From positions 3,616,001-3,680,000 of the forward strand of contig OZ241867.1 in the NCBI GenBank assembly GCA_965203175.1: a DNA stretch of 64,000 nt. The letters run 5' to 3'. This document shows, one piece after another, positions 1 to 64,000 of this stretch. Positions within the stretch are counted from its first letter, which is position 1; each line of letters opens with the position of its first letter. This DNA comes from Candidatus Latescibacterota bacterium (GTDB lineage: Bacteria > Latescibacterota > UBA2968 > UBA8231). The translations under genes were made by a program, and so were the position numbers. Under the pieces are notes generated by a model. It worked only from the letters and a program-made list of their open reading frames with translations. It did not search any database and was not told the origin of the DNA.

Positions 1-118
1 CTTTGATCTGGGCGCGGATGGAGTCGTCGGCTGAGACAGACCCCAAGGACAGGGATAGACAGCAGGTGATGGCGTAGAGCGGGTTTTGGCGCGCCGCAAT
101 GAATAGGTTCGCAAGCAT
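1..118 (-). CDS. N-terminal part of an exported protein (runs off window start)
   Basis: ATG at 118 (minus) with GAGG RBS upstream; reads MLANLFIAARQNPLYAITCCLSLSLGSVSADDSIRAQIK, signal-peptide-like; divergent from the SDR gene. Confidence 0.5.
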   Translation of the reverse strand, partial: MLANLFIAARQNPLYAITCCLSLSLGSVSADDSIRAQIK

Positions 119-248
119 GACAAATGTTCCTCTCGGTCTATTTTAGAGTCAATTTGCTCTCACATCAAATGGCCATATTGACCGGTCATGCCGTCTTGTC
201 CCCTCTTTCTGACCGTCATAGATTCTGCGACAAACAGGAGGAAAATCT

Positions 249-1025
249 ATGCATTTGCAGGATCGCATCGCCGTTGTTACCGGGGGGAGTTCGGGCATTG
301 GGCGGGGTATTTGTCTCGAATTGGCCCGCGAAGGGGCCAAGGTCGCAGTGGCCGATATGCAGGAAGCGCCCAAGATCGGCAAGTTTCACGAGACCGAGCC
401 GCAGCCGCCCACGGCTGAAGTCATTGTCAGAGAGGGCGGCGAGGCGCTCTTCGTCGAGACTGATGTGGCCGACGAAAAGGCCGTGGAAAACCTGATCGCC
501 CGCAGCGTCGAGCGCTTTGACGGGGTGGATATTCTGGTCAACAACGCCGGGATCATCATACCGGGGGACAGCCAAGAACTATCCGTTGAGGATTGGGACC
601 GGGTCGTGGGTGTCAACCTGCGCTCGATTTTTCTCACGACCAAATTTGCCGCGCCCTATCTGAGAAAATCTGCGGCTGGACGCATTGTCAACATTGCCTC
701 GGTTCACTCCTTTGGCGGCGGCGGTGGTCCGGCCTATGCGCCGACTAAGGCTGGGGCGGTAAATCTGACGCGGGATCTGGCGTTGGAACTAGCTGGGGAC
801 AATGTCACGGTTAACGCAGTGTGTCCGGGCTATATCGAGACGCCGATCCAAGACTATTTGACCCCGGAGATCATCGAGCAATGTCGGCGAGATACGCCCC
901 TGCCGAGATTGGGCTTGCCGAGGGACATTGGGCGGGCGGTGGCGTTTTTTGCCTCGGATGACGCGGAGTGGATTACGGGGACGGCGCTGCCTGTCGATGG
1001 GGGTTGGTTAGCGCCGGTCTTTTAG
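249..1025 (+). CDS. SDR family NAD(P)-dependent oxidoreductase
   Basis: TGGSSGIG Rossmann motif, NNAG, YxxxK (YAPTK), VCPG, DGG C-terminus; AGGAGG RBS. Confidence 0.95.
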   Translation: MHLQDRIAVVTGGSSGIGRGICLELAREGAKVAVADMQEAPKIGKFHETEPQPPTAEVIVREGGEALFVETDVADEKAVENLIARSVERFDGVDILVNNAGIIIPGDSQELSVEDWDRVVGVNLRSIFLTTKFAAPYLRKSAAGRIVNIASVHSFGGGGGPAYAPTKAGAVNLTRDLALELAGDNVTVNAVCPGYIETPIQDYLTPEIIEQCRRDTPLPRLGLPRDIGRAVAFFASDDAEWITGTALPVDGGWLAPVF

Positions 1026-1027
1026 GC

Positions 1028-1870
1028 ATGGACGAGGGTTGGTCCATCGTCGAAGTGAACCGCGTCGGGGGAAGGTCGCGGTTGACATCCTGCTTGGCCG
1101 TCGCGCCGTTGAAGATCCTCAGTCCCAAGGTCGAGGCCGATTATAGCACTGCTATCCTTTCTAGTTATGGCGGCGGCTTGGTCGCTGGCGATTGCGCCCG
1201 GCTGCGCGTGCGCTGCGGCCGGGAAGCCAAGCTCTTTTTGGGCACGCAGGCCTTCACCAAAGTGTACAAGACCACCGACGGTAAGGTCGCGCGGCAGGAG
1301 CTAGCCGGGCACATCGAAGCAGGCGCTTGCGTAGTATCGCTGCCCGACCCGGTCGTGCCCTATGCCGACAGCGCTTTTGTGCAGGAGCAGGTTTGGCATC
1401 TGGACGCGGGGGCTTCGCTAGTCTTGCTCGACGGAGGTACCGCCGGCCGCGGCGAACGAGGCGAGCAGTTCCACTACAGGTCTTATACATCTAATATTTC
1501 CATCTACTTGGAAAGCGAACTGGTGTTGGCTGAGCGCTTGCGTTTGCAGCCCAAGCAGCAGGCACCCGACCGCGTTGGGGCTTTTGGCCAATACACTGCA
1601 TTTGCCAATGCCTTTATCGTCGGCGATCCAGTGCGCTCCGCTGTCGAGGAAGTGATGCGTCGTGACTTAGCGCGTCCGTTCACCGGTCAGCGGACGCGCG
1701 GGACTAGCAAGGCAATGTTGGTTTCGCACGCCGAACCTCGTCCCGGCGTGCTCGCGCTCCGCGCCTTGGGGCGGACCAATGGCGATCTAGAGGAAGTCTT
1801 GCACGCGCTCGCCACGGCTGTATCTCTGCCCCAAGTCCTAGGGGAAAATCCACTGCGCCGAAAGTATTGA
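1028..1870 (+). CDS. ureD: Urease accessory protein UreD
   Basis: PLKILSP, SYGGGLVAGD, TQAFTKVYK and LPDPVVPY motifs; ATG at 1028 immediately after the SDR stop; urease context. Confidence 0.9.
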   Translation: MDEGWSIVEVNRVGGRSRLTSCLAVAPLKILSPKVEADYSTAILSSYGGGLVAGDCARLRVRCGREAKLFLGTQAFTKVYKTTDGKVARQELAGHIEAGACVVSLPDPVVPYADSAFVQEQVWHLDAGASLVLLDGGTAGRGERGEQFHYRSYTSNISIYLESELVLAERLRLQPKQQAPDRVGAFGQYTAFANAFIVGDPVRSAVEEVMRRDLARPFTGQRTRGTSKAMLVSHAEPRPGVLALRALGRTNGDLEEVLHALATAVSLPQVLGENPLRRKY

Positions 1871-2187
1871 GCTCTTCGGCAGCAACCCCACGAAATATCA
1901 CACATTTGTCATTTTCGGGTGCTCGTCCTAGCCGCAGAGTGCTGCGAAGGGTGAACTCGTCCCACCACAAGGCGCTCAAAAACGACATATATGTCTGTTT
2001 ATAAACCAATAAAATAACATTTTTGTCGTCCATTGATTGGAAAAACTAAACGATCAAACCGCCAAAAATGCCATTTACGTACGAAAAATAAACAAAATTA
2101 CAAATTGCGTATCTCTTTGCAACATAAAGAGATAGTACCAAAATTGTTCCCTTCTGCTCCGGCTGTGGACTGCTGTGGGTGCCGTTG

Positions 2188-2203
2188 TGGTATCCTTTTT
2201 GCA
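2188..2203 (+). promoter_or_regulatory. sigma54 (-24/-12) promoter for the urt/ure operon
   Basis: TGGTATCCTTTTTGCA: GG-N10-GC spacing matches the TGGCAC-N5-TTGCW consensus; ~90 bp upstream of urtA, behind an AT-rich tract. Confidence 0.7.
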
Positions 2204-2290
2204 GTAGAAGAGCGGAATCGGTCGGAGCGGACTACCGGAACGGTGCGTTCAGGCCATTTAACACTACAATTCAATTCTTGGAGGGATTCA

Positions 2291-3565
2291 ATGAGAAGAC
2301 TAAGTAAGTTCTGGATTGCATTTGTCGCCTTAGGGCTAATCGTCGTTGGAACGCATTCGAGCGCGCAGGCGCAAGAGCCGGTCAAAATAGGTATCCTGCA
2401 TTCGCTCAGCGGCACGATGGCTATCTCGGAGGTATCGCTGCGCGATGCCGTGCTGATGGCGGTCGAGGAAATCAATTCCAACGGCGGCGTACTGGGCCGT
2501 AAAATTGAGCCGGTGGTCGTCGATCCGGCGTCCGACTGGGACCTGTTCGCCGAAAAGTCCAAAGAGTTGTTGCTAGAGCACGAGGTAGCGTCCGTCTTTG
2601 GATGCTGGACCTCAGTGTCGCGCAAATCGGTGTTGCCGGTTTTTGAAGAAAACAGCGGGCTGCTGTTCTATCCGGTCCAGTACGAGGGCGAAGAGTGTTC
2701 GCGCAATATCATTTATACAGGGGCTACTCCCAACCAGCAGTTGATTCCGGCCGCCCAGTATCTGATGAGCGAAGAAGGCGGCGGGTACGAGAAATTCTAT
2801 CTGCTCGGCACGGACTACGTGTTTCCGCGTACGGCCAACAAAATCCTGCGCGCCTATCTCCTCGACCAAGGGGTGCCCGAGGAGAATATCATGGAGGAGT
2901 ACACGCCCTTCCACCACCAGGATTACCAGACCATCGTGCAGAAGATCAAGAATTTCGCCGCCGATGGTACGGCCGCGGTCTTGAGCACGATCAACGGCGA
3001 TTCCAACGTGCCATTCTACAAGGAATTCGCCAATCAGGGGCTGACTTCGGCGATGTGCCCGATTATGGCCTTTTCAGTGGCCGAAGACGAACTGCGGGCG
3101 ATGGATACGGAGTTTCTGGTCGGCCATCTAGCGGCTTGGAACTACTTCCAGTCCGTCGCCACCAAGGAAAACCGGGATTTCGTCAAGAGCTTCAAGAAAT
3201 ACTGCGAGGCCAACGGCTTGCCCGGCGGCCTAAAGCGCGTCACCGACGATCCGATTCTCTGGGCCTATACCGGAGTCTATCTGTGGAAGGGTGCGGTCGA
3301 AAAGGCCGGTTCCTTCGACGTGGAAAAGGTGCGACCGGCGCTCTATGGACTGGCGTTTGACTCGCCGGGTGGCCAAGTGATGATGGACGAGCGCAATCAC
3401 CATCTGCACAAGCCCGTCTATATTGGCGAGATCAAAAAGAACGGCCAGTTCAAGATCGTCTATGAGTCGGATGGCCTAGTGGCTCCCGATCCGTGGGACG
3501 ATATCACCAGCGCCGACAAGGACTGCGACCACGTCAATTACATGGGCACTTATACCCTAAAGTAA
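2291..3565 (+). CDS. urtA: Urea ABC transporter substrate-binding protein
   Basis: Signal peptide ending AQA; GILHSLSGTMAISE, FGCWTSVSRKSVLPVFE, FYPVQYEGEECS motifs; GAGG RBS before ATG 2291. Confidence 0.95.
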   Translation: MRRLSKFWIAFVALGLIVVGTHSSAQAQEPVKIGILHSLSGTMAISEVSLRDAVLMAVEEINSNGGVLGRKIEPVVVDPASDWDLFAEKSKELLLEHEVASVFGCWTSVSRKSVLPVFEENSGLLFYPVQYEGEECSRNIIYTGATPNQQLIPAAQYLMSEEGGGYEKFYLLGTDYVFPRTANKILRAYLLDQGVPEENIMEEYTPFHHQDYQTIVQKIKNFAADGTAAVLSTINGDSNVPFYKEFANQGLTSAMCPIMAFSVAEDELRAMDTEFLVGHLAAWNYFQSVATKENRDFVKSFKKYCEANGLPGGLKRVTDDPILWAYTGVYLWKGAVEKAGSFDVEKVRPALYGLAFDSPGGQVMMDERNHHLHKPVYIGEIKKNGQFKIVYESDGLVAPDPWDDITSADKDCDHVNYMGTYTLK

Positions 3566-3606
3566 TACTCTACCTAGCGCAGACTAGCGCAGAAGGACGC
3601 AAACCG

Positions 3607-4506
3607 ATGAATAAGAAAGTTGCAGCATTTGCACTGGTGATTTTGGCCGCCCAGACGATATCCGCCGAGGTCAAATTCTCCGGTTTTGTCGATATGAGCT
3701 TGTTCAGCGACGATGGAAACGCGAGCATGTCGCTGGACCAGTTCGAGTTGGATGCCTCGACGGATCTCGGGGAAGGGATTTCCGCACGGACGGATGTCAA
3801 TGCCTTGGGGCCTACCGCTCCGGTCGAGCTAGAGCAGGCCTTTATCACGTACGACACCGGCGCGGGCTTGGCGCTCACTGTGGGCAAGTTTCTCAGCTGC
3901 ACCGGCTTCGAAGCGGCTGAACCCACCGGTATGTATCAGTATTCGTACTCGGCTACGCTGGTCTATGGCGGCTACCAGAATGGGATCGCGGCCTCCTACG
4001 GCACGGATATGTTCGGCCTGTACGGGGCTGTTGTCTCCAGCGTGTGGGACGGCGCGGAGACCGATGTCTCGGGGGATGAGACCGACGTGGGGTTTGAGGC
4101 TCAGGTTGCTCTGATGCCCGTGGAAGGGATGACGGCCAAAGCCGCGTTGGCCAGGGAAGACGAGCAGACCTTGGTCAACGTTTGGGGCATGTTGGAGACG
4201 GGGCCGCTGACGGTTGCTGCCGAGGTGAATTCAATGAGCGATTGGGGGGCGTATGAGTCGGGGCTGGGGTATCTCGGGATGGTCAACTACGGCCTGAGCG
4301 ATCAGGTCGGCGTAACGGCCCGGTACTCGGCTATCGCGTGGACTCCGGTTGGTGGCGGCGCGGACGACGAAACGAGCGAGATCACCATCGCTCCAAGTTT
4401 CGCCGTTTCGGACAACTGGGGTTTGGTGGCCGAGGTGAAGATGCTTACGGTAGGCGACGCCGATGCGGTGACGCAAATTGCGCTGGAGTCGCTGCTGACA
4501 TTTTAG
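3607..4506 (+). CDS. Outer-membrane beta-barrel protein / putative porin
   Basis: Signal peptide, FSGFVD first strand, LEQAFITY and TVGKF motifs typical of BBP2-like barrels, alternating beta pattern, C-terminal Phe. Confidence 0.8.
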   Translation: MNKKVAAFALVILAAQTISAEVKFSGFVDMSLFSDDGNASMSLDQFELDASTDLGEGISARTDVNALGPTAPVELEQAFITYDTGAGLALTVGKFLSCTGFEAAEPTGMYQYSYSATLVYGGYQNGIAASYGTDMFGLYGAVVSSVWDGAETDVSGDETDVGFEAQVALMPVEGMTAKAALAREDEQTLVNVWGMLETGPLTVAAEVNSMSDWGAYESGLGYLGMVNYGLSDQVGVTARYSAIAWTPVGGGADDETSEITIAPSFAVSDNWGLVAEVKMLTVGDADAVTQIALESLLTF

Positions 4507-4574
4507 GTGGGTGGGTGGAGCGGAGACGGCCGCTTAGCAGTTTAGCAATTGGTACGGTAAAAGGTAAAAGGTAC

Positions 4575-6308
4575 ATGGTAATCAGGCCGTCTCCGCTCCG
4601 ACTCACGGGGCGGAGTTCAATTTTGCCAATGGGACAACAGGTTCTAAAAGTACTGGCGGTGTGGGTCTTAGCGGCTGGAGCGGCTGGAGCCGACACGTGG
4701 GACGAGGAGCAGTTTGCGCGGTTGGCCAGCGGCGATGACGAGGAGATTCAACAGGCCGTAACCGACTTGGCCACGCGCTACGACCAAGCCCATTACGCAT
4801 TGATGCAGGGGCTGTTCAGTGGGGAAGTCTATCGCTGGAGCGAGCGGGAAGTGCAGAGCGGCTTGGTGCTCATTGGCGACGAGGAAATGGATGAGTACGG
4901 CGATTCGATTGTGCCGCTCTTTACAACCCATCCCGAGCGCGTGCCCATTCTCGACGAGGACGGGACGCCGGTCAAAGTTTCGCTTTACGACATAGAAGAG
5001 GTCGAGACCAATCGGAAGATTAGGGCGCTGATCCAGCCCTATTTGCTGCAGATGGAACTCTTTCACCCAGACGCCGACAAACGGCGGATTGCCGCTGAGA
5101 ATATCGGCAACAAGGGAAATGCAGCCGTCATCCCGGCGTTGCGCCGTTCCATAGAGGAAGAGATAGATGGGTCGATTCGGCGGTTGAAACGCGTGTCGTT
5201 GGCCAAGCTGCAATTGGCCGACGCGGAGGCCGAGGTGCGCTTGCAGGCGGTGGTTGCATTGGGGGAACTGCGCAGTCCGCTGGCCATACCTGTGCTAGAG
5301 GAACTCTTGAGTACAAGTGAGTCTGGGGCCTTCGCCGAACCGGATCCTCAGGTCCGGGAGCGGGCGGCTGCGGCCCTGACTAGCTTGCGGCGCTTTAGTT
5401 CCTTCATGCAGGCGGTGCAGACGATTTTTATCGGTCTAAGCTTGGGATCCATTCTGGTGTTGATGTCGCTGGGGTTGGCGATTATCTACGGCCAGATGGG
5501 GGTTATTAACATGGCGCACGGCGAGTTCATGATGATCGGCGCCTACACCACGTTCGTGGTGCAAAACCTGTGCTTGGGCGTGCTGCCGCCGGAGTACGGA
5601 GATCTGTTTTTCGCCATCTCCTTTCCGCTTGCCTTCCTCGTCGCTGGCGGCGTCGGATTCCTGCTGGAGGCGTCGATTATATGCCGGCTATACAGCCGAC
5701 CCCTCGAAAGCCTGCTAGCCACTTGGGGCATCAGTCTGGTGCTGATTCAGGCGGCGCGCAGCGTCTTTGGCGATCTGACGGCAGTGAAATTGCCACAACT
5801 GCTAAGCGGTGGCTGGGAAATGGCTCCCCAGGTGGTGTTGCCCTATAACCGCATGTTCATCATGGCGCTGGCCGCGGTGATCGTCGGGATGCTGTTGGCG
5901 CTTTTCTTTCGCACGCGCTTTGGGCTCAAGCTGCGGGCTACGACCCAAAATCGGGCGATGAGCGCCTGCGTCGGAGTGCCGGTGCGGCGCATTGACTCTA
6001 TGGCCTTTGCTTTGGGCACGGGGATTGCCGGGGTCGCCGGTTGGGCGATGACGCTGATTGGGAACGTCGTGCCCAACATGGGGCAGACCTATATCGTCGA
6101 TTCTTTTCTCGTGGTCGTCACCGGCGGAGTTGGCAAGCTGCTAGGCACGATCAGCGCCGGGCTGGGGATCGGCATTTTCAACAAGATGCTCGAACCGCTC
6201 TTTGAAGCCGTGTACGGCAAGGTCATCCTGTTGGGTTTGATCATCGTCTTCTTGCAATCGCGCCCGACTGGCCTTTTCCCTGCCAAAGGACGGAGCGCGG
6301 AACTGTGA
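4575..6308 (+). CDS. urtB: Urea ABC transporter permease UrtB with N-terminal periplasmic HEAT-like domain (start 4575 or 4629)
   Basis: GLSLGSILVLMSLGLAIIYGQMGVINMAHGEFMMIGAY, RPLESLLATWGISL, YIVDSFLVVVTGGVG; HEAT-like repeats (VRLQAVVALGEL, PQVRERAAAAL). Confidence 0.93.
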   Translation: MVIRPSPLRLTGRSSILPMGQQVLKVLAVWVLAAGAAGADTWDEEQFARLASGDDEEIQQAVTDLATRYDQAHYALMQGLFSGEVYRWSEREVQSGLVLIGDEEMDEYGDSIVPLFTTHPERVPILDEDGTPVKVSLYDIEEVETNRKIRALIQPYLLQMELFHPDADKRRIAAENIGNKGNAAVIPALRRSIEEEIDGSIRRLKRVSLAKLQLADAEAEVRLQAVVALGELRSPLAIPVLEELLSTSESGAFAEPDPQVRERAAAALTSLRRFSSFMQAVQTIFIGLSLGSILVLMSLGLAIIYGQMGVINMAHGEFMMIGAYTTFVVQNLCLGVLPPEYGDLFFAISFPLAFLVAGGVGFLLEASIICRLYSRPLESLLATWGISLVLIQAARSVFGDLTAVKLPQLLSGGWEMAPQVVLPYNRMFIMALAAVIVGMLLALFFRTRFGLKLRATTQNRAMSACVGVPVRRIDSMAFALGTGIAGVAGWAMTLIGNVVPNMGQTYIVDSFLVVVTGGVGKLLGTISAGLGIGIFNKMLEPLFEAVYGKVILLGLIIVFLQSRPTGLFPAKGRSAEL

Positions 6309-7363
6309 GCGCGTCTAGGCACCACATCGTCGCTGGTTTGCTGTTCGCCTTTTTTGGGGTGCTAGTCCCCCTGCTCAACTATCTGGGCCTAGTTGCCGAT
6401 ACGACCCTGAATCTGTGGGGGCGCTATTTTTGTTTTGCCATCGTCGCCCTTGGGATGGACCTGATTTGGGGATTTACCGGCATTCTGTCGCTGTGCCAGG
6501 CGTTTTTCTTTTGCTTGGGCGGCTACGCCATTGGCATGCACATGCTGCTCAAGACTGGGACCAAAGGCGTGTACGGCAGCACCTTGCCCGACTTCATGGT
6601 CTGGAACCGGGTCGAAGAACTGCCGCTTTTTTGGGAGCCGTTCCACAGCTTGCCGCTGACCTTGATCCTCGGGCTGTTGGTGCCGGGATTGGCGGCGCTG
6701 ATCTTTGGCTTCCTCGTCTTCCGCAGCCGCATCAAGGGCGTGTACTTGGCCATTATCACTCAGGCGCTGGCACTGGCGATGTGGCTATTGTTCCTGCGCA
6801 ACGAGACCATGTTGGGGGGGACCAACGGGCTGACGGATTTCAAGACGCTGCTGGGCTTTGAATTGGCCGAGCCGGCGACCAAGCGCGGGCTCTACGTGGT
6901 GGCGTGTGCGGCGCTGGTGGGGGCGTATTATTTGTGCCGCTATATCGTTGGCTCCAAATTGGGCAAATTGCTGGTGGCCATTCGCGACAGCGAACACCGC
7001 CTGCGCTTTATCGGCTACCACATCACCCGCTACAAGCTCTTCGTCTTTGTCGTCGCCAGCGCCTTGGCGGGCTTGGGGGGAATGCTCTACGTGCCGCAGA
7101 CCGGCATCATCACGCCGGGACGCATGGACGTGCAGGCTTCGATTGAGATCGTGGTGTGGACCGCGGTCGGCGGCCGGGGGACGTTGGTGGGCGCGATCGT
7201 CGGAGCCGTGCTGGTCAACTTGCTCTACAGCTTCCTCACTGGCGCGTTCCCCGGCACTTGGCTTTACTTCCTCGGCGCGCTCTTTGTCGGGGTGGTGCTG
7301 TTCTTTCCCGAGGGTGTCGCCGGTATAGTCGGACGCTTGCGTCGGCAGCTAGTGCCCGCGTAA
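6305..7363 (+). CDS. urtC: Urea ABC transporter permease UrtC
   Basis: DLIWGFTGILSLCQ, LPDFMVW, FRSRIKGVY, GGTNGLTDF motifs; GTGA overlap with urtB. Confidence 0.93.
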   Translation: MSASRHHIVAGLLFAFFGVLVPLLNYLGLVADTTLNLWGRYFCFAIVALGMDLIWGFTGILSLCQAFFFCLGGYAIGMHMLLKTGTKGVYGSTLPDFMVWNRVEELPLFWEPFHSLPLTLILGLLVPGLAALIFGFLVFRSRIKGVYLAIITQALALAMWLLFLRNETMLGGTNGLTDFKTLLGFELAEPATKRGLYVVACAALVGAYYLCRYIVGSKLGKLLVAIRDSEHRLRFIGYHITRYKLFVFVVASALAGLGGMLYVPQTGIITPGRMDVQASIEIVVWTAVGGRGTLVGAIVGAVLVNLLYSFLTGAFPGTWLYFLGALFVGVVLFFPEGVAGIVGRLRRQLVPA

Positions 7364-7376
7364 CGAGAGTTGGGCG

Positions 7377-8141
7377 ATGGACAATTTATACGTGCAGAAG
7401 TTGAGTGTGTCGTTCGACGGCTTCAAGGCGCTGGACATCGACATTTTTGAGGTTGCCCAAAACGAGTTGCGGGTGGTCATCGGCCCCAATGGCGCGGGCA
7501 AGACGACCCTGCTCGACGTGCTCTGCGGTCGGGCGCGACCCGACGTTGGCCATGCCTATTTCAAGGATCAAGACCTGACCAAGCTGAGCGAGGACGAGAT
7601 TGTCGATCTCGGGGTGGGGCGCAAGTTCCAAGCGCCGACGGTTTTTACTTCGCTGACTGTCGCTGACAATCTGATGCTAGCTGTGAAGGCCAACCGCGGC
7701 GTCTTTGCCTCGCTGTTCCACCGGCTCCAAGCGGCCGAGCGCCGCCGGATTGAGGAGGTGGCCGAGCGCACGGGGCTGGAGGATGCGCTCGACGAGGTCG
7801 CCGGTACTCTGTCACACGGTCAGAAGCAGTGGTTGGAGATCGCCATGGTCATCTTGCAGGACCCCACGCTCTTCTTAGTGGATGAGCCAGCGGCGGGCAT
7901 GACTGACGAGGAGACTTTCCGCACTGGAGAGATCCTCCAAGGGCTGGCCGAGGATCACGCCCTGATTGTCATTGAGCACGACATGGAATTCGTGCGGCAA
8001 ATCGCCCGCAAAGTAACAGTGTTACACGAGGGCAGAATTTTAGTCGAAGGGCCGATGGAAGCAGTGCAGAACGACCCGCGCGTCATTGAGTGCTATTTGG
8101 GAACGGCCATGGAACGGGAGGAGCACAGTGCAGTCGGCTGA
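7377..8141 (+). CDS. urtD: Urea ABC transporter ATP-binding protein UrtD
   Basis: Walker A GPNGAGKT, GRKFQ, LSHGQKQWLEI, VIEHDM. Confidence 0.93.
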   Translation: MDNLYVQKLSVSFDGFKALDIDIFEVAQNELRVVIGPNGAGKTTLLDVLCGRARPDVGHAYFKDQDLTKLSEDEIVDLGVGRKFQAPTVFTSLTVADNLMLAVKANRGVFASLFHRLQAAERRRIEEVAERTGLEDALDEVAGTLSHGQKQWLEIAMVILQDPTLFLVDEPAAGMTDEETFRTGEILQGLAEDHALIVIEHDMEFVRQIARKVTVLHEGRILVEGPMEAVQNDPRVIECYLGTAMEREEHSAVG

Positions 8142-8838
8142 GACCACGCTGGCGGTGGAGGAATTGGATATCCACTACGGGGGCAGCCGCATCTTGCGGG
8201 ATATTAGCTTGCAGGTTCCCGGCGGCTCGATTGTGGCGGTGATGGGGCGCAACGGCGTCGGCAAAACGACACTGCTCAAGGCGATTATGGGGCTGTTGGC
8301 ACCGAGCAAGGGCCGGGTGTTTTTTGCCGGCGAGGACGTCACGGCGCTGACGGCTGACAAGCGCACTCGACGGGGGTTGGGATACGTGCCGCAGGGCCGC
8401 GAGATTTTTCCGCAGTTGACGGTGCGGGAAAACTTGGAGATCGGCTTGCAGGCGCGCGGAGGCGGAGGCGAGGTGTCCGAGGAAGTGTTCACTCTTTTTC
8501 CAGTGTTGGCGGACATGCAGGAGCGGATGGGCGGCAATTTGAGCGGTGGACAGCAACAGCAGTTGGCCATTGCCCGGGCGCTGGTCGGCGAACCCAAGGT
8601 CCTGATGCTGGACGAACCGACCGAAGGGATCCAGCCGTCGATCATTTTGGAAATAGAAAAGGTGTTGCTCCAGCTCAAGGAGCGGGGCGAGTTCGCCATC
8701 GTCTTGGTCGAGCAGTACTTCGACTTCGCGCGGCAGATCGCCGATCACTTCTTTCTGATGGACCGCGGCAGCATTCTATTGCAGGGGACAGCCGACGAGT
8801 TGTCGGATGAAAGTATCAAGACCCATCTGACGTTTTGA
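8128..8838 (+). CDS. urtE: Urea ABC transporter ATP-binding protein UrtE
   Basis: [44 protein letters not shown]; GTG at 8128 after GGAGGAG. Confidence 0.93.
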
Positions 8839-8848
8839 GGGAGGATTC

Positions 8849-9604
8849 ATGCGGCTTGCACCGAGGGAAATCGACAAGCTAGTATTGCACAACGCCGGGT
8901 TTGTGGCGCAGAAGCGCTATGCCCGGGGCCTGCGGCTGAACTACCCGGAGGCGATCGCGCTGATCGCGGCGCAGTTGCTCGAATTTATCCGCGATGGCGA
9001 GCGGGTCGCCACTTTGATGGACAAAGGCAAGCAGTTGCTCGGGATTGAAGATGTGTTGCCGGGGGTGCCGGAAATGGTCCACGAGGTGCAGGTGGAAGGC
9101 ACGTTCCCCGACGGCACCAAACTGGTGACGGTGCATCAGCCGATCTGCCGGGCGCGCGGCAACGCCGAGTTGGCGCTCTATGGGTCGGGGCTGGTGCGCG
9201 TGGGAGAGACGTGGTCGCCGGACAATGCGTCTAGCGCCGCGCCCGGGGAAGCGCTGGTGGCGGATGAGGAACTCGCGCTCAATGATGGCCGCGAAAAAGT
9301 GGAGCTCGAAGTGGCGAACATGGGCGATCGCCCAGTGCAGGTGGGGTCGCACTTTCCCTTTTTTGAGGCGAACGCCGAATTGCGCTTTGACCGCGTACAG
9401 GCCTATGGCTTTCGCCTCGATATTCCCTCGGGGACGGCGGTGCGCTTTGAGCCTGGGGAGACCAAGACGGTGACGCTGGTTGCCGTAGCTGGCGAGCGCG
9501 TCGTCCAAGGTGGCAGCGGTTTGATCGGCGGGGCCTTGAGCGACGACAACAAGGCCGCCGCCCTTGAACGCGCTAAAGAGCGCGGCTTTTTAGGAGCGGA
9601 GTAA
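8849..9604 (+). CDS. ureAB: Urease gamma-beta fusion subunit
   Basis: Gamma domain ([23 protein letters not shown]) fused in frame to beta domain ([30 protein letters not shown]). Confidence 0.95.
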
Positions 9605-9606
9605 TC

Positions 9607-11310
9607 ATGCGTATTGATCGACGCGCTTATGCGGATATGTACGGCCCCACTACCGGCGACCGGGTGCGGCTGGGCGACACGGACTTAGTCGTCGAGGTCG
9701 AGCAAGATCACACCGTGTACGGCGAGGAGTGCAAGTTTGGCGGCGGCAAAGTGCTGCGCGACGGCATGGGGCAGCAGAGCGGCGCGAGCCAAAAAGAGGC
9801 GCTGGACTTGGTAATAACCAACGCGCTGGTGATCGACTACACGGGCATTTACAAAGCCGATATCGGCGTCAAGGACGGGCGCATCGCTGGGATTGGCAAG
9901 GCTGGCAACCCGGACATTATGCCGGGCGTCGCCAAGCAGATGGTCGTCGGCGCGACTACTGAAGTGGTGGCCGGGGAGAAGCTGATTTTGACGGCTGGGG
10001 CGCTGGACGTGCATGTGCATTTTATCTGTCCGCAGCAAGTGGAAGAGGCCATCGCGTCGGGGATTACTACGATGCTCGGGGGTGGCACCGGTCCGGCGAC
10101 TGGGACGAACGCGACCACTTGTACTCCAGGTGCCTTTTATATCCGTACGATGTTGCAATCGGCTGATGCTTGGCCGCTCAATTTTGGCTTTTTGGGCAAG
10201 GGCAATTCGTCGTTGCGCCCGGGGTTGGCGGCGCAAGTTGAGGCCGGAGCTTGTGGCCTCAAGCTGCACGAAGATTGGGGTACGACGCCAGCGGCTATTG
10301 ATTCGTGTTTGGCGGTTGCTGAAGAATTCGACGTGCAGGTTTGCATCCACACCGACACGCTCAACGAGTCGGGCTTTGTCGAGGCGTCGCGGGCGGCCTT
10401 CAAAGGGCGGACGATTCACACTTACCACACGGAGGGCGCGGGCGGTGGTCACGCGCCCGATATTATGCGGCTTTGCGGCGAGGCCAATGTGCTGCCCTCT
10501 TCGACCAACCCGACGCGGCCCTTTACGGTCAACACCATAGACGAACATCTGGACATGCTGATGGTCTGCCACCACCTCGACAAGAATATCCCCGAAGACG
10601 TGGCCTTTGCCGAGAGCCGGATCCGCCAGGAGACCATCGCTGCCGAGGATATTTTGCACGACTTGGGCGCGCTGTCGATTATCGCTTCGGACAGCCAAGC
10701 GATGGGTCGAGTGGGGGAGGTGGTGTGCCGGACTTGGCAGACGGCGCACAAGATGCGCCAGCAGCGGGGCCTGTTGCCCGAAGATGGGGGCGGTGCCGAC
10801 AACTATCGCGCACGGCGCTATGTCGCCAAATACACCATCAATCCAGCCATTGCCCACGGGCTCTCGGCCCAAATCGGCTCGGTGGAGACGGGCAAGCTGG
10901 CCGATTTGGTGTTGTGGCAGCCCGCCTTTTTCGGTGTCAAGCCAGAGCTAGTGATTAAAGGTGGAGTGATTGCCTACGCGCAGATGGGCGACGCGAACGC
11001 TTCGATACCTACGCCGCAGCCCGTGTATCCGCGGCCTATGTTCGGTTCCTACGGCAACGCGGTTGGGCCGACTTCGCTGGCTTTTGTTTCGCAGGCGTCG
11101 CGCGAGCGGGTGGGGGAGTACGGGTTGGCGAAAGAGGTCGTGCCGGTTGAGCATTGCCGCGACATTGGCAAGGCCGACATGCGGCTCAACGACGTGGTGC
11201 CCAATATCGAGGTTGACCCGGAGACCTATAAGGTGAAGGTTGATGGCGAGGAGATTACCTGTGAACCCGCGGAAAAACTGCCGCTGGCGCAGCTATATCA
11301 CCTGTTCTAA
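9607..11310 (+). CDS. ureC: Urease alpha (catalytic) subunit
   Basis: [51 protein letters not shown] nickel-site motifs. Confidence 0.98.
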
Positions 11311-11964
11311 ATGAATCGCCTCTATCCGTTAATGCACCTAGCCGATAGTGCGCTGCCGGCTGGTGGCTACGCCTTTTCCAATGGCTTGGAAGGGGCCTAT
11401 CAGTTGGGCTTACTGGATGCGCCTGGGGCGCTGGAAGAGTTCGTGCATTCGGCACTGATGGCTGCGGCCTGCGGCGAGATTCCCTTTATCCATTCTTGTT
11501 ATGTAGAATCCGACGAAGGTGCCGTGGCGGCAATGTTGCATTTCTACGACGCGATGATCGCGGCTCCGGCGATGCGTCGGGCGAGTTTGATCTTGGGCAA
11601 GAACTGGTTGCGGCTGATGGCTGGCTTGTACCCGGAGGTCAAGTTCGCAAACTTGCGGCGGGTGCACGCGCACTACACGGTGGTTTTTGGGTTGGCGTTG
11701 AAGGCTGCGGGCTTTGCGCAAGCTGACGCTCAGCATCTTTACATGTTTCAAGTGCTCAGGGACCAGATGAGTGCCGCAGTGCGTCTCGGGATCGTCGGGC
11801 CGATGGAGGCCACGCGACGGCAGTTGGGTCTGTATGTGTATTGCGAGGAATTGCTCGCGGAAGTAGCGGGGCGACCGTACGCACAAGCGATGCGTTGCGC
11901 GCCGCAGCTCGACATTGCCCAGAGCGTACACGACGATCTCTATTCGCGCCTTTTTCAGAGTTGA
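11311..11964 (+). CDS. ureF: Urease accessory protein UreF
   Basis: [19 protein letters not shown]-terminus, SAAVRLG, C-terminal SRLFQS. Confidence 0.93.
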
Positions 11965-11978
11965 ACGCAGGAGGATGT

Positions 11979-12710
11979 ATGGGGCACGACCACGACCACG
12001 ACCACACACACGAGCCTTTTGATTCGCCTGGACTTTTCGCCGAGCGCGAAGGCTCGGACCCGCACCGCGATTTTTCCGACCGCGCCTTTACGGTGGGGAT
12101 TGGCGGGCCGGTCGGCAGCGGCAAGACGGCGCTGTTGCAAGCTTTGTGCGAAAGGCTGCGCGACGAGTATAGCTTGGGGGTGGTCACCAACGACATCTTC
12201 ACTCGCGAGGACGCCGAGTTTCTGCTTCGACACGAGGCGTTGGAACAGGAGCGCATCGTCGGCGTCGAGACCGGCGGTTGTCCGCACGCGGCGATCCGCG
12301 AGGATATTTCGCTGAATTTGAATGCGCTCGAAGACTTGATGGATCGTTTTGCCGGGGGTATCGACTTACTGCTGGTCGAAAGCGGCGGCGACAACTTGGC
12401 AGCTCATTTCAGCCGCGAGCTCGTCGATTATTCGGTGTACGTCATCGACGTATCCGGCGGCGACAAAATTCCGCGCAAGGGCGGCCCGGGGACGACGCAG
12501 TCGGATTTGCTGGTAATCAACAAGACAGATCTGGCCGAGATGGTGGGGGCGGATTTGGGGGTGATGGATCGCGATGCCAAGAAGATGCGCGGCGAGGGGC
12601 CGACGGTCTTTGCTTGCATCAAGGATCGGGAGGGACTGGAGGCGATTGTCGAGTATATTCTCACGGCGCGGGAGAGGGCGTTGCTGTCGGAGGCGCAGAA
12701 GCCGTTTTAA
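11979..12710 (+). CDS. ureG: Urease accessory GTPase UreG with His-rich N-terminus
   Basis: [36 protein letters not shown]; starts [11 protein letters not shown] after AGGAGG. Confidence 0.96.
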
Positions 12711-14029
12711 CCTTGTCCTACAATCCATTGTTTGGCCTCTTCTTGCGTATAGGTCCCGGTAACGGCGTCGCAGTTTTCCGGTATTGCATGGCTTGCTGGC
12801 TTACCAATATGAGATTTCAGATTCTCTCGTAATATCCTTGCTGTTCCATTAGATAACTCTTTTACGAGAAACTCAACATCCTCTTGGCTCAATCCACCGG
12901 CGAAAGTTACCGAGGACAACTCGGTTTCTTTACCAACCTGCATCTTGATATGATCTCCATTACTAAAAGACGTAGCAGGAGAAGTCCACTCGCTTTTTGC
13001 CCCTTGTAGTTGTGCTTTATCGAGATTAGCTCCTTGCAGACATGCTTCGTAGAGATTCGTTCCCTGCAGTTGTGCTTCTTCAAGGGAAGCCCCTTGTAGT
13101 TGTGCTTTATCGAGATTAGCTCCTTGCAGACGTGCTCCGTAGAGATCCGCTTCCTGCAGTTGTACTTCTTCAAGAGTCGCTCTTTGCAGGTGTGTAAAAA
13201 GAAGGGAGGCTTCTTGTAGGTACGCCTTCTCCAGATTCGCTCCTTGTAGCTGTGTTTCTATAAGCGTAGCCCCTTGTAGTTGTGTTTTTTCAAGCTTAGC
13301 TCCTTGTAGTTGTGACCGTCCAAGATCAGCTCCTTGCAGATGTGCCTCGGTCAGGACGGCCCCTTTTAAACGCGCAGACTTGAGATCAGCCCCGTTTAGC
13401 CAGCTTCCCTGCAAGTTGATGTGGCAACCTCTGAAAATCTCGTGCTTCTGCACGAATAGTAACGTCAATAAGCTTTGAACTTCTTCTGAGGGTTTCGACT
13501 TGTGCGTTTTCCGATAGTTATCTTCGCCCGTCGTCTGGCGGATATGAGCGCAGAGAATGTCGAGCACGGTCTGACGCAAATCTTCGGTGTCTTCTGCCAG
13601 ATGGAAAAGTTCGTAGGCCCCACCCAAGCGCACAGAGTCCGATTCATGACCTAGGTGTTCAATGGCATTTTTCAGGCGATCCTGCCGCTGTCCTTGCTCG
13701 GTTTTCGATACAGCGTCGGCCTGCGCTTTCGCGGCGTCGGCCTGTGCTTTCGCGGCGTCGGCCTGCGCTTCTGCGGTTTTCTCCATCGCCTTGGCGCGCT
13801 TGTAGGACATCAGGGCTTGCAGAGCAACCAACACACCGCCCATGCCGATGCCCAGAAATTTCAGAGTTTCATTTTTGCTGGATAAGTCAAGAAGTTTAGA
13901 AGTATGAGTTTCGACATATTCAAAGGACAGGACGCCTACAAAAACTATCACCAAGACGACGAGAAGGACGATGAGAGCGATCTGAAAGATCGAAAAAAGT
14001 TTTTTTCTGATTTTAGAGAATAGGTTCAT
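12707..14029 (-). CDS. Membrane-anchored pentapeptide-repeat protein
   Basis: Two N-terminal hydrophobic helices, [17 protein letters not shown] helical domain, long run of A(N/D)LxxAxLQG repeats; lower GC than neighbours. Confidence 0.9.
12999..13174. repeat. Two near-identical ~86-bp direct repeats with 90-bp period inside the pentapeptide gene
   Basis: GCCCCTTGTAGTTGTGCTTTATCGAGATTAGCTCCTTGCAGAC... occurs at 12999 and 13089. Confidence 0.9.
13713..13776. repeat. 21-bp tandem repeat x3 (AKAQADA heptad)
   Basis: GCGTCGGCCTG(C/T)GCTTTCGCG repeated; protein reads [21 protein letters not shown]. Confidence 0.85.
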
Positions 14030-14150
14030 AGCGGATTTCTATGGGTAGAAAGTCGGTCACCATTTCAGACCTTGATCAACCACTCTCGTTCAGTCGACAC
14101 GTTGCTCATACAGCACTTTCCTTTTTTTTAGTATCTTGTGAGTCTTAGAA

Positions 14151-14666
14151 TCATGTGTGTATCAATTCACGGAGACTGGCGACCTTGGATCTGAAGTGGT
14201 GCTTCGCTGCCCACTCGGCGAGAAACCCATCGGCTTCTTCTATAGTCAGGTGGCCAGCCTTGATCAGCGTCAACACCAAGTCCTCCGTCTGACAGAGCGC
14301 CAAGTCCTCACGTCGGCGTTGGCCTTCAGTGCGCGCTCTTCGATCCTGAAGCCCGGCGATCCAATCCCGAGTAAGCGCAACGGCTAAAACGGAGCACTCG
14401 CCAGCTCCAAGCCGCCCACCCGCCCGAAGGTCTGTAAATAGCACAACCTCCACTGGATTGCGGACACTTTGTAAATCAAGTGTGCCCGCAGCCACGGCAT
14501 CTTTGACAACCTTCTTCTGTTTTGGACGCCTCACTTCATCGAGAACTTGGTCGAGCAGCACAACTGAGGTGCTAAGCTGACCGAGTAACTCAACACGACC
14601 GATCTTCACAAAATTCAGCAGGATTGAGGTGTCGAGGACAATCGGCGTTGAGTCTTGCTGCTCCAT
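14151..14666 (-). CDS. PIN-fold (DUF3368-like) putative nuclease/toxin
   Basis: IVLDTSILLNF, VLDE, LGAGE, QDRRAR: PIN-like acidic motifs; 10 bp downstream of the XRE-IrrE gene. Confidence 0.7.
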   Translation of the reverse strand: MEQQDSTPIVLDTSILLNFVKIGRVELLGQLSTSVVLLDQVLDEVRRPKQKKVVKDAVAAGTLDLQSVRNPVEVVLFTDLRAGGRLGAGECSVLAVALTRDWIAGLQDRRARTEGQRRREDLALCQTEDLVLTLIKAGHLTIEEADGFLAEWAAKHHFRSKVASLRELIHT

Positions 14667-14676
14667 TCAAAGTGCC

Positions 14677-15900
14677 TCAATCCGCCAAATCGAGAATCGT
14701 CTCGTCGTCAATATTCAACAGGCGGCCTACTTCAAGCAGTCGCCCCTGCGAAATTTCCCCGCGCCACCATGCTTCCAAGGCCAGCGACAGAATCTGCCAA
14801 TCCAATTCGTGGTCCCAATGTTCCTCGTCTTCGGAATCCTCTACATCTGAAAATGCTTTTACAGTGCGGAGGTATCGATTGGCCTCTTCAGTCTGGTCGA
14901 GAAGTGCCTCGGCTTGTTCTTGGCTGACGAGATTCAAGCCGCGCAACCGCCAAACCGCCGCAGCATAGCTTACCTCAAAGTGCCAAGCCAAAAGCGCCAC
15001 GTCTGCATAGGTCACATTCTGTGAGCGCGCTGGGCTGCGCAACTGGCCTTGGATCCCTTCTTCAGTGACGGCATCCACCGCTGCTTCCTCGCGGCGGCTA
15101 CCTCTCCCTTTGCCCAAGTTGTACAGAAAATCTCGCACGCCCTCTTCGGGCATGAGGAAGGCGGCGGCAAAGGCATTGGCCCGCTGTTCGGTTCGCGTCT
15201 TGGCATTATGGGCACTCGTAACAGTGGCCGGTTCATCGCGGTCCATAAGCGCGTGACCGTGTTCGTGGGCAAACGAAAACCGCCGCCGCACCGGTGCTTG
15301 AGTGAGGTTAGCCAAAATCGCCATACCGAAGTCTGGACTGCTCAGAAAAAGACCAGAGATTTCATCGGGCAACGGCAAAGCGGCCGTCCAGATATTCTGA
15401 TGGGCCAAGGTCTCAGGCACTTTGACGGGTGCTTGGCCCAAATCGAGACGCCGACGCTCTTGCTCGGCCACAAGCTGGCCTTGGGCAATGGCCTGTCCCG
15501 CTGAGCGCGGGGACGACAGTTCGTAACGTGGGAGGGAGACAGCAGCCCTATCGCCCGTTAGGCGTCGCAGCGACGCCCCTTCTCGGAGCAAGCGCAGACA
15601 ACGCCGAGCTTGTTTTTGGACAACCTCACTTTGCAGACCCGGCTCGGCGCGAAAAAGCGCAACGACCGGGTCTTCCTGTTCGATCGGGCTATTCGGGTTG
15701 ACGAACCATTCGACTGGCCGGCCGTACAGGTCTGCAAGATAAGTCAGCTCAAGCGTGGAGACCTGCCGCTGGCCGGATTCCATGAGGCTGATGGCGGATC
15801 GCTGTAGGCCGAGTGCTGCACCGGCGGCTTCCTGCGTGATCTGCCTACTTTCGCGTGCCCATCGCAGTCGTTGCCCGATCTCTTCGAGGGTAATGAGCAT
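14677..15900 (-). CDS. XRE-family HTH regulator fused to ImmA/IrrE (COG2856) Zn metallopeptidase
   Basis: IGQRLRWARE..ITQE..AISLMESGQRQV HTH; RRRFSFAHEHGH (HExxH) and EQRANAFAAAFLMP. Confidence 0.92.
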   Translation of the reverse strand: MLITLEEIGQRLRWARESRQITQEAAGAALGLQRSAISLMESGQRQVSTLELTYLADLYGRPVEWFVNPNSPIEQEDPVVALFRAEPGLQSEVVQKQARRCLRLLREGASLRRLTGDRAAVSLPRYELSSPRSAGQAIAQGQLVAEQERRRLDLGQAPVKVPETLAHQNIWTAALPLPDEISGLFLSSPDFGMAILANLTQAPVRRRFSFAHEHGHALMDRDEPATVTSAHNAKTRTEQRANAFAAAFLMPEEGVRDFLYNLGKGRGSRREEAAVDAVTEEGIQGQLRSPARSQNVTYADVALLAWHFEVSYAAAVWRLRGLNLVSQEQAEALLDQTEEANRYLRTVKAFSDVEDSEDEEHWDHELDWQILSLALEAWWRGEISQGRLLEVGRLLNIDDETILDLAD

Positions 15901-15932
15901 AGAGCACCTCCGAGTTGGTTAGGGTCTAAATG

Positions 15933-15961
15933 AGTTTATATTATCGAACTCTATTTGTCAA
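15933..15961 (-). promoter_or_regulatory. sigma70-type promoter of the XRE-IrrE operon
   Basis: TTGACA-17 nt-TAAACT on the minus strand; GGAGG RBS downstream. Confidence 0.65.
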
Positions 15962-16082
15962 TATATGGTTAATAAAGTGCTAATATAGAAACAAAATGTG
16001 CATGAAATAAGAGCGCGACATTCATCGAAATCGCTTGTTTTGGAGCGTTCAAACTTCGTGAAAGAGCCTGCGCCCACCGCAC

Positions 16083-17258
16083 TCAATGGTGAAAAAGCCG
16101 CACCCCCGAATTAATCATCAACATTCCGTATTCGTCTGCCGCCTCAATTACCAGATCGTCCCGCGTTGACCCACCAGCTTGGACTAAGTACTCCACGCCT
16201 GAACGCTGCGCCCGGTCGATGTTGTCGCGGAAGGGGAAGAAGGCGTCTGAACTCAGCGCCACGCCCTTGAGATGATTCAGCCATTCCCGCTTCTCCTTGG
16301 CGCTGAGCCGCTCTGGGACCTCGCGGAAGTTGGCTTCCCATGCCCGGAGTTCGGCCGGGGTGACGTCGTCTTGTAGATAGATGTCGATGGCGTTGATTTT
16401 TTCCGGGCGCTTGAGGCCCTTGGCGAATTTCATGCCCAAGACTTTGGGGTGTAGGCGCAGATACCAGTTGTCGGCCTTGGCGCAGGCCAAGCGCACGCAG
16501 TGGACGCGCGACTGCTGGCCGGCACCAGTGCCGATGACTTGGCCGTCGTAGGCTAGGCACACGGAGTTGGATTGGGTGTACTTGAGAGCGATGGTCGCCA
16601 CCGTCAGGTCGCGGCGGGCACTGGCCGGCAAGTCCTTGCGGGCCGTGACGATGTTGTGGAAAAAGGCGTCGTCGGGAATAAAGTCGTTGCGTTGCTGCGC
16701 GAGTTGGACACCGAATATCTCGCGTTGCTCGGTCGCGGCCGGCGCGTAGTCTGGGTCGATTTGCAGGATGCGGTACTGGCCGCCCTTTTTCTTTTTTAAA
16801 ATCTCTAAAGCCTCTGGCTCGTAGCCGGGGGCGATGATCCCGTCGGAGACCTCGACGCGGATGAGATCGGCCGTAGGGAAATCGACCACGTCGCTTAGGG
16901 CGATCCAGTCGCCGAAGGAGGCGAGGCGGTCGGTACCGCGCGCGCGGGCATAAGCCGTGGCCAGCGGGCTGAGGTCGCGGTCGGCGACGAAGTAGGATGC
17001 ACTCAGGGTCTCGTCGAGCGGTGCGGCGATAGCGGCACCGGCCGGAGAGACGTGTTTGAACGAGGCGGCAGCCGGCAGACCGAGGGCGCGTTTGAGATCG
17101 CGGACGAGCTGCCAAGCGTTGAGCGCGTCCATGAGGTTGATATAGCTGGGAGCGTCGTTGAGCGGCTCGATGGGTAGGTCGCGGCCATCGGCCATCAAGC
17201 AGCGGGCTCCTGCTTGGTGGGGGTTGCATCCGTAGCGCATGTCGATTGTCGCGGGCAT
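16083..17258 (-). CDS. purH: AICAR transformylase (short PurH lacking the N-terminal IMP-cyclohydrolase/MGS domain)
   Basis: [48 protein letters not shown]; 391 aa. Confidence 0.9.
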
Positions 17259-17380
17259 AGTTCCTCCTTGATGAGACTATTTGACAAAGGTTGGGGCGGC
17301 GTATTATGTTCGGCAATCGCGGTAAAAAGACAATCGCCAATCAACCCATTTTTGACAAGCCAAGGCGAGGTAGAACGATC

Positions 17381-18418
17381 ATGTTCAAAGGTTGTAGTAC
17401 AGCCCTAGTGACGCCCATGAGCGCAGACGGCAGCATTGACTACGGCGGCTTGGAGCAACTCGTAGAATTCCAAATCGCCAACAATATCCAAGCGGTACTC
17501 GCCGTCGGCACGACCGGCGAAAGCCCGACCCTGCTATGGGAAGAGCACAACGAAGTCATTGATCGCACGGTTGGGCTGGCCAAGGGACGCACCCTGTCGA
17601 TTGCCGGCACGGGCAGCAACTCCACCAAGGAGACCATGGCGGGCAGCGAGCACGCCGCCCACATTGGCGCAGACGCCGTGTTGCTGGTCGATCCCTACTA
17701 CAATGGGCCCAGCTCCTTGGAGATCCGCCGCGAATACGTCGAGCCGGTGGCGCGGACCTTTCCCGAGGTACAGATCATTCCCTACATCATCCCCGGGCGC
17801 ACCGGCTGTATGATGCAGGTGGAAGATTTGGCCATTCTCGCCCACCAGTATCCCAACGTGGCCCAAGTCAAAGAGGCGACCGGCGACCTAGACAACATGG
17901 CCAAGACGCGTCGGCTCTGCGGCGACGATTTTACCATCCTCTCGGGCGATGACGACAAGACCGTGCCGATGATGAAGAGCGCGGATATCCGGGCCGCTGG
18001 CGTGATCTCGGTGATGTCCAACGTCATTCCGGGTCCCATCCAGCGGCTCACCGAACTGCTCAACGCCGGCCAGGAGGACGAAGCCGATAATTTGGCGGAG
18101 AAGCTAGCGCCGCTTTTTGGCATCGTCGGCGTTGCGACCACTGAACAGAGTGCTTATGGCCCGGTCGAGTGCAAGGCGCGCAACCCGGTGCCGATTAAGA
18201 CGCTGATGAATATTCTCGGCATGCCGGCCGGGCCGGTGCGGCAGCCGCTGGGCAAGATGACGCACGCGGGTGTGCAAGTGGTGCTGGACGCTGCGCGCCA
18301 AGTACACGCCAACGACCCAACGGCTTTTGCGCCGGTCGCCGAGTTTTTCGGGGTGGATGTGGAAGCGCGTCTGCACGACGACTCGCTGGTCGAGCGCGCA
18401 GTGTATCCATCGTATTAA
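17381..18418 (+). CDS. dapA: 4-hydroxy-tetrahydrodipicolinate synthase
   Basis: TALVTP, GTTGESPTL, PYYN, KEATG, LSGDD, NPVPIK; followed by dapB. Confidence 0.92.
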   Translation: MFKGCSTALVTPMSADGSIDYGGLEQLVEFQIANNIQAVLAVGTTGESPTLLWEEHNEVIDRTVGLAKGRTLSIAGTGSNSTKETMAGSEHAAHIGADAVLLVDPYYNGPSSLEIRREYVEPVARTFPEVQIIPYIIPGRTGCMMQVEDLAILAHQYPNVAQVKEATGDLDNMAKTRRLCGDDFTILSGDDDKTVPMMKSADIRAAGVISVMSNVIPGPIQRLTELLNAGQEDEADNLAEKLAPLFGIVGVATTEQSAYGPVECKARNPVPIKTLMNILGMPAGPVRQPLGKMTHAGVQVVLDAARQVHANDPTAFAPVAEFFGVDVEARLHDDSLVERAVYPSY

Positions 18419-18432
18419 TCGAGGCTAGAGCG

Positions 18433-19236
18433 ATGACCAAAATCGTAATCTGCGGAGTGGCTGGACGCATGGGCCAGCGGCTGGCCCACTTGATTTTGAC
18501 GGCGGCTGATTTGGAGCTGTGCGGCGGCAAGGAGCGCCCAGACCACGAGGCGGTGGGGCGCGACATCGGCGAAGTCGTTGGCGCGCGGCATCTTGGCCTA
18601 ACGGTCAGCGACACGCTGTCGGGTATCGTCGAACCCGACCAGGTAGTAGTCTGTTTTACGACCCCAGAGGCGACCCTTGAAGACGCGGCCCTCTGCGCGG
18701 TGCGCGGGGTGCCCATGGTGGTGGGGACTACGGGTTTTACCCCGGAGCAACTCGCGGAATTCAAGCGGACGGTAGCAGACATTACCTGCGTGTTTGCGTC
18801 GAACTTCAGCACGGCCATGAACGTGCTTTTCAAGCTGGTCGAAGAGGCGGCGCGGATCTTGGGCGACGACTACGATGTGGAGGTCATTGAGGCGCATCAC
18901 CGGCACAAGGTCGATGCGCCCTCTGGGTCGGCACTGACGCTGGCCGAGCGGGCCGCGGCTGGATTGGGCCGTAACTTGCGCGAGGTCGCCGTACACGGGC
19001 GGTCGGGCGTGGTCGGCGAGCGCTCGCGCCAAGAGATTGGCATGCACGCGATCCGCGCCGGCGACTTGGCAGGCGAGCACACGGTGCTCTTCGCGGCTCC
19101 AGGCGAGTGCCTCGAACTGCAGCACCGGGCTACGAGCCGCGATTCCTTTGCTTTGGGTGCGTTGCGTGCCGCTCGCTTTGCAGCGCAGGCCGATCCGGGC
19201 ATGTATTCGATGGGAGATGTGTTGGGGCTAGGTTGA
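18433..19236 (+). CDS. dapB: 4-hydroxy-tetrahydrodipicolinate reductase
   Basis: GVAGRMG, VGTTG, EAHHRHKVDAPSGSA, HRATSRDSFA. Confidence 0.95.
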   Translation: MTKIVICGVAGRMGQRLAHLILTAADLELCGGKERPDHEAVGRDIGEVVGARHLGLTVSDTLSGIVEPDQVVVCFTTPEATLEDAALCAVRGVPMVVGTTGFTPEQLAEFKRTVADITCVFASNFSTAMNVLFKLVEEAARILGDDYDVEVIEAHHRHKVDAPSGSALTLAERAAAGLGRNLREVAVHGRSGVVGERSRQEIGMHAIRAGDLAGEHTVLFAAPGECLELQHRATSRDSFALGALRAARFAAQADPGMYSMGDVLGLG

Positions 19237-19240
19237 TCGC

Positions 19241-20008
19241 TCAGCGCTTGGGGCGGAGGAGGTGCTGCGGCGTCGGCCATAGGGTCTGAAGCTTGTCGCG
19301 CAGTCGCGCGGCTTCCTCAAAGTTTTCCGCTTCTACGGCCACCTTTAAGTCTCGCTCTAATTGTTCGCGCTCGGACAGTGGGCGCTCCTGCTCCAATTCC
19401 TCGTACCATTCGCGCAAAAAGGAAATCTCAGGCAAATCCTCTTCTAGCTCGGATTCCCATTCTTCGACAAAGCTCTCAATGTGGGCAATGCCTTCTTCCA
19501 CGGCGCGCATGGCCGTTGGATAGTCGTCGCTGCGGAGGGCTAGCATGGCGTGCGCCCGGGTTTGCATCATAATCGCGTGTGGATAGTACTGCTCAAAGTA
19601 CCAGCGGATCTCGTCGTTGGGCGCGCACTGATCGACCAATTCAAAAATCTGTAGAGTGTGCTCGGTATCGGCGACGACCCCTTCGTAGTCTTCTAGGTTG
19701 AACAGACTTAAATAGCGGTGGTAGTACTGCCAGGCCTCTTGGAAGAGTTCTTCGCACTCGTCTTCTCCTAGCACGAAGCCTTCTGGGGTGTCGCGCGATT
19801 CGATGAGGTCTTGGTAGTAGTCGAGCAGCGAGGGGCAGCCGTGCGGTTGTTGGCCGTCGGGACGGCCATCCAATTCAAGCTGCAGGAGCCCCATGTCGAT
19901 GCGGATCTGAAGTTTTTCCTCGCCCTTGCTGGTGCGGATGCGCCGAGCGAGGAATTCGTCGGGCTTAAATTCCCAACCGTTGAGCAAGTCGCCGATATCG
20001 TAATTCAT
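19241..20008 (-). CDS. UvrB/UvrC (UVR) motif-containing protein
   Basis: QIRIDMGLLQLELDGRPDG N-domain; C-terminal LKVAVEAENFEEAARLRDKL UVR coiled-coil; start taken at MNYDIG. Confidence 0.75.
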   Translation of the reverse strand: MNYDIGDLLNGWEFKPDEFLARRIRTSKGEEKLQIRIDMGLLQLELDGRPDGQQPHGCPSLLDYYQDLIESRDTPEGFVLGEDECEELFQEAWQYYHRYLSLFNLEDYEGVVADTEHTLQIFELVDQCAPNDEIRWYFEQYYPHAIMMQTRAHAMLALRSDDYPTAMRAVEEGIAHIESFVEEWESELEEDLPEISFLREWYEELEQERPLSEREQLERDLKVAVEAENFEEAARLRDKLQTLWPTPQHLLRPKR

Positions 20009-20267
20009 GGGCGCGCTCTCTGACAGAAAATAGGATGAAGAAACCCAGCCCCAAGGAGGCTGGGGGAACACAAGGGACAATATAGGGCAGAACCTAGTAC
20101 TGCGCTACTAATCAACGCAATTCTCGTCAAATCGCTTGCCCATACAAAAATAAGCGCCGGGCTACAGGCCCCGCGCTTATCGTGATATAATATACACAAA
20201 AAGAGAGAACATGTCCAGTAAAATGATTTAAGTGGAATATAAATAATAAGTTAGCACATATTTTATA

Positions 20268-20296
20268 TTGACACGATCCGCCTCTTAACCTACTTT
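20268..20296 (+). promoter_or_regulatory. sigma70-type promoter
   Basis: TTGACA-17 nt-TACTTT preceded by an AT-rich tract; AGGAGG RBS before ATG 20340. Confidence 0.65.
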
Positions 20297-20339
20297 AAGA
20301 CCGCCCCCAATCTCTACTTCATTCCACACAGGAGGACCG

Positions 20340-21104
20340 ATGTCCCAGCACGAGAACGATGCCCTGCAAGTGCAGGGCGACCGGGTGGTGCTAGGGGAGT
20401 GGTCGGGCGATCTGGAAGAATTGATCGCCAAGAATGTCGAATTGCGCCAGATGCTGCGCGAAGGGCGCGCCGACGAGGCCCGTGCACTGCTCAAGGCGCA
20501 GGTCGTGGAGGAACAAGCCGCGCTGGTGGCCATAGACGAAAATCCCGAGGAGGTGCTCTCGCTGACCGGCATGGACGCCCAAGGCCGCCCGGGGTACTTG
20601 CCCGCTGTCGTCGATAAGCTGCCGTCGGAGATCATCGCCGAGTTGGTCGCTCCCGGCGAGCACAAGCTGGCGAGGTTCAACACCGCGCTGTTGCAGACCA
20701 TGTCGGCGGAGTCGTTTGCGCGCGCGGTAGAAGACACGCTCGATCCTGTTTACTACCACGGCAACCGCACCAAGGTGTCGTGGGAATGGCTCGAAGCGGT
20801 CGCGGCGCTAGACGATCACAGTAAGCGCGCCGCGCTCTTGTACAAGGTTGATCAGAGCCTACTAGAGGACGCCTTTCTCGACAAGGTCGATAGCATTGAC
20901 ATGCACGCCGAGATCGATGCGGGCCGTTATGGCACTGTTTCGGCTTATCGCCTGTTGTCGGAATCGGGGCAGGCGGTGATGTTGCCGCCGATCAACGACC
21001 CGGAGGTCCGCGAGGTCATCTACGCCTTGCACCAAGCCGCACCCGAGTTGCTGGCAAAGGTGCTGCGCGCCGCTTGGGAACGGGCCCGCGGAGGGGCCTC
21101 GTGA
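20340..21104 (+). CDS. Hypothetical helical protein (resembles the N-half of DUF6178)
   Basis: Strong RBS; acidic all-alpha sequence; resemblance recalled, not searched. Confidence 0.7.
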   Translation: MSQHENDALQVQGDRVVLGEWSGDLEELIAKNVELRQMLREGRADEARALLKAQVVEEQAALVAIDENPEEVLSLTGMDAQGRPGYLPAVVDKLPSEIIAELVAPGEHKLARFNTALLQTMSAESFARAVEDTLDPVYYHGNRTKVSWEWLEAVAALDDHSKRAALLYKVDQSLLEDAFLDKVDSIDMHAEIDAGRYGTVSAYRLLSESGQAVMLPPINDPEVREVIYALHQAAPELLAKVLRAAWERARGGAS

Positions 21105-22012
21105 GCCGGCTAGCGCGCGTTGATCTCAACCAAGTCCCGCTCGACCACAATAGTTTCATTGGCCAAGTGGTTGCTGCGGGTCTCGAATACGAGCAATTGT
21201 CGCCGCGTTTTATGGATTCGCTACGGGCTTATCTGCGGATCCGCGGGTTGGGCTTTGCCCAGCGCAATCGCACTGGGATCGCCCTCGGCCGCGATCAGTT
21301 GCGCCAAGGCATGGAGCAGGGCTTGGCGTGCATGGACTTGGCGCTGGAGGAGGAAAGCGGCGGCGACCTCAACGCCGCCGTCGCCAAGCTGGTCAGCGAC
21401 CCGTTTGACGCGCTCTACAAGCAGGGCTGGGAGCGCGCTTTCCAGCGCTTAAAAGAGATGCGCCAGCAGGCCCGCGCCTTGGTCGGTTGCCCCGAGCTGG
21501 GCTTTTGGCCCGATCGGCAGCCCAAAGTCGCAGCCTTGGCAAAGCTCGTGCCCGAGACGTGGACCGGCCCCAGCGCCATCGACCTGCGCGCCGACGGCCA
21601 AATGCTACAAGAGCTAACCGGCAAGGTGGCCTTTGTGCGCTCGTTGCCGCAGCCGTCGGTGACCGCTTTGCTCGAGCAGGTCGATGTGGATTTCGCCGGC
21701 GTGCTGCACCGCGTCATTTTGGCGTTGGCGCTGGGGCGCGCCGAGCTAGTGGCCAAAAAGGAGCACGTGTCGCGCTTTTGTGCCGAGTGCTTTACTGAGG
21801 ATGGACTGCACCCTCACGTGCGGCGGCAGGTGTTGGACCAGCTCGTCGGGCACTTGGACAATGCGGTGGCGGATGCGGACGTGCGGGTGTGGATTGCGGA
21901 CGAGTTGTGTGCGGAAATTGAGGTGCTAGAACAGGCCGCGGACCAGGGCGACCTAGCGGCGTTTTTTCTGTCCCATCCGGCACAGCTTTTTCCGCTTGGG
22001 GAATTTGAGTAG
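21101..22012 (+). CDS. Hypothetical helical protein (resembles the C-half of DUF6178)
   Basis: GTGA overlap with the upstream gene after GGAGG; MDLALEEESGGDLNAA...LYKQGW motif. Confidence 0.65.
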   Translation: MSRLARVDLNQVPLDHNSFIGQVVAAGLEYEQLSPRFMDSLRAYLRIRGLGFAQRNRTGIALGRDQLRQGMEQGLACMDLALEEESGGDLNAAVAKLVSDPFDALYKQGWERAFQRLKEMRQQARALVGCPELGFWPDRQPKVAALAKLVPETWTGPSAIDLRADGQMLQELTGKVAFVRSLPQPSVTALLEQVDVDFAGVLHRVILALALGRAELVAKKEHVSRFCAECFTEDGLHPHVRRQVLDQLVGHLDNAVADADVRVWIADELCAEIEVLEQAADQGDLAAFFLSHPAQLFPLGEFE

Positions 22013-22072
22013 CTTTGCAAGTTCGATTAACTAGCGGTTTTTCCATGCACTCCACACCTTCTGCGAGGTCTT

Positions 22073-22993
22073 ATGGCTCATCACGAATTCGCCCCCACCC
22101 ACTACCACAATACCATCGGTTGGCACGAGCCTGTGCTGACCATTGCTCCCGGCGATACGGTCTCTACCACGACCGTTGACGCCCGCGGCCAAGACCAGTA
22201 CGGCGAGCGGGTCGCTGAGCGCGGGAACCCGATGACGGGGCCTTTCTACATAGAGGGGGCCGATCCGGGCGACACCTTGGTGGTTCACTTCGACAAGCTC
22301 TATCCCAACCGCGACTGGGGCTGGACGGGTTGGGCAATTGCCCCCAACGTGCTGGACCCGGGTTTTACAACCGGGATTGAGCCCGACGACCAGCCGCTCC
22401 GGTGGCCGATTGATCTAGCAGCGGGCACGACAACGCAGCCGGAGGTCCTGCCGGGCGTGGTGCTGCCCCTCGACCCGATGGTGGGCTGTTTCGGGGTGGC
22501 TCCGCCGCGCGGTCAGGCCATTTCCACGGCGACCTCCTCGACCCACGGCGGCAACATGGACTACCGGGGCTTTGTTACCGGAGTGACCGTCTATTTGCCG
22601 GTCGAGGCTCCGGGGGCGCTTTTCCATCTAGGCGATGGGCACGCCGTCCAAGGCGACGGCGAGATCGTCGGCACGGGCGTGGAAATCTCTTTTGACACGA
22701 CGTTTAGCGTAGATGTGATCAAGGGCAAGCAGATCGGCTGGCCCCGCGCTGAAAACGACACGCACATTCTCGCGGTCGGCAATGCGCGTCCTTTAGACCA
22801 ATGCGTGCAGCACGCCACCACCGAGCTGATCAACTGGCTTACCGAGGACTACGGCCTCACCGAGTTGAGCGCCCACGCGCTCTTGGGGCAGTGTGTGGAA
22901 TACGATATGGGGAACGTGTACGACCCGGCCTATACGATGGTCTGCAAGGTCGCCAAGTCGCTGCTCTCGGCTATGGGAGCCGAGCGCTCATAG
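22073..22993 (+). CDS. Acetamidase/formamidase family protein
   Basis: NPMTGPFYIEGADPGD, HGGNMD, LGDGHAVQGDGE. Confidence 0.92.
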   Translation: MAHHEFAPTHYHNTIGWHEPVLTIAPGDTVSTTTVDARGQDQYGERVAERGNPMTGPFYIEGADPGDTLVVHFDKLYPNRDWGWTGWAIAPNVLDPGFTTGIEPDDQPLRWPIDLAAGTTTQPEVLPGVVLPLDPMVGCFGVAPPRGQAISTATSSTHGGNMDYRGFVTGVTVYLPVEAPGALFHLGDGHAVQGDGEIVGTGVEISFDTTFSVDVIKGKQIGWPRAENDTHILAVGNARPLDQCVQHATTELINWLTEDYGLTELSAHALLGQCVEYDMGNVYDPAYTMVCKVAKSLLSAMGAERS

Positions 22994-24484
22994 GTCGGCG
23001 ATGGAGTCGAGGCCCTCGGGCTGCGGCAAGACGTAGCGGACGGGCTGGATGGTGCCGTCGCGGCGGCGCACCTGTTCGACTCGCTTGCACTTGATGACGG
23101 AGTGCTCAATGAATAGGTCGTCGTCGATTTGGCAGCCGTAGAGGTAGCTAGTGCCTTTGATGGTTACGCGCTCGCCCACGCGCATGGGGTGTTTGTCGCT
23201 GCCGGTCATGAGTACGCCAGATTCGATGCGGCTGTGCGCGCCAATCTGCAGGTTGCCCTTGAGGATATTGCGGCTGAGCACTTCGACCTCGTCGTCAAGC
23301 GCGAGGGTTTGATCTGGGTACGTGCTCAGTTCGACGCCGACGCCGATTTGGACCCCTTCGCCTAGCACTACGTGCCCGCTCAGATGGCTGCGGTCGCCGA
23401 TGGTGACGCGACGGTTGAGCTGGACCTCGGGGCCGATGTAGGTGCCCTTGCCGATGACGATGTCCAAGGGGCCGCACTCCGCGTCCATGTTGAGGATCTG
23501 CTCGATGACCTCGTCGGCGATGAAGAAGTCCTCTTCGTCGGCGATGGTGATGGTGTCCTTGAGTTTGTCGTAGGCCCAGCGGCGGGCTATGGCTTCCATC
23601 TGACGCCAGACGCTTTTGACGTTGAAGGCGAGGAGTTCCTCTTCGCTGTCGGCCGTGGCGGCCCGCACCACGAGTTGGTGCTGATTGAAAATTTGCACTA
23701 GGTCGGTCAGCAGCAACTCGCCTTGGGCATTGTCGGTGTCGAGATGCTGGATGTACGTGCGCAGCGCATGTTCTCTGAAGGCGACGACGCCGGTGTTGAT
23801 CTCGCGTGTTTCCAGCAGATCTTGGCGCGTGAAGGCGTAGGTGCGGCCGTTGTAAGCGGCCTCGTAGGGCGTTGCCGCGTCGAGGCTGAGGATGTCTTTG
23901 TGCTCCCTGATTTCAATGACTTTGTCGCGGTCTTCACCCGCTGGCTGCCCGGAGGCATCAGTGGCTGGCACGCGCACGATGCGGCCATAGGAGTTGGTCT
24001 CGGCCGGGCCGCTGTACAGGCCGGTGAGCACCATCATGTCGCAGTCGGCGTTTTCAAAGCTGGCGCGGAATTGGGCTACTACCTGACCGGTCAACAAGCC
24101 CATGTCCCCTAAAAAGATGTACACGTCGCGGTCGGTCGCCGCGGCGGGAAAGGCTTGGAGGCCGACGCGCACGGCGTCGCCGGTTCCGGCTGGTCGGCCG
24201 AGAACCGGGTTTTCTTGGTACGCGAAGAGACGCCCCGGTTGGGGGCCGGCCGCGCGGGCGACGTCTAGGCCTTTGATGCCCACGACGATGACCTGGTTAG
24301 GGCTGTCGAGGCCCTCTTGCACGGCGCGGGCCACGCGCACGGCCGTTGGCTGACCCCAGATTTCGTGCAGCATCTTGGAGGTCTCCGAGCGGATGCGCAT
24401 GCCGTGGCCAGCCGCCAAGACAATGCCGATGCGGTGGATGTCGTCTAAAGTTGGCGAATTGATTGCTGTGAGTAGGTCGTGCAT
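22988..24484 (-). CDS. GlmU-like NTP transferase with left-handed beta-helix
   Basis: LAAGHGMRIRS, GTGDAV, YGRIVR, EINTG, NAQGELLLTD; hexapeptide repeats at the C-terminus. Confidence 0.8.
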   Translation of the reverse strand: MHDLLTAINSPTLDDIHRIGIVLAAGHGMRIRSETSKMLHEIWGQPTAVRVARAVQEGLDSPNQVIVVGIKGLDVARAAGPQPGRLFAYQENPVLGRPAGTGDAVRVGLQAFPAAATDRDVYIFLGDMGLLTGQVVAQFRASFENADCDMMVLTGLYSGPAETNSYGRIVRVPATDASGQPAGEDRDKVIEIREHKDILSLDAATPYEAAYNGRTYAFTRQDLLETREINTGVVAFREHALRTYIQHLDTDNAQGELLLTDLVQIFNQHQLVVRAATADSEEELLAFNVKSVWRQMEAIARRWAYDKLKDTITIADEEDFFIADEVIEQILNMDAECGPLDIVIGKGTYIGPEVQLNRRVTIGDRSHLSGHVVLGEGVQIGVGVELSTYPDQTLALDDEVEVLSRNILKGNLQIGAHSRIESGVLMTGSDKHPMRVGERVTIKGTSYLYGCQIDDDLFIEHSVIKCKRVEQVRRRDGTIQPVRYVLPQPEGLDSIADL

Positions 24485-24570
24485 TGAGTCTCTTTCTTCA
24501 TAGTTGTCTAGTTACCGTTTGTATGCTCAGGCCACTTTAACGCAACAGTCGTACTTCGGGTTCCTTGCCG

Positions 24571-26661
24571 CTAATTTTCTAGGACGTCGATATCCTCGCC
24601 GAGGGCCGTGCGCATGAGCAGCTCCTGCATGCTGTGGCCCGGGGAATCGCACTCGGGTTGGCGGCGGATGTACGTGCCATCTGGGCGCATCTGCCGAGAT
24701 TTGGCGCGGTCGGCGAGCGCGTATGCGAGCAGTTCGCGATAGACGCGCTGCTTCAGGCCCGGATCCAAGATGGGGAAGACAACTTCGACCCGGAAGCGCA
24801 GGTTGCGATTCATCCAGTCTGCGCTGCCGAGCCAGACTTCTTCGTCGCCGCCGTTGGCAAAGTAAAAGACGCGGCTGTGCTCTAAGAAGCGGCCAATGAT
24901 GCTGTACACGCGGATGTTCTCGCTGATGCCGTCGAGACCAGCGCGCAAGCAGCAGATACCGCGCACGATTAGATCGATTTCGACGCCGGCCTGCGAGGCC
25001 GCGTACAGGACCTTGATGATCGCTGGATCCATGAGGCCGTTCATCTTGGCAATAACGGCGGCCGGCCGACCGGCGCGAGCGTGTTCGCTTTCGCGCTCGA
25101 TGCGGTCGAGCATGCCCTGCATCAGCCCGGAGGGCGCGACTAGCAGTTTTTCAAATTGACTGATGCGGCTGTGGGCGGTGAGCATATTGAAGACTTCGGC
25201 TACCTCCGCGGTGATTGTTGGCTCGGCGGTAATCAGCCCTAGATCCGTGTAGAGCCGCGCAGTGGTGTGATTGTAATTGCCGGTGCCCAAGTGGGCGTAG
25301 CGGCGCAGGCGATCTTGATCGCGGCGCACCAGCATGGAGAGTTTGCAATGGGTCTTTAGGCCCATGATGCCATAGATCACGTGGATGCCGCTGTCTTCGA
25401 GGCGCTTGGCCCATTCGATGTTGGCTGCTTCGTCGCCGCGGGCTTTTAGCTCGACGAGTACGGTCACTTCCTTGCCGCGCTCGGCCGCGTCGATGAGCGC
25501 CTGCCCCACCTCTGAATCGTCGCCCGTGCGGTAGATGGTCTGTTTGATGGCTAGCACTTTGGGGTCGTTGGCCGCCATGCGGATGAAGTCGATCACCGTA
25601 GAAAACGACTCGTAGGGGTGATGCAGGAGGATGTCGCCGGCGCGGATGGAGTCGAAGAAGGCGTCGGGGTCTTCGGGAGAATCGCGTTCGACAGGCGTGA
25701 AGGGGGAGTCCTTGAGGGCGGGGCGCGAGACGAGGCCGTAAAGGGTCATAACCCGATGGAGGTTGACCGGCCCATTGACCCGAAAGACTAGGCTGTCGTC
25801 GAGATCGAATTGCTGTTGCAAAAGCGATACTAGCTGGTCGGGTGCGCCCGGAGCGATCTCTAGCCGCACGGCGTCGGCTTGGCGCTGCTTGGTGACCTGC
25901 TCTTCGATTTCTTCCAGCAAATTGTCGGCGTCTTCTTCGTTGACGTACAGCTCGCTGTTGCGGGTGATGCGGAATGGGGCCGAGCCGATGACTTCATAGC
26001 CGAAGAACAGTTCGTTGACTTGCAAGTCCATGATCCCGGCCAAGGTCACAAAATGGAGGCCATCGCCTTGGTCGGGCAGGCGCAAGATGCGCGGTAGTAC
26101 TCGCGGCACGGTCGCGACGCCCATCATCTTTTGTCCCTGTTCTTTGAGCAAGGCACCGATGCACAGGGCTTTGTTGAGCACGTGGGGGAAGGGGTGCGCT
26201 GGATCGACGACGATAGGCGTGAGGATTGGTTCGAGTTCTTCCTCCCAGTACTGGCGTACGAAGTCGAGGTGCTCGTCTTTGAGTCGGCGCGCCTCCCAGA
26301 AGTGGATGCCTTCGGCGGCTAGGGCCGGGATGAGGTCCTCGTTCCAGCAGCGATACTGTTCGGCGACTTGCTCGTGGGCTTGTTGGGTGATGCGCTCGAG
26401 TTGTTCGGCCGGGGTCAGGCCGTCGGGGCGACTGGGATTGGCCCCCGATTCGTGTAATTGCAGCAGACCGGCTACCCGGATTTCGTAGAACTCGTCGAGA
26501 TTGCTGGCGACAATGGCCATGAACTTGACGCGCTCTAACAGAGGGTTGCGCTCGTCTTGGGCTTCTTCGAGTACGCGGGCGTTGAAGTCGAGCCACGAGA
26601 GTTCGCGGTTGATGTAGAGCTCGGGACGCTCGAACGTGGGTGGGTGGGCGATTTCGCTCAT
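24571..26661 (-). CDS. ppk1: Polyphosphate kinase 1
   Basis: YINRELSWLDFNARVL, HPFP, LLHHPYESF, AIKQTIYRT, LKTHCK, SIIGRFLEHSR, GSADWM. Confidence 0.97.
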   Translation of the reverse strand: MSEIAHPPTFERPELYINRELSWLDFNARVLEEAQDERNPLLERVKFMAIVASNLDEFYEIRVAGLLQLHESGANPSRPDGLTPAEQLERITQQAHEQVAEQYRCWNEDLIPALAAEGIHFWEARRLKDEHLDFVRQYWEEELEPILTPIVVDPAHPFPHVLNKALCIGALLKEQGQKMMGVATVPRVLPRILRLPDQGDGLHFVTLAGIMDLQVNELFFGYEVIGSAPFRITRNSELYVNEEDADNLLEEIEEQVTKQRQADAVRLEIAPGAPDQLVSLLQQQFDLDDSLVFRVNGPVNLHRVMTLYGLVSRPALKDSPFTPVERDSPEDPDAFFDSIRAGDILLHHPYESFSTVIDFIRMAANDPKVLAIKQTIYRTGDDSEVGQALIDAAERGKEVTVLVELKARGDEAANIEWAKRLEDSGIHVIYGIMGLKTHCKLSMLVRRDQDRLRRYAHLGTGNYNHTTARLYTDLGLITAEPTITAEVAEVFNMLTAHSRISQFEKLLVAPSGLMQGMLDRIERESEHARAGRPAAVIAKMNGLMDPAIIKVLYAASQAGVEIDLIVRGICCLRAGLDGISENIRVYSIIGRFLEHSRVFYFANGGDEEVWLGSADWMNRNLRFRVEVVFPILDPGLKQRVYRELLAYALADRAKSRQMRPDGTYIRRQPECDSPGHSMQELLMRTALGEDIDVLEN

Positions 26662-26680
26662 ATAGCAATCCTACAAGGTG

Positions 26681-26710
26681 ATCCGCAGATGGACGCAGAT
26701 AGCCGCAGAA
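26681..26710. repeat. 10-bp-period triplet (x)CGCAGA(T) repeat
   Basis: ATCCGCAGAT GGACGCAGAT AGCCGCAGAA in the intergenic gap upstream of ppk1. Confidence 0.6.
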
Positions 26711-26767
26711 TAGGATGCACAAGAAGATAAGCCGCTCGAATCGTTCAAATTATGCCGCATTGCTATA

Positions 26768-27571
26768 TCAGTCGAGTTGGGAGATGGTTTCGCGCACGAA
26801 TTGCACCGATTTGGTGAGTGCGTCTTTGGGTTCGCCTTCGATGCCGCATTCGTAGGCTAGATACCCGCTAAAGCCGATGTCCTTGAGGGCCTGTAAGCCG
26901 GCGCGCCAATCGATGTCGCCAGTGCCCGGCTGCATGCGCGTATTGTCTGCCATGTGGACGTGGGCAACGTGTTTGCCGGCCTGGCGGAAGGCGGCGGGGG
27001 TGTCGGTTTCTTCGATGTGCATGTGGAAGAAGTCGCTGAGCAGGGCCACGCCTTGGGGACTGCCGGCGCGCTCGATGATTTCGACGCCGTCGGCTTGGCG
27101 GCGCAAGAGGTGTTGCTCGTAGCGGTTGAGGGGTTCGAGCAGGAGCAGGGTGCCTTGGCTAGCGGCATGAGCGGCGAGGTCTTTGACTAGCTCGACGAGC
27201 AGGGCCTTTTCTAGGGAAATGGCGTCTTGGAGCGGCGAAAGGTCGGGGATGCGCGGCGGCCCAAAGATGGGGGGGACGATCTGGCCGACAGCTTGGAAAT
27301 GCCCGCAGGCTTCCAATTGGCGGCGGGTCTCGGCGAGGCTGTTGGCGCGCTTGCCTGGGTCTGGGTCGAGCCAGTCAAAGGTCTCTTGGCCGCAGATGGA
27401 AGCGATTTTGATGGAGCGTCCGGCGAGGGCCTTTTCGTATTCTTCGACGTGGTCGTACAGGCGCGAGCGGCCGCCGACTTCTAGGCCTTCAATGGCGAGC
27501 GATTCGGCGAAGTCGAGCTTTTCTGCGAGGCTTTCTCCGGGCAGCAGGCCTTCCTGTAAGGCAATTTTCAT
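26768..27571 (-). CDS. Sugar phosphate isomerase/epimerase (TIM barrel)
   Basis: LEPLNRYE, DFFHMHIEE, HVHMADNTR..PGTG, YEC metal ligands. Confidence 0.9.
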   Translation of the reverse strand: MKIALQEGLLPGESLAEKLDFAESLAIEGLEVGGRSRLYDHVEEYEKALAGRSIKIASICGQETFDWLDPDPGKRANSLAETRRQLEACGHFQAVGQIVPPIFGPPRIPDLSPLQDAISLEKALLVELVKDLAAHAASQGTLLLLEPLNRYEQHLLRRQADGVEIIERAGSPQGVALLSDFFHMHIEETDTPAAFRQAGKHVAHVHMADNTRMQPGTGDIDWRAGLQALKDIGFSGYLAYECGIEGEPKDALTKSVQFVRETISQLD

Positions 27572-27598
27572 GGCGTCCTTTCTTCTGGCGGTCCAGCG

Positions 27599-28621
27599 TT
27601 AAAACTGGACGCCGAGCTTGATGTTTGTTTCGGGTTGGGTAGCGATTTTGGGATACGCGTCGAGCAAGTCGTCAAAGGATACGATGGGCTGCACGATGGG
27701 CAGGCAATCGACTTGGCCTTCAGCGAGCATGCGCCAGCAGACGTCGTAGATGCGGGCGTTGTCCCAATTGGGGTGGTCGGGGTTTGGCTCGCTGTTGGCG
27801 CGAGAGAATATGATGTGCGGTCGGTTCATGTGGGCTTCGGCGCCCAAGTCTATTCCCGTCGTCCAGGCTCCGGGATACGCGCCGGCCACGATCGTGCCTC
27901 GGTAGGCGACTCCGCGCAGGGCTTGCTGCATGGCTGCGGGATGCCCGCTGTAATCAATGATCACGTCCGCGCCTCGGTTGGCCGTGGCCTTCTTGATCTC
28001 CAAGCCAGCGTCGCATTGGGTGGGGTCGAGGACGAGGTCGGCTCCGCAGGCGCGGGCTGCTTCGCGCCGGTTGGCCAATGGGTCGAGGGCGATGATGGGA
28101 TGGGCACCGGCCAAGCGGCAGAATTGCACGGCCATCAGGCTGATGGCCCCGAGGCCCGAGATGGCTACGGCATCGCCGATGCGGACGTGCCCGTCGCGCA
28201 CTGCGCCGAGGGCAAAATCCGCCGGGTCGAGGCAGACCGCGGCTTGCCAAGGTACGTCTGCGGGCAAGCGGCGCGCGGTTGCGGGCCAGACGTGTTCTTC
28301 GCGGAACGGCCCGTAGGCGAAGACGCGGTCGCCTTCTTTGAGCTGTGTGACGCCCGGACCTAGTTCGACGACTTCGCCGACGCCCATGTTGCCCAGCGAC
28401 ACGGGATATTGGACGCCCTCGCCCTGATAGTCGAAGATGCGAAGCTCGGAGTCGAAGTGGCCGCGCGGGCCGGCGTATCCCTTAAACATCGACATTTCAG
28501 TGCCGTGCTTGGCGGCTGCGTACAGGCTTTTGACGCGGACTTGGCCTTCTGACAGCGGTGGCGATTCGAATTCTTGGAAGGCCACTTGCTCGGCGGCCGG
28601 GGCGATGAGTGCTCGGGGCAT
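27599..28621 (-). CDS. Zn-binding alcohol dehydrogenase (MDR) family protein
   Basis: KHGTE, GVGEVVELGPGV, GLGAI nucleotide-binding motif; start taken at MPRALIA. Confidence 0.88.
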   Translation of the reverse strand: MPRALIAPAAEQVAFQEFESPPLSEGQVRVKSLYAAAKHGTEMSMFKGYAGPRGHFDSELRIFDYQGEGVQYPVSLGNMGVGEVVELGPGVTQLKEGDRVFAYGPFREEHVWPATARRLPADVPWQAAVCLDPADFALGAVRDGHVRIGDAVAISGLGAISLMAVQFCRLAGAHPIIALDPLANRREAARACGADLVLDPTQCDAGLEIKKATANRGADVIIDYSGHPAAMQQALRGVAYRGTIVAGAYPGAWTTGIDLGAEAHMNRPHIIFSRANSEPNPDHPNWDNARIYDVCWRMLAEGQVDCLPIVQPIVSFDDLLDAYPKIATQPETNIKLGVQF

Positions 28622-28700
28622 GGGGCGACTCGCTTGACGTTGGACGCGTTTTTTGGGTTTATAGCGGGCCAAAATATACACTTCTCAGCGAGGATATGCC

Positions 28701-29663
28701 ATGTCAGAACGCGTACAGATCGTAGTGCCCGGCGACAATCCAACCCAGATCGCCGGTTCGCCGCATTTAGAGCGTCTCGCTCCCTACGGGGATGTCACGC
28801 TCTTTGAGGATACGCCGCAAAGCGCGGACGAGAAAATCGCGCGGGCCGAGGGCGCGCAAATCATTATCAATACGCGCGGGGTAGTAACGTGGCGCGAGGA
28901 GATGCGCCGCTTGCCAGAGCTCAAGATGATTGCCACCTGCTCCATCGGCACGGATATGATCGACCTGGCGATTGCCAAGGAACTCGGGATCGTGGTGTCG
29001 AACCAGCCCGGCCGAACCGCGCCGGTGGTGGCCGAGCACATGTTCGGGCTGATGTTCGCCCTGTCCAAGCGCGCCTATTTCCAGACCGCCGAGTTGAAGG
29101 CTGGCCGCTGGACGCGCGAGATGAACACCATGCTGCAAGGGAAGGTGTTAGGCGTGGTGGGCACGGGGCCGATTGGCGCGGAGATGGCGCGGTTGGGGCG
29201 GGCCATCGGCATGGAGGTCATTGCGTGGACTTTCAATCCGTCGCCGGAGCGCGCGGCCGAGTACGGGGTGCGCTTTGTCGAGCTTGACGAGCTGTTGCAG
29301 ACCGCGGATGTGGTCAGCCTGCACGTGAAGTTGACCGAGGATACCCGACACTTTCTTGGGGCGCGCGAGTTTGGTCTGATGAAGGAGGGGGCGCTGGTGT
29401 TGAACGGGGCGCGCGGCGACGTGCTGGACATGAACGCTTTGCGCGACGCTCTGTTGTCCGGGCATGTGGGCGGGGCCGGGCTAGATGTGTTTCCCGAGGA
29501 GCCGCTGCCGAGTGACGATCCCATTCTCGATTGCGATCAGGTAGTGTTGACGCCTCATGCGGCAGATCAGACGCCCGAGGGGGTGGATTTGCTGAACGAG
29601 GGCGCGGTCGATAATGTGATTGCGTTTTTGGAGGGACGGCCGCGGAACAATGTGGCGGTGTGA
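28701..29663 (+). CDS. D-2-hydroxyacid dehydrogenase family protein
   Basis: VAEH, GVVGTGPIG, VSLH, NGARG, GLDVFPEEP, TPH. Confidence 0.93.
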   Translation: MSERVQIVVPGDNPTQIAGSPHLERLAPYGDVTLFEDTPQSADEKIARAEGAQIIINTRGVVTWREEMRRLPELKMIATCSIGTDMIDLAIAKELGIVVSNQPGRTAPVVAEHMFGLMFALSKRAYFQTAELKAGRWTREMNTMLQGKVLGVVGTGPIGAEMARLGRAIGMEVIAWTFNPSPERAAEYGVRFVELDELLQTADVVSLHVKLTEDTRHFLGAREFGLMKEGALVLNGARGDVLDMNALRDALLSGHVGGAGLDVFPEEPLPSDDPILDCDQVVLTPHAADQTPEGVDLLNEGAVDNVIAFLEGRPRNNVAV

Positions 29664-29669
29664 GATGGA

Positions 29670-30446
29670 ATGAAGGCATTCGATGGGCGCTTTGCCGCGC
29701 TGCAAATTACCGGTAAACGGGACTATCAAGAGGATAGTTTTGGCCTGTTAGATGAGCGCGATCTCGGCCTAGATGACAGCGAACACGCCGTGTTGTTGGT
29801 CGCCGATGGCATGGGTGGCCATGTGGGTGGTGCGATTGCTAGTGATCTTTTGTGCAAGACGTTTGTCGAGGTGTATCCGCGTTTTTCCGGTCCCATCGTC
29901 GATCGTCTGCGGGCTTGTCTTGACAAGGCCAATGGTGCTATCACCGCGGCCGTCGACGAAAATCCCGCACTCGACAGCATGGGTTCGACCTTGGTCGCGG
30001 CTGTTGTTGCAAGCGAAGGGCTGCACTGGATTAGCGTGGGCGATTCTCCGTTGTGGTTGTTCCACGAAGGGCAATTAGAGCGGTTGAATGCTGATCATTC
30101 TATGACGCCGGTGCTAGCCGAACTCGCGGCGGCGGGGCGCATGACTGCCGAGGACGCGGCGCGGCACCCAAGTCAGCATTCGCTGCGCTCGGTGGTCATG
30201 GGCGATGAGATGCCCTTGATCGATGTGTCGTCGCAGCCAGTTGCGCTGGAGCAAGGCGACCGGGTGGTATTGGCGAGCGATGGTTTGCTGGCCTTAGACG
30301 AGCAAGAGATCGCGGAGATCCTCAAGAAAACGCGCGATGCGCCATTGGAGGATAGCGCCGTGGCTCTTATCCAAGCTGTGGAAGGAGCTGAACATCCCTA
30401 TCAGGACAATGTGACTGTCTTGTTGTACGCTCCAATAGCCGATTAG
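29670..30446 (+). CDS. PP2C-family Ser/Thr protein phosphatase
   Basis: GKRDYQED, VADGMGGH, SVGDS, LNADHS, LASDGL, QDNVT. Confidence 0.93.
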   Translation: MKAFDGRFAALQITGKRDYQEDSFGLLDERDLGLDDSEHAVLLVADGMGGHVGGAIASDLLCKTFVEVYPRFSGPIVDRLRACLDKANGAITAAVDENPALDSMGSTLVAAVVASEGLHWISVGDSPLWLFHEGQLERLNADHSMTPVLAELAAAGRMTAEDAARHPSQHSLRSVVMGDEMPLIDVSSQPVALEQGDRVVLASDGLLALDEQEIAEILKKTRDAPLEDSAVALIQAVEGAEHPYQDNVTVLLYAPIAD

Positions 30447-30498
30447 ATATAAAATTCAGAGCAAAAATCACTCGACAACAATGAAAAAAGGAGAAGCT

Positions 30499-31344
30499 AT
30501 GTTTCGCTCGCTATCACCGGGGGCTGTCGGCGCAAGCGTAGAAAATCTCGCAGACGGGCTTGATTTGGCCGCGCGGCACGGGTTCGCTGGGTATCACTTT
30601 AACATTGGCGAAGTCGCGGCTATGGGCGCGGAAGAGGCGCTCGCGTTGGCCGAGCGCAAGGGCGTTCGTCTGTCGGCGTGGGGATTTCCCGTTGATTTTC
30701 GGGGGGAGGAGGATGCATATCAAGCGAGTTTGGCGCAGTTGCCGGAGTTGGCAAAGGTGGCGGCGGCGTTGGGGGTGCAGCGGACGGCGACTTGGCTTAT
30801 GCCGACCTCGGACGAGTTGACGTACCAAGAGAACTTTGCCTTTCACGTCGAGCGGCTGCGGCCGGCTGCGGTGGTGCTCGCCGAGGAAGGTGTGCGGTTG
30901 GGGTTGGAATACGTCGCGCCGAAAACGCTGTGGTCGAGCAAGCAGTACGAGTTTGTCCACACCATGGAGCAAATGGAGGAATTGTGCCAAGCCGTAGGCG
31001 AGAATGTGGGCTTTCTGCTCGATAGCTGGCATTGGTACACGGCCCACGAGACGGCTGAGGATGTGCGCCGCTTGCGCCCCCAGCAAGTGGTGGATGTACA
31101 CGTCAACGACGCACCGGCTGGCGTGGAGATTGACGACCAGCTCGACAATGTGCGCGACTTGCCTGGGGCGACCGGTGTAATCGACATCGCGACATTCCTC
31201 AGCGCCTTGCAGCACATTGGCTACGACGGGCCGGTCATGGTCGAGCCGTTCAGCGAGCGAGTGCGCGCCATGGAGCGGGAGGAGGCCGTGGCGGCTACGG
31301 CTGCCGCGCTGGGCCGCGTGTGGGAGCAAGCCGGACTCAGGTGA
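30499..31344 (+). CDS. Sugar phosphate isomerase/epimerase family protein
   Basis: LGLEY, LLDSWHWY, VHVND, LPGATG, VEPF; AGGAG RBS before ATG 30499. Confidence 0.88.
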   Translation: MFRSLSPGAVGASVENLADGLDLAARHGFAGYHFNIGEVAAMGAEEALALAERKGVRLSAWGFPVDFRGEEDAYQASLAQLPELAKVAAALGVQRTATWLMPTSDELTYQENFAFHVERLRPAAVVLAEEGVRLGLEYVAPKTLWSSKQYEFVHTMEQMEELCQAVGENVGFLLDSWHWYTAHETAEDVRRLRPQQVVDVHVNDAPAGVEIDDQLDNVRDLPGATGVIDIATFLSALQHIGYDGPVMVEPFSERVRAMEREEAVAATAAALGRVWEQAGLR

Positions 31345-31345
31345 C

Positions 31346-33097
31346 GTGGAAACCCGCACTATTGAATGCGACATTTTGGTCTTGGGCGGCGGCTTGGGCG
31401 GTGTGGCCGCGGCCGTGCGCGCCGCCCGCTTGGGCTATCGAGTCTGCCTGACCGAAGAAAATCTGTGGATCGGCGGCCAAGCCACTAGCCAAGGCGTCTC
31501 CGCCTTAGACGAGCATCCGCACATAGAGCACTTTGGCGGCACGGAGCTCTACGGCGAATTCCGCGCTGGCATCCGCGCGTTCTATCGCCGCAAATACAAG
31601 CTGAAAAACCCAGACGACCCGCACTTCAATCCCGGGGCCGGTTGGGTCTCTGCATTGTGCTTTGAGCCGCGAGCCGGGCTAACGGCCTTGCTGTCCTTGG
31701 TTGTACCCCAAGTCGAGGCCGGTCGCCTGATGCTGTTTTACCGTGCCCGCGCATCTGCCGCCCATGTCCAAGGCCAGTCCATCCGCACCGTAGATGTCGT
31801 CCAAGACGGCGGCACGCACATCTTGCGCTTTGCCCCGGCGTACGTGCTCGACGCCACAGAGCTGGGCGACCTGCTGCCCCTGCTGCCCGTCCCCTACGTC
31901 TCTGGCGCTGAAAGCCGCGACCAGACCGGCGAGCCGCACGCCCGCGCCGAAGGCCCCGCTCCGCATCTAACCCAGTCTTTTACCTGCCCGTTTGCGGTCG
32001 ATTTCTGCCCTGGTCAAGATCACACTATTCCTCGTCCGCCGAACTACGAGCGCCACCGCGACCAGCAGCCCTACACCTTGACCTTGCAGTACGCCCGCGG
32101 CCTGCGCACGTACCGATTCTTCGAGACTGCTGGTGACTTGCCCGGCTCCTTTTGGGCCTACCGCCGCCTATTGTGCGCCGATCAATTCGTCGAGGGACAG
32201 GTGCTTGGAGATGTGGCGTTGATCAACTGGCAGGGTAATGACTACACCGGCGGCACCCTCATCGACGTGCCGCCCGCCGAGCAAGCGCAGCAGATAGCCG
32301 CGGCCAAGGAACTGAGCTTGGGATTGTTGTACTGGCTACAAACTGAGGTGCCGCGCGACGATGGCGGTCGCGGTTATCCCGAACTGCGACTGCGTCCCGA
32401 CATCATGGGGACTGCCGACGGCTTCTCCCAGTACCCGTACATCCGCGAGTCTCGGCGCATCGAAGCGCGCAAGACCATTGTCGAGCAAGAGGTCGCCGCT
32501 GCGCACCAGCCCAATGCGCGCGCCGCTCCTTTTAGCGACAGCGTTGGCGTAGGCTGGTACGCCATCGACATCCACGGCCAAGCCACTGACGTGGTGTACA
32601 CTGCGCCCACTAAGCCCTTCCAGATCCCGTTGGGTGCGCTCGTGTCGCGGCACTTGGACAACTTGCTGGCGGCCTGCAAGAACATCGGCACCACGCACAT
32701 CACCAATGGCTGCTACCGCCTGCATCCCGTGGAGTGGAATAGCGGCGAGGCTGCTGGTGCGTTGGCTGCTTTTTGCTTGGGCCAGCAACGGATTCCAGCG
32801 GATGTGTGCAGCAGCGCGGCTTTGCTGCGCCAGTACCAGCAGACTTTGCTGGCGGCTGGTGTGCCGCTGTATTGGTATGAGGACGTGCCGCCTGGGCATC
32901 CGGCCTTTGCGGCCGTGCAGATGATGGCCGTGGAGGGGATATGGCCGGGCTGCGCCGATCATTTGCGCTTTGAGCCAGACGCCTTGGTTGACGAATCTGA
33001 TGAGCGCCTGCGGGCTGCGGGCCTGTCGCCGGATCTTGTAGGACGCGATCCCATAAGGCGCGGGGATTTGGCGCGCCGGATGGCTCAGCATTTGTAA
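31346..33097 (+). CDS. FAD-dependent oxidoreductase (FAD_oxidored type)
   Basis: GGGLGGVAAA, GGQATSQGV, DATELGDL, PYIRESRR, YRLHPVEW; probable GTG start at 31346. Confidence 0.9.
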   Translation: METRTIECDILVLGGGLGGVAAAVRAARLGYRVCLTEENLWIGGQATSQGVSALDEHPHIEHFGGTELYGEFRAGIRAFYRRKYKLKNPDDPHFNPGAGWVSALCFEPRAGLTALLSLVVPQVEAGRLMLFYRARASAAHVQGQSIRTVDVVQDGGTHILRFAPAYVLDATELGDLLPLLPVPYVSGAESRDQTGEPHARAEGPAPHLTQSFTCPFAVDFCPGQDHTIPRPPNYERHRDQQPYTLTLQYARGLRTYRFFETAGDLPGSFWAYRRLLCADQFVEGQVLGDVALINWQGNDYTGGTLIDVPPAEQAQQIAAAKELSLGLLYWLQTEVPRDDGGRGYPELRLRPDIMGTADGFSQYPYIRESRRIEARKTIVEQEVAAAHQPNARAAPFSDSVGVGWYAIDIHGQATDVVYTAPTKPFQIPLGALVSRHLDNLLAACKNIGTTHITNGCYRLHPVEWNSGEAAGALAAFCLGQQRIPADVCSSAALLRQYQQTLLAAGVPLYWYEDVPPGHPAFAAVQMMAVEGIWPGCADHLRFEPDALVDESDERLRAAGLSPDLVGRDPIRRGDLARRMAQHL

Positions 33098-33129
33098 AGG
33101 ATAATCCGATGGCGTAGATTTGGGAGTGA

Positions 33130-33205
<76 letters not shown>

Positions 33206-33364
33206 ATAAAAACAAGGGGTTATGACAGACACGCCATAGCGACGCAAAGCTCGTATCAGCAATATGTCGGCAGTAAGTAGAAGAAACCCAATGCTACGTA
33301 TGCTGTTGAAGCTGTTGTCGCTATTTGGTCGTGGGCTTCTTTGAAATCTGAGAGGACTGAAAAC

Positions 33365-33402
33365 CCCCCGTGCCGGGAGATTTGGCACGGGGGATTTTCT
33401 TT
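33365..33402 (+). terminator. Rho-independent terminator
   Basis: CCCCCGTGCC-9 nt-GGCACGGGGG followed by ATTTTCTTT. Confidence 0.7.
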
Positions 33403-33505
33403 AAAATAGCCCTCGGCAAAAAATAATTGAATAAAATCATAATAAAAATCACGAAATAAAACGTGTAGATCACGTAAATATCACACACAAGCCTTATAGA
33501 GGTAT

Positions 33506-33955
33506 GTGACCGGTGATGGTGAATTGGCTCCGCCAATAGAAATTTTCTGGCACAGGGACTTTGCCGACCTTTGGAATAGAGACGAGCCACGGCCAGATGG
33601 ATTGACCAGAATAGGCTCCCATTTCTATTATCTGCCGTGGAATATCAACCTAGAGGAATTGGAGGCTCTAGGTGAAATGCCCCAGGACGACCGAGTGCTT
33701 TTGCTGCCTGCATTTGCCGAGGGGTATTCGGCGTTCTTGGGCTTGGAAGATTCATCGCTGGATGATCCGTCGGCTTCAACCGATCCAAACGGTCTACTTT
33801 CCACTAAAACCCCTACCATCTGGATGGACTGGCATGTGCTCTCTCGGCTTTTTCGTCAGTCCGATCTAGACCCATGGGATACTAGGCACACTAAACGGTG
33901 CGATGGCCCCAATGGAGAGCAATACATCGGAGTACGCTACAAGTACTTCCAGTAG
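33506..33955 (+). CDS. Hypothetical protein
   Basis: GAGGT RBS before GTG, 149 aa, followed by its own terminator; no recognisable motif. Confidence 0.55.
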   Translation: MTGDGELAPPIEIFWHRDFADLWNRDEPRPDGLTRIGSHFYYLPWNINLEELEALGEMPQDDRVLLLPAFAEGYSAFLGLEDSSLDDPSASTDPNGLLSTKTPTIWMDWHVLSRLFRQSDLDPWDTRHTKRCDGPNGEQYIGVRYKYFQ

Positions 33956-33976
33956 CCCAAGCACCACGTAACATGC

Positions 33977-34019
33977 GAAAGAGCCTGGCATCATGTTGAT
34001 GTTGGGCTCTTTCTTTTTT
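33977..34019 (+). terminator. Rho-independent terminator
   Basis: GAAAGAGCCTGGCATC-loop-GATGTTGGGCTCTTTC then T tract. Confidence 0.7.
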
Positions 34020-34139
34020 AGCCTCCATCGCTGGTATAACTATATAGAACATCTAATTGGCAGCTAGCCATTTTTGCATTCACCTTTCAGGAGCAATATC
34101 ATGTCTGATCCTTGCTGCACTAAGCAAAAGCAATCAAGA

Positions 34140-36521
34140 CTACTCACCTTTCGGCATCCGGTAGCCGACGCGAGACTCGGTAAAGATATAGGTGGGGCTG
34201 ATCGCGTCGTCGTCCAGCTTGAGGCGGAGCTTTCTGATGAGCGTGCGGATCACCCGCACATCTCTAGCGTCGGCCGGGTCCCATACCCTGCGCAACAACT
34301 GGTCGTAGGTCACCACCCGTCCGGCGTTGACCGACAACTCGCAGAGCAGTTTGTATTCGGTGGCGGTCAGCTTCACCGGCTGGTTGGCCACCGTCACGCG
34401 GCGTTCGACGTAGTCAATAGTCAGGTCTCCCAGCACGTAGGGTTCCGACGGCCCGGCCCCGTATGGCTCTGCCTGCCTGCGCAGGGCCGCCCTAACTCGC
34501 GCCACCAGTTCCGTCGGCGAGAAGGGCTTGACGATGTAGTCGGTAGCTCCATTCTCGAAGGCCTGGGCGATGATTTGGTCTTTGCCGTACGCGGAGACGA
34601 AGATGACCGGCACGTCGGCTATACGGAGGATGTCCTTCATCAGCTCGATGCCGTTGGAGTCGGGCAGTACTAGGTCGAGCAAGACTAGGTGGGGCTTTTT
34701 CTCCTCCGCGAGGAGGAGCACCTCCTCTGGGTTCGGGGTCACTGTTGGCGCGAAGCCCGCCTTTGAGAGCGCGGCCCGGATATACTTCAGTGCCTGCGGA
34801 TCGTCGTCCACCACCAAAATGCGGACCTCCTCGCTCTTTTTCCGCTTCCGCCGCGAGTGGGTAGCGCGTCGAGGGGACGGGGTTGTTGCGCCGCTCCCGG
34901 TCTCTTCGACCACCGGTATGGTGAAGGTGAACCGTGCGCCTTGGCCCGGCCCGTCGCTCTCAGCCCAGATGCGGCCACCGTGCGCCTCCACAATCCCCTT
35001 GCAGATGGCAAGGCCAAGACCCGCGCCACCGATTTCGCTTTCCGCGTCCTCGTCGGTGCGGGAAAACTTCCTAAACAGGTGCGGCAACCGCTCGGCAGAT
35101 ATCCCGGTGCCCTCGTCGGCGACGGAGACCGCCACGTGAAGGTCCTCCTGCACGGCGGTCAATCTGATGACGGACGACTCCAGCGAGTGCCTTGCTGCGT
35201 TGGACAGGAGGTTGCCTAGAACTTGGACGATGCGCTGTCGGTCTGCCATAACCGGAGGCAGGTCCGGCGTAAGGTCAAAGTCGAGGTTGTGCCTTCCGCC
35301 ACCGCTCAGGAAGGTGTTCCTAGCCCGGTCCACCAGGGTGGCGACCTCGGCTGGTTCGAGACTAACTGGCAGCGTGCCCGTCTCAATGCGCGCCACGTCG
35401 AGTAGACTGGCAATCAGCTTGCGCATGTGGTCGACCTGATTGACGATGATTTGGTGGAACTGGCGCAGCTCAGCGGGATCTAAGTCGGATGAGTCGTCCA
35501 GCAGGGTCATTGCGGAGCCTTTAATAGAGGTCAGTGGAACGCGCAACTCGTGGCTGACCATACCTAGGAGATCGGCCCGCAGCCGCTCCAGCTCCTCCAG
35601 CGGCGTCATGTCCTGTAGCGTGATGACGACCGACTCGATCTCGCCGTCCTGCGAACGGATGGGCGTGGCGTTGACCACCGTGGTCACCGACCGGCCATCG
35701 GGGTTCTGCACGACGATCTCCTCAGCGCGGACGGTCTCGCCGGTGCTCAACACCTGCTCGAGGGGGAACTCGTTCAGAGCGATCTCGCGCCCATCGGCAC
35801 GCCGGACGGTGACCACATCGGCGAGTTGCTCTACGGGGGATCCCGGCGTCTGTAGCTCTCCCATAATCCTTCTGGCCTCCCGGTTGAAGGACACCGGCAC
35901 GCCGGTCCGAGCGTCGAAGACCACCACGCCCACCGGCGAGGTGTTGATCAGGGTTTCGAGGTCGGCTCTGGCTCGCTGCTCGTCGCGGTGCCTACGGGCG
36001 TTGCCGATGACTAGGGTCGCTTGGGACGCGAACATGACCAAGGTATCCTCGTCTTCGCGGGAGAACTCCTGTCCAGGTTTGCTCTTTCCCAGGTAAATAT
36101 TGCCCACATTCTCGCCCCGGTGGCGAATCGGAGCCCCTAGGTAGGCGTGTATCTGAACGGGCAGGCGGGACTCGGGCAGGTCCTGCGATCTAGTGTGGCT
36201 GGCAAAGTCCGGGACTCTCAGCGGACCTGGAATAGTAGTTAGGTATTCGAAGATCTTCAGCGCCTCGGGCATCGCAAATAGCTGTTGGATATCCTCGTCC
36301 GTCAGACCGGACGCCAAAAAGTCTTCCACCTGACCTTCATCATCCAGGGTGACAATCACGCCGTACTGAGCGTCGGTTAGCGATTGGGCACTATCCAAAA
36401 TCTCCTGCCATACCGTGTCGAGGTCGAGGCTCTCGTTGATGCGCAGGCTGGCCTCGCTCAGCTTGGAGAGGCGGTTGCGCGGCGTCTCTCCCTGTTGGTC
36501 ACGCTCGTCGGTGTTTTTCAA
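34140..36521 (-). CDS. Cytoplasmic hybrid sensor kinase-response regulator (GAF-PAS-HisKA-HATPase-REC-winged helix)
   Basis: GAF (YLGAPIRHRG), PAS, SHELRVPLTSI H-box, NLLSNA, DEGTG, GLGL, ILVVDDD...LLDL receiver, LTATEYKLL OmpR-type wHTH; TTG start after GGAGG. Confidence 0.92.
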   Translation of the reverse strand: MKNTDERDQQGETPRNRLSKLSEASLRINESLDLDTVWQEILDSAQSLTDAQYGVIVTLDDEGQVEDFLASGLTDEDIQQLFAMPEALKIFEYLTTIPGPLRVPDFASHTRSQDLPESRLPVQIHAYLGAPIRHRGENVGNIYLGKSKPGQEFSREDEDTLVMFASQATLVIGNARRHRDEQRARADLETLINTSPVGVVVFDARTGVPVSFNREARRIMGELQTPGSPVEQLADVVTVRRADGREIALNEFPLEQVLSTGETVRAEEIVVQNPDGRSVTTVVNATPIRSQDGEIESVVITLQDMTPLEELERLRADLLGMVSHELRVPLTSIKGSAMTLLDDSSDLDPAELRQFHQIIVNQVDHMRKLIASLLDVARIETGTLPVSLEPAEVATLVDRARNTFLSGGGRHNLDFDLTPDLPPVMADRQRIVQVLGNLLSNAARHSLESSVIRLTAVQEDLHVAVSVADEGTGISAERLPHLFRKFSRTDEDAESEIGGAGLGLAICKGIVEAHGGRIWAESDGPGQGARFTFTIPVVEETGSGATTPSPRRATHSRRKRKKSEEVRILVVDDDPQALKYIRAALSKAGFAPTVTPNPEEVLLLAEEKKPHLVLLDLVLPDSNGIELMKDILRIADVPVIFVSAYGKDQIIAQAFENGATDYIVKPFSPTELVARVRAALRRQAEPYGAGPSEPYVLGDLTIDYVERRVTVANQPVKLTATEYKLLCELSVNAGRVVTYDQLLRRVWDPADARDVRVIRTLIRKLRLKLDDDAISPTYIFTESRVGYRMPKGE

Positions 36522-36766
36522 TTGATTACCTCCATCAGGATGTGAGATACCCGTGGTTGTCGTCGGGCGTCGCTTAATGATACAACGGGATTTGAGGCGC
36601 AGTAGGCCTAAAGGGGGCAATTATACTATAATTGGGCAAAAAATCATAATAAAATCACGAAAAAGAGCTTGCAAATTACTTGTAGATCATACCTGGGCCT
36701 TATTTATTATAAAGCATAAGGCTGTGAAATTCTTAGGTCACTATATTCCCCAAAGGAGTAGTAAAC

Positions 36767-37330
36767 ATGGAAGACTACTTTGAAGAATCTTACGATAAGG
36801 TATTCCATCACGAGGGCGGCTTTGTCGACGACCCGGACGACCGCGGTGGGATGACCTTCATGGGGATCTCGCGCAGGTTCTGGCCCGACGAATCGCTTTG
36901 GGAAGCTATCGACGAGGCTCTTGACGCAGGGGAGAACCCCAATGAATTGATCGACCGGATGCGACCGCTTGTAGGCGACTTCTACCGCAGAGAGTTTTGG
37001 AACAAAGGGCTATGCGACCAGATCGGTCACCAAGAGTTGGCCAGCTCCCACTTTGATTTTTTTGTTAATGCCGGCGCACAAAATGCTTTTCGCGCCCTGC
37101 AAGTGGTGGCCAATGCCGTCGGCGGCCAGGACATCGACGAGGATGGGCTCGTGGGGCCGGCCACGCGGGCGGCAGTGGACAAGCTCAACGGCCTCGATGA
37201 GCAGGGATTTGAAAGGGCACTGCTTGTATACAATGCCTGTCGGACGATCCACTACGTCACCCTCGCCCGCAAAGACGCCTCGCAACGCAAATTCATAAAT
37301 GGTTGGTTGAACCGCGTCTTAACCTCCTGA
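36767..37330 (+). CDS. Glycoside hydrolase family 108 lysozyme with peptidoglycan-binding region
   Basis: HEGGFVDDPDDRGGMTFMGI, FDFFVNAG, DGLVGPAT, KFINGWLNR; AAGGAG RBS. Confidence 0.92.
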   Translation: MEDYFEESYDKVFHHEGGFVDDPDDRGGMTFMGISRRFWPDESLWEAIDEALDAGENPNELIDRMRPLVGDFYRREFWNKGLCDQIGHQELASSHFDFFVNAGAQNAFRALQVVANAVGGQDIDEDGLVGPATRAAVDKLNGLDEQGFERALLVYNACRTIHYVTLARKDASQRKFINGWLNRVLTS

Positions 37331-37360
37331 CGGAACAACCAAAAAAGGAGATCTGACGCT

Positions 37361-37549
37361 ATGGAATGGATTATGTTCGTCTTACTCGTCGTCCTGCTCT
37401 CGTTTTTCTGGCATGACCTGCGCTCGCAACTTCGCGTCCATCACCACGGAATAAATACACGCCTTGACGCCCTGAGCACGCGGCTTAGTGCCGTCGAGGA
37501 GCACTTGACGCGGATCGAGGCCTTGTTGGATTTCGATGATGAGATATAG
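37361..37549 (+). CDS. Small membrane protein, one TM helix plus coiled coil (holin/spanin/XhlA-like)
   Basis: AAGGAG RBS; MEWIMFVLLVVLLSFFW TM followed by RLDALSTRLSAVEEHLTRIEALL heptads. Confidence 0.65.
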   Translation: MEWIMFVLLVVLLSFFWHDLRSQLRVHHHGINTRLDALSTRLSAVEEHLTRIEALLDFDDEI

Positions 37550-37697
37550 TCGCTCCCATAGGTTTATTCACGCCGCCGGATTGGCTTGCGCGCTGGTGGT
37601 CGCTGGTTGCGGCCCACGGATCGCGTTTGTCCCCACACACGAGCGATCCTATGACTCATGGGACGGAACCTGGAACCTTCGATATTTCACAAGGTAA
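37536..37697 (+). CDS. Small lipoprotein (53 aa), absent from the ORF track
   Basis: MMRYSRSHRFIHAAGLACALVVAGCGPRIAFVPTHERSYDSWDGTWNLRYFTR; lipobox VAGC; overlaps the previous stop; TAA directly precedes the terminator. Confidence 0.6.
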   Translation: MMRYSRSHRFIHAAGLACALVVAGCGPRIAFVPTHERSYDSWDGTWNLRYFTR

Positions 37698-37727
37698 CCC
37701 CCGTGCCAACTCCCCGGGCACGGGGGT
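37697..37727. terminator. Hairpin between convergent genes
   Basis: ACCCCCGTGCC-9 nt-GGCACGGGGGT. Confidence 0.7.
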
Positions 37728-37755
37728 CTTAATTTCACAGTAGCCCATTACCGTC

Positions 37756-38580
37756 TTATTGCCTACAATCCACAGTCAGAGCAATCAGGGCAGCCTGTTC
37801 GGCTGTTTTTGAGACTGCCTCCAAGCTCCAATAAAGATTGCTCGTGTAGTAACTCGTATTCAATGCGGTCCGAAGCACATTATAGCGAGCCGCCTGATCT
37901 AAGCGGCCAGCTAGTCCGTACGCGAAGCCGAAAAATTGCGAGGACGGCATTGGGGCACACATTTCGAGATACGCATCAGAGAAGGCCAAGATAGCAGCCC
38001 GGTATCCAACGGAAGCATCGGGTGCATCCAAAGACAAAATGGCGTCGTTGTAGAAAGCGCAGTTAGCCTCGTGCGCGGCAGCGGCGGCTTGTTTGGTTAT
38101 CTCTTTTCCCGCCGCGTTAAATCGATCCCAAGCTGGGTAATACTCGTTGCCCCAGATGGCTATTTCCGCTGCGGTTAGACGGTGCATAACACCGGCGGCG
38201 TTAAAAAGGTATTTACCGCCTGCAAAAGCGCCGCTCAACGCGGTTTCGTCAATGGGAGTGCCTACTGTGTAGAAAGCCTGTTTGGCATCCATGTATTGAT
38301 CGAAAGCCGCCGCGGCCTCGGGGCCGAAGGTGGTGTGCAAAGAGGCAAAGAGCGAGTCATAGGTAGCATAGGCGACCGAATCGACGACGGCCATAGCAAT
38401 GGAATCGGCAAAGGTATCGGCAACGACTCCGGCTTCCTTGAGATTTTGATAGGCGCTTGATGCGTCACGGGCGGCCAAGGCGGCGATTTCCTCGGTGGTA
38501 CAGTCGGTCGCATGGCCCTGCGCGGTGTTCGCGCGATTAGCACACGCAACAAAAGCGATGAGTAGAACAAAGCGAATCAT
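37756..38580 (-). CDS. Exported/lipoprotein hypothetical, Ala-rich and helical
   Basis: MIRFVLLIAFVAC signal/lipobox-like start, GAGGG RBS; lower GC than the upstream operon. Confidence 0.65.
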   Translation of the reverse strand: MIRFVLLIAFVACANRANTAQGHATDCTTEEIAALAARDASSAYQNLKEAGVVADTFADSIAMAVVDSVAYATYDSLFASLHTTFGPEAAAAFDQYMDAKQAFYTVGTPIDETALSGAFAGGKYLFNAAGVMHRLTAAEIAIWGNEYYPAWDRFNAAGKEITKQAAAAAHEANCAFYNDAILSLDAPDASVGYRAAILAFSDAYLEMCAPMPSSQFFGFAYGLAGRLDQAARYNVLRTALNTSYYTSNLYWSLEAVSKTAEQAALIALTVDCRQ

Positions 38581-38595
38581 CTAACAGACCCCTCA

Positions 38596-40737
38596 CTACC
38601 AAGAGAACAGGAAGTTGCCGGTGCGCCCCGTGAAGTAGTCGATGATGAGCCAGAGGCCGAGGGTCAGCATCTGACCGGCGATCATCCCGAGGAAAAACCC
38701 CTGAGTACGGGGGTAGAGGTTGACGCCTCCGCACCGGACGATGATGACCTTGATGAACCAGGCGACGAACACGCTGGTAATGATGTGGGGCATCAGGTCC
38801 ACGGCCGCGACCGGGAAGCCGATCGGGTGGAGAGGCCACCAGGGCAGGCGGTGGCGAGCCCAGTAGAGCAGGGCCATGATGCCACCGCCACCGAATAGGA
38901 AACCGATGCCCGGCCAGTAGATGCCGGTAGGTTCTAGGTTGCGCACAGCGTTGTCGTAGGCGACCGTCGGTCCCATCTTGAAGAACCAATAATCGAGGTT
39001 GACGCCGCCGTAGCGGTAGGCGGCGTGGAAGATCATCCAGAACGAGCCCAGCGTCCCGATCAGCAGGGCGAGGATGAGAGCGAGGAAGACCAGCCGCCGG
39101 CTGCGCGCGTCCATATCCTCGATCAGCTTGAGGGCGTTCGTGCAGGTCGCCATGGCGAATGACCGGACCTCGTCGGCCCAGATGTAGGCCATGGCCATGT
39201 TGAACACGCCGGTGGGACCGACTAGAGATGAACCGAGACCCATGACGACGAAGTCGGGGGCGTTGACGGGCGTCCGCAGCGTCGCCAGCCCGGCTTCGGC
39301 GATGATCCGGGTGATGCCGATAAAGATCATCATGGCTAGGACGATGAAGAAAAGGGAGACCCATAGCGGTGTGCCCATGATCCACAGCCACAAGGTCATG
39401 ACCGCGATCCCCCCGAGGGTGCCGATCACGGCGCTGCGGTAGGAGAGGATCTCGTCCCGATCGTCGACGAGGGGTGCCCGGCCCAGGGCCTTGAGCCAGA
39501 CCGCCTTCAGATGCTCGCGGGCCGTCCACAGCACCACCGCCACCAGGACCAGCAGGGCACCCAGCCCCTCGTAGCCCACTAGGGGTGAGTCGGGGACGCC
39601 GTGGAAGTGCACCTGCTCCGATTTGATCCCGGCAATCGCCAGCGCGCTCTTCTGGAGCCTGCCGAGCAGGTAAAACACCCACACGCTGCCCGATATCCTC
39701 GTGTCGATGAGGTAGGTGAAGCCGGTCAGGGCGAAGTTGACCTTGCCGTCTAGGTACGGTATCGACAGGCGCATGGACACCATGGGAATGGAGGGGTTGT
39801 AGTTCGACATGGCCCTCAGGCTGCCGACGATGAACGGGATGGCCATGCCGATCCACACGGACGGACGCTTGAAGAAGCCGTTCACCAGCCTGTTTTCGTC
39901 CTCGCCGCGTATCATAGCCAAACCGACCTGGGCGATGGGATAGCTCAGCCGCTCCCGCTCCATCCACTGGCGCCGCAGGATCACGGCGATCGAGATCATG
40001 CAGACGTACAGTGCCAGCAGGAAGACAGCCCACCACAGCAACGGCTCGACCCAGGTGCCGTAGGGGATGCTTTGGCCGGGCTCGGAGATGCCCTCGTAGA
40101 ACAGGACGTTCCCAGCGCCGTCGTCGACTAGGATGTCGCGCTCGGGAAAGTGGGGGAAGAGCTTCTCCCGCCACTGGTTCTCCGGCGAGGCGTAGTAGAA
40201 GATGGCGGTGAGGGTGGGCAGGATCAGCTCGGTCAGGCCCATCGTACACACGGCCGAGACCATCGCCAGCATGGCATACACCATGATCAGTTCGGCGCGG
40301 TTGAGGGCTAGGCTGCGACCGGACCAAGCCAGCGGCACGTTGCCGAGGGCGCAGAGCAGCGCGAAGGTGGAGAAGATCAGCCCGGGCGAATGCACATCGA
40401 CGTCGTTCAGGGGCCAGTAGGAGTAGAGCCAGGCAGCCCCCACCGCCAGGGCAAAAGCGAGGGCTATTTCCCTGCTGCGTGCGGCCAGCTTGAAGGCTAG
40501 GTTGAGTAAGCCGATCAGCACGACGAAGACGAAGATGGCCCCCGGGGTGCTGATGTCGGCGGCCACGTAGGCGCCCTTGATGACCATGTTGCTGTAGGGG
40601 GCGCTGATGGCGAGGAAGAAGCTCAGGCAGCCCCCCACGAAGAACCCCCGCCACGTCAGGCGGTGGCGCGATTCGAGGAGGGGCTCGGAGCGCGACCGCA
40701 GGTACTGGCGGTAGAGCAGGGGGATTTTCTCTTTCAC
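38596..40737 (-). CDS. Polytopic inner-membrane protein, DUF6785/DUF6784-like (putative OPT-like peptide/solute transporter)
   Basis: Many TM helices; ELIMVY, ILRRQWMERERLSYPIAQV, RIIAEAGL, WWPLHPIGF, FFLGMIAG motifs. Confidence 0.8.
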   Translation of the reverse strand: MKEKIPLLYRQYLRSRSEPLLESRHRLTWRGFFVGGCLSFFLAISAPYSNMVIKGAYVAADISTPGAIFVFVVLIGLLNLAFKLAARSREIALAFALAVGAAWLYSYWPLNDVDVHSPGLIFSTFALLCALGNVPLAWSGRSLALNRAELIMVYAMLAMVSAVCTMGLTELILPTLTAIFYYASPENQWREKLFPHFPERDILVDDGAGNVLFYEGISEPGQSIPYGTWVEPLLWWAVFLLALYVCMISIAVILRRQWMERERLSYPIAQVGLAMIRGEDENRLVNGFFKRPSVWIGMAIPFIVGSLRAMSNYNPSIPMVSMRLSIPYLDGKVNFALTGFTYLIDTRISGSVWVFYLLGRLQKSALAIAGIKSEQVHFHGVPDSPLVGYEGLGALLVLVAVVLWTAREHLKAVWLKALGRAPLVDDRDEILSYRSAVIGTLGGIAVMTLWLWIMGTPLWVSLFFIVLAMMIFIGITRIIAEAGLATLRTPVNAPDFVVMGLGSSLVGPTGVFNMAMAYIWADEVRSFAMATCTNALKLIEDMDARSRRLVFLALILALLIGTLGSFWMIFHAAYRYGGVNLDYWFFKMGPTVAYDNAVRNLEPTGIYWPGIGFLFGGGGIMALLYWARHRLPWWPLHPIGFPVAAVDLMPHIITSVFVAWFIKVIIVRCGGVNLYPRTQGFFLGMIAGQMLTLGLWLIIDYFTGRTGNFLFSW

Positions 40738-40843
40738 GGGAGGCGCGTCAGTGGGTGAGGGCGGAGACCGGCCTCCCGCCCGAACGGACCCGAGGTTGGA
40801 GCGATGATGGCGACGCGCTTGCGATCCGCCTTGGTTGATCGCA

Positions 40844-42538
40844 TCACTGTTCCTCTTGTACCAAGGTTCTCAGGTTCTCTTCGTAGATCTTGACCTGGGG
40901 CTTGTACTGGTGCCGCAGTTCGCCTAGGTACCGGAAGAAGGCCGCATCGCGCTTCCGACGCAGGACTATGGCCCGGGCTCGAGGCGCGACCTCGGCGAAG
41001 GGCTTGGGGCCGGCTCCGAAGGTCGACTCGACGACCCTGAACACGGAATAGTAGCGGTCTGCTGACGCCGTACCGCCGGGGGTTACCGGCACTTCCACTT
41101 CGATGGGACCTAGTAGGTCGCCCGGCGCGGCTCCCTGTGCGGCTTCGAACAGGGCTTCGTGCGCTTCTCTCTGGTACTCATGGAGGTGGAATCGCCCGCT
41201 GTCTGGTATGGTCATGCGCCGCAGGGTGTGCTGCTGTGCCAGGACCCGCAGATCCTCACCGCGCTCAATCCGGTCCCGGAGCGATACTGCTTCTTCGCGC
41301 GTTGCGACCAGGATTTCGTCCAGCGTCAGGGCCTCTTGGGGGACGAAGCTCTGGAGATTCTGGGCATAGAAGCGCCGCGCCTCGTCCTCGTCCACCTGGA
41401 CGTCGCCCGTCACTTGCTTCCTGATGACCGCCAGCAGGCGTTCATGCTCCCTGGCTTGGTGCCAGGCGGCCATCTCCGGCTCGCGGTCGATTCCGGCATT
41501 GCGAGCGGCCTGCACGGCGAGCGCGCGGGGAACTAGGACGGACTCCGCAAACCAGCGCACCTGCTTTTGCACATCTCCCGAGAACTCCCGGTAGTTCTCC
41601 CGGGCCGAGTCCACGAACTCTCCCACCGTAATGGTGCCGTTGTCGAACTCGTAGAGTACTGTGCCGCGCTCCGCTTCGGAAAACGCGTGTCCCTCGCTCT
41701 CCAGACGCGTGATGAGAAGCTCAAAACCGTCTTCTCGGGGACGCAGGTTCAGAACTTCCAGCAGTTCTCGGCCAAGCTCTATGGATCGCAGGCGGGCCTT
41801 CTCCCGGTGGAGTTCGGCCCTCACCAGACTTCGCACTCGTTCGAGGGGAACGGGAACCTCGTCCACGACCTTGAACACGCCGTAGGTGCCGTCCGACAGG
41901 GGTATGGGTTCGGAGATCTGGCCCTTCGCGAGCGGAAAGACCTTTTCCCGCATGATGGGCTCGGGCATCTGGTCCTTGGTGGCGGGGTGCCCGGTGAACC
42001 GGCCGCCCCGCTCCGCGGTCGGGCGGTGGGTCGAGCGCTGCCGCGCCAACTCCCCGAAGTCGGCACCGCCCTGCAACAGGCGCACGATCTCCTCGGCTTC
42101 TTCTCTGCTCTCGACCTCGATCTTGCCCCCGATGATCGCGCGGTTCCGTCCGGTCTTCAGGTAGTGGTCGCGGATTTCCCGCTCTTCGACCTCGACCTTC
42201 GCGTTCACTTCCCGGGCAAAGAACTCGTTGACCAGCCGTTCGGTCCATTCGCGCTCCAGCTTGCGGCGCATGTCGGGGTCGCGGTCCCATCCCCGCGCTG
42301 CCGCTTCCCGAATGAGGATCTCCTTGTCGATCAGGGCCTGCAGATGCTGCCGTCGGCCTTCGATGCCCGCCTCCTTGGCTCTCAGGCTTTCCGCCAAGTG
42401 CTCTTCGAAGCGGCGCAACTGCGCTGCGTGAATGCGGGTGTCTCCCACCTCGGCCAGCACCGGCCCCTCCTCTCCTGCGCAACCCAACAGGAAGGTGCCC
42501 AGCACCAGGGCCAGCGGCATTGCCGCGCGTTTCATCAC
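40844..42538 (-). CDS. Parvulin/PrsA-SurA-like peptidyl-prolyl isomerase lipoprotein with two PpiC-like domains
   Basis: Lipobox LLGC, VLAEVGD, LIDKEILIREA, GADFGELARQRS, GQISEPI; second domain EILVATREEA...GEDLRVLAQQHT. Confidence 0.88.
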   Translation of the reverse strand: MMKRAAMPLALVLGTFLLGCAGEEGPVLAEVGDTRIHAAQLRRFEEHLAESLRAKEAGIEGRRQHLQALIDKEILIREAAARGWDRDPDMRRKLEREWTERLVNEFFAREVNAKVEVEEREIRDHYLKTGRNRAIIGGKIEVESREEAEEIVRLLQGGADFGELARQRSTHRPTAERGGRFTGHPATKDQMPEPIMREKVFPLAKGQISEPIPLSDGTYGVFKVVDEVPVPLERVRSLVRAELHREKARLRSIELGRELLEVLNLRPREDGFELLITRLESEGHAFSEAERGTVLYEFDNGTITVGEFVDSARENYREFSGDVQKQVRWFAESVLVPRALAVQAARNAGIDREPEMAAWHQAREHERLLAVIRKQVTGDVQVDEDEARRFYAQNLQSFVPQEALTLDEILVATREEAVSLRDRIERGEDLRVLAQQHTLRRMTIPDSGRFHLHEYQREAHEALFEAAQGAAPGDLLGPIEVEVPVTPGGTASADRYYSVFRVVESTFGAGPKPFAEVAPRARAIVLRRKRDAAFFRYLGELRHQYKPQVKIYEENLRTLVQEEQ

Positions 42539-45426
42539 TCCCTCAAACCTCCGTATACGGTGAAGTAAGTCAGGCCGCTCGTGTCCGTCCGGCCTTTGTG
42601 GACGAAGATGTCGATCTTCCGCCTGTCCACCCGAATCCCCAAGGTAGCCATCAGCCGATAGCCCGCGTAATTGCTCGCATTGGTCAGCTGCAGGGCGACG
42701 GAGAGTTCGTTGAAATCGCCGGTGGGATCGCCCGGATTCAGGCCGGCGAGGGGGTCGTCATCGAAGGCCACCTCCCGTTGGGCGAAGTCGCGGAAGATAA
42801 CCTGCTCTAGGCCGACGATTACCCTGCTGTGTCTCAATACTGGGATGTCCAGTCGCAGGGAGGCCAAGCCGGCCCACTCCTTGCGCTCGAACACCCGGTC
42901 GTTCAGGAGCCATTCGGTGTTGAACGGGGTATCGTCTAGGAACAGCTCGTGTTTGACGCGCGGACGGAGTTGGATTCCATTGCGCAGAGGCCAACGCCAG
43001 TCCAGCTTGTTGATCAAACCGAGCCGCCGAGTGTGCTGCGAGATCTTCCGGCCCGTCTGGTCCGCGGTGAGCTTCTCTCGTTGCCGCAGCACCTCATAGA
43101 TCAGCTTGTTCTCGGAGTTGATGCCGGCATGGCCCCGGCGCTCGAAGGTTAGGGACAGCTTGTTGACCCAAGTATTCGGCATGCCCAGCGGATCCGGGAT
43201 CGGGGTCATGCCCGCGTCCCTGAACCTTCCGTGCAGCCATTGGAAGAGGTCGTCGGCGATGTCGTCCTCGACCCGCTTCAACATGTTATAGACCGTCAAC
43301 TCGCCCACGTTGGGATAACTGCGCTCGAACGCGAAAAGGGTATAGCTGCTCACGTTGGTCTCGCCGGTTGAGGGACGGCGCACCCGCTGGTGGCCCGCGG
43401 TGATCTTGGCGCTTGGCACGATCCACGCACTGCCGTACACGTTGAATCCGCGGCGGTCGCGCTTGTACGGGTAGTCAGGTTCGTTGTCGTTCTCGAAACG
43501 GTCGCCCCAGCCGTTGTTGTTCATGTCGAGGCCGAAGAGATACTCGGGCCGGTCCACGCTGTAGCGCAGGAAAGGCTCGGCGTAGTCGGGCACATTGTTG
43601 GGCCGCACCCGGGTGTTGTTCTGGTTGAAATCGGAGATGAAATCGTTGTTCTCGTCGAGGCCGGGAAAAACCGCCTCGTCCGCGTACCCCTCGAACCCGC
43701 GCTGGATGCCGGTGCCCCGTTCCTCTTGGGTGCGGCCGTCGTCGAATATGCGCTGCTGGTCGTTCTTGCGGTCGTTGTCGTCGTTGTCGTCGACGAAGTC
43801 GTAGAGGTAGCGGGAATTGGCCAGCGGTGTGTCCGCGTAGTTGACCCGGCCCGCCGAGTCTATGAACCGCATGGTGGTCGAGTATGCGGCGTCCATGCCG
43901 AAGGCCTCGCCGAAGAGGTAGTACGGATGGAAATCCCTGGCCACGTTGACCATCCACCCTGCGGCGGAGGGATTTCCCCGAATGCCCGATGAGGTGGTGT
44001 GGGTGGTACGGCTCACGTCGGGGTACTTGCGGTACTGGTGGTTCACGTTGAACTCGCCGTAGAGCCTGAACCCGGCCAGATTCTCGGCCTCGACCGTAAA
44101 GCCGAGGACCTGGGTGGCAGTGGGCAGTCCGTAGTCAAAGACCACGGTGCCGAGGTTGGAATGGTCCTGCACATTTCCCTCAGCCCGCACCATGGTCCTG
44201 AACACCGGGCGCGGTTCGTAGAGGGCGTTGTCGGTCTGCTGGTCGGAAGTGACTTCGACCTTGTAGTCATTGCTGAGGATCATCCGGAATCGGACCTTGC
44301 TGATGTTGTTGATCACATCGGCTAGGGGCACCACCGTTTCCAGATCGTCGAGGATCGCCGGGTCCGGATCCGCCAGCACGTAGTCCAGTCGAATCCGTGC
44401 CAGTTCGCCACCGCCTTCGGCTGCTAGGAAGCCATCCCGAGAGACGCCTCCCGAAACCCTCGGATGGAAGCCGATCTGGCTGCCCACCAGCACCGTGTCC
44501 AGTTCTCCTACCCGGGTCGTAATCTCGATATCGTGGGCGAAGAGGGCGGGACCTGACTCGCCGTCTTCTGGGGAATCGTCGATAATCCGCACGGTGATCC
44601 GGTTGATGCGCGCGCCCGCCTGGTGGGAGCTCAGCCTGCCGGTGTATGGACTCCCGTCGAAGGGCTTGGTCGAGCTCCGCGCGTTGTGCGCGTTCACAAA
44701 GGTTCCGCCGAGGCGCGCGAAGTCGGCCACGTTCCAGACGGCCCGGAGACCGACGAGCGTGGTGAATTCGTCGATGAAACTGGACCTTGGCTCGACCAGC
44801 GGGACATTGATTCTGGACATGAGGGCCGTGGCCGAGCCGCGATCCGACATGTAGTCGAACTGGACCCCGTTGAAGGCCGTCTTGCGCAAGGTCATGGGCG
44901 TCAGGGTCGTGCTGATCTCGTCGCCGATGCTCACCCGGAAATGGTGCTGCCCTTTGGCGTCTGCAGAGACTACGAGGGAGCTGAGAAGGTTCTTGTAATC
45001 TTCGGTCTTGTGGAGCAGATTCCCCTCAGAGGTCCGGGGCCGGCTCTGTTGCCAGTCGTAGATCAGCCAGCCTCGGGTCAGGAGCCTGCCGTAAAGATCG
45101 TAGTGATAGTCGCCCTCCTGATCGGTGGCTAGGTAACGCGAATAGCGCTCGAAGGCGTAGTTGGTCGCCTCCCACTGCCAGCGGTATTGGTTGGCGACCT
45201 CCTGGGGCATGTACCATTTCTTGAGGGAAGGATCGAAGGTGTCCGTGCGCATGCTGGGACCCGCCGGGTAGTAGCTCACCCGGCCGCCTTCGCGGATTCC
45301 GAGGCGATTTCCGTAGTCCGACTGGGGCGAGCCGGGCTCGGCACCCAACGCGACTGCGAGGCCGACGAGGATTAGGGTTCGGGACCCGGATTGCACGGTG
45401 TGCACTTGGGGGGACTTGTTCATCAC
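42535..45426 (-). CDS. Large exported protein, putative outer-membrane beta-barrel with Asp/Asn-rich Ca-binding-like repeats (paralog B)
   Basis: Signal peptide; DDNDDNDR, PGLDENNDFISDFNQN, GLDMNNNGWGDRFEND; amphipathic beta strands ending YFTVYGGLRE; collinear with 45423-48257. Confidence 0.75.
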   Translation of the reverse strand: MMNKSPQVHTVQSGSRTLILVGLAVALGAEPGSPQSDYGNRLGIREGGRVSYYPAGPSMRTDTFDPSLKKWYMPQEVANQYRWQWEATNYAFERYSRYLATDQEGDYHYDLYGRLLTRGWLIYDWQQSRPRTSEGNLLHKTEDYKNLLSSLVVSADAKGQHHFRVSIGDEISTTLTPMTLRKTAFNGVQFDYMSDRGSATALMSRINVPLVEPRSSFIDEFTTLVGLRAVWNVADFARLGGTFVNAHNARSSTKPFDGSPYTGRLSSHQAGARINRITVRIIDDSPEDGESGPALFAHDIEITTRVGELDTVLVGSQIGFHPRVSGGVSRDGFLAAEGGGELARIRLDYVLADPDPAILDDLETVVPLADVINNISKVRFRMILSNDYKVEVTSDQQTDNALYEPRPVFRTMVRAEGNVQDHSNLGTVVFDYGLPTATQVLGFTVEAENLAGFRLYGEFNVNHQYRKYPDVSRTTHTTSSGIRGNPSAAGWMVNVARDFHPYYLFGEAFGMDAAYSTTMRFIDSAGRVNYADTPLANSRYLYDFVDDNDDNDRKNDQQRIFDDGRTQEERGTGIQRGFEGYADEAVFPGLDENNDFISDFNQNNTRVRPNNVPDYAEPFLRYSVDRPEYLFGLDMNNNGWGDRFENDNEPDYPYKRDRRGFNVYGSAWIVPSAKITAGHQRVRRPSTGETNVSSYTLFAFERSYPNVGELTVYNMLKRVEDDIADDLFQWLHGRFRDAGMTPIPDPLGMPNTWVNKLSLTFERRGHAGINSENKLIYEVLRQREKLTADQTGRKISQHTRRLGLINKLDWRWPLRNGIQLRPRVKHELFLDDTPFNTEWLLNDRVFERKEWAGLASLRLDIPVLRHSRVIVGLEQVIFRDFAQREVAFDDDPLAGLNPGDPTGDFNELSVALQLTNASNYAGYRLMATLGIRVDRRKIDIFVHKGRTDTSGLTYFTVYGGLRE

Positions 45427-48257
45427 AGTCCAGCATACACGGTTATGAAGGTGGTGCTCAATTCGCGGCCCCGGTCTTCCTGCACCGACTCTCCTTGGTT
45501 ACCGGCGGCGATGAACTCGTCCCAGACCCGGGTGTACATGATGCCGAATTTGGTGGTCAGGGTGTAGCCTTGGTATTCCCGGACGTTGGACCACTGGGCG
45601 GCCAGCACTAGGTTGCGGGAATCACCCGTGGCCCCCACTCGGTTGGCGGCGAGGGCCTCCTTCTCGTCCAGCATCAGATCCGCAACCCGGTGGTACTCCA
45701 GCCCGGCCTCGAGAGACGACGCTTTCAACATGGGATGCCGCAGCAGCAGGATGCCCGTTCCCGTCCACTCTTGGCGCTCGTCACCGCCCAAGATGAACGG
45801 CGTCTGGTTCAGGTACTCGCTCTTGATCTTGGGTTGGACCTCTAGGCCGCCGACGCGGTAGGTGTAATCCGCTTTGTTGATGAGCCCGAAGAAGTGAGTG
45901 CGATCCTCGAGTACGGGGCCGACGCCCCGCTCGTGGGCATCTCCCTGCTGAGCATACAGGTCGTACTTGATCTTGGTAAGCGTCTTCAGTTTGCTGACCG
46001 GGCGATAATCCAGTTCCAGATAAGTCGAGTTCACCCAGGTGTCGCGGGCCGGGAGCACGTCCTCGATGTTGATTAGGTTGCCGGCGGTCAGACCGAGGTA
46101 AGGAGTCATCTCCCGGCGGTCGTCGGGTATGGTGTCCCTGGTCCGCTTGAGCATGTCGTAGACCCGAACCGCTCCGAACCGGGGATCGTCGCGGGTGAAG
46201 ATGACCAGCCCGTAGGTCGTGTGGTTCTTGCGATTGGAAGACAACGAGTTGACCCCCAAGCGCCCTAGGGCAATCCTGATGTCGGGCGTCAGGAAAGCGC
46301 CGCCGTACACGTTGTACCCCCGCTGGTCCGCCTTGTAGGGATAGTCGGCCAAATCGTCGTTCTCGAAGCGGTCCACCCAGTTGTTGTTGTTCAGGTCGAT
46401 GCCGAAGAGGAACTCGGGCCGGTCCGAATGGAAGCGGAAGAAGGGCTCCTCGTAGTCGGGAATGCGATTCGACAGAATGGCGCTGTCGTTCTGATTGAAG
46501 TCCGACACGAAGTCGTTGTTCTCGTCCCATCCCGGGAACACGTTGGCATCGCCGGAGCCTTGCTCAAACCGAGCCCAGTCGGGAAACCGGTCCTGGTCGT
46601 CATTGTCCTCGACGAACTCGTAGAGGTGTCGGGACGAATGGTCGTAGAGGATGTCCCCCTGGCTGTCTACGAGGTACGCCGTAGTAGAGTAGTCGGGGTT
46701 CGTGCTGAAGGCCTCGCCGAAGGCGAAGAACGGATAGGCCACCTTCGACACATTGACCATCCACGCCTCTGCCTCTCTGGAATAGCTGGACAGGGCGCGG
46801 TCTGCTTGGGCCAAGCTGGGGTTGGGGAACTGGTGGTAGGACCGGCTGATGGCCAGTTCGGCGTAGGCATCAAACCCCATCACATCCTTGACGTCTGCGG
46901 TGAATCCGTAAACCATGTTCGCCGTGGGCAAGCCGTATTCGAAGACGAGCCGGGTCTGGTTGGAGTTGTCCGGCACATTGCCTGCGGCCCGGGCCACTTC
47001 GAAGAGCGCCGGTGCCAGTTCGTCGATATCCTCGCCGCTGAGCGGCAGGTTGGGCATGGAGCGCAATCCAGTCTGACGGTCGGACCATACTTGGATGCGG
47101 TAGTCGTTGGCCACCACCAGATCGAAGGTGATCTTTGTGATGGTGTTCGGACGCGGCCCGATGTAGGCGATGTCGGTGAAGTCGTAACTGATTACGATCT
47201 TCTCGTCCCCGTCCGCGCTCTGGTAGCCCTCGTGGTGGAATCCGCCGCTGACTACGGGCCACTTGGCCGGATCGGTCACCATCGCCTGCTGGCGGATCTC
47301 CTCCCGCCTCCCGGTGGCCGGATCCTCCGTGGTTACGATGATCTCGTGCGAGAACAGGGCCGCGCCGGCCACGCCGTCCTCCGGTGAATCGTCGCTCAGA
47401 ACGAGGGCCAGGCCGCGCACCGGGACCGCCCCCTGGTTGGCCGCCAGCGTGCCCTTGAGCGGGTTCCGCTCGAAGGCGTCCTCAAAGGTCTGGGAGTTGT
47501 GGGCGTTGACCAGAGTCGCCCCCACTTGCACGAAGTCCCCAACCTCGGCGACGACCCGCCCTCCCATTAGGTTGGTGCCATTGGTCGTCGTTACGGGTGC
47601 GTTCCTAGGCGTAGTACCTGCGACGGCAGAGCTGATCCGGGAAAAGAGCAGCGTGCCGCGGTACTTGTCCGAGGCGAAGTCCATCTGTATGCCGTTGAAG
47701 TTGGGTTTGGAGAAGGTGAGCGGCGTCAACGCCGTTCTGATCTGATTCCCGGCCGTTATGGCATAGTAAAACTGGCCCTTGGAATCCGAACTCACCAGGA
47801 CGCTGTTGAACCAGCCGGCGAACCTGGGATCCTTGTAGAGCGAGGAACCGAACTGCCCGGGCTGGTTCTGGTTCCAATCGTAGACCAGCCACCCCCGGGT
47901 CAGGTAGTTGCCGTATAGATCGTAGAAGGGGTCGCCCTCGCGGTCGGTGTTTACGTACCGCTGGTACTGTTCGCGGGCATAGTTGGAGTACTCCCACTGC
48001 TGCCAGCCGTACAGCTCGTACAGCTCCTGTGGCACGTACCACTTCTTGAGGGCCGGATCCAGGGCGTCGAAGATGACCCCAGGTCCTCTCGGTGCATAGG
48101 TTATATCCCGCCCTCGACGCTGTCCGAGACGCCGGTCGGAGGACTGACCGCACACCTCGGATACCTGCATCGTGGCGATGAGCGCGAACGCGCTCAGTAC
48201 TCCCGCCGCCTTGCCGGTCGTCAACATGAAGAGGCCCTCTCTCGGTGAAATCGCCAA
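45423..48257 (-). CDS. Large exported protein, putative outer-membrane beta-barrel with Ca-binding-like repeats (paralog A; start may be ~48227)
   Basis: Signal peptide; DPALKKWYVPQE, YDLYGNYLTRGWLVYDW, DDSPEDG, EDNDDQDRFPD, PGWDENNDFVSDFNQND; ends FITVYAGL. Confidence 0.75.
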   Translation of the reverse strand: MAISPREGLFMLTTGKAAGVLSAFALIATMQVSEVCGQSSDRRLGQRRGRDITYAPRGPGVIFDALDPALKKWYVPQELYELYGWQQWEYSNYAREQYQRYVNTDREGDPFYDLYGNYLTRGWLVYDWNQNQPGQFGSSLYKDPRFAGWFNSVLVSSDSKGQFYYAITAGNQIRTALTPLTFSKPNFNGIQMDFASDKYRGTLLFSRISSAVAGTTPRNAPVTTTNGTNLMGGRVVAEVGDFVQVGATLVNAHNSQTFEDAFERNPLKGTLAANQGAVPVRGLALVLSDDSPEDGVAGAALFSHEIIVTTEDPATGRREEIRQQAMVTDPAKWPVVSGGFHHEGYQSADGDEKIVISYDFTDIAYIGPRPNTITKITFDLVVANDYRIQVWSDRQTGLRSMPNLPLSGEDIDELAPALFEVARAAGNVPDNSNQTRLVFEYGLPTANMVYGFTADVKDVMGFDAYAELAISRSYHQFPNPSLAQADRALSSYSREAEAWMVNVSKVAYPFFAFGEAFSTNPDYSTTAYLVDSQGDILYDHSSRHLYEFVEDNDDQDRFPDWARFEQGSGDANVFPGWDENNDFVSDFNQNDSAILSNRIPDYEEPFFRFHSDRPEFLFGIDLNNNNWVDRFENDDLADYPYKADQRGYNVYGGAFLTPDIRIALGRLGVNSLSSNRKNHTTYGLVIFTRDDPRFGAVRVYDMLKRTRDTIPDDRREMTPYLGLTAGNLINIEDVLPARDTWVNSTYLELDYRPVSKLKTLTKIKYDLYAQQGDAHERGVGPVLEDRTHFFGLINKADYTYRVGGLEVQPKIKSEYLNQTPFILGGDERQEWTGTGILLLRHPMLKASSLEAGLEYHRVADLMLDEKEALAANRVGATGDSRNLVLAAQWSNVREYQGYTLTTKFGIMYTRVWDEFIAAGNQGESVQEDRGRELSTTFITVYAGL

Positions 48258-48264
48258 ACCAGGT

Positions 48265-50448
48265 TCAGTATACCACTTCGACCACGGTGGTGGCCGTCTC
48301 AGCGCTGGCGCTGCTGTGTACGTCTATGCGAGCCAGATAGATCCCGGGCGGCACGAACTCACCACTGCTGTTGGTTCCATCCCATGGGATTGACCAGTGA
48401 CCGCCTCCTTGCTCGCCGGAGAAGAGACGGCGGACCAGGCGGCCGGCCAGATCGAGCACCTTTACCTCAACGGGTATGGGACCGATTACGCGCGACAGGT
48501 CGTAGGAGATGCGGGTCCGGTCGTTGACCCCGTCGCCGTTGGGGCTGAAGGGCCGCGGTCCGGTCCGGGTATTGATCAGGACGTCGCCGCCCGAAAAGGG
48601 CACGTCCACCGACAGCACCCGCGGATCCTCCGTTCCCACCGGGGGAAAGGTGGCGTCCTCGGGGCCGAGGTGGGCCGCGTTGCCGGCGAGGATCTTCTGA
48701 CCGGTGATCCCGGTCTCGGTGTTGCCGGCCCACCCGGTAAAGGTCGTCCCGTATCGGAGGACGCGGCAGCGAAACCGGATTCTCAGGACGGCGGCCTCGT
48801 CGGCCCCGAGGTCGCTATCCGCTATGAGCGGGAAGCGCACCCGGAACCGCCGTTCCTCGACCGCCTCGATGCCGAAGTCCGCGGCCGGATCGGTGGGCAG
48901 CGCCGACGGGCTCAGATCCCAACCGGAAAAATCGGCCGCCTCGGTGCGACCGTCGCGGAAAAGGACCTGGACCGAGTCGATCACTTCGACCCGGACCGGC
49001 GTGGCGATCTCGAAGGTGTCAAAGCCGCTGTCCCGGCCCGGCCGTATCCGGGTCGGCATGACCGCGTAGGTGAAGGTTTCCGCAACGGCCAGCTCGACCT
49101 GACGAGGGTAGATCTCGCCGACGATCCGCTCGGCCGCCGGCGAGAACACTGTGAAGGCCAACTGCCCAACCCCAGTCGCTGCCTTTAGGTCACGGCTCAC
49201 CATTTCGACCCGGACCTGAAAATAGCGCCGTGGGCCCGGAGTGGTGACGACCGCTCCAAGCTGCGCGTCAGCGATGTTCTCGACCGTGATGCCGCTGGTG
49301 CCCTCCTGTCCATAGGGAGCCGACCACGGCGTCCAGGCGTCTGGATCGTCCCGGATCTCGCCCCGTGGCTTCAGGCCGCGATAGTCCTCCAGGGTCAGAG
49401 CAACCCGATTCTTCTCTGTTAGCGGCAGCGCCCGGTAGGCTCGCAGCGCATCGAGCGGCTCTAAATCGTCCAGGGCAATCTGCTCTCCCGCGGCCGTAGT
49501 GGCGACCGCGCCCTGCTTATAGGGGAGATTCACCGAACCACCGGGACCGGGGCGGGTGAATTCCAAAGGCGTATCGTCGTGCCCGGCGCGCGTCGCAATG
49601 CGGGCCTGCGCCAGCCCTGCGGGACCGAAGCTCTCCTCGATCCACCGGATCTTGCCCCACACGCCCCAATTGTCCCCTAGATCGTAGACATTGGAGATGT
49701 ACTGGGCCCCGGGCACGAACCCCGCCCCGAATACCCGAAACTCGGCGATTTCGAAGCCGACGACCGTCTGCGACTTCAGTCGCAGGAAGCGCAGGTACTG
49801 GGGGGGAATTTGCAGGTCGACCACGGGATGATCGTTCTGCAGCTCTAGCTTGAAGCTGGTCAGCACCGGTCTGCCGGACTCGTCTGTGGTATTCTCGCTG
49901 CCGTCGTTGACCAGCAGCTCGTACGCGCGCAGATAGTCGTTCTGGAACGGAAAGTCGGGCGTCGCGAAACCTGGGGCGTTCCGCGGAAAGAACTGGATCC
50001 GGTTCACCCCGAAGGGCGCGCCTAGGTCAATGTCGAACATGGCCCCGAAGGCGAGGACCGGCGGCCCTCCCGCTTCGCCCTTTTGGGTGAAAGCCGTCTC
50101 GAGATCGCCGTCCACCATCAGGAGCAACTCCTCGGCGATGCCGAGCGTCAAGATGTTCGGCGAGGTCAGCGTGGCTCCAGCCGCGATATTCCTGGTGGAG
50201 TCGGCTCGCTGGGGGAAAATCCAGCCCGATTTGCCGGGGAAGTCGAAGTCCACCACATCGCCCGGGGTGTTGGTGATCGCGGCCTCGTCGACACTGATCT
50301 GCACCGCGGCCGGGATTTCTCCGCCGCCGCCGTTCCAGGGTTGGCCGCTGGTGCCGCCCAGCACCCGGCTGTCGGCGGCCAGATTCTGGGCCATCAGGCA
50401 GAATGTCCCGAGCAGGCCCAAGCTGAGGCTGATCCTCTGAATTCTCAC
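48265..50448 (-). CDS. Exported discoidin-like protein with C-terminal FlgD-Ig / gliding-motility (CHU_C-like) domain
   Basis: Signal peptide; DGDLETAF, IDLGAPFGVNRIQFFPR, EIAEFRVFG; WTPWS; FSPNGDGVND...DLAGRLVR...WDG...VPPGIY. Confidence 0.8.
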   Translation of the reverse strand: MRIQRISLSLGLLGTFCLMAQNLAADSRVLGGTSGQPWNGGGGEIPAAVQISVDEAAITNTPGDVVDFDFPGKSGWIFPQRADSTRNIAAGATLTSPNILTLGIAEELLLMVDGDLETAFTQKGEAGGPPVLAFGAMFDIDLGAPFGVNRIQFFPRNAPGFATPDFPFQNDYLRAYELLVNDGSENTTDESGRPVLTSFKLELQNDHPVVDLQIPPQYLRFLRLKSQTVVGFEIAEFRVFGAGFVPGAQYISNVYDLGDNWGVWGKIRWIEESFGPAGLAQARIATRAGHDDTPLEFTRPGPGGSVNLPYKQGAVATTAAGEQIALDDLEPLDALRAYRALPLTEKNRVALTLEDYRGLKPRGEIRDDPDAWTPWSAPYGQEGTSGITVENIADAQLGAVVTTPGPRRYFQVRVEMVSRDLKAATGVGQLAFTVFSPAAERIVGEIYPRQVELAVAETFTYAVMPTRIRPGRDSGFDTFEIATPVRVEVIDSVQVLFRDGRTEAADFSGWDLSPSALPTDPAADFGIEAVEERRFRVRFPLIADSDLGADEAAVLRIRFRCRVLRYGTTFTGWAGNTETGITGQKILAGNAAHLGPEDATFPPVGTEDPRVLSVDVPFSGGDVLINTRTGPRPFSPNGDGVNDRTRISYDLSRVIGPIPVEVKVLDLAGRLVRRLFSGEQGGGHWSIPWDGTNSSGEFVPPGIYLARIDVHSSASAETATTVVEVVY

Positions 50449-50464
50449 TCGATAGCCCCTAGCG

Positions 50465-53011
50465 TCAATACGCTACGTAGACCACGCGGTGCGCCTTGCG
50501 GCTCGATACGTCCGCGTCCACATCCACCTCGATCTCCAACAGGTAGGTCCCGGGGGGCACCAACCGACCGCTCTGGTCGTGGCCGGACCAGCGGACCGCG
50601 TAGGATCCGCTCGCGAGGGGACGCCGCTCCTCCCACTCCCGCACTAGGCCGCCGCCCAGATCGTAGAGGCGGGTTCTCACCGCGCGCTGCCCGCCGAGTC
50701 GGAAGACTGAAAACTCGAACCGCGCTTCGTCGTTGATTCCATCCCCGTTCGGGGTCAGGATCAGAGCACTGATCGTCAACGGGCCCATCACCCGCCCGTC
50801 TGCCAACGGCCCTCGCAACAGCATCCCCTGACTCGATGCCAGGGCGGTAGCATCGCCGGGATCCACCCGTTGCCACTGATCGGCCTCGGACGAATTTCCC
50901 AGTTCCGCCTGCAGGATGGTGCCGGGGCGGAACAGGGTCGTGGTGAACCGCACTTCGATCAGGTCGACGTCGGGGCCCACCGCCGAATCTAGGCGCACCC
51001 ACAGCGAGTCCGATCCGGCTGGGACCAACTCCAGATCAGATGGTCCCAACTCGGCCACCGGGCCGGTGGCCCACTGCGACTCCCGGCCCATGCGGAGGAG
51101 GTGAAAATCCAGGTCCACCCCCGGAGCGTACAGGCGAATCTGGTCCATTCCCGGGCCGCTCCGCAGGAACTCGGCCTTGACGAACAGAGATAGGGTGTCG
51201 ATGGCACCCAACTCGGATACCAGGTCCGGCTCGAGTTCGCCCCGGACCTGCCGGGCTAGGGGATCGAGAAAGTTCAGCCGAATCGACTGCAGGGAAGCCG
51301 TCTGGTGCGGATTACTGGTCGTCAGCCAGGCCTGGAGCATGAGGTACTCCCGGGGGCTCGGCGACGTGATGGGGGCTCCGGAGAAGTCGTATTCCTCGCT
51401 CCAGTCGCTCCAGTCACCCCCGGCCACCTGCTCAGTCACTATGTCGATATCCTTCTTGGCGAATTTGTTCAGCTTGTTGTACTGCTCCTCCGTTATCTCG
51501 CTGCCGTCCTTCTTGAAGTAGCGGAGGACATCGGCGAGCTGGTTGCCGGTCCGACTGCGCAGCGCGATGGAGGTCCCAGGGGGCGTATCTCCCTCCCATT
51601 CGATCGAACTCAGCGTCCGGGCACCGTCCAGCGTGATCAGGGGGGACGTGAGTGAAACGCGAGGCTGGTAGCCCTCGCCGTAGAACTGCATCTCCCGCGT
51701 GTCCGCCTGGCCTCCCGCCATGCCGCCGGAATAGGGAATGCTGATGTAGCGGGCGACCGTGGGTTCGAACACCTTGGCGTGGTAATCCATGCCGTCCTGA
51801 CCCCCGAGTGCTTGGCTGGTCCAGGCCAGTGTTCCCTCGGGTGTCAGGCTCCCGTCCGAGGTCCTGATTTCGTACTCGGTGATGGGTCCCTGAAAGCCCT
51901 TGTTCTGGAAGAACATCTGCACTCGATCCACCCAGAAAAAGGCACCTAGGTCGAAGAAGAAGAAGCGCAGGGCGGGCGTGCGGACCGTGGTCCCCACCGT
52001 CGTTTCGTACAGGCCGTCCACCAAGCTGGTGACTGCGGTGGTATCCGTCTCTATCTTTTGCGCCACTCCCCGGCGGCCCGTCAACCCCAGGGCGATGTTC
52101 TCGCCTATGGTCCGCACTTCCATCGCGGCCAGACGGGGCCGCTCGCGGCGGAAGTACCGGACCTCGCCACGCGATCCCGCGTCGATCGCCTCGTAGATCT
52201 CCGGTTCGACCCGGATGCTCCCATCGGCCACCTTCTTATAGTAGTCCACTGCCCCCTGGCGGCCTAGCTCCAAGGCGTCGTAGACTTCGCGGGATACTTC
52301 GGTGCCTCGCACCGAGTCACTTTCCGTCACCACGAGCTGAACGTAGCGGATTTCGTCCCCTCGCCACTCGGGATCGCGGGAGTCTCCCGACGGTTTCAGC
52401 TCGATGTCGAAGGAACGTTGGCTCTTGTTCGCGCCCGAACTTGCGTAGGCGACGACGTAGCTCTTGACGTCCCTCAGGCCCTGCTCGGGACGCTCGCCGT
52501 CCGAGGTCAGAAGGGTGTACTGGAGAAAGGGGTCCCCGAGATCCTCGTCCACGAAGGTCAGGAGGATCCTGGTGGCGGACACGACCCGCCCTAGATCCAA
52601 CTCGAACCACCAGTCGCGCAGTGGCTGGTCCGGGTCGGGCTGCCAGTACGAGGTCAGATCCCCGTCAAGGAGGTTGGCTACCCCGGCCGCATTGGTGCCA
52701 GCACTCACCGCGTCCAGCAAGTCGACGTCTTCAGCCTTGACCCCTTTGGGCGGGTTCCGTCGCAGGTGCCCGACAAGGTCCTGGGTCGCGTCGATGTCCT
52801 TGGCCACAAAGTTCGGTCGAGCCGCGTCCGCCGGGGCGAAGAACTCCACTGTGCCGACTGGGAAATCCCAGGTTTTCAGGTGGCGGCCCTCTACCACGAT
52901 CTGGTTGCCGCGGATGACGTACCCTTGGCCCCAGACCGCACTGCCACACAGGATCCAGAGAGCCAGTGCCGTGCTGATCCTGCCGTTTATGTTGCCACAC
53001 CTCTTTCGCAT
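50465..53011 (-). CDS. Exported protein with two discoidin-like domains and C-terminal FlgD-Ig/CHU_C-like domain
   Basis: Signal peptide from MRKRCG; NLLDGDLTSYW, ELDLGRVV, FDLGAFFWVDRV; WSDWS; LTPNGDGIND...VPPGTY. Confidence 0.8.
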   Translation of the reverse strand: MRKRCGNINGRISTALALWILCGSAVWGQGYVIRGNQIVVEGRHLKTWDFPVGTVEFFAPADAARPNFVAKDIDATQDLVGHLRRNPPKGVKAEDVDLLDAVSAGTNAAGVANLLDGDLTSYWQPDPDQPLRDWWFELDLGRVVSATRILLTFVDEDLGDPFLQYTLLTSDGERPEQGLRDVKSYVVAYASSGANKSQRSFDIELKPSGDSRDPEWRGDEIRYVQLVVTESDSVRGTEVSREVYDALELGRQGAVDYYKKVADGSIRVEPEIYEAIDAGSRGEVRYFRRERPRLAAMEVRTIGENIALGLTGRRGVAQKIETDTTAVTSLVDGLYETTVGTTVRTPALRFFFFDLGAFFWVDRVQMFFQNKGFQGPITEYEIRTSDGSLTPEGTLAWTSQALGGQDGMDYHAKVFEPTVARYISIPYSGGMAGGQADTREMQFYGEGYQPRVSLTSPLITLDGARTLSSIEWEGDTPPGTSIALRSRTGNQLADVLRYFKKDGSEITEEQYNKLNKFAKKDIDIVTEQVAGGDWSDWSEEYDFSGAPITSPSPREYLMLQAWLTTSNPHQTASLQSIRLNFLDPLARQVRGELEPDLVSELGAIDTLSLFVKAEFLRSGPGMDQIRLYAPGVDLDFHLLRMGRESQWATGPVAELGPSDLELVPAGSDSLWVRLDSAVGPDVDLIEVRFTTTLFRPGTILQAELGNSSEADQWQRVDPGDATALASSQGMLLRGPLADGRVMGPLTISALILTPNGDGINDEARFEFSVFRLGGQRAVRTRLYDLGGGLVREWEERRPLASGSYAVRWSGHDQSGRLVPPGTYLLEIEVDVDADVSSRKAHRVVYVAY

Positions 53012-53043
53012 CTGGGAGCCGTTGACTAAAGTTCCTGTGGGCC

Positions 53044-55011
53044 TCAATACGCCACCGCGATCAGGCGGGTTTCGCTGTCGCGGCCCCCTTCGCGATCGAC
53101 CGCGACCCGGCATACGTAGAGCCCCGGCGGCACCAACTGGCCATCCCTGTCACGTCCGTCCCAAGGCTGGATGTACTGACCCGAATGGTCCCGGCCCACA
53201 TACACCTCCCGCACTAGCCGGCCCGATAGATCCCATACCTCGACCTCCACCAGCCGGTTCTCGGTCAATTTCAGCAGGTCGTACTGAATCGCCACCGCGT
53301 CGTTGATGCCGTCTCCGTTGGGTGTAAACGCGGCCGGCTCGATCCGCAGCCTGCCCACAATTGACGCGCCCAGCGACAGCGTCTCGACCGACAGACGGTT
53401 GCCGTCCAGCGCGTTGGTCGCATCGCCGCCCCGCACCGGTTGCCAGACCTCAGCCGGCGCTTGGCTGTCGAAAACGCGACCTTGGAAGGTCGCCGCATAC
53501 CGATACACTTCGCCCCGCAGCCGAACCTGCAGCAACTCGCCGCTCTGGTTCACCTCTAGCCGCGGAAAGCTCACCACCACCCGGTTCTCGGTGCGCAGGC
53601 TGTCCGCTTCCGTGAACGCTACCGCCGCTCCCGCCATCTCGACCTCGACCACCTCCACCACCCGGCCCCCCTGAAAGCGCAACTCAAGGCTGTCGAAACC
53701 CCGATCCTGCAGCGACAAGGTGGGCCGCACCGCGTACGTGAACTCGGTCAGCTCCGACGTCTCGGCCTGCCACGGATCCACCTCTCCCACCAGATCCGTC
53801 GCCGCCGGCGGCGACGAAACCGCGAATTCGAGGAAATTCACCTGCCCCCCATCTAGAAAATCACTGGCGAAGTCAAGCGAAAACTGCACGTAGTTGCGCG
53901 GCCGCGGTGCCACCATCGGCACCCCCAGACTGTCGCCAAATGAATACGGTGCCGACCACAGGTCCCAGTTTGCTGCGTCATGGGTGATGCGGCCTTTCTC
54001 TTTTTCCTTCAGCTTGTCGTACTGCGCTCGGGTCAGCGGCGATCCGTCCGCCCCATACGGGACCTCCTCGTCGCCCCGGAAGGTCCGCCGCCAGTACCGA
54101 GATGGCTCTGGATCGTCGCCGCCATGACTGCGAATCGCTACCCGGGCCGACTCGTCTTGGCGGCCCGACCAGCGCACCCAGCCCAGACTGGAGGGGGAGC
54201 CCAGCGGAATGGTGTTCGAGGTATAGCTAGCGAACGGTACATACCCCTCGGCGAACGCCTCCATCTCCGCAATCTCCCACGCCTGCCGCTGAAACGGGTT
54301 GACCCACAGCGCCAACTGTCGCACCGGCGTCCGGTCGAGGGGGATCTCCACCACTGGGCTTTTGTTCTGCGTGATCTCCGTCACCAGATCGAAGTCGAGC
54401 GGCGTTTCTCGAACGAGTTTTCTGTGGAATTCAAGGTGAGATCGGTTCGGCGTTCCCCCATGGGGTACGCCACTGCCGGTGGCGATGGCCATGTGCTCGA
54501 TGTAGTGCGGGGAGCCGGGCCGCGGCGACACCCGCACCCGGTTCACCGGGAACAGGCCGCCCAGGTCGAAGTACAGGGTGAAGCCGGTGATACCGCCGCC
54601 CGGACTGTAATCCGACAGCGACGCATTGTGTTCCAAGAAGAAGGTGGTGAAGTCCCCATCCGCGACCACGTCCAGGTTCGGATCGTGGCCATAGCCCGTA
54701 TAGCGCTCGGTCCTCAAGAAGCCGCCCCGTTCTTCCGCTGTGGCCAGGATGCTCTCGTCGCTGCCGTAGTAGAAAGGTGCCAGCGCTCCAGCTAGGTTGA
54801 CGCTGTCGAAGTCGCCGGCCCGGGCGGGATCCACGTCGGTCCAGCTCAACTGCTCGAACTCGACGCTGCCGTCTGCTACCTCCGGGAGCAGGGGAAAGCT
54901 CGCGTAGTCCTCGCCGCCCAGCCGGTAGATCTTGACCGCATCTGCGGGACGCCACATTCCCGCGCCCACCACTAGGCACAAGAGCAGGCCTGCCAATCGC
55001 GCTTTTGCCAA
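53044..55011 (-). CDS. Exported discoidin-like protein with C-terminal FlgD-Ig/CHU_C-like domain
   Basis: TTG start at 55011 after GAGGG; signal peptide; DGDFTTFF, FDLGGLFPVNRVRV, WEIAEME; WDLWS; FTPNGDGIND...WDGRD...VPPGLY. Confidence 0.8.
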   Translation of the reverse strand: MAKARLAGLLLCLVVGAGMWRPADAVKIYRLGGEDYASFPLLPEVADGSVEFEQLSWTDVDPARAGDFDSVNLAGALAPFYYGSDESILATAEERGGFLRTERYTGYGHDPNLDVVADGDFTTFFLEHNASLSDYSPGGGITGFTLYFDLGGLFPVNRVRVSPRPGSPHYIEHMAIATGSGVPHGGTPNRSHLEFHRKLVRETPLDFDLVTEITQNKSPVVEIPLDRTPVRQLALWVNPFQRQAWEIAEMEAFAEGYVPFASYTSNTIPLGSPSSLGWVRWSGRQDESARVAIRSHGGDDPEPSRYWRRTFRGDEEVPYGADGSPLTRAQYDKLKEKEKGRITHDAANWDLWSAPYSFGDSLGVPMVAPRPRNYVQFSLDFASDFLDGGQVNFLEFAVSSPPAATDLVGEVDPWQAETSELTEFTYAVRPTLSLQDRGFDSLELRFQGGRVVEVVEVEMAGAAVAFTEADSLRTENRVVVSFPRLEVNQSGELLQVRLRGEVYRYAATFQGRVFDSQAPAEVWQPVRGGDATNALDGNRLSVETLSLGASIVGRLRIEPAAFTPNGDGINDAVAIQYDLLKLTENRLVEVEVWDLSGRLVREVYVGRDHSGQYIQPWDGRDRDGQLVPPGLYVCRVAVDREGGRDSETRLIAVAY

Positions 55012-55067
55012 GATGTCACCCTCTTGTCGTGTGGGCTCAACCCGCGCACCGTTGGGCTGATTATTAG

Positions 55068-55101
55068 GGAAGGGGGGATGTGAGACCACATCCCCCCTTC
55101 C
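55068..55101. terminator. Perfect 15-bp stem-loop (terminator/attenuator or mRNA-stabilising element)
   Basis: GGAAGGGGGGATGTG-AGAC-CACATCCCCCCTTCC between the first and second genes of the operon. Confidence 0.75.
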
Positions 55102-55150
55102 TTCGCGCTATGGAGCTCGAACCGCTAGCAGCGAACCTGCTCGTCGCCAG

Positions 55151-56065
55151 CTACTGAGTGAACGCAGCCTTGATGCGGCCCCAGCTCTCGGCTTCGACTG
55201 CCGTGCCAAAATCGACATCCTCCAACGGAGCCAGCAGGAAGTCGGTGGATACCGACGAGGTTTTCCAAACCGTTGCCTCGCCATTCAGGATCCACTGATC
55301 TCGGTCGTTATTCTCCGTATTGTCATAGTCGGTGATCTCCCAGTTCAGACCGATGATATCACCTTCTACCATGTCGTGCACCACACTGCCGTCTGGGTCA
55401 TCCCACTGCAGGTCGTCCCACAACGTGAGCATCCACTCTGCATGGCCGGTGACGTCGGCGGCGTTGAGCGCGGCGGCATCCGACGAGTACCCATTGTCGG
55501 CCCACGGCAGTTCGCCGGTCCAGGTAGCTTGGCTCTGCCAGTACCAGGCCCACGCCGTCGCCTCGTTGTTCACGTTCGGCGACGAAGGATCGATATCCGG
55601 GAGGCGGAAGTGGATATTCTGGGCCCAGCGCGAGCCGTTTTCCGGCTCTGCTCCAGGGTCATACCAGGAGTCTTCGCCGCCGTGGTCCCCGTCGACGTTC
55701 ATCTCGAAGCTGTCGGGTAAGTTAGCTTCGGCAACGAGAACGGAGACGTCCCGCTTGCGGAAATTGTCGAACACCTCGTGGTGCATATAGAGACGATCGG
55801 TACTTGCGCTATAACCGACGATGACCTTGCTGTTGAGACTGGACAGGTCTGTCCACTTCTCGCCGGACGGAGACGCGTAGTACTCTGGCCCAATCCAGTA
55901 GTCCGCGGGAACCACGGCCCACTCGGACAGATCCCCGTCCAGGGTCGGCTCGGCACCCGCTGGGAACTGGAACGCGAGCAGAACTTGGCCCTCTGGCACA
56001 TGGCCCCAGGCGGAAAAAGCAAAGCCCACAGTCAGGCACAGGGCGATAAGCATAGCCTTCTTCAT
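55151..56065 (-). CDS. Exported CBM9/DOMON-like protein with C-terminal TAVEAESWGRIK motif
   Basis: GGAGG RBS, MKKAMLIALCL signal peptide; PTLDGDLSEW, DSFEMNVDGDHGG, EGDIIGLNWEITDYD; the upstream part of the 559-aa ORF overlaps the TPR gene. Confidence 0.8.
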   Translation of the reverse strand: MKKAMLIALCLTVGFAFSAWGHVPEGQVLLAFQFPAGAEPTLDGDLSEWAVVPADYWIGPEYYASPSGEKWTDLSSLNSKVIVGYSASTDRLYMHHEVFDNFRKRDVSVLVAEANLPDSFEMNVDGDHGGEDSWYDPGAEPENGSRWAQNIHFRLPDIDPSSPNVNNEATAWAWYWQSQATWTGELPWADNGYSSDAAALNAADVTGHAEWMLTLWDDLQWDDPDGSVVHDMVEGDIIGLNWEITDYDNTENNDRDQWILNGEATVWKTSSVSTDFLLAPLEDVDFGTAVEAESWGRIKAAFTQ

Positions 56066-56205
56066 TATGTGGAACCTCCACGATGCTGATTCCCCGGCCC
56101 TAGGCGCTCTAGGGCAGCAGGAATCGGGTTGCATGAACATTTTGTAGTAATGTATAAATTGGTCTTGGTGCGGGGCAATAAAAAAACCGAGACCGACCAC
56201 ACTCG

Positions 56206-57744
56206 CTAAGGGGCGAGTTGTGCCATGCGTGCCTCTAGCGCTGCAAGCTGACGGGCATCTCCCCGCCAGTAGGCGACCGCTAGCCGGTATGCCCGCAGTG
56301 CCGCATCCACTTGGCCCGTCTGTTCGTATGCCTCTCCGAGCGCGTAGTGGGCCTTCGCGTTGGTGGCGTCCAACCTCTCCACGGCCTCGAACACCGCGAT
56401 CGCTTGGTCGTAGGCTTGCTGGCGGAGGTAGAACTGTCCGAGGCTCAGGCGGGGCTCGACCCAATTCGGCCGGTGGCGGATCGCTGTCTTGTAGGCCTGC
56501 TCGGCCTGGTCCAGGCGTCTCTGAAGCAGCCCCACGTTGCCTAGGGCGTGGTGGGCTTTGGCAAACGTCGTGTCTACTTGTAGGGCCTGCTCGAAGGACC
56601 GACGGGCTTGGTCCAGGTGTCCGTTCTGGACGGCGACGTAGCCGATGGTGAAGTGGGCCTCGCAGGCTTCGCGCTGATTCGGGGCTTGGGTGATCACCTG
56701 GCGGGCCAGCGCCACCGCTTCGTCTAGGTTGCCCTGATTCAGGTAGGCATGGCCCAATCCTGAGAGGGCTCTGACATGCTCGGGCTGGCGCTCCAAGACC
56801 GCCCGGTACATTCCGATGGCCTGCTCCCACCGGCCGAGCTCGCCGTAGGAGCGCCCCGCCGCCAGATAGGAATCTAGGTCGCCGCCGGCCTGATTTACCT
56901 GTTTTTCCAAGGCTCGCACTTGGGCGGCCCGCCGGTTCAGCTCGGCAAAGCGGTCGAGCAGTATCTGGGCTTGCTCCTCGCGCCCTTGGGCGGAGTAGAG
57001 ATTGGCCATACTGTAGTAGGCCTCGGGATAGGCCGGGTCGATCTCGAGAGCCCGGCGCAGCATTCCTTCGGCCTCCTCGTAGCGCTCCGCGTAGGTGTAG
57101 AGCACCCCGAGTTCCCGGTGGGCCTCCTTGTTGTCGGGATCGAATCTGACAGCGCGCGTCAACAGATCCTCAGATTCTGCCCGGCGTCCTTGCAGCCGAA
57201 AGAGTCGGCCCAAGCTCCACAGCGCCTCAGCATCGGCTGAATCGGTCGCCACGGCCCGCACTAGGGCCTCCTCGGCCCGGTCGTACGCCCCCTGTTCCTG
57301 GTGCAGACCGGCCAAAAGACGGTACGAGGGAGCCGTGCCCGGATCGATGCGCACGGCCTCTTCCAACAGGGCGACCGCCTCCCGGTGGCGTTTCATCTCT
57401 CCGTAGGCCACGGCCAGATTGTGGTAGGCCAGAACAAGGCTCGAATCCAGACGAATGGCGGCCAGATACGCGGTCTCCGCCGAATCCCTGCGGCCCAACT
57501 TCATGTAGGCCGTGGCCAGATGGCAGTGGGCTTCCGCGGAGAGGGAGTCCAGGGCCACTGCCTGCTGATACGCGGCGAGTGCGTCGCGGTACCGGGCTTG
57601 GCGGAAATAGGTGTGCCCGAGCGTGCGAAGCCGGTCTTTCTCTGGGTCCGGTGCCGGCGATTCAGGTGCTTGGCACGCGCCCAGCCAGATCGCCATCAGG
57701 GCAGCGGTGGTGCGGCGAAACAAAACTGCGTACGTCGAATGCAT
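56206..57744 (-). CDS. Tetratricopeptide-repeat lipoprotein
   Basis: Lipobox LGAC; about a dozen TPRs (AYHNLAVAY, AHRELGVLY, AHHALGNV, AHYALGEAY). Confidence 0.9.
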   Translation of the reverse strand: MHSTYAVLFRRTTAALMAIWLGACQAPESPAPDPEKDRLRTLGHTYFRQARYRDALAAYQQAVALDSLSAEAHCHLATAYMKLGRRDSAETAYLAAIRLDSSLVLAYHNLAVAYGEMKRHREAVALLEEAVRIDPGTAPSYRLLAGLHQEQGAYDRAEEALVRAVATDSADAEALWSLGRLFRLQGRRAESEDLLTRAVRFDPDNKEAHRELGVLYTYAERYEEAEGMLRRALEIDPAYPEAYYSMANLYSAQGREEQAQILLDRFAELNRRAAQVRALEKQVNQAGGDLDSYLAAGRSYGELGRWEQAIGMYRAVLERQPEHVRALSGLGHAYLNQGNLDEAVALARQVITQAPNQREACEAHFTIGYVAVQNGHLDQARRSFEQALQVDTTFAKAHHALGNVGLLQRRLDQAEQAYKTAIRHRPNWVEPRLSLGQFYLRQQAYDQAIAVFEAVERLDATNAKAHYALGEAYEQTGQVDAALRAYRLAVAYWRGDARQLAALEARMAQLAP

Positions 57745-58207
57745 CGCGCAGTTTTCCGTTGGGTCACGAGGTTGACCGGGGGCGACATGACGTGAGGAGG
57801 GCTAGAGTCGGGGAAGAGAATTGCCACCCGTGGACGTCTTCGCGTCGCCGACCGAATATAAGCCATCGGCACCAACCCCAACAGCTTGAGTGCTGGTATC
57901 AGCAGGGCCGTTTCGTCGGCCTCGTTGACCAATGTACCCGCTGGCTTGGTCAAGTTGGCTTCGCCAAGTCTAGGCGATTGACGCGTCCGGTGCCGATCTC
58001 TAGTATAGGTGCCCGCGTGGGGCAGGGGACCGGAGAGCTTGGACGCCTAATACAACTTCAGCAGGCCGGACCAGCGGCGACACCCCGAGACGGAGCAGAG
58101 CGTGACTTGGCAGGAACGAGCAGCAGTCCTGTGGGGCCGTGGACGCAACCGAGCCCCGGCCGGAGTCGAGAGCGGGGGAGTGGGCGTCAGCGGATTACTG
58201 TCCCCCA

Positions 58208-60039
58208 TGGCTTGGTGGATCGGGGCCGTATTTCTTTTGGCCTTGGCGGTCCGCGTCGTCTACACCCTAGAGATCGATGCCAGTCCACTATTCGCCCACC
58301 CAGCGGTGGACTCGCTCACCTATACCCAACATGCCGAGCGCTTGGCGGCCGGCAACTGGCTGGGACGGGGCGATGGCCCATTTTGGCAGCCGCCGCTTTA
58401 TCCCTATCTGCTCGGCGTGCTGAAGACGCTCTTCCCGGGGTCCTTCTTCTACGCCGTGCGTTTGGTCCAGGCGTTGCTTGGTGCCCTGACCTGCGCCCTG
58501 ATCTACTGGCTGGGGCGGCAGGTCGCCCGTCCGGCGGTTGCCGCCGCGGCAGCCGTGGCCACGACCCTGTGTGGCCCGTTGATCTTCTTCGACGGCGAGC
58601 TTTTGCCCGCGTCCCTGGCTACCTTCCTCAATCTGGCCGGCCTCTCCCTTCTCTGGCAGACGCTGCATCGGCCCTCGGGACCTGGCTTTCTGGGCGTCGG
58701 CCTAGTCTTCGGATTGGCCGGACTGGCCGTGCCCACGGTCCTCGCCTTCGTGCCGGTAGCCGCGGCTTGGATCGGGTGGCGGTTGCGCGAGTGGGGCGGA
58801 CGGCGGGCCGCGATCTGGGCTGGGCTCTTCTTGTTGGGCGCTGCCCTGACGATCGCGCCGGTATCCCTGCGCAACGCTGTCATCGGCGGCGACCGCGTCC
58901 TCATCTCCTATAACGCTGGCATAAACTTCTACGTGGGCAACAACCCGGACTACGACAGCACCGTCAATGCGCGGCCCGGTTTGGAGTGGGGCCGCATCGT
59001 GGGCTTGGCCCGCAAGGCAGGCATAGACCGACCGTCCCACCAGTCGCACTTCTTCCTAGCCCGGTCTTGGGACTACATCAGCTCCCAACCCCTCGATCAT
59101 ATCTCACTGCTGGCCCGGAAACTCTTCCTCTTTTGGCACGGAGACGAGATTGGCCGGAACCAAGACATATACTTCTGGCGCAACTACTCGACGGTCCTGG
59201 CGGCGACTCTGTGGAAGGGGGGGATAGCTTTCCCATTCGGGGTCATCGCACCGCTGGCGCTGCTCGGCCTGCTGCTGTCGGGGCGGCGGCAGGAGTTCGT
59301 CCTCTTCGCCGTCTTCGTCGGCGTGTACTGCCTCTCGGTAGTCGCCTTCTTCCCGACGGCCCGCTACCGCGCCCCTCTCCTCCCTCTGATCGCGTTCTTC
59401 GCGACCCTGGGTGCCTGTTGGATCTGGGCCGGCCTCCGGGCTCGGCAGTATGGTCAGGCCGGCCTAGCTTTGGCCGTGGTTGTCGTGTTCGCGGCAGCCG
59501 TCAACCATCGGCTAGCGCCCATGGACATGGCTGGAAACGCGGCGATCCACTACAATTTGGGCACCGCCTTCGGCGAGGTGCGCGAGTTCGAACAGGCGCA
59601 GCGCGAACTGGAGCGGGCCGTGGAGCTGGATTCCACCTACTGGCAGGCTTGGCTCAACCTAGGAAGTGTACTCGGGGTCCGAGGCAACCTGTTAGAAGCG
59701 GCCCGCATCTTCGCGCGGGTCCTGCAGGAATCCCCGGACCAGGCCAAGATCTGGCTCAACTTGGCCCATGCCCGGCGGGCCTTGGGGGAACGGCCAGCAG
59801 CCCTGGCAGCCTACGAGGGGGCCCTGCGGGCCAATCCCCAAGAGCGGGGAGTCTACTTGGAGCTGATAGACTATCACCTGGAGGTAGGCGATGAGAAGGG
59901 GGCCGAGGGGATCTTGGAGCGAGCCGTGACCCATTTGCCCGGCGACGCCGCGCGCCTGCGGCATGTATTCGGATTGGCCCGCGACCGCTACCGGAAGGGG
60001 CGAGGCACTGAGGGCCATACGGATGGAGTGGACCCATGA
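58208..60039 (+). CDS. GT-C (PMT/ArnT, GT39-like) glycosyltransferase fused to C-terminal TPRs (start 58102-58208)
   Basis: LALAVRVVY, VDSLTY, FWQPPLYPYLLG, NFYVGNNP, ARYRAPLLP; TPRs HYNLGTAF, WLNLGSV, WLNLAHA. Confidence 0.85.
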
Positions 60040-60064
60040 AGTTTAAGATGAGGGAGACAGCGGC

Positions 60065-60973
60065 ATGGCTGCGACGATCGGACTGAGCGGCGGCTCCTTC
60101 AGGGGCCTCCTCCTCGACAACGAGGCGAACGCCGACCGCCAGGGGAGCGGCTTCACCCCCCTGTGCCATCTGCGCTACCCGGACCACAACCTCTACCGGG
60201 ACGACGCGGTCGGCCTCAACTTCGAGCACATCATGAACGGCGCGGCGGCCGATGCCGCTCGCTCGATGTTCACCCCTCGGAAGGACCGCTGCCTCCTCCT
60301 CTCCCACGCTCCCGGCGAAGCATCGGTCTGCCATTCGGCCGCGGACTCCTCCTGGGGGATCGAGAGCGAGATGCGCTATTGCCTTGGGCCGGACTGCGTC
60401 GATATGGAGTTCACCGCCCGCCTGACCGACGAACGATGTGCCCCGTTCGGGTACGTCGCCTTTATGTGGGCCTCCTACATGAACCGCACCTGCGGCCGGG
60501 CGATCCATTTCTACGGGACCTGCGAAGGGGAGGAAGGCTGGATCCGCTTCGGCGAAGACCATCCGGACGGCCGCTTCGAGACCGGCACCATCGCCCACAC
60601 CTCGGTTGATCCCCTCCCGTGCGAAGAAGGGGCCGAAACCCTCAACATCGTCGAAGATCCCCGCAAGCGCTTCCTCCTGCCGTTCTACTACGGTCTGGCG
60701 GACGGCGACGGCGACCTGTCGAGCGCGAGCGACCGGATGGTCTATGCGATGATGTTCGATCAGGAGGCACCCATCCGCTTCGCCCTGTGGAACTTCATCC
60801 GGGACGAGCGCGGCCGGCCGGACCCGCACAGCCCGGCCTGGGACTGGCAGTACGTCATCCGTGCCCCAGAGATCGGCCAGACCTACCGCTACCGGGCGCG
60901 GCTCCTATACCGGCCGTTCGTCGATCGGGAAGCGGTGCGGCGGGCGTATGAGGAATGGACAGCCGAACTGTAG
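60065..60973 (+). CDS. Hypothetical protein (possible galactose-mutarotase-like beta-supersandwich)
   Basis: GGAG RBS; GLNFEH, FMWASYM, PAWDWQ; beta-rich. Confidence 0.65.
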   Translation: MAATIGLSGGSFRGLLLDNEANADRQGSGFTPLCHLRYPDHNLYRDDAVGLNFEHIMNGAAADAARSMFTPRKDRCLLLSHAPGEASVCHSAADSSWGIESEMRYCLGPDCVDMEFTARLTDERCAPFGYVAFMWASYMNRTCGRAIHFYGTCEGEEGWIRFGEDHPDGRFETGTIAHTSVDPLPCEEGAETLNIVEDPRKRFLLPFYYGLADGDGDLSSASDRMVYAMMFDQEAPIRFALWNFIRDERGRPDPHSPAWDWQYVIRAPEIGQTYRYRARLLYRPFVDREAVRRAYEEWTAEL

Positions 60974-60984
60974 CGCTTCGACCT

Positions 60985-62871
60985 TCACCACGGCGGGGCC
61001 AGACTCGGCTCGTGGACGAAGCGCTTCATGCCTAGCACGAGTCGGGCCTGGGTGCGCGGCGGCAGAGCCAGCGCGAACGTCTTGCCGCGCACCGGAACGC
61101 GCTGGGATGTCCCGTCGACCTCGACCTCGGTGAACTCGTGTTCTCCCATGCCCCCCGCTTGGATCAGCACCTCCCGGCGCTCCGTCGGGCTTGCGTTCAC
61201 CACGGTCAGTTCGGCCCGGGCGTCGCTCAGCCCCGACACCAGCGCGGCCACGTTGGGCGGAAGTCCCGGACGACGGCGCTGGGCGTCGAAGTGGCGCAGT
61301 CTTGTGACCAGCAGGCCCCCGTTGTAGTGGGGGAGGGGGGCACCCATGGTGAGCTGCACTAGGCCTTCACAGGTAACGGGATTTCGCTGCTGGAAATAGG
61401 CGTCGCCATAGGTGGCCGGGTCCTGCTCGTCCTGCGCCATGAAGTCGAGGCGCGCCTGCACCTGAGCCAGATTGTGTTCGAGGATCCGCTCCGGATACTC
61501 GGGAAACTCGCCGTGCAGGTAGGCCATCCAGCCCCAGTCGTGCCCGCCTTGATCCTTGGTGTGGTGCCACGAGTTGACGGCGAACGGATCACCCGAGTGC
61601 TTGCGGGTCTGCTCGAATCGCCGCGAATCGGATCGGGCCATCGACATGCACCACAGATGGGCGATGTCGGACGGGTACATAGGCATGAACTCGAACCAGC
61701 CATCCTGCTGCAGGGCGGTGCCGTCCTCCTTGCGGATCGGGTACCACATCCACTCGCCCGGCTCGTAGGCGACCAGCCCGGGATCATCGTACTTGTGGGG
61801 CACGTAGAGCTGATCGTCGCGCTCGATCCCGCGGGAAATGAGGCCGTCGATCTGCGACCGCGGAAAGTCCATGTACTCCAGTCGGCGCGTCAGCAGGGCA
61901 CAGTTCTGGGCTGCAACCCCCACGGCCTGCCCCACGCTGTGCCAACCGTGGGGCCAGGCCCAGCCGTAGCTCGACCCATACCACTTGCCGTTGGTGTGTT
62001 CGCCCACGACACCGGAGAGGCCGGCGTTGTCGGGCACGATGCCGCCGTTGGCGTCGGTGCGCTCCATCCAGGCCTCGGTGTATTCCAGGACCCAGTCGCG
62101 GTACTTCCCGTCCGCCGTCAGCAGATAGGCGTTGGCCCCTAGGGTGGTCGCCAGGAGGTTGACCACGGCGTCGCCGCGGCCCATGCGGTCGCGCATGGCC
62201 AGGCCCAGCCGCGCGGCCAACTCGGGACTACCTCGCACCGCCTCGTGATTGGTGCATCCCGGCACGTCGTAGAAGGGCAGGTTGTACCCCTCATAGGGCC
62301 AATGCGGACCTTCCTCGAAGGCCCAGTAGGCCGGCCCTTTGCTGCCGTTTCTCGCGCACCGGATGATCCGGTGTTCCGGGTCGTAGTTGGGCGCTTCTGG
62401 ATCCTCTCCGAGGAACAGCCCGGCGAAGCGCCGGGCCCGCTTGATGTTGGTACCGTTGGTCGGATCGGCCATGCAGAGCATGTAGAACAGGTAGTTGCCC
62501 TCGCCCTGATGGAACCAGTCGTAGCCCGGCTGGTACTCTCGCACCACCATAGGGTAGCCGTGTCCCGTGCCATGCTGGCTCATTTGCTCATTGATGACGT
62601 CGAATTCCCGCTGGGCGTCGGTTAGGAACTGGTCGCTGCCGCCGAGCAGGTAGAAGAGCGGCCAGTTGTGGAAGCTCTCGTAGCAGTCATCCAGCGCGTC
62701 GATGCTCTGGAAGTCGGGACTGGGGGGCCAGAGCAGGCGCCCATCCGGATGGGTGTACCTCTCGAGCGCCTGCGGAGCGGCGTCCTCGATTGCGTCGAAT
62801 AGCTGGCGCTGAAGCAGAGCCCACTTCGGCGGTGTCTGGGCCGATTCGCGCGCCTCTAGGGTGATTGCCAT
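60985..62871 (-). CDS. Conserved hypothetical enzyme, Trp/Tyr/Gly-rich (possible alpha/alpha-toroid hydrolase or lyase)
   Basis: Long ORF with strong codon bias; DDCYESFHNWPLFY, YDWFHQGE, NGGIVPDN, WYGSSYGWAWPHG. Confidence 0.7.
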   Translation of the reverse strand: MAITLEARESAQTPPKWALLQRQLFDAIEDAAPQALERYTHPDGRLLWPPSPDFQSIDALDDCYESFHNWPLFYLLGGSDQFLTDAQREFDVINEQMSQHGTGHGYPMVVREYQPGYDWFHQGEGNYLFYMLCMADPTNGTNIKRARRFAGLFLGEDPEAPNYDPEHRIIRCARNGSKGPAYWAFEEGPHWPYEGYNLPFYDVPGCTNHEAVRGSPELAARLGLAMRDRMGRGDAVVNLLATTLGANAYLLTADGKYRDWVLEYTEAWMERTDANGGIVPDNAGLSGVVGEHTNGKWYGSSYGWAWPHGWHSVGQAVGVAAQNCALLTRRLEYMDFPRSQIDGLISRGIERDDQLYVPHKYDDPGLVAYEPGEWMWYPIRKEDGTALQQDGWFEFMPMYPSDIAHLWCMSMARSDSRRFEQTRKHSGDPFAVNSWHHTKDQGGHDWGWMAYLHGEFPEYPERILEHNLAQVQARLDFMAQDEQDPATYGDAYFQQRNPVTCEGLVQLTMGAPLPHYNGGLLVTRLRHFDAQRRRPGLPPNVAALVSGLSDARAELTVVNASPTERREVLIQAGGMGEHEFTEVEVDGTSQRVPVRGKTFALALPPRTQARLVLGMKRFVHEPSLAPPW

Positions 62872-62930
62872 GGTCTCTCTCTTTCCGTTTTCTTCAGATA
62901 AAGAATACGTCGCGCTGTGCAAGCTCGTCC

Positions 62931-64000
62931 TTAGAGCGCGGCGTTGCCCATCTTCGTCCGCAAGCTGTGCCGGCCTTCCATATGCGCGTGCCAGTCCATG
63001 CCGATCTCCGGTCGCGGCCGGGTCGGTCTGGGCAGCGCATTCGCCTGCTCCGCCACGACCGCCGGCACGCCCACGTCGCTCAGCAACTGCGCCAGATACT
63101 CCATCCGCACCAGCGTCTCGCTCTGGTACAGGCTCATGCCGTCGACCCCTGCCGCGTACTGCCGCGCCGCCAGCGCATAGGTCGGTTGCGGCGCGTAAAA
63201 ACCCGTATTCTCCTCTACCCAGCTCTCAATCAGCCCCTTAGATCCCACACCACCAATGCACAGTTTGCCGTGCTTATGCGCCACCGCTGTGTGGTAGCTG
63301 ACGTGTAAATCCAGATCCTCGCGCGTCAGAGGAAAGGGACTCAACATCAAGCCGTCGACCAGATCCTCCTCGCACCAGCGCTCGCTGTCCAGTCCGTAGG
63401 CCAGCATCAGCCAGCGTGCGTTGGCGGGCACCCGGGCGACGATCGGGCAGCACCGAGCCAATTGGTCCTCCTGAGCGCGCACCGCCCGCCGCAGTTCGGT
63501 CATAAACCCGGTCAGTACGTCGGCCCGGTACTGGAACCACGCCCGGTACTGCTCGAAGTCGTCCGAGTCGATTGCGCGCGGATCCACCCCCGTCTTTGCC
63601 ATAAACGGCTCGACCAGCGCCGGATGGTACAGCAGCATCGGCATCTGCCGGCAGAAATCGAGCACCAACCCGTCGACGCCGATCCTCTGGCACTCGAGCA
63701 AAATATCGATCCGCTCGCGCCGCACCTCCACCAGCGCGTAGCACAGTCGGCTGGCGTCCTCATTGCCTGGCTTGGTCACCTCCCTGAACACCGGATTGTC
63801 CAGCGCTAACTTGGACGTGACCCCTATCCAGTCTGCCCGGCCGTAGTGGCGGTTCATCCCTAGGCGGCCCCAAAGTTGCGCTCCGTGCCTATGGCATAGC
63901 GCCAGCGCATGGCGCAAAGGGCACACCTCGTCCATCACTTTGTGAACGAAGCTCCAGGAGATGCTTCCGACTCGGTCGCCGTTTTCGCACATCCGCGTGA
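62931..64000 (-). CDS. Glycoside-hydrolase-like TIM barrel (GHL10-like), N-terminus outside the window
   Basis: RLGMN, YALVEVRRERIDILLE..GVDGLVLDFCR, WCEEDLVD, GVDGMSLY. Confidence 0.7.
   Translation of the reverse strand, partial: TRMCENGDRVGSISWSFVHKVMDEVCPLRHALALCHRHGAQLWGRLGMNRHYGRADWIGVTSKLALDNPVFREVTKPGNEDASRLCYALVEVRRERIDILLECQRIGVDGLVLDFCRQMPMLLYHPALVEPFMAKTGVDPRAIDSDDFEQYRAWFQYRADVLTGFMTELRRAVRAQEDQLARCCPIVARVPANARWLMLAYGLDSERWCEEDLVDGLMLSPFPLTREDLDLHVSYHTAVAHKHGKLCIGGVGSKGLIESWVEENTGFYAPQPTYALAARQYAAGVDGMSLYQSETLVRMEYLAQLLSDVGVPAVVAEQANALPRPTRPRPEIGMDWHAHMEGRHSLRTKMGNAAL

Follow-up and report, generated by a model that had tools for sequence, protein, structure and literature searches.

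A conserved gene set of Latescibacterota encoding paired, predicted outer-membrane barrels and tailed exported proteins

In Latescibacterota, a phylum still uncultured, a strongly conserved set of genes encodes an envelope module in which an obligate pair of large proteins, modelled as outer-membrane β-barrels, is accompanied by three tailed exported proteins, a protein with a CBM9-like fold and a parvulin PPIase lipoprotein. The module is apparently undescribed: no description of it was found in the literature searched. The surface complex that it would form probably captures and takes up nutrients. With a probability of about 0.4, we read the locus as a dedicated surface complex, anchored by barrels, that captures a ligand and takes it up, a Sus-type utilisome made from different parts. 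The starting point is a window of 64,000 nucleotides, the whole stretch of DNA that was analysed (contig OZ241867.1 of assembly GCA_965203175.1, positions 3,616,001 to 3,680,000).

Gene arrangement and its conservation

Eight co-oriented genes lie on the minus strand of the window (38596-56065), encoding, in order, the CBM9-like protein, three tailed proteins (tail1-tail3), two large proteins (bigA and bigB), the PPIase (ppi) and a permease. The bigA/bigB and bigB/ppi junctions are 4-base overlaps, and the other genes are separated by gaps of about 7-140 bases. This row had been described in a sequence-only reading, and all eight genes were located, together with a TPR lipoprotein gene upstream (co-oriented with the eight) and a divergent GT-C+TPR gene. 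In agreement with that reading, profile searches found no TonB-dependent receptor, SusD, secretin or ATPase domain in the region; PorP/SprF, Plug/TonB, SusD, secretin and ATPase were likewise not found in the window or in 117 accessory proteins of related loci.

From the 632 confirmed matches of a contig search, 80 loci were retrieved, 61 of which are complete, and the same gene set recurs across the 80. Such an arrangement goes far beyond what chance would give. The tail3 gene directly precedes barrel A in 61/61 complete loci, and in 71/71 when every locus with upstream sequence of 2.3 kb or more is counted; the second barrel follows the first in 60/61. Exactly three tails are present in 53 complete loci, the CBM9-like gene in 54 and the PPIase gene in 51. 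At least four paralogous loci are found on each of the chromosomes OZ220721.1, OZ247580.1 and OZ253462.1. The conserved order and fixed content bear out the proposal of a dedicated multi-subunit envelope module as opposed to a chance row of genes. The permease had been included in the proposed system, and here the link is weaker than assumed: a DUF6785 gene lies within 10 kb in 24/61 complete loci and is absent from that distance in the other 37. TPR lipoprotein homologues occur within 10 kb in 26/61 and GT-C+TPR homologues (tblastn) in 12/61, with a further PMT_2+TPR cluster in 6 loci.

The paired barrels

BigA (45423..48227/48257, minus strand) and BigB (42535..45426, minus strand), both exported proteins of about 950 residues, are 37% identical (355/955), confirming the suggested paralogy. 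In the AF2 model of BigA (pLDDT 71, pTM 0.71), most of the chain forms long antiparallel strand pairs, connected alternately by turns of 2-3 residues and by longer loops. About 22 long strands lie within residues 163-943, a number counted by eye from the DSSP assignment of this pLDDT-71 model and not from its coordinates. The Foldseek matches are exclusively large outer-membrane barrels (SlpA, LptD, MtrB, TonB-dependent transporters and SprA), with query TM-scores of 0.25 or less. On this basis both proteins are modelled as outer-membrane β-barrels of about 22 strands, which agrees with the earlier suspicion that they are membrane barrels. The barrel of SlpA has 30 strands and that of SprA 36.

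Two insertions interrupt the predicted barrel. One, at residues 256-442, is a β-sandwich; the other, at 520-644, is acidic (28% Asp plus Asn) and invariant in character, with 45 invariant columns of 125, against 126 of 944 overall. This loop is modelled poorly on its own. In front of the barrel is a conserved N-terminal region of about 110 residues (43-150), for which the model has low confidence.

Neither BigA nor BigB matches any Pfam family even at E<=10, and BigA has no sequence match in the PDB. In support of the earlier reading, the barrels are not of the PorP/SprF type and fit no described family. Plug (PF07715) and TonB_dep_Rec are absent from both proteins at E<=10 and from 46 distant relatives. 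The label "TonB-independent" is nevertheless unwarranted, because the conserved N-terminal 110 or so residues lack a confident model, even though no Plug or TonB box was recognized. The nearest named Atlas cluster, DUF6029 (0.89, 160 shared features), is a lead only. In a tree of 142 barrels, the labels of first and second barrel separate on a single branch (SH-aLRT 100), and none of 500 shuffles was as low; judged from this tree, the A/B duplication is ancient and older than all locus types.

The tailed proteins

The genes of the three tailed proteins lie on the minus strand: tail1 at 53044..55011/55089 (about 650 aa, exported; the likelier start is 55011), tail2 at 50465..53011/53113 (likelier start 53011) and tail3 at 48265..50448, directly before bigA. 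Their products are 27-34% identical over the whole length and are paralogous, as had been proposed, and the tails measure about 92-98 aa. At the C-terminus, Tail1 has a FlgD-Ig/CHU_C domain of about 92 aa (FlgD_ig 30.8 bits; CHU_C 29.4 bits against a cut-off of 27). Tail2 combines an N-terminal F5/8 type C (discoidin) domain (F5_F8_type_C, 34 bits) with a FlgD-Ig/CHU_C tail in which both profiles are below cut-off (CHU_C 18.1), and in Tail3 a FlgD_ig tail (34.6 bits) is accompanied by a CHU_C (PF13585) score of 21.6 against 27. The sole PDB sequence relative of Tail3 is a FlgD Ig domain. TIGR04131 scores 20 on the window tails, against a cut-off of 35. Among 40 paralogous tails, CHU_C is matched in 35 at E<=1e-3 and reaches the Pfam cut-off in 17, and FlgD_ig is matched in 39; the resemblance to T9SS type-B C-terminal domains that had been noticed is thus supported.

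The motif PNGDGIND is located 92 residues before the stop in Tail1, and its counterpart in Tail2 95 residues before; both proteins end in Tyr. The pattern P[ND]GDG.ND occurs 128 times in 64 loci, each time 91-98 residues ahead of the stop, and Tyr is the last residue in all 128 proteins. A search with the tail region, which is limited to exact shared words, gave 62 matches, nearly all to proteins with tail-like lengths and domain sets. All three proteins had been read as discoidin proteins with tails. The tail part holds for all of them, whereas the discoidin part was confirmed for Tail2 and its orthologues only: Pfam recognizes the domain in 10/10 proteins of the tail2 class and in 0/30 of the tail1 and tail3 classes, and a profile comparison of the Tail2 discoidin domain with Tail3 was not significant (E 0.63).

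No T9SS core gene (PorK/L/M/N, SprA/Sov, PorV, PorU) lies within the 64-kb window. In one related locus, a neighbour that does not belong to the module (L047:3703-5202) bears a different, type-A-like tail, which hints that a T9SS-like route exists.

The other proteins of the locus

The CBM9-like protein (55151..56065, minus strand; 304 aa, starting MKKAML) has a signal peptide, and neither a lipobox nor a tail. Its AF2 model (pLDDT 80.5, pTM 0.81) matches CBM9 structures best in Foldseek (7nwn, 7nwo and 1i82; E 9e-10 and target TM 0.71 for 7nwn, 0.69-0.71 for the three). The earlier CBM9 call therefore stands at the level of the fold and fails at that of the sequence family, where no Pfam match was found at E<=10. 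Within the CBM9/DOMON-like superfamily the protein differs from CBM9 modules in being stand-alone and exported, in its 16% identity and in an extra, conserved C-terminal WGxIK peptide; WG.[IVLM]K in the last 30 residues is found in 56 homologues of this protein and one other protein among 936 ORFs. Sugar binding is unproven, because the haem-binding DOMON-type relatives NxrC and EbdC are also among the structural matches.

The PPIase lipoprotein (40844..42538, minus strand; lipobox LLGC) is SurA/PrsA-like, with matches to Rotamase (PF00639, 52 bits, cut-off 21.7) and Rotamase_2 (PF13145, 55.9 bits) and weak ones to PrsA, SurA and EpsD. The suggested double parvulin was confirmed: its two parvulin-like halves form an internal repeat of 28% identity (E 2e-7), in which the second copy has diverged. 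After 106 bases follows the gene of a polytopic inner-membrane protein of 713 aa (38596..40737, minus strand) with twelve hydrophobic peaks and the domains DUF6785 (PF20581, E 6e-110) and DUF6784 (PF20580, E 1.5e-24). These are its only Pfam matches at E<=10, with OPT (PF03169) unmatched, and it has no PDB relative. All of the Atlas clusters nearest to it belong to DUF6785/6784, and an archaeal one among them has OPT on 11% of its members. Where DUF6785 genes are present (24/61 loci), there are 1-4 per locus, with two to four copies in L026-L033.

Upstream of the core, the TPR lipoprotein (56206..57744, minus strand; 512 aa, lipobox LGAC) matches many TPR families of Pfam (TPR_2, E 8e-64). The divergent gene (58102..60039, plus strand) encodes a GT-C (PMT_2) membrane glycosyltransferase with TPR families; its PMT_2 score is borderline (26.2 bits, cut-off 26.1), and the homologues of L026 and L034 reach 59.9 and 56.9 bits. 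A protein of 645 aa (60985..62922, minus strand) has no family, including Pfam at E<=10, and in other loci lies in synteny with the module: its homologue comes after the PPIase gene in L015, L017-L020, L023 and L024 and before a DUF6785 gene in L039 and L045. A ninth gene, 15 bases after that of the permease, encodes a small Ala-rich lipoprotein of 274 aa (37756..38580, minus strand), also without a family (Pfam to E<=10 included). It is a doubtful member of the module; its conservation extends to the close orthologous loci L001 and L002 only, and it has a GC3 of 0.57, where the module genes have about 0.8.

Possible function of the module

We infer uptake, that is transport by the module, from a PUL-like pattern: multiple paralogous loci, DUF6785 genes, and variable flanks with catabolic and regulatory genes, which include sulfatases, FGE-sulfatase, MR_MLE dehydratases, HpcH aldolase, Amidohydro_2, AraC regulators and SBP_bac_5. 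SusC/SusD utilisomes likewise occur as multiple paralogous loci per genome with flanks of variable enzymes and regulators. They too have surface proteins with carbohydrate-binding folds, and the SusC barrel resembles the roughly 22-strand barrel predicted here (a DSSP count on the pLDDT-71 model) behind a conserved N-terminal region. The CBM9 fold and the discoidin domain of Tail2 argue for a ligand-binding role. In the mechanism that we propose, the A and B barrels would form a hetero-oligomeric outer-membrane platform, and the three tailed proteins would reach the surface via a T9SS-like route and dock on the barrels by their tails, as type-B cargo does on PorP/SprF, perhaps at the invariant acidic, calcium-loop-like insertion (520-644) as a candidate site. 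The parvulin lipoprotein would be a periplasmic chaperone of the barrels or the tails. The discoidin and CBM9-fold domains would bind a glycan or glycoconjugate, which would then pass through the wide barrels; in this window, the neighbouring DUF6785/DUF6784 protein would carry it on across the inner membrane.

Several observations weaken the uptake reading. Unlike SusC/SusD systems, the module has no Plug, TonB_dep_Rec or SusD (its TPR lipoprotein matches classical TPR families), and no TonB box or energy source was recognized (Pfam to E<=10). It also has two barrels per locus and C-terminal tails in place of lipid anchors on the surface proteins; the CBM9-like protein has neither tail nor lipobox that would account for a surface location. 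Discoidin was recognized in one of three tails only, the permease is missing in 37/61 loci, and the tie to OPT transporters consists of the 11% in one Atlas cluster. Scans of 117 accessory proteins turned up no family of glycoside hydrolases or polysaccharide lyases, with one BNR sialidase-like protein as the sole candidate. The accessory genes met most often seem to have structural or adhesive roles and not catabolic ones (FG-GAP+UnbV_ASPIC in 26 and Pentapeptide_3 in 12 of the 80 loci, TPR in 26 of the 61 complete ones).

These points lend some plausibility to a display or adhesion platform, a somewhat less likely function, in which the barrels would anchor three surface proteins that bind glycans of a host or of particles, with no transport, and the permease and enzymes would be unrelated neighbours. 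The missing permease, the lack of hydrolases and the frequent adhesion-type or repeat neighbours (FG-GAP+UnbV_ASPIC as above, Receptor-L/LRR in 6 loci, Kelch and MORN) all speak for it. So does the order of tail and barrel: according to two accounts of the T9SS, type-B cargo genes adjoin those of their cognate PorP/SprF barrels, whose role is to hold (anchor) or shuttle the cargo (PMC9143113; PMC12618676). As in SprB-SprF and PG1035-PorP, the module tails belong to proteins with a Sec signal peptide and a C-terminal β-sandwich of about 100 aa matching CHU_C, and a tail gene is directly beside that of an outer-membrane barrel. A TPR-containing envelope protein near the module recalls PorE, a PorP-binding protein with TPR among its domains (PMC9143113; PMC12773672). 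On the other hand, the module has three cargo paralogues per barrel pair, and its tails end in an invariant Tyr and mostly fall below the CHU_C and TIGR04131 cut-offs. Its barrels lack a PF11751 match, form an A/B pair and are of about 950 aa, whereas PorP/SprF proteins have about 300. Two barrels of this length and some 22 strands seem oversized for mere anchorage. Moreover, the DUF6785 gene, where present, is tightly linked (106 bases here) and multiplied (2-4 in L026-L033), and the flanks repeatedly contain catabolic and regulatory genes.

An improbable third explanation is a dedicated export or assembly machine, with the A/B barrels as a putative T9SS-independent translocon for the tails and the parvulin and TPR lipoproteins as its supposed periplasmic chaperones. 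Paralogous loci have PPIase genes of their own (51/61), and there is a structure of the T9SS translocon SprA bound to a PPI protein (PDB 8gl8). The tail variant is almost confined to tail-family proteins, and the type-A-like tail of the neighbour in L047 is of a different kind; however, the exact-word search may have passed over other cargo with the module tail. A barrel of about 22 strands, as predicted here, is also small beside SprA. Very unlikely is an abundant SlpA/OmpM-type outer-membrane protein, serving as a wall tether or as carrier of a surface layer of tailed proteins: although Deinococcus SlpA takes the first three places in Foldseek (7zgx, 8ae1 and 8agd; E about 1e-7) and 10 of 46 distant family members match SlpA_C (PF21620) below threshold (best 30.2 bits, cut-off 35), the TM-scores are just 0.17-0.25, the window proteins have no SlpA_C match even at E<=10 and no SLH domain, the predicted strand number differs, and a single structural tether would hardly be present in at least four diverged copies per genome, each with flanks of its own kind.

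If the reading as a complex for ligand capture and uptake is true, the multiple paralogous copies in each genome would serve different substrates.

Gene Organization and Family Matches

Minus-strand genes run without a break from 37756 to 57744, as shown by ORF listing and translation. The series begins with a TPR lipoprotein (56206-57744, LGAC lipobox) and a 304-aa exported CBM9-like protein (55151-56065). These are followed by three exported proteins with FlgD_ig and CHU_C at the C-terminus, tail1 (53044-55011/55089), tail2 (50465-53011/53113) and tail3 (48265-50448), and by two exported proteins of ~950 aa, bigA (45423-48257) and bigB (42535-45426). Next come a lipoprotein with two parvulin domains of the Rotamase families (PPIase, 40844-42538, LLGC lipobox) and a 713-aa polytopic protein with DUF6785 and DUF6784 (38596-40737). 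F5/8 type C was found by Pfam/NCBIfam in tail2 only among the tails of the window. A GT-C (PMT_2) + TPR gene (58102-60039, +) is divergent from this gene set, hereafter the module. The bigA/bigB and bigB/PPIase genes overlap by four bases, and the remaining gaps are ~7-140 bases. The operon structure is read solely from gene spacing; a promoter and terminator consensus scan of 38300-58200 did not rise above the shuffles (2 vs. 3.2 expected; 13 vs. 12.1 expected). The last gene of the series, starting 15 bases past the permease gene, encodes a small Ala-rich lipoprotein of 274 aa (37756-38580) with atypical codon usage (GC3 0.57 vs. ~0.8), which is kept only in L001 and L002 among the related loci.

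The relationships proposed in the sequence-only reading are borne out by alignment: bigA and bigB are paralogs with 37% identity, the three tailed proteins are 27-34% identical, and the two halves of the PPIase are 28% identical (E 2e-7). bigA, bigB and the 304-aa protein have no Pfam match, even at E<=10. That reading had also recognized no TonB-dependent receptor, SusD, secretin or ATPase, and Pfam/NCBIfam likewise found none in the region; neither these nor PorP/SprF or other T9SS families were found there or in any other scanned ORF of the window. A PEP-CTERM/exosortase system, prompted by weak PrsT and EpsD model matches, was rejected, because the tails lack a PEP-CTERM anchor and exosortase is absent.

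Recurrence across Genomes

Searching genome contigs with the barrel profile matched at least 672 stretches, 632 of which were confirmed, and the best 80 of these at least 632 confirmed matches were fetched as related loci. They are labeled Latescibacterota/Latescibacteria (60), Gemmatimonadetes/-ota/-aceae (18), Planctomycetota (1) and "uncultured bacterium" (1). The "Gemmatimonadetes" rows stand at near-zero tree distance to Latescibacterota rows, and we read these labels as binning or naming differences. Several genomes hold multiple modules, with at least four loci each on OZ220721.1, OZ247580.1 and OZ253462.1, at least three on OY282352.1, and at least four in each of two MAGs.

Gene content was counted by tblastn of the window proteins in the 61 loci that are complete over 10 kb on either side, the 19 shorter loci being left out. 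tail3 is immediately ahead of bigA in all 61, and in 71/71 loci whose sequence extends 2.3 kb or more upstream of bigA. The second barrel comes next in 60/61, either adjoining or with the PPIase gene between. Exactly three tails are present in 53/61 loci, with two in three loci, four in three and five in two. The CBM9-like gene occurs in 54/61, the PPIase gene in 51/61, the TPR homolog in 26/61, the DUF6785 gene in 24/61 and the GT-C gene in 12/61. Thus, the conserved gene order expected from the earlier reading holds for tail3-bigA, and membership is constant, whereas the order of the remaining genes differs between locus types. Constant membership with varying order is the pattern expected from selection on a complex, not from inherited synteny.

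A maximum-likelihood tree was built from 142 barrels, namely those of the window and of 71 loci where the matches are uninterrupted and nearly full-length; a single locus contributed its first barrel only, and nine loci were dropped. "First" and "second" barrels split on a single branch (SH-aLRT 100), and none of 500 shuffles was as low. Therefore, the A/B duplication predates all locus types, each locus having kept one of each. The locus counts and the barrel tree rule out a chance juxtaposition of these genes.

The Two Large Barrels

The large proteins had been expected to be membrane barrels, and at the level of models the AlphaFold2 strand pattern and Foldseek matches agree. In the AlphaFold2 model, made on a 52-row alignment (pLDDT 71, pTM 0.71), residues 163-943 contain 22 long strands, counted manually on the DSSP line of the model and not from coordinates. 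Every second connection is only 2-3 residues, and those between are longer; in the model this is the classical alternation of short turns on the periplasmic side with long loops outside. Two insertions lie on the long-loop side: residues 256-442 form a well-modeled β-sandwich, and residues 520-644 form an acidic segment of low model confidence. In conservation, the latter (window about 46326-46700 in bigA) exceeds the rest of the barrels, with 45/125 columns invariant (36%) vs. 126/944 overall. It is 28% Asp+Asn and contains repeated D-x-N-x-D/N-x-x-x-D spacings, which resemble calcium loops in sequence. The N-terminal region of bigA ahead of strand 1 (residues 43-150) is highly conserved too, with 20/108 invariant columns, and is absent from the confident model.

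Foldseek against the PDB returned big outer-membrane barrels only, with Deinococcus SlpA at the top followed by LptD, MtrB, TonB-dependent transporters, ushers and SprA. The TM-scores on the query are <=0.25, and these are therefore barrels without a specific structural relative. A PDB sequence search with the barrel profile gave nothing meaningful, and the ESM Atlas neighbors are 30 clusters, all without a Pfam family; the nearest named one, DUF6029, is under the counting level. An exhaustive profile search collected 968 cluster representatives at E<=1e-3, and 46 of 150 listed representatives, picked as full-length distant members, were scanned with Pfam. No Plug or TonB family link appeared in these 46; the sole signal was sub-threshold SlpA_C, present in 10/46 (best 30.2 bits, cut-off 35).

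The Tailed Proteins and the CBM9-Fold Protein

The window has three copies of the motif P[ND]GDG.ND, and 64/80 related loci have 128 between them, always 91-98 residues ahead of the stop codon, and the terminal residue is Tyr in 128/128 proteins. The domain scan covered 40 of 61 tails listed, drawn from 22 chosen loci. FlgD_ig was found in 39/40 and CHU_C in 35/40 at E<=1e-3, 17 of these reaching the cut-off of that family. Among the scanned tails, only the tail2 class has discoidin (10/10). A discoidin identity for tail1 and tail3 was discarded, because the tail2-domain profile finds only a W..DLG..V.RI motif in tail3 (E 0.63). PDB sequence search with tail3 returned FlgD Ig domains alone. 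A search with the tail region, which finds exact-word sharers only, yielded 62 proteins, nearly all tail-like in length and domain set. Complex prediction from the alignments of bigA 40-944 and tail3 635-727 gave 0.00 twice and, run without controls, counts neither way. Elsewhere, a DUF3179 protein (L047:3703-5202, -) bears a classical type-A-like tail (NHPNPFNP...LLW), unlike the module tails. This suggests a general T9SS-like signal also in these organisms; at the level of sequence, tails of two kinds occur side by side in these genomes.

For the CBM9-like protein, the call made in the sequence-only reading proved right at the fold level. The model from 38 orthologs (pLDDT 80.5, pTM 0.81) has as its best PDB structure matches the CBM9 structures 7nwn, 7nwo and 1i82 (E 9e-10 to 1e-7, TM 0.69-0.71 on the target), followed by a Bacteroides putative carbohydrate-binding protein and then DOMON-type heme subunits. 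PDB sequence search with this protein gave nothing meaningful. It has a signal peptide, and neither a lipobox nor a tail. A WGxIK peptide is conserved in its last ~15 residues (TAVE..SWGRIKA; window 55151-55200); this unmodeled peptide is found in 56 homologs of the protein and one other among the 936 ORFs of the loci. The C-terminal peptide may be a docking element.

The Polytopic Protein and the GT-C Gene

The polytopic protein has twelve hydrophobic peaks. Its named relatives are all "DUF6785 family" or "hypothetical", a profile search found no PDB relative, and DUF6785 is unmentioned in the literature searched. The Atlas neighbors are all DUF6785/6784, with OPT on 11% of members in one archaeal cluster, a similarity that is a lead only. 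We infer the label "permease" from topology and context. In the locus type of L026-L033, two to four tandem DUF6785 genes are on the opposite strand with Amidohydro_2 and FGE-sulfatase (e.g., L033:5-3863, 17050-20787). In three close orthologous loci, a 1464-aa FtsX-like-domain protein lies between the PPIase and DUF6785 genes (L003:17377-21771, L004:17429-21823, and the corresponding gap in L025).

PMT_2 with a C-terminal TPR recurs beside the module, in the window gene at 58102-60039 (+), L026:61-1968 and L034:1033-3198. Eukaryotic TMTC O-mannosyltransferases modify Ig-like domains. The GT-C+TPR architecture mirrors that of these enzymes, a likeness that would point to the tailed proteins being glycosylated.

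Neighboring Genes

The 80 loci contain 235 ORFs of at least 150 aa without a match to window proteins, which form 104 clusters. The accessory scan comprised 53 ORFs from 18 representative loci and 64 cluster representatives; the other representatives were among the 53 already scanned or antisense to module genes. FG-GAP + UnbV_ASPIC proteins are the most frequent (26 of the 80 loci), followed by Pentapeptide_3 (12) and Amidohydro_2 (10). PhyH, Receptor-L domain, D-Glu-cyclase-like, MR_MLE dehydratases and further PMT_2+TPR genes occur in six loci each, SBP_bac_5 and FGE-sulfatase in five each, sulfatase in four plus singletons, and AraC regulators, HpcH aldolase and 2-hydroxyacid dehydrogenase in three each. 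The scanned accessory proteins include one BNR sialidase-like protein and otherwise no member of a glycoside hydrolase or lyase family, and PorP/SprF, SprA, Gld, Plug and TonB/ExbBD are likewise absent from them. The Pentapeptide_3 proteins are a family of ~520 aa, often adjoining FG-GAP+UnbV_ASPIC and TPR genes; pentapeptide-repeat proteins are also encoded in the window at 12707-14029 (-).

Neither the 645-aa protein at 60985-62922 (-) nor the product of 60065-60973 (+) has a family match, and PDB sequence search with the former gave nothing meaningful. Homologs of the 645-aa protein are encoded 3' of the PPIase gene in L015, L017-L020, L023 and L024, and ahead of a DUF6785 gene in L039 and L045; it may be an unrecognized enzyme or subunit.

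Just downstream of the module in the window is a hybrid GAF-PAS histidine kinase with a receiver and an OmpR-type DNA-binding domain (34140-36620, -), homologs of which were found in 0/61 related loci. Between the two is a GH108 lysozyme with a PG_binding_3 domain (36767-37330, +), perhaps an endolysin of phage origin or an autolysin; the 36-38 kb stretch is low in GC (0.54 vs. ~0.62 elsewhere). At 249-12710 there is a complete urease cluster (UreD, UreAB fusion, UreC, UreF, UreG) enclosing an ABC transporter of the urea/branched-chain type (a periplasmic binding protein, two permeases, one with HEAT repeats, and two ATPases) and an OmpL-like porin.

Possible Function and Relation to Known Systems

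One CBM9-fold protein and one parvulin lipoprotein accompany two barrels and three tailed proteins in a fixed, anciently assembled set. In Bacteroidota, the type-B cargo of the T9SS is described as docking on PorP/SprF proteins whose genes lie beside its own (PMC9143113; PMC12618676). The A and B barrels would form a heteromeric platform on which, by analogy, the tails would dock, with the invariant acidic loop as the candidate docking site; the PPIase would be their dedicated chaperone in the periplasm. A glycan-type ligand would be captured by the binding domains and would enter via the barrels and then, where present, the DUF6785 protein. We give this capture-and-uptake reading a probability of roughly 40%. 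It is favored by the large size of the barrels, by the DUF6785 gene being tightly linked and in some loci multiplied, and by the many copies with variable catabolic flanks, as in polysaccharide utilization loci. Against it count the absence of hydrolases from the scanned neighbors, the lack of a recognized plug or energy coupling, the missing permease in 37/61 loci and the adhesion-type neighbors.

The lack of hydrolases, the missing permease and the adhesion-type neighbors would suit display or adhesion only, a possible if doubtful reading to which the size of the barrels and the DUF6785 linkage are opposed. A more elaborate form of capture and uptake is unlikely as a whole: an outer-membrane nutrient machine independent of SusCD and canonical T9SS, in which a plugged 22-strand barrel heteromer, of a family not recognized before and with its own parvulin chaperone, would both install three interchangeable binding subunits and import substrate, docking being Ca-dependent and cohesin-dockerin-like, from Tyr-ended tails to the invariant D/N-rich loop. 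Were it true, the module would be to Latescibacterota what the utilisome is to Bacteroidota. It is less probable still that the barrels are a self-contained export machine for the tails. An SlpA-like tether or surface layer is very improbable; the link of the barrels to Deinococcus SlpA is sub-threshold.

The module would work most like the type-B-cargo/PorP pair and the Sus-type utilisome, and it is a member of neither. The possibility that it maps onto a described system had been raised at the outset; no PorP/SprF, Plug/TonB_dep_Rec or SusD family was found in the region, and only some of the module tails qualify as CHU_C, the mark of type-B T9SS cargo. In the main text of open-access papers, no description of the components in Latescibacterota was found. 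Nothing was found in the literature searched on type IX secretion/T9SS in Latescibacterota/Latescibacteria or on the FlgD Ig-like C-terminal domain in outer-membrane secretion, and nothing relevant on T9SS in Gemmatimonadota/Fibrobacterota; PMC11495043 mentions neither T9SS, Latescibacter nor type IX. A 2015 Latescibacterota genome study does not describe the module, and it assumed that substrates cross the outer membrane via non-specific porins (PMC4454575).

Tailed surface proteins with a cognate barrel are a known pattern, here varied, and there is a real chance that this is a new kind of machine. The type-B tail/partner barrel pairing would reach beyond Bacteroidota, to a quite different barrel. 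The module gives the DUF6785/DUF6784 family its first functional context and offers a defined seven-protein set for structural work. In sediments, lakes, seawater and sponges, the uncultured Latescibacterota are widespread and degrade organic matter. Because it is multi-copy and very strongly conserved, and because its barrels have no Pfam or detectable solved-structure relative, the module is a prime candidate for how these bacteria meet their substrates or hosts.
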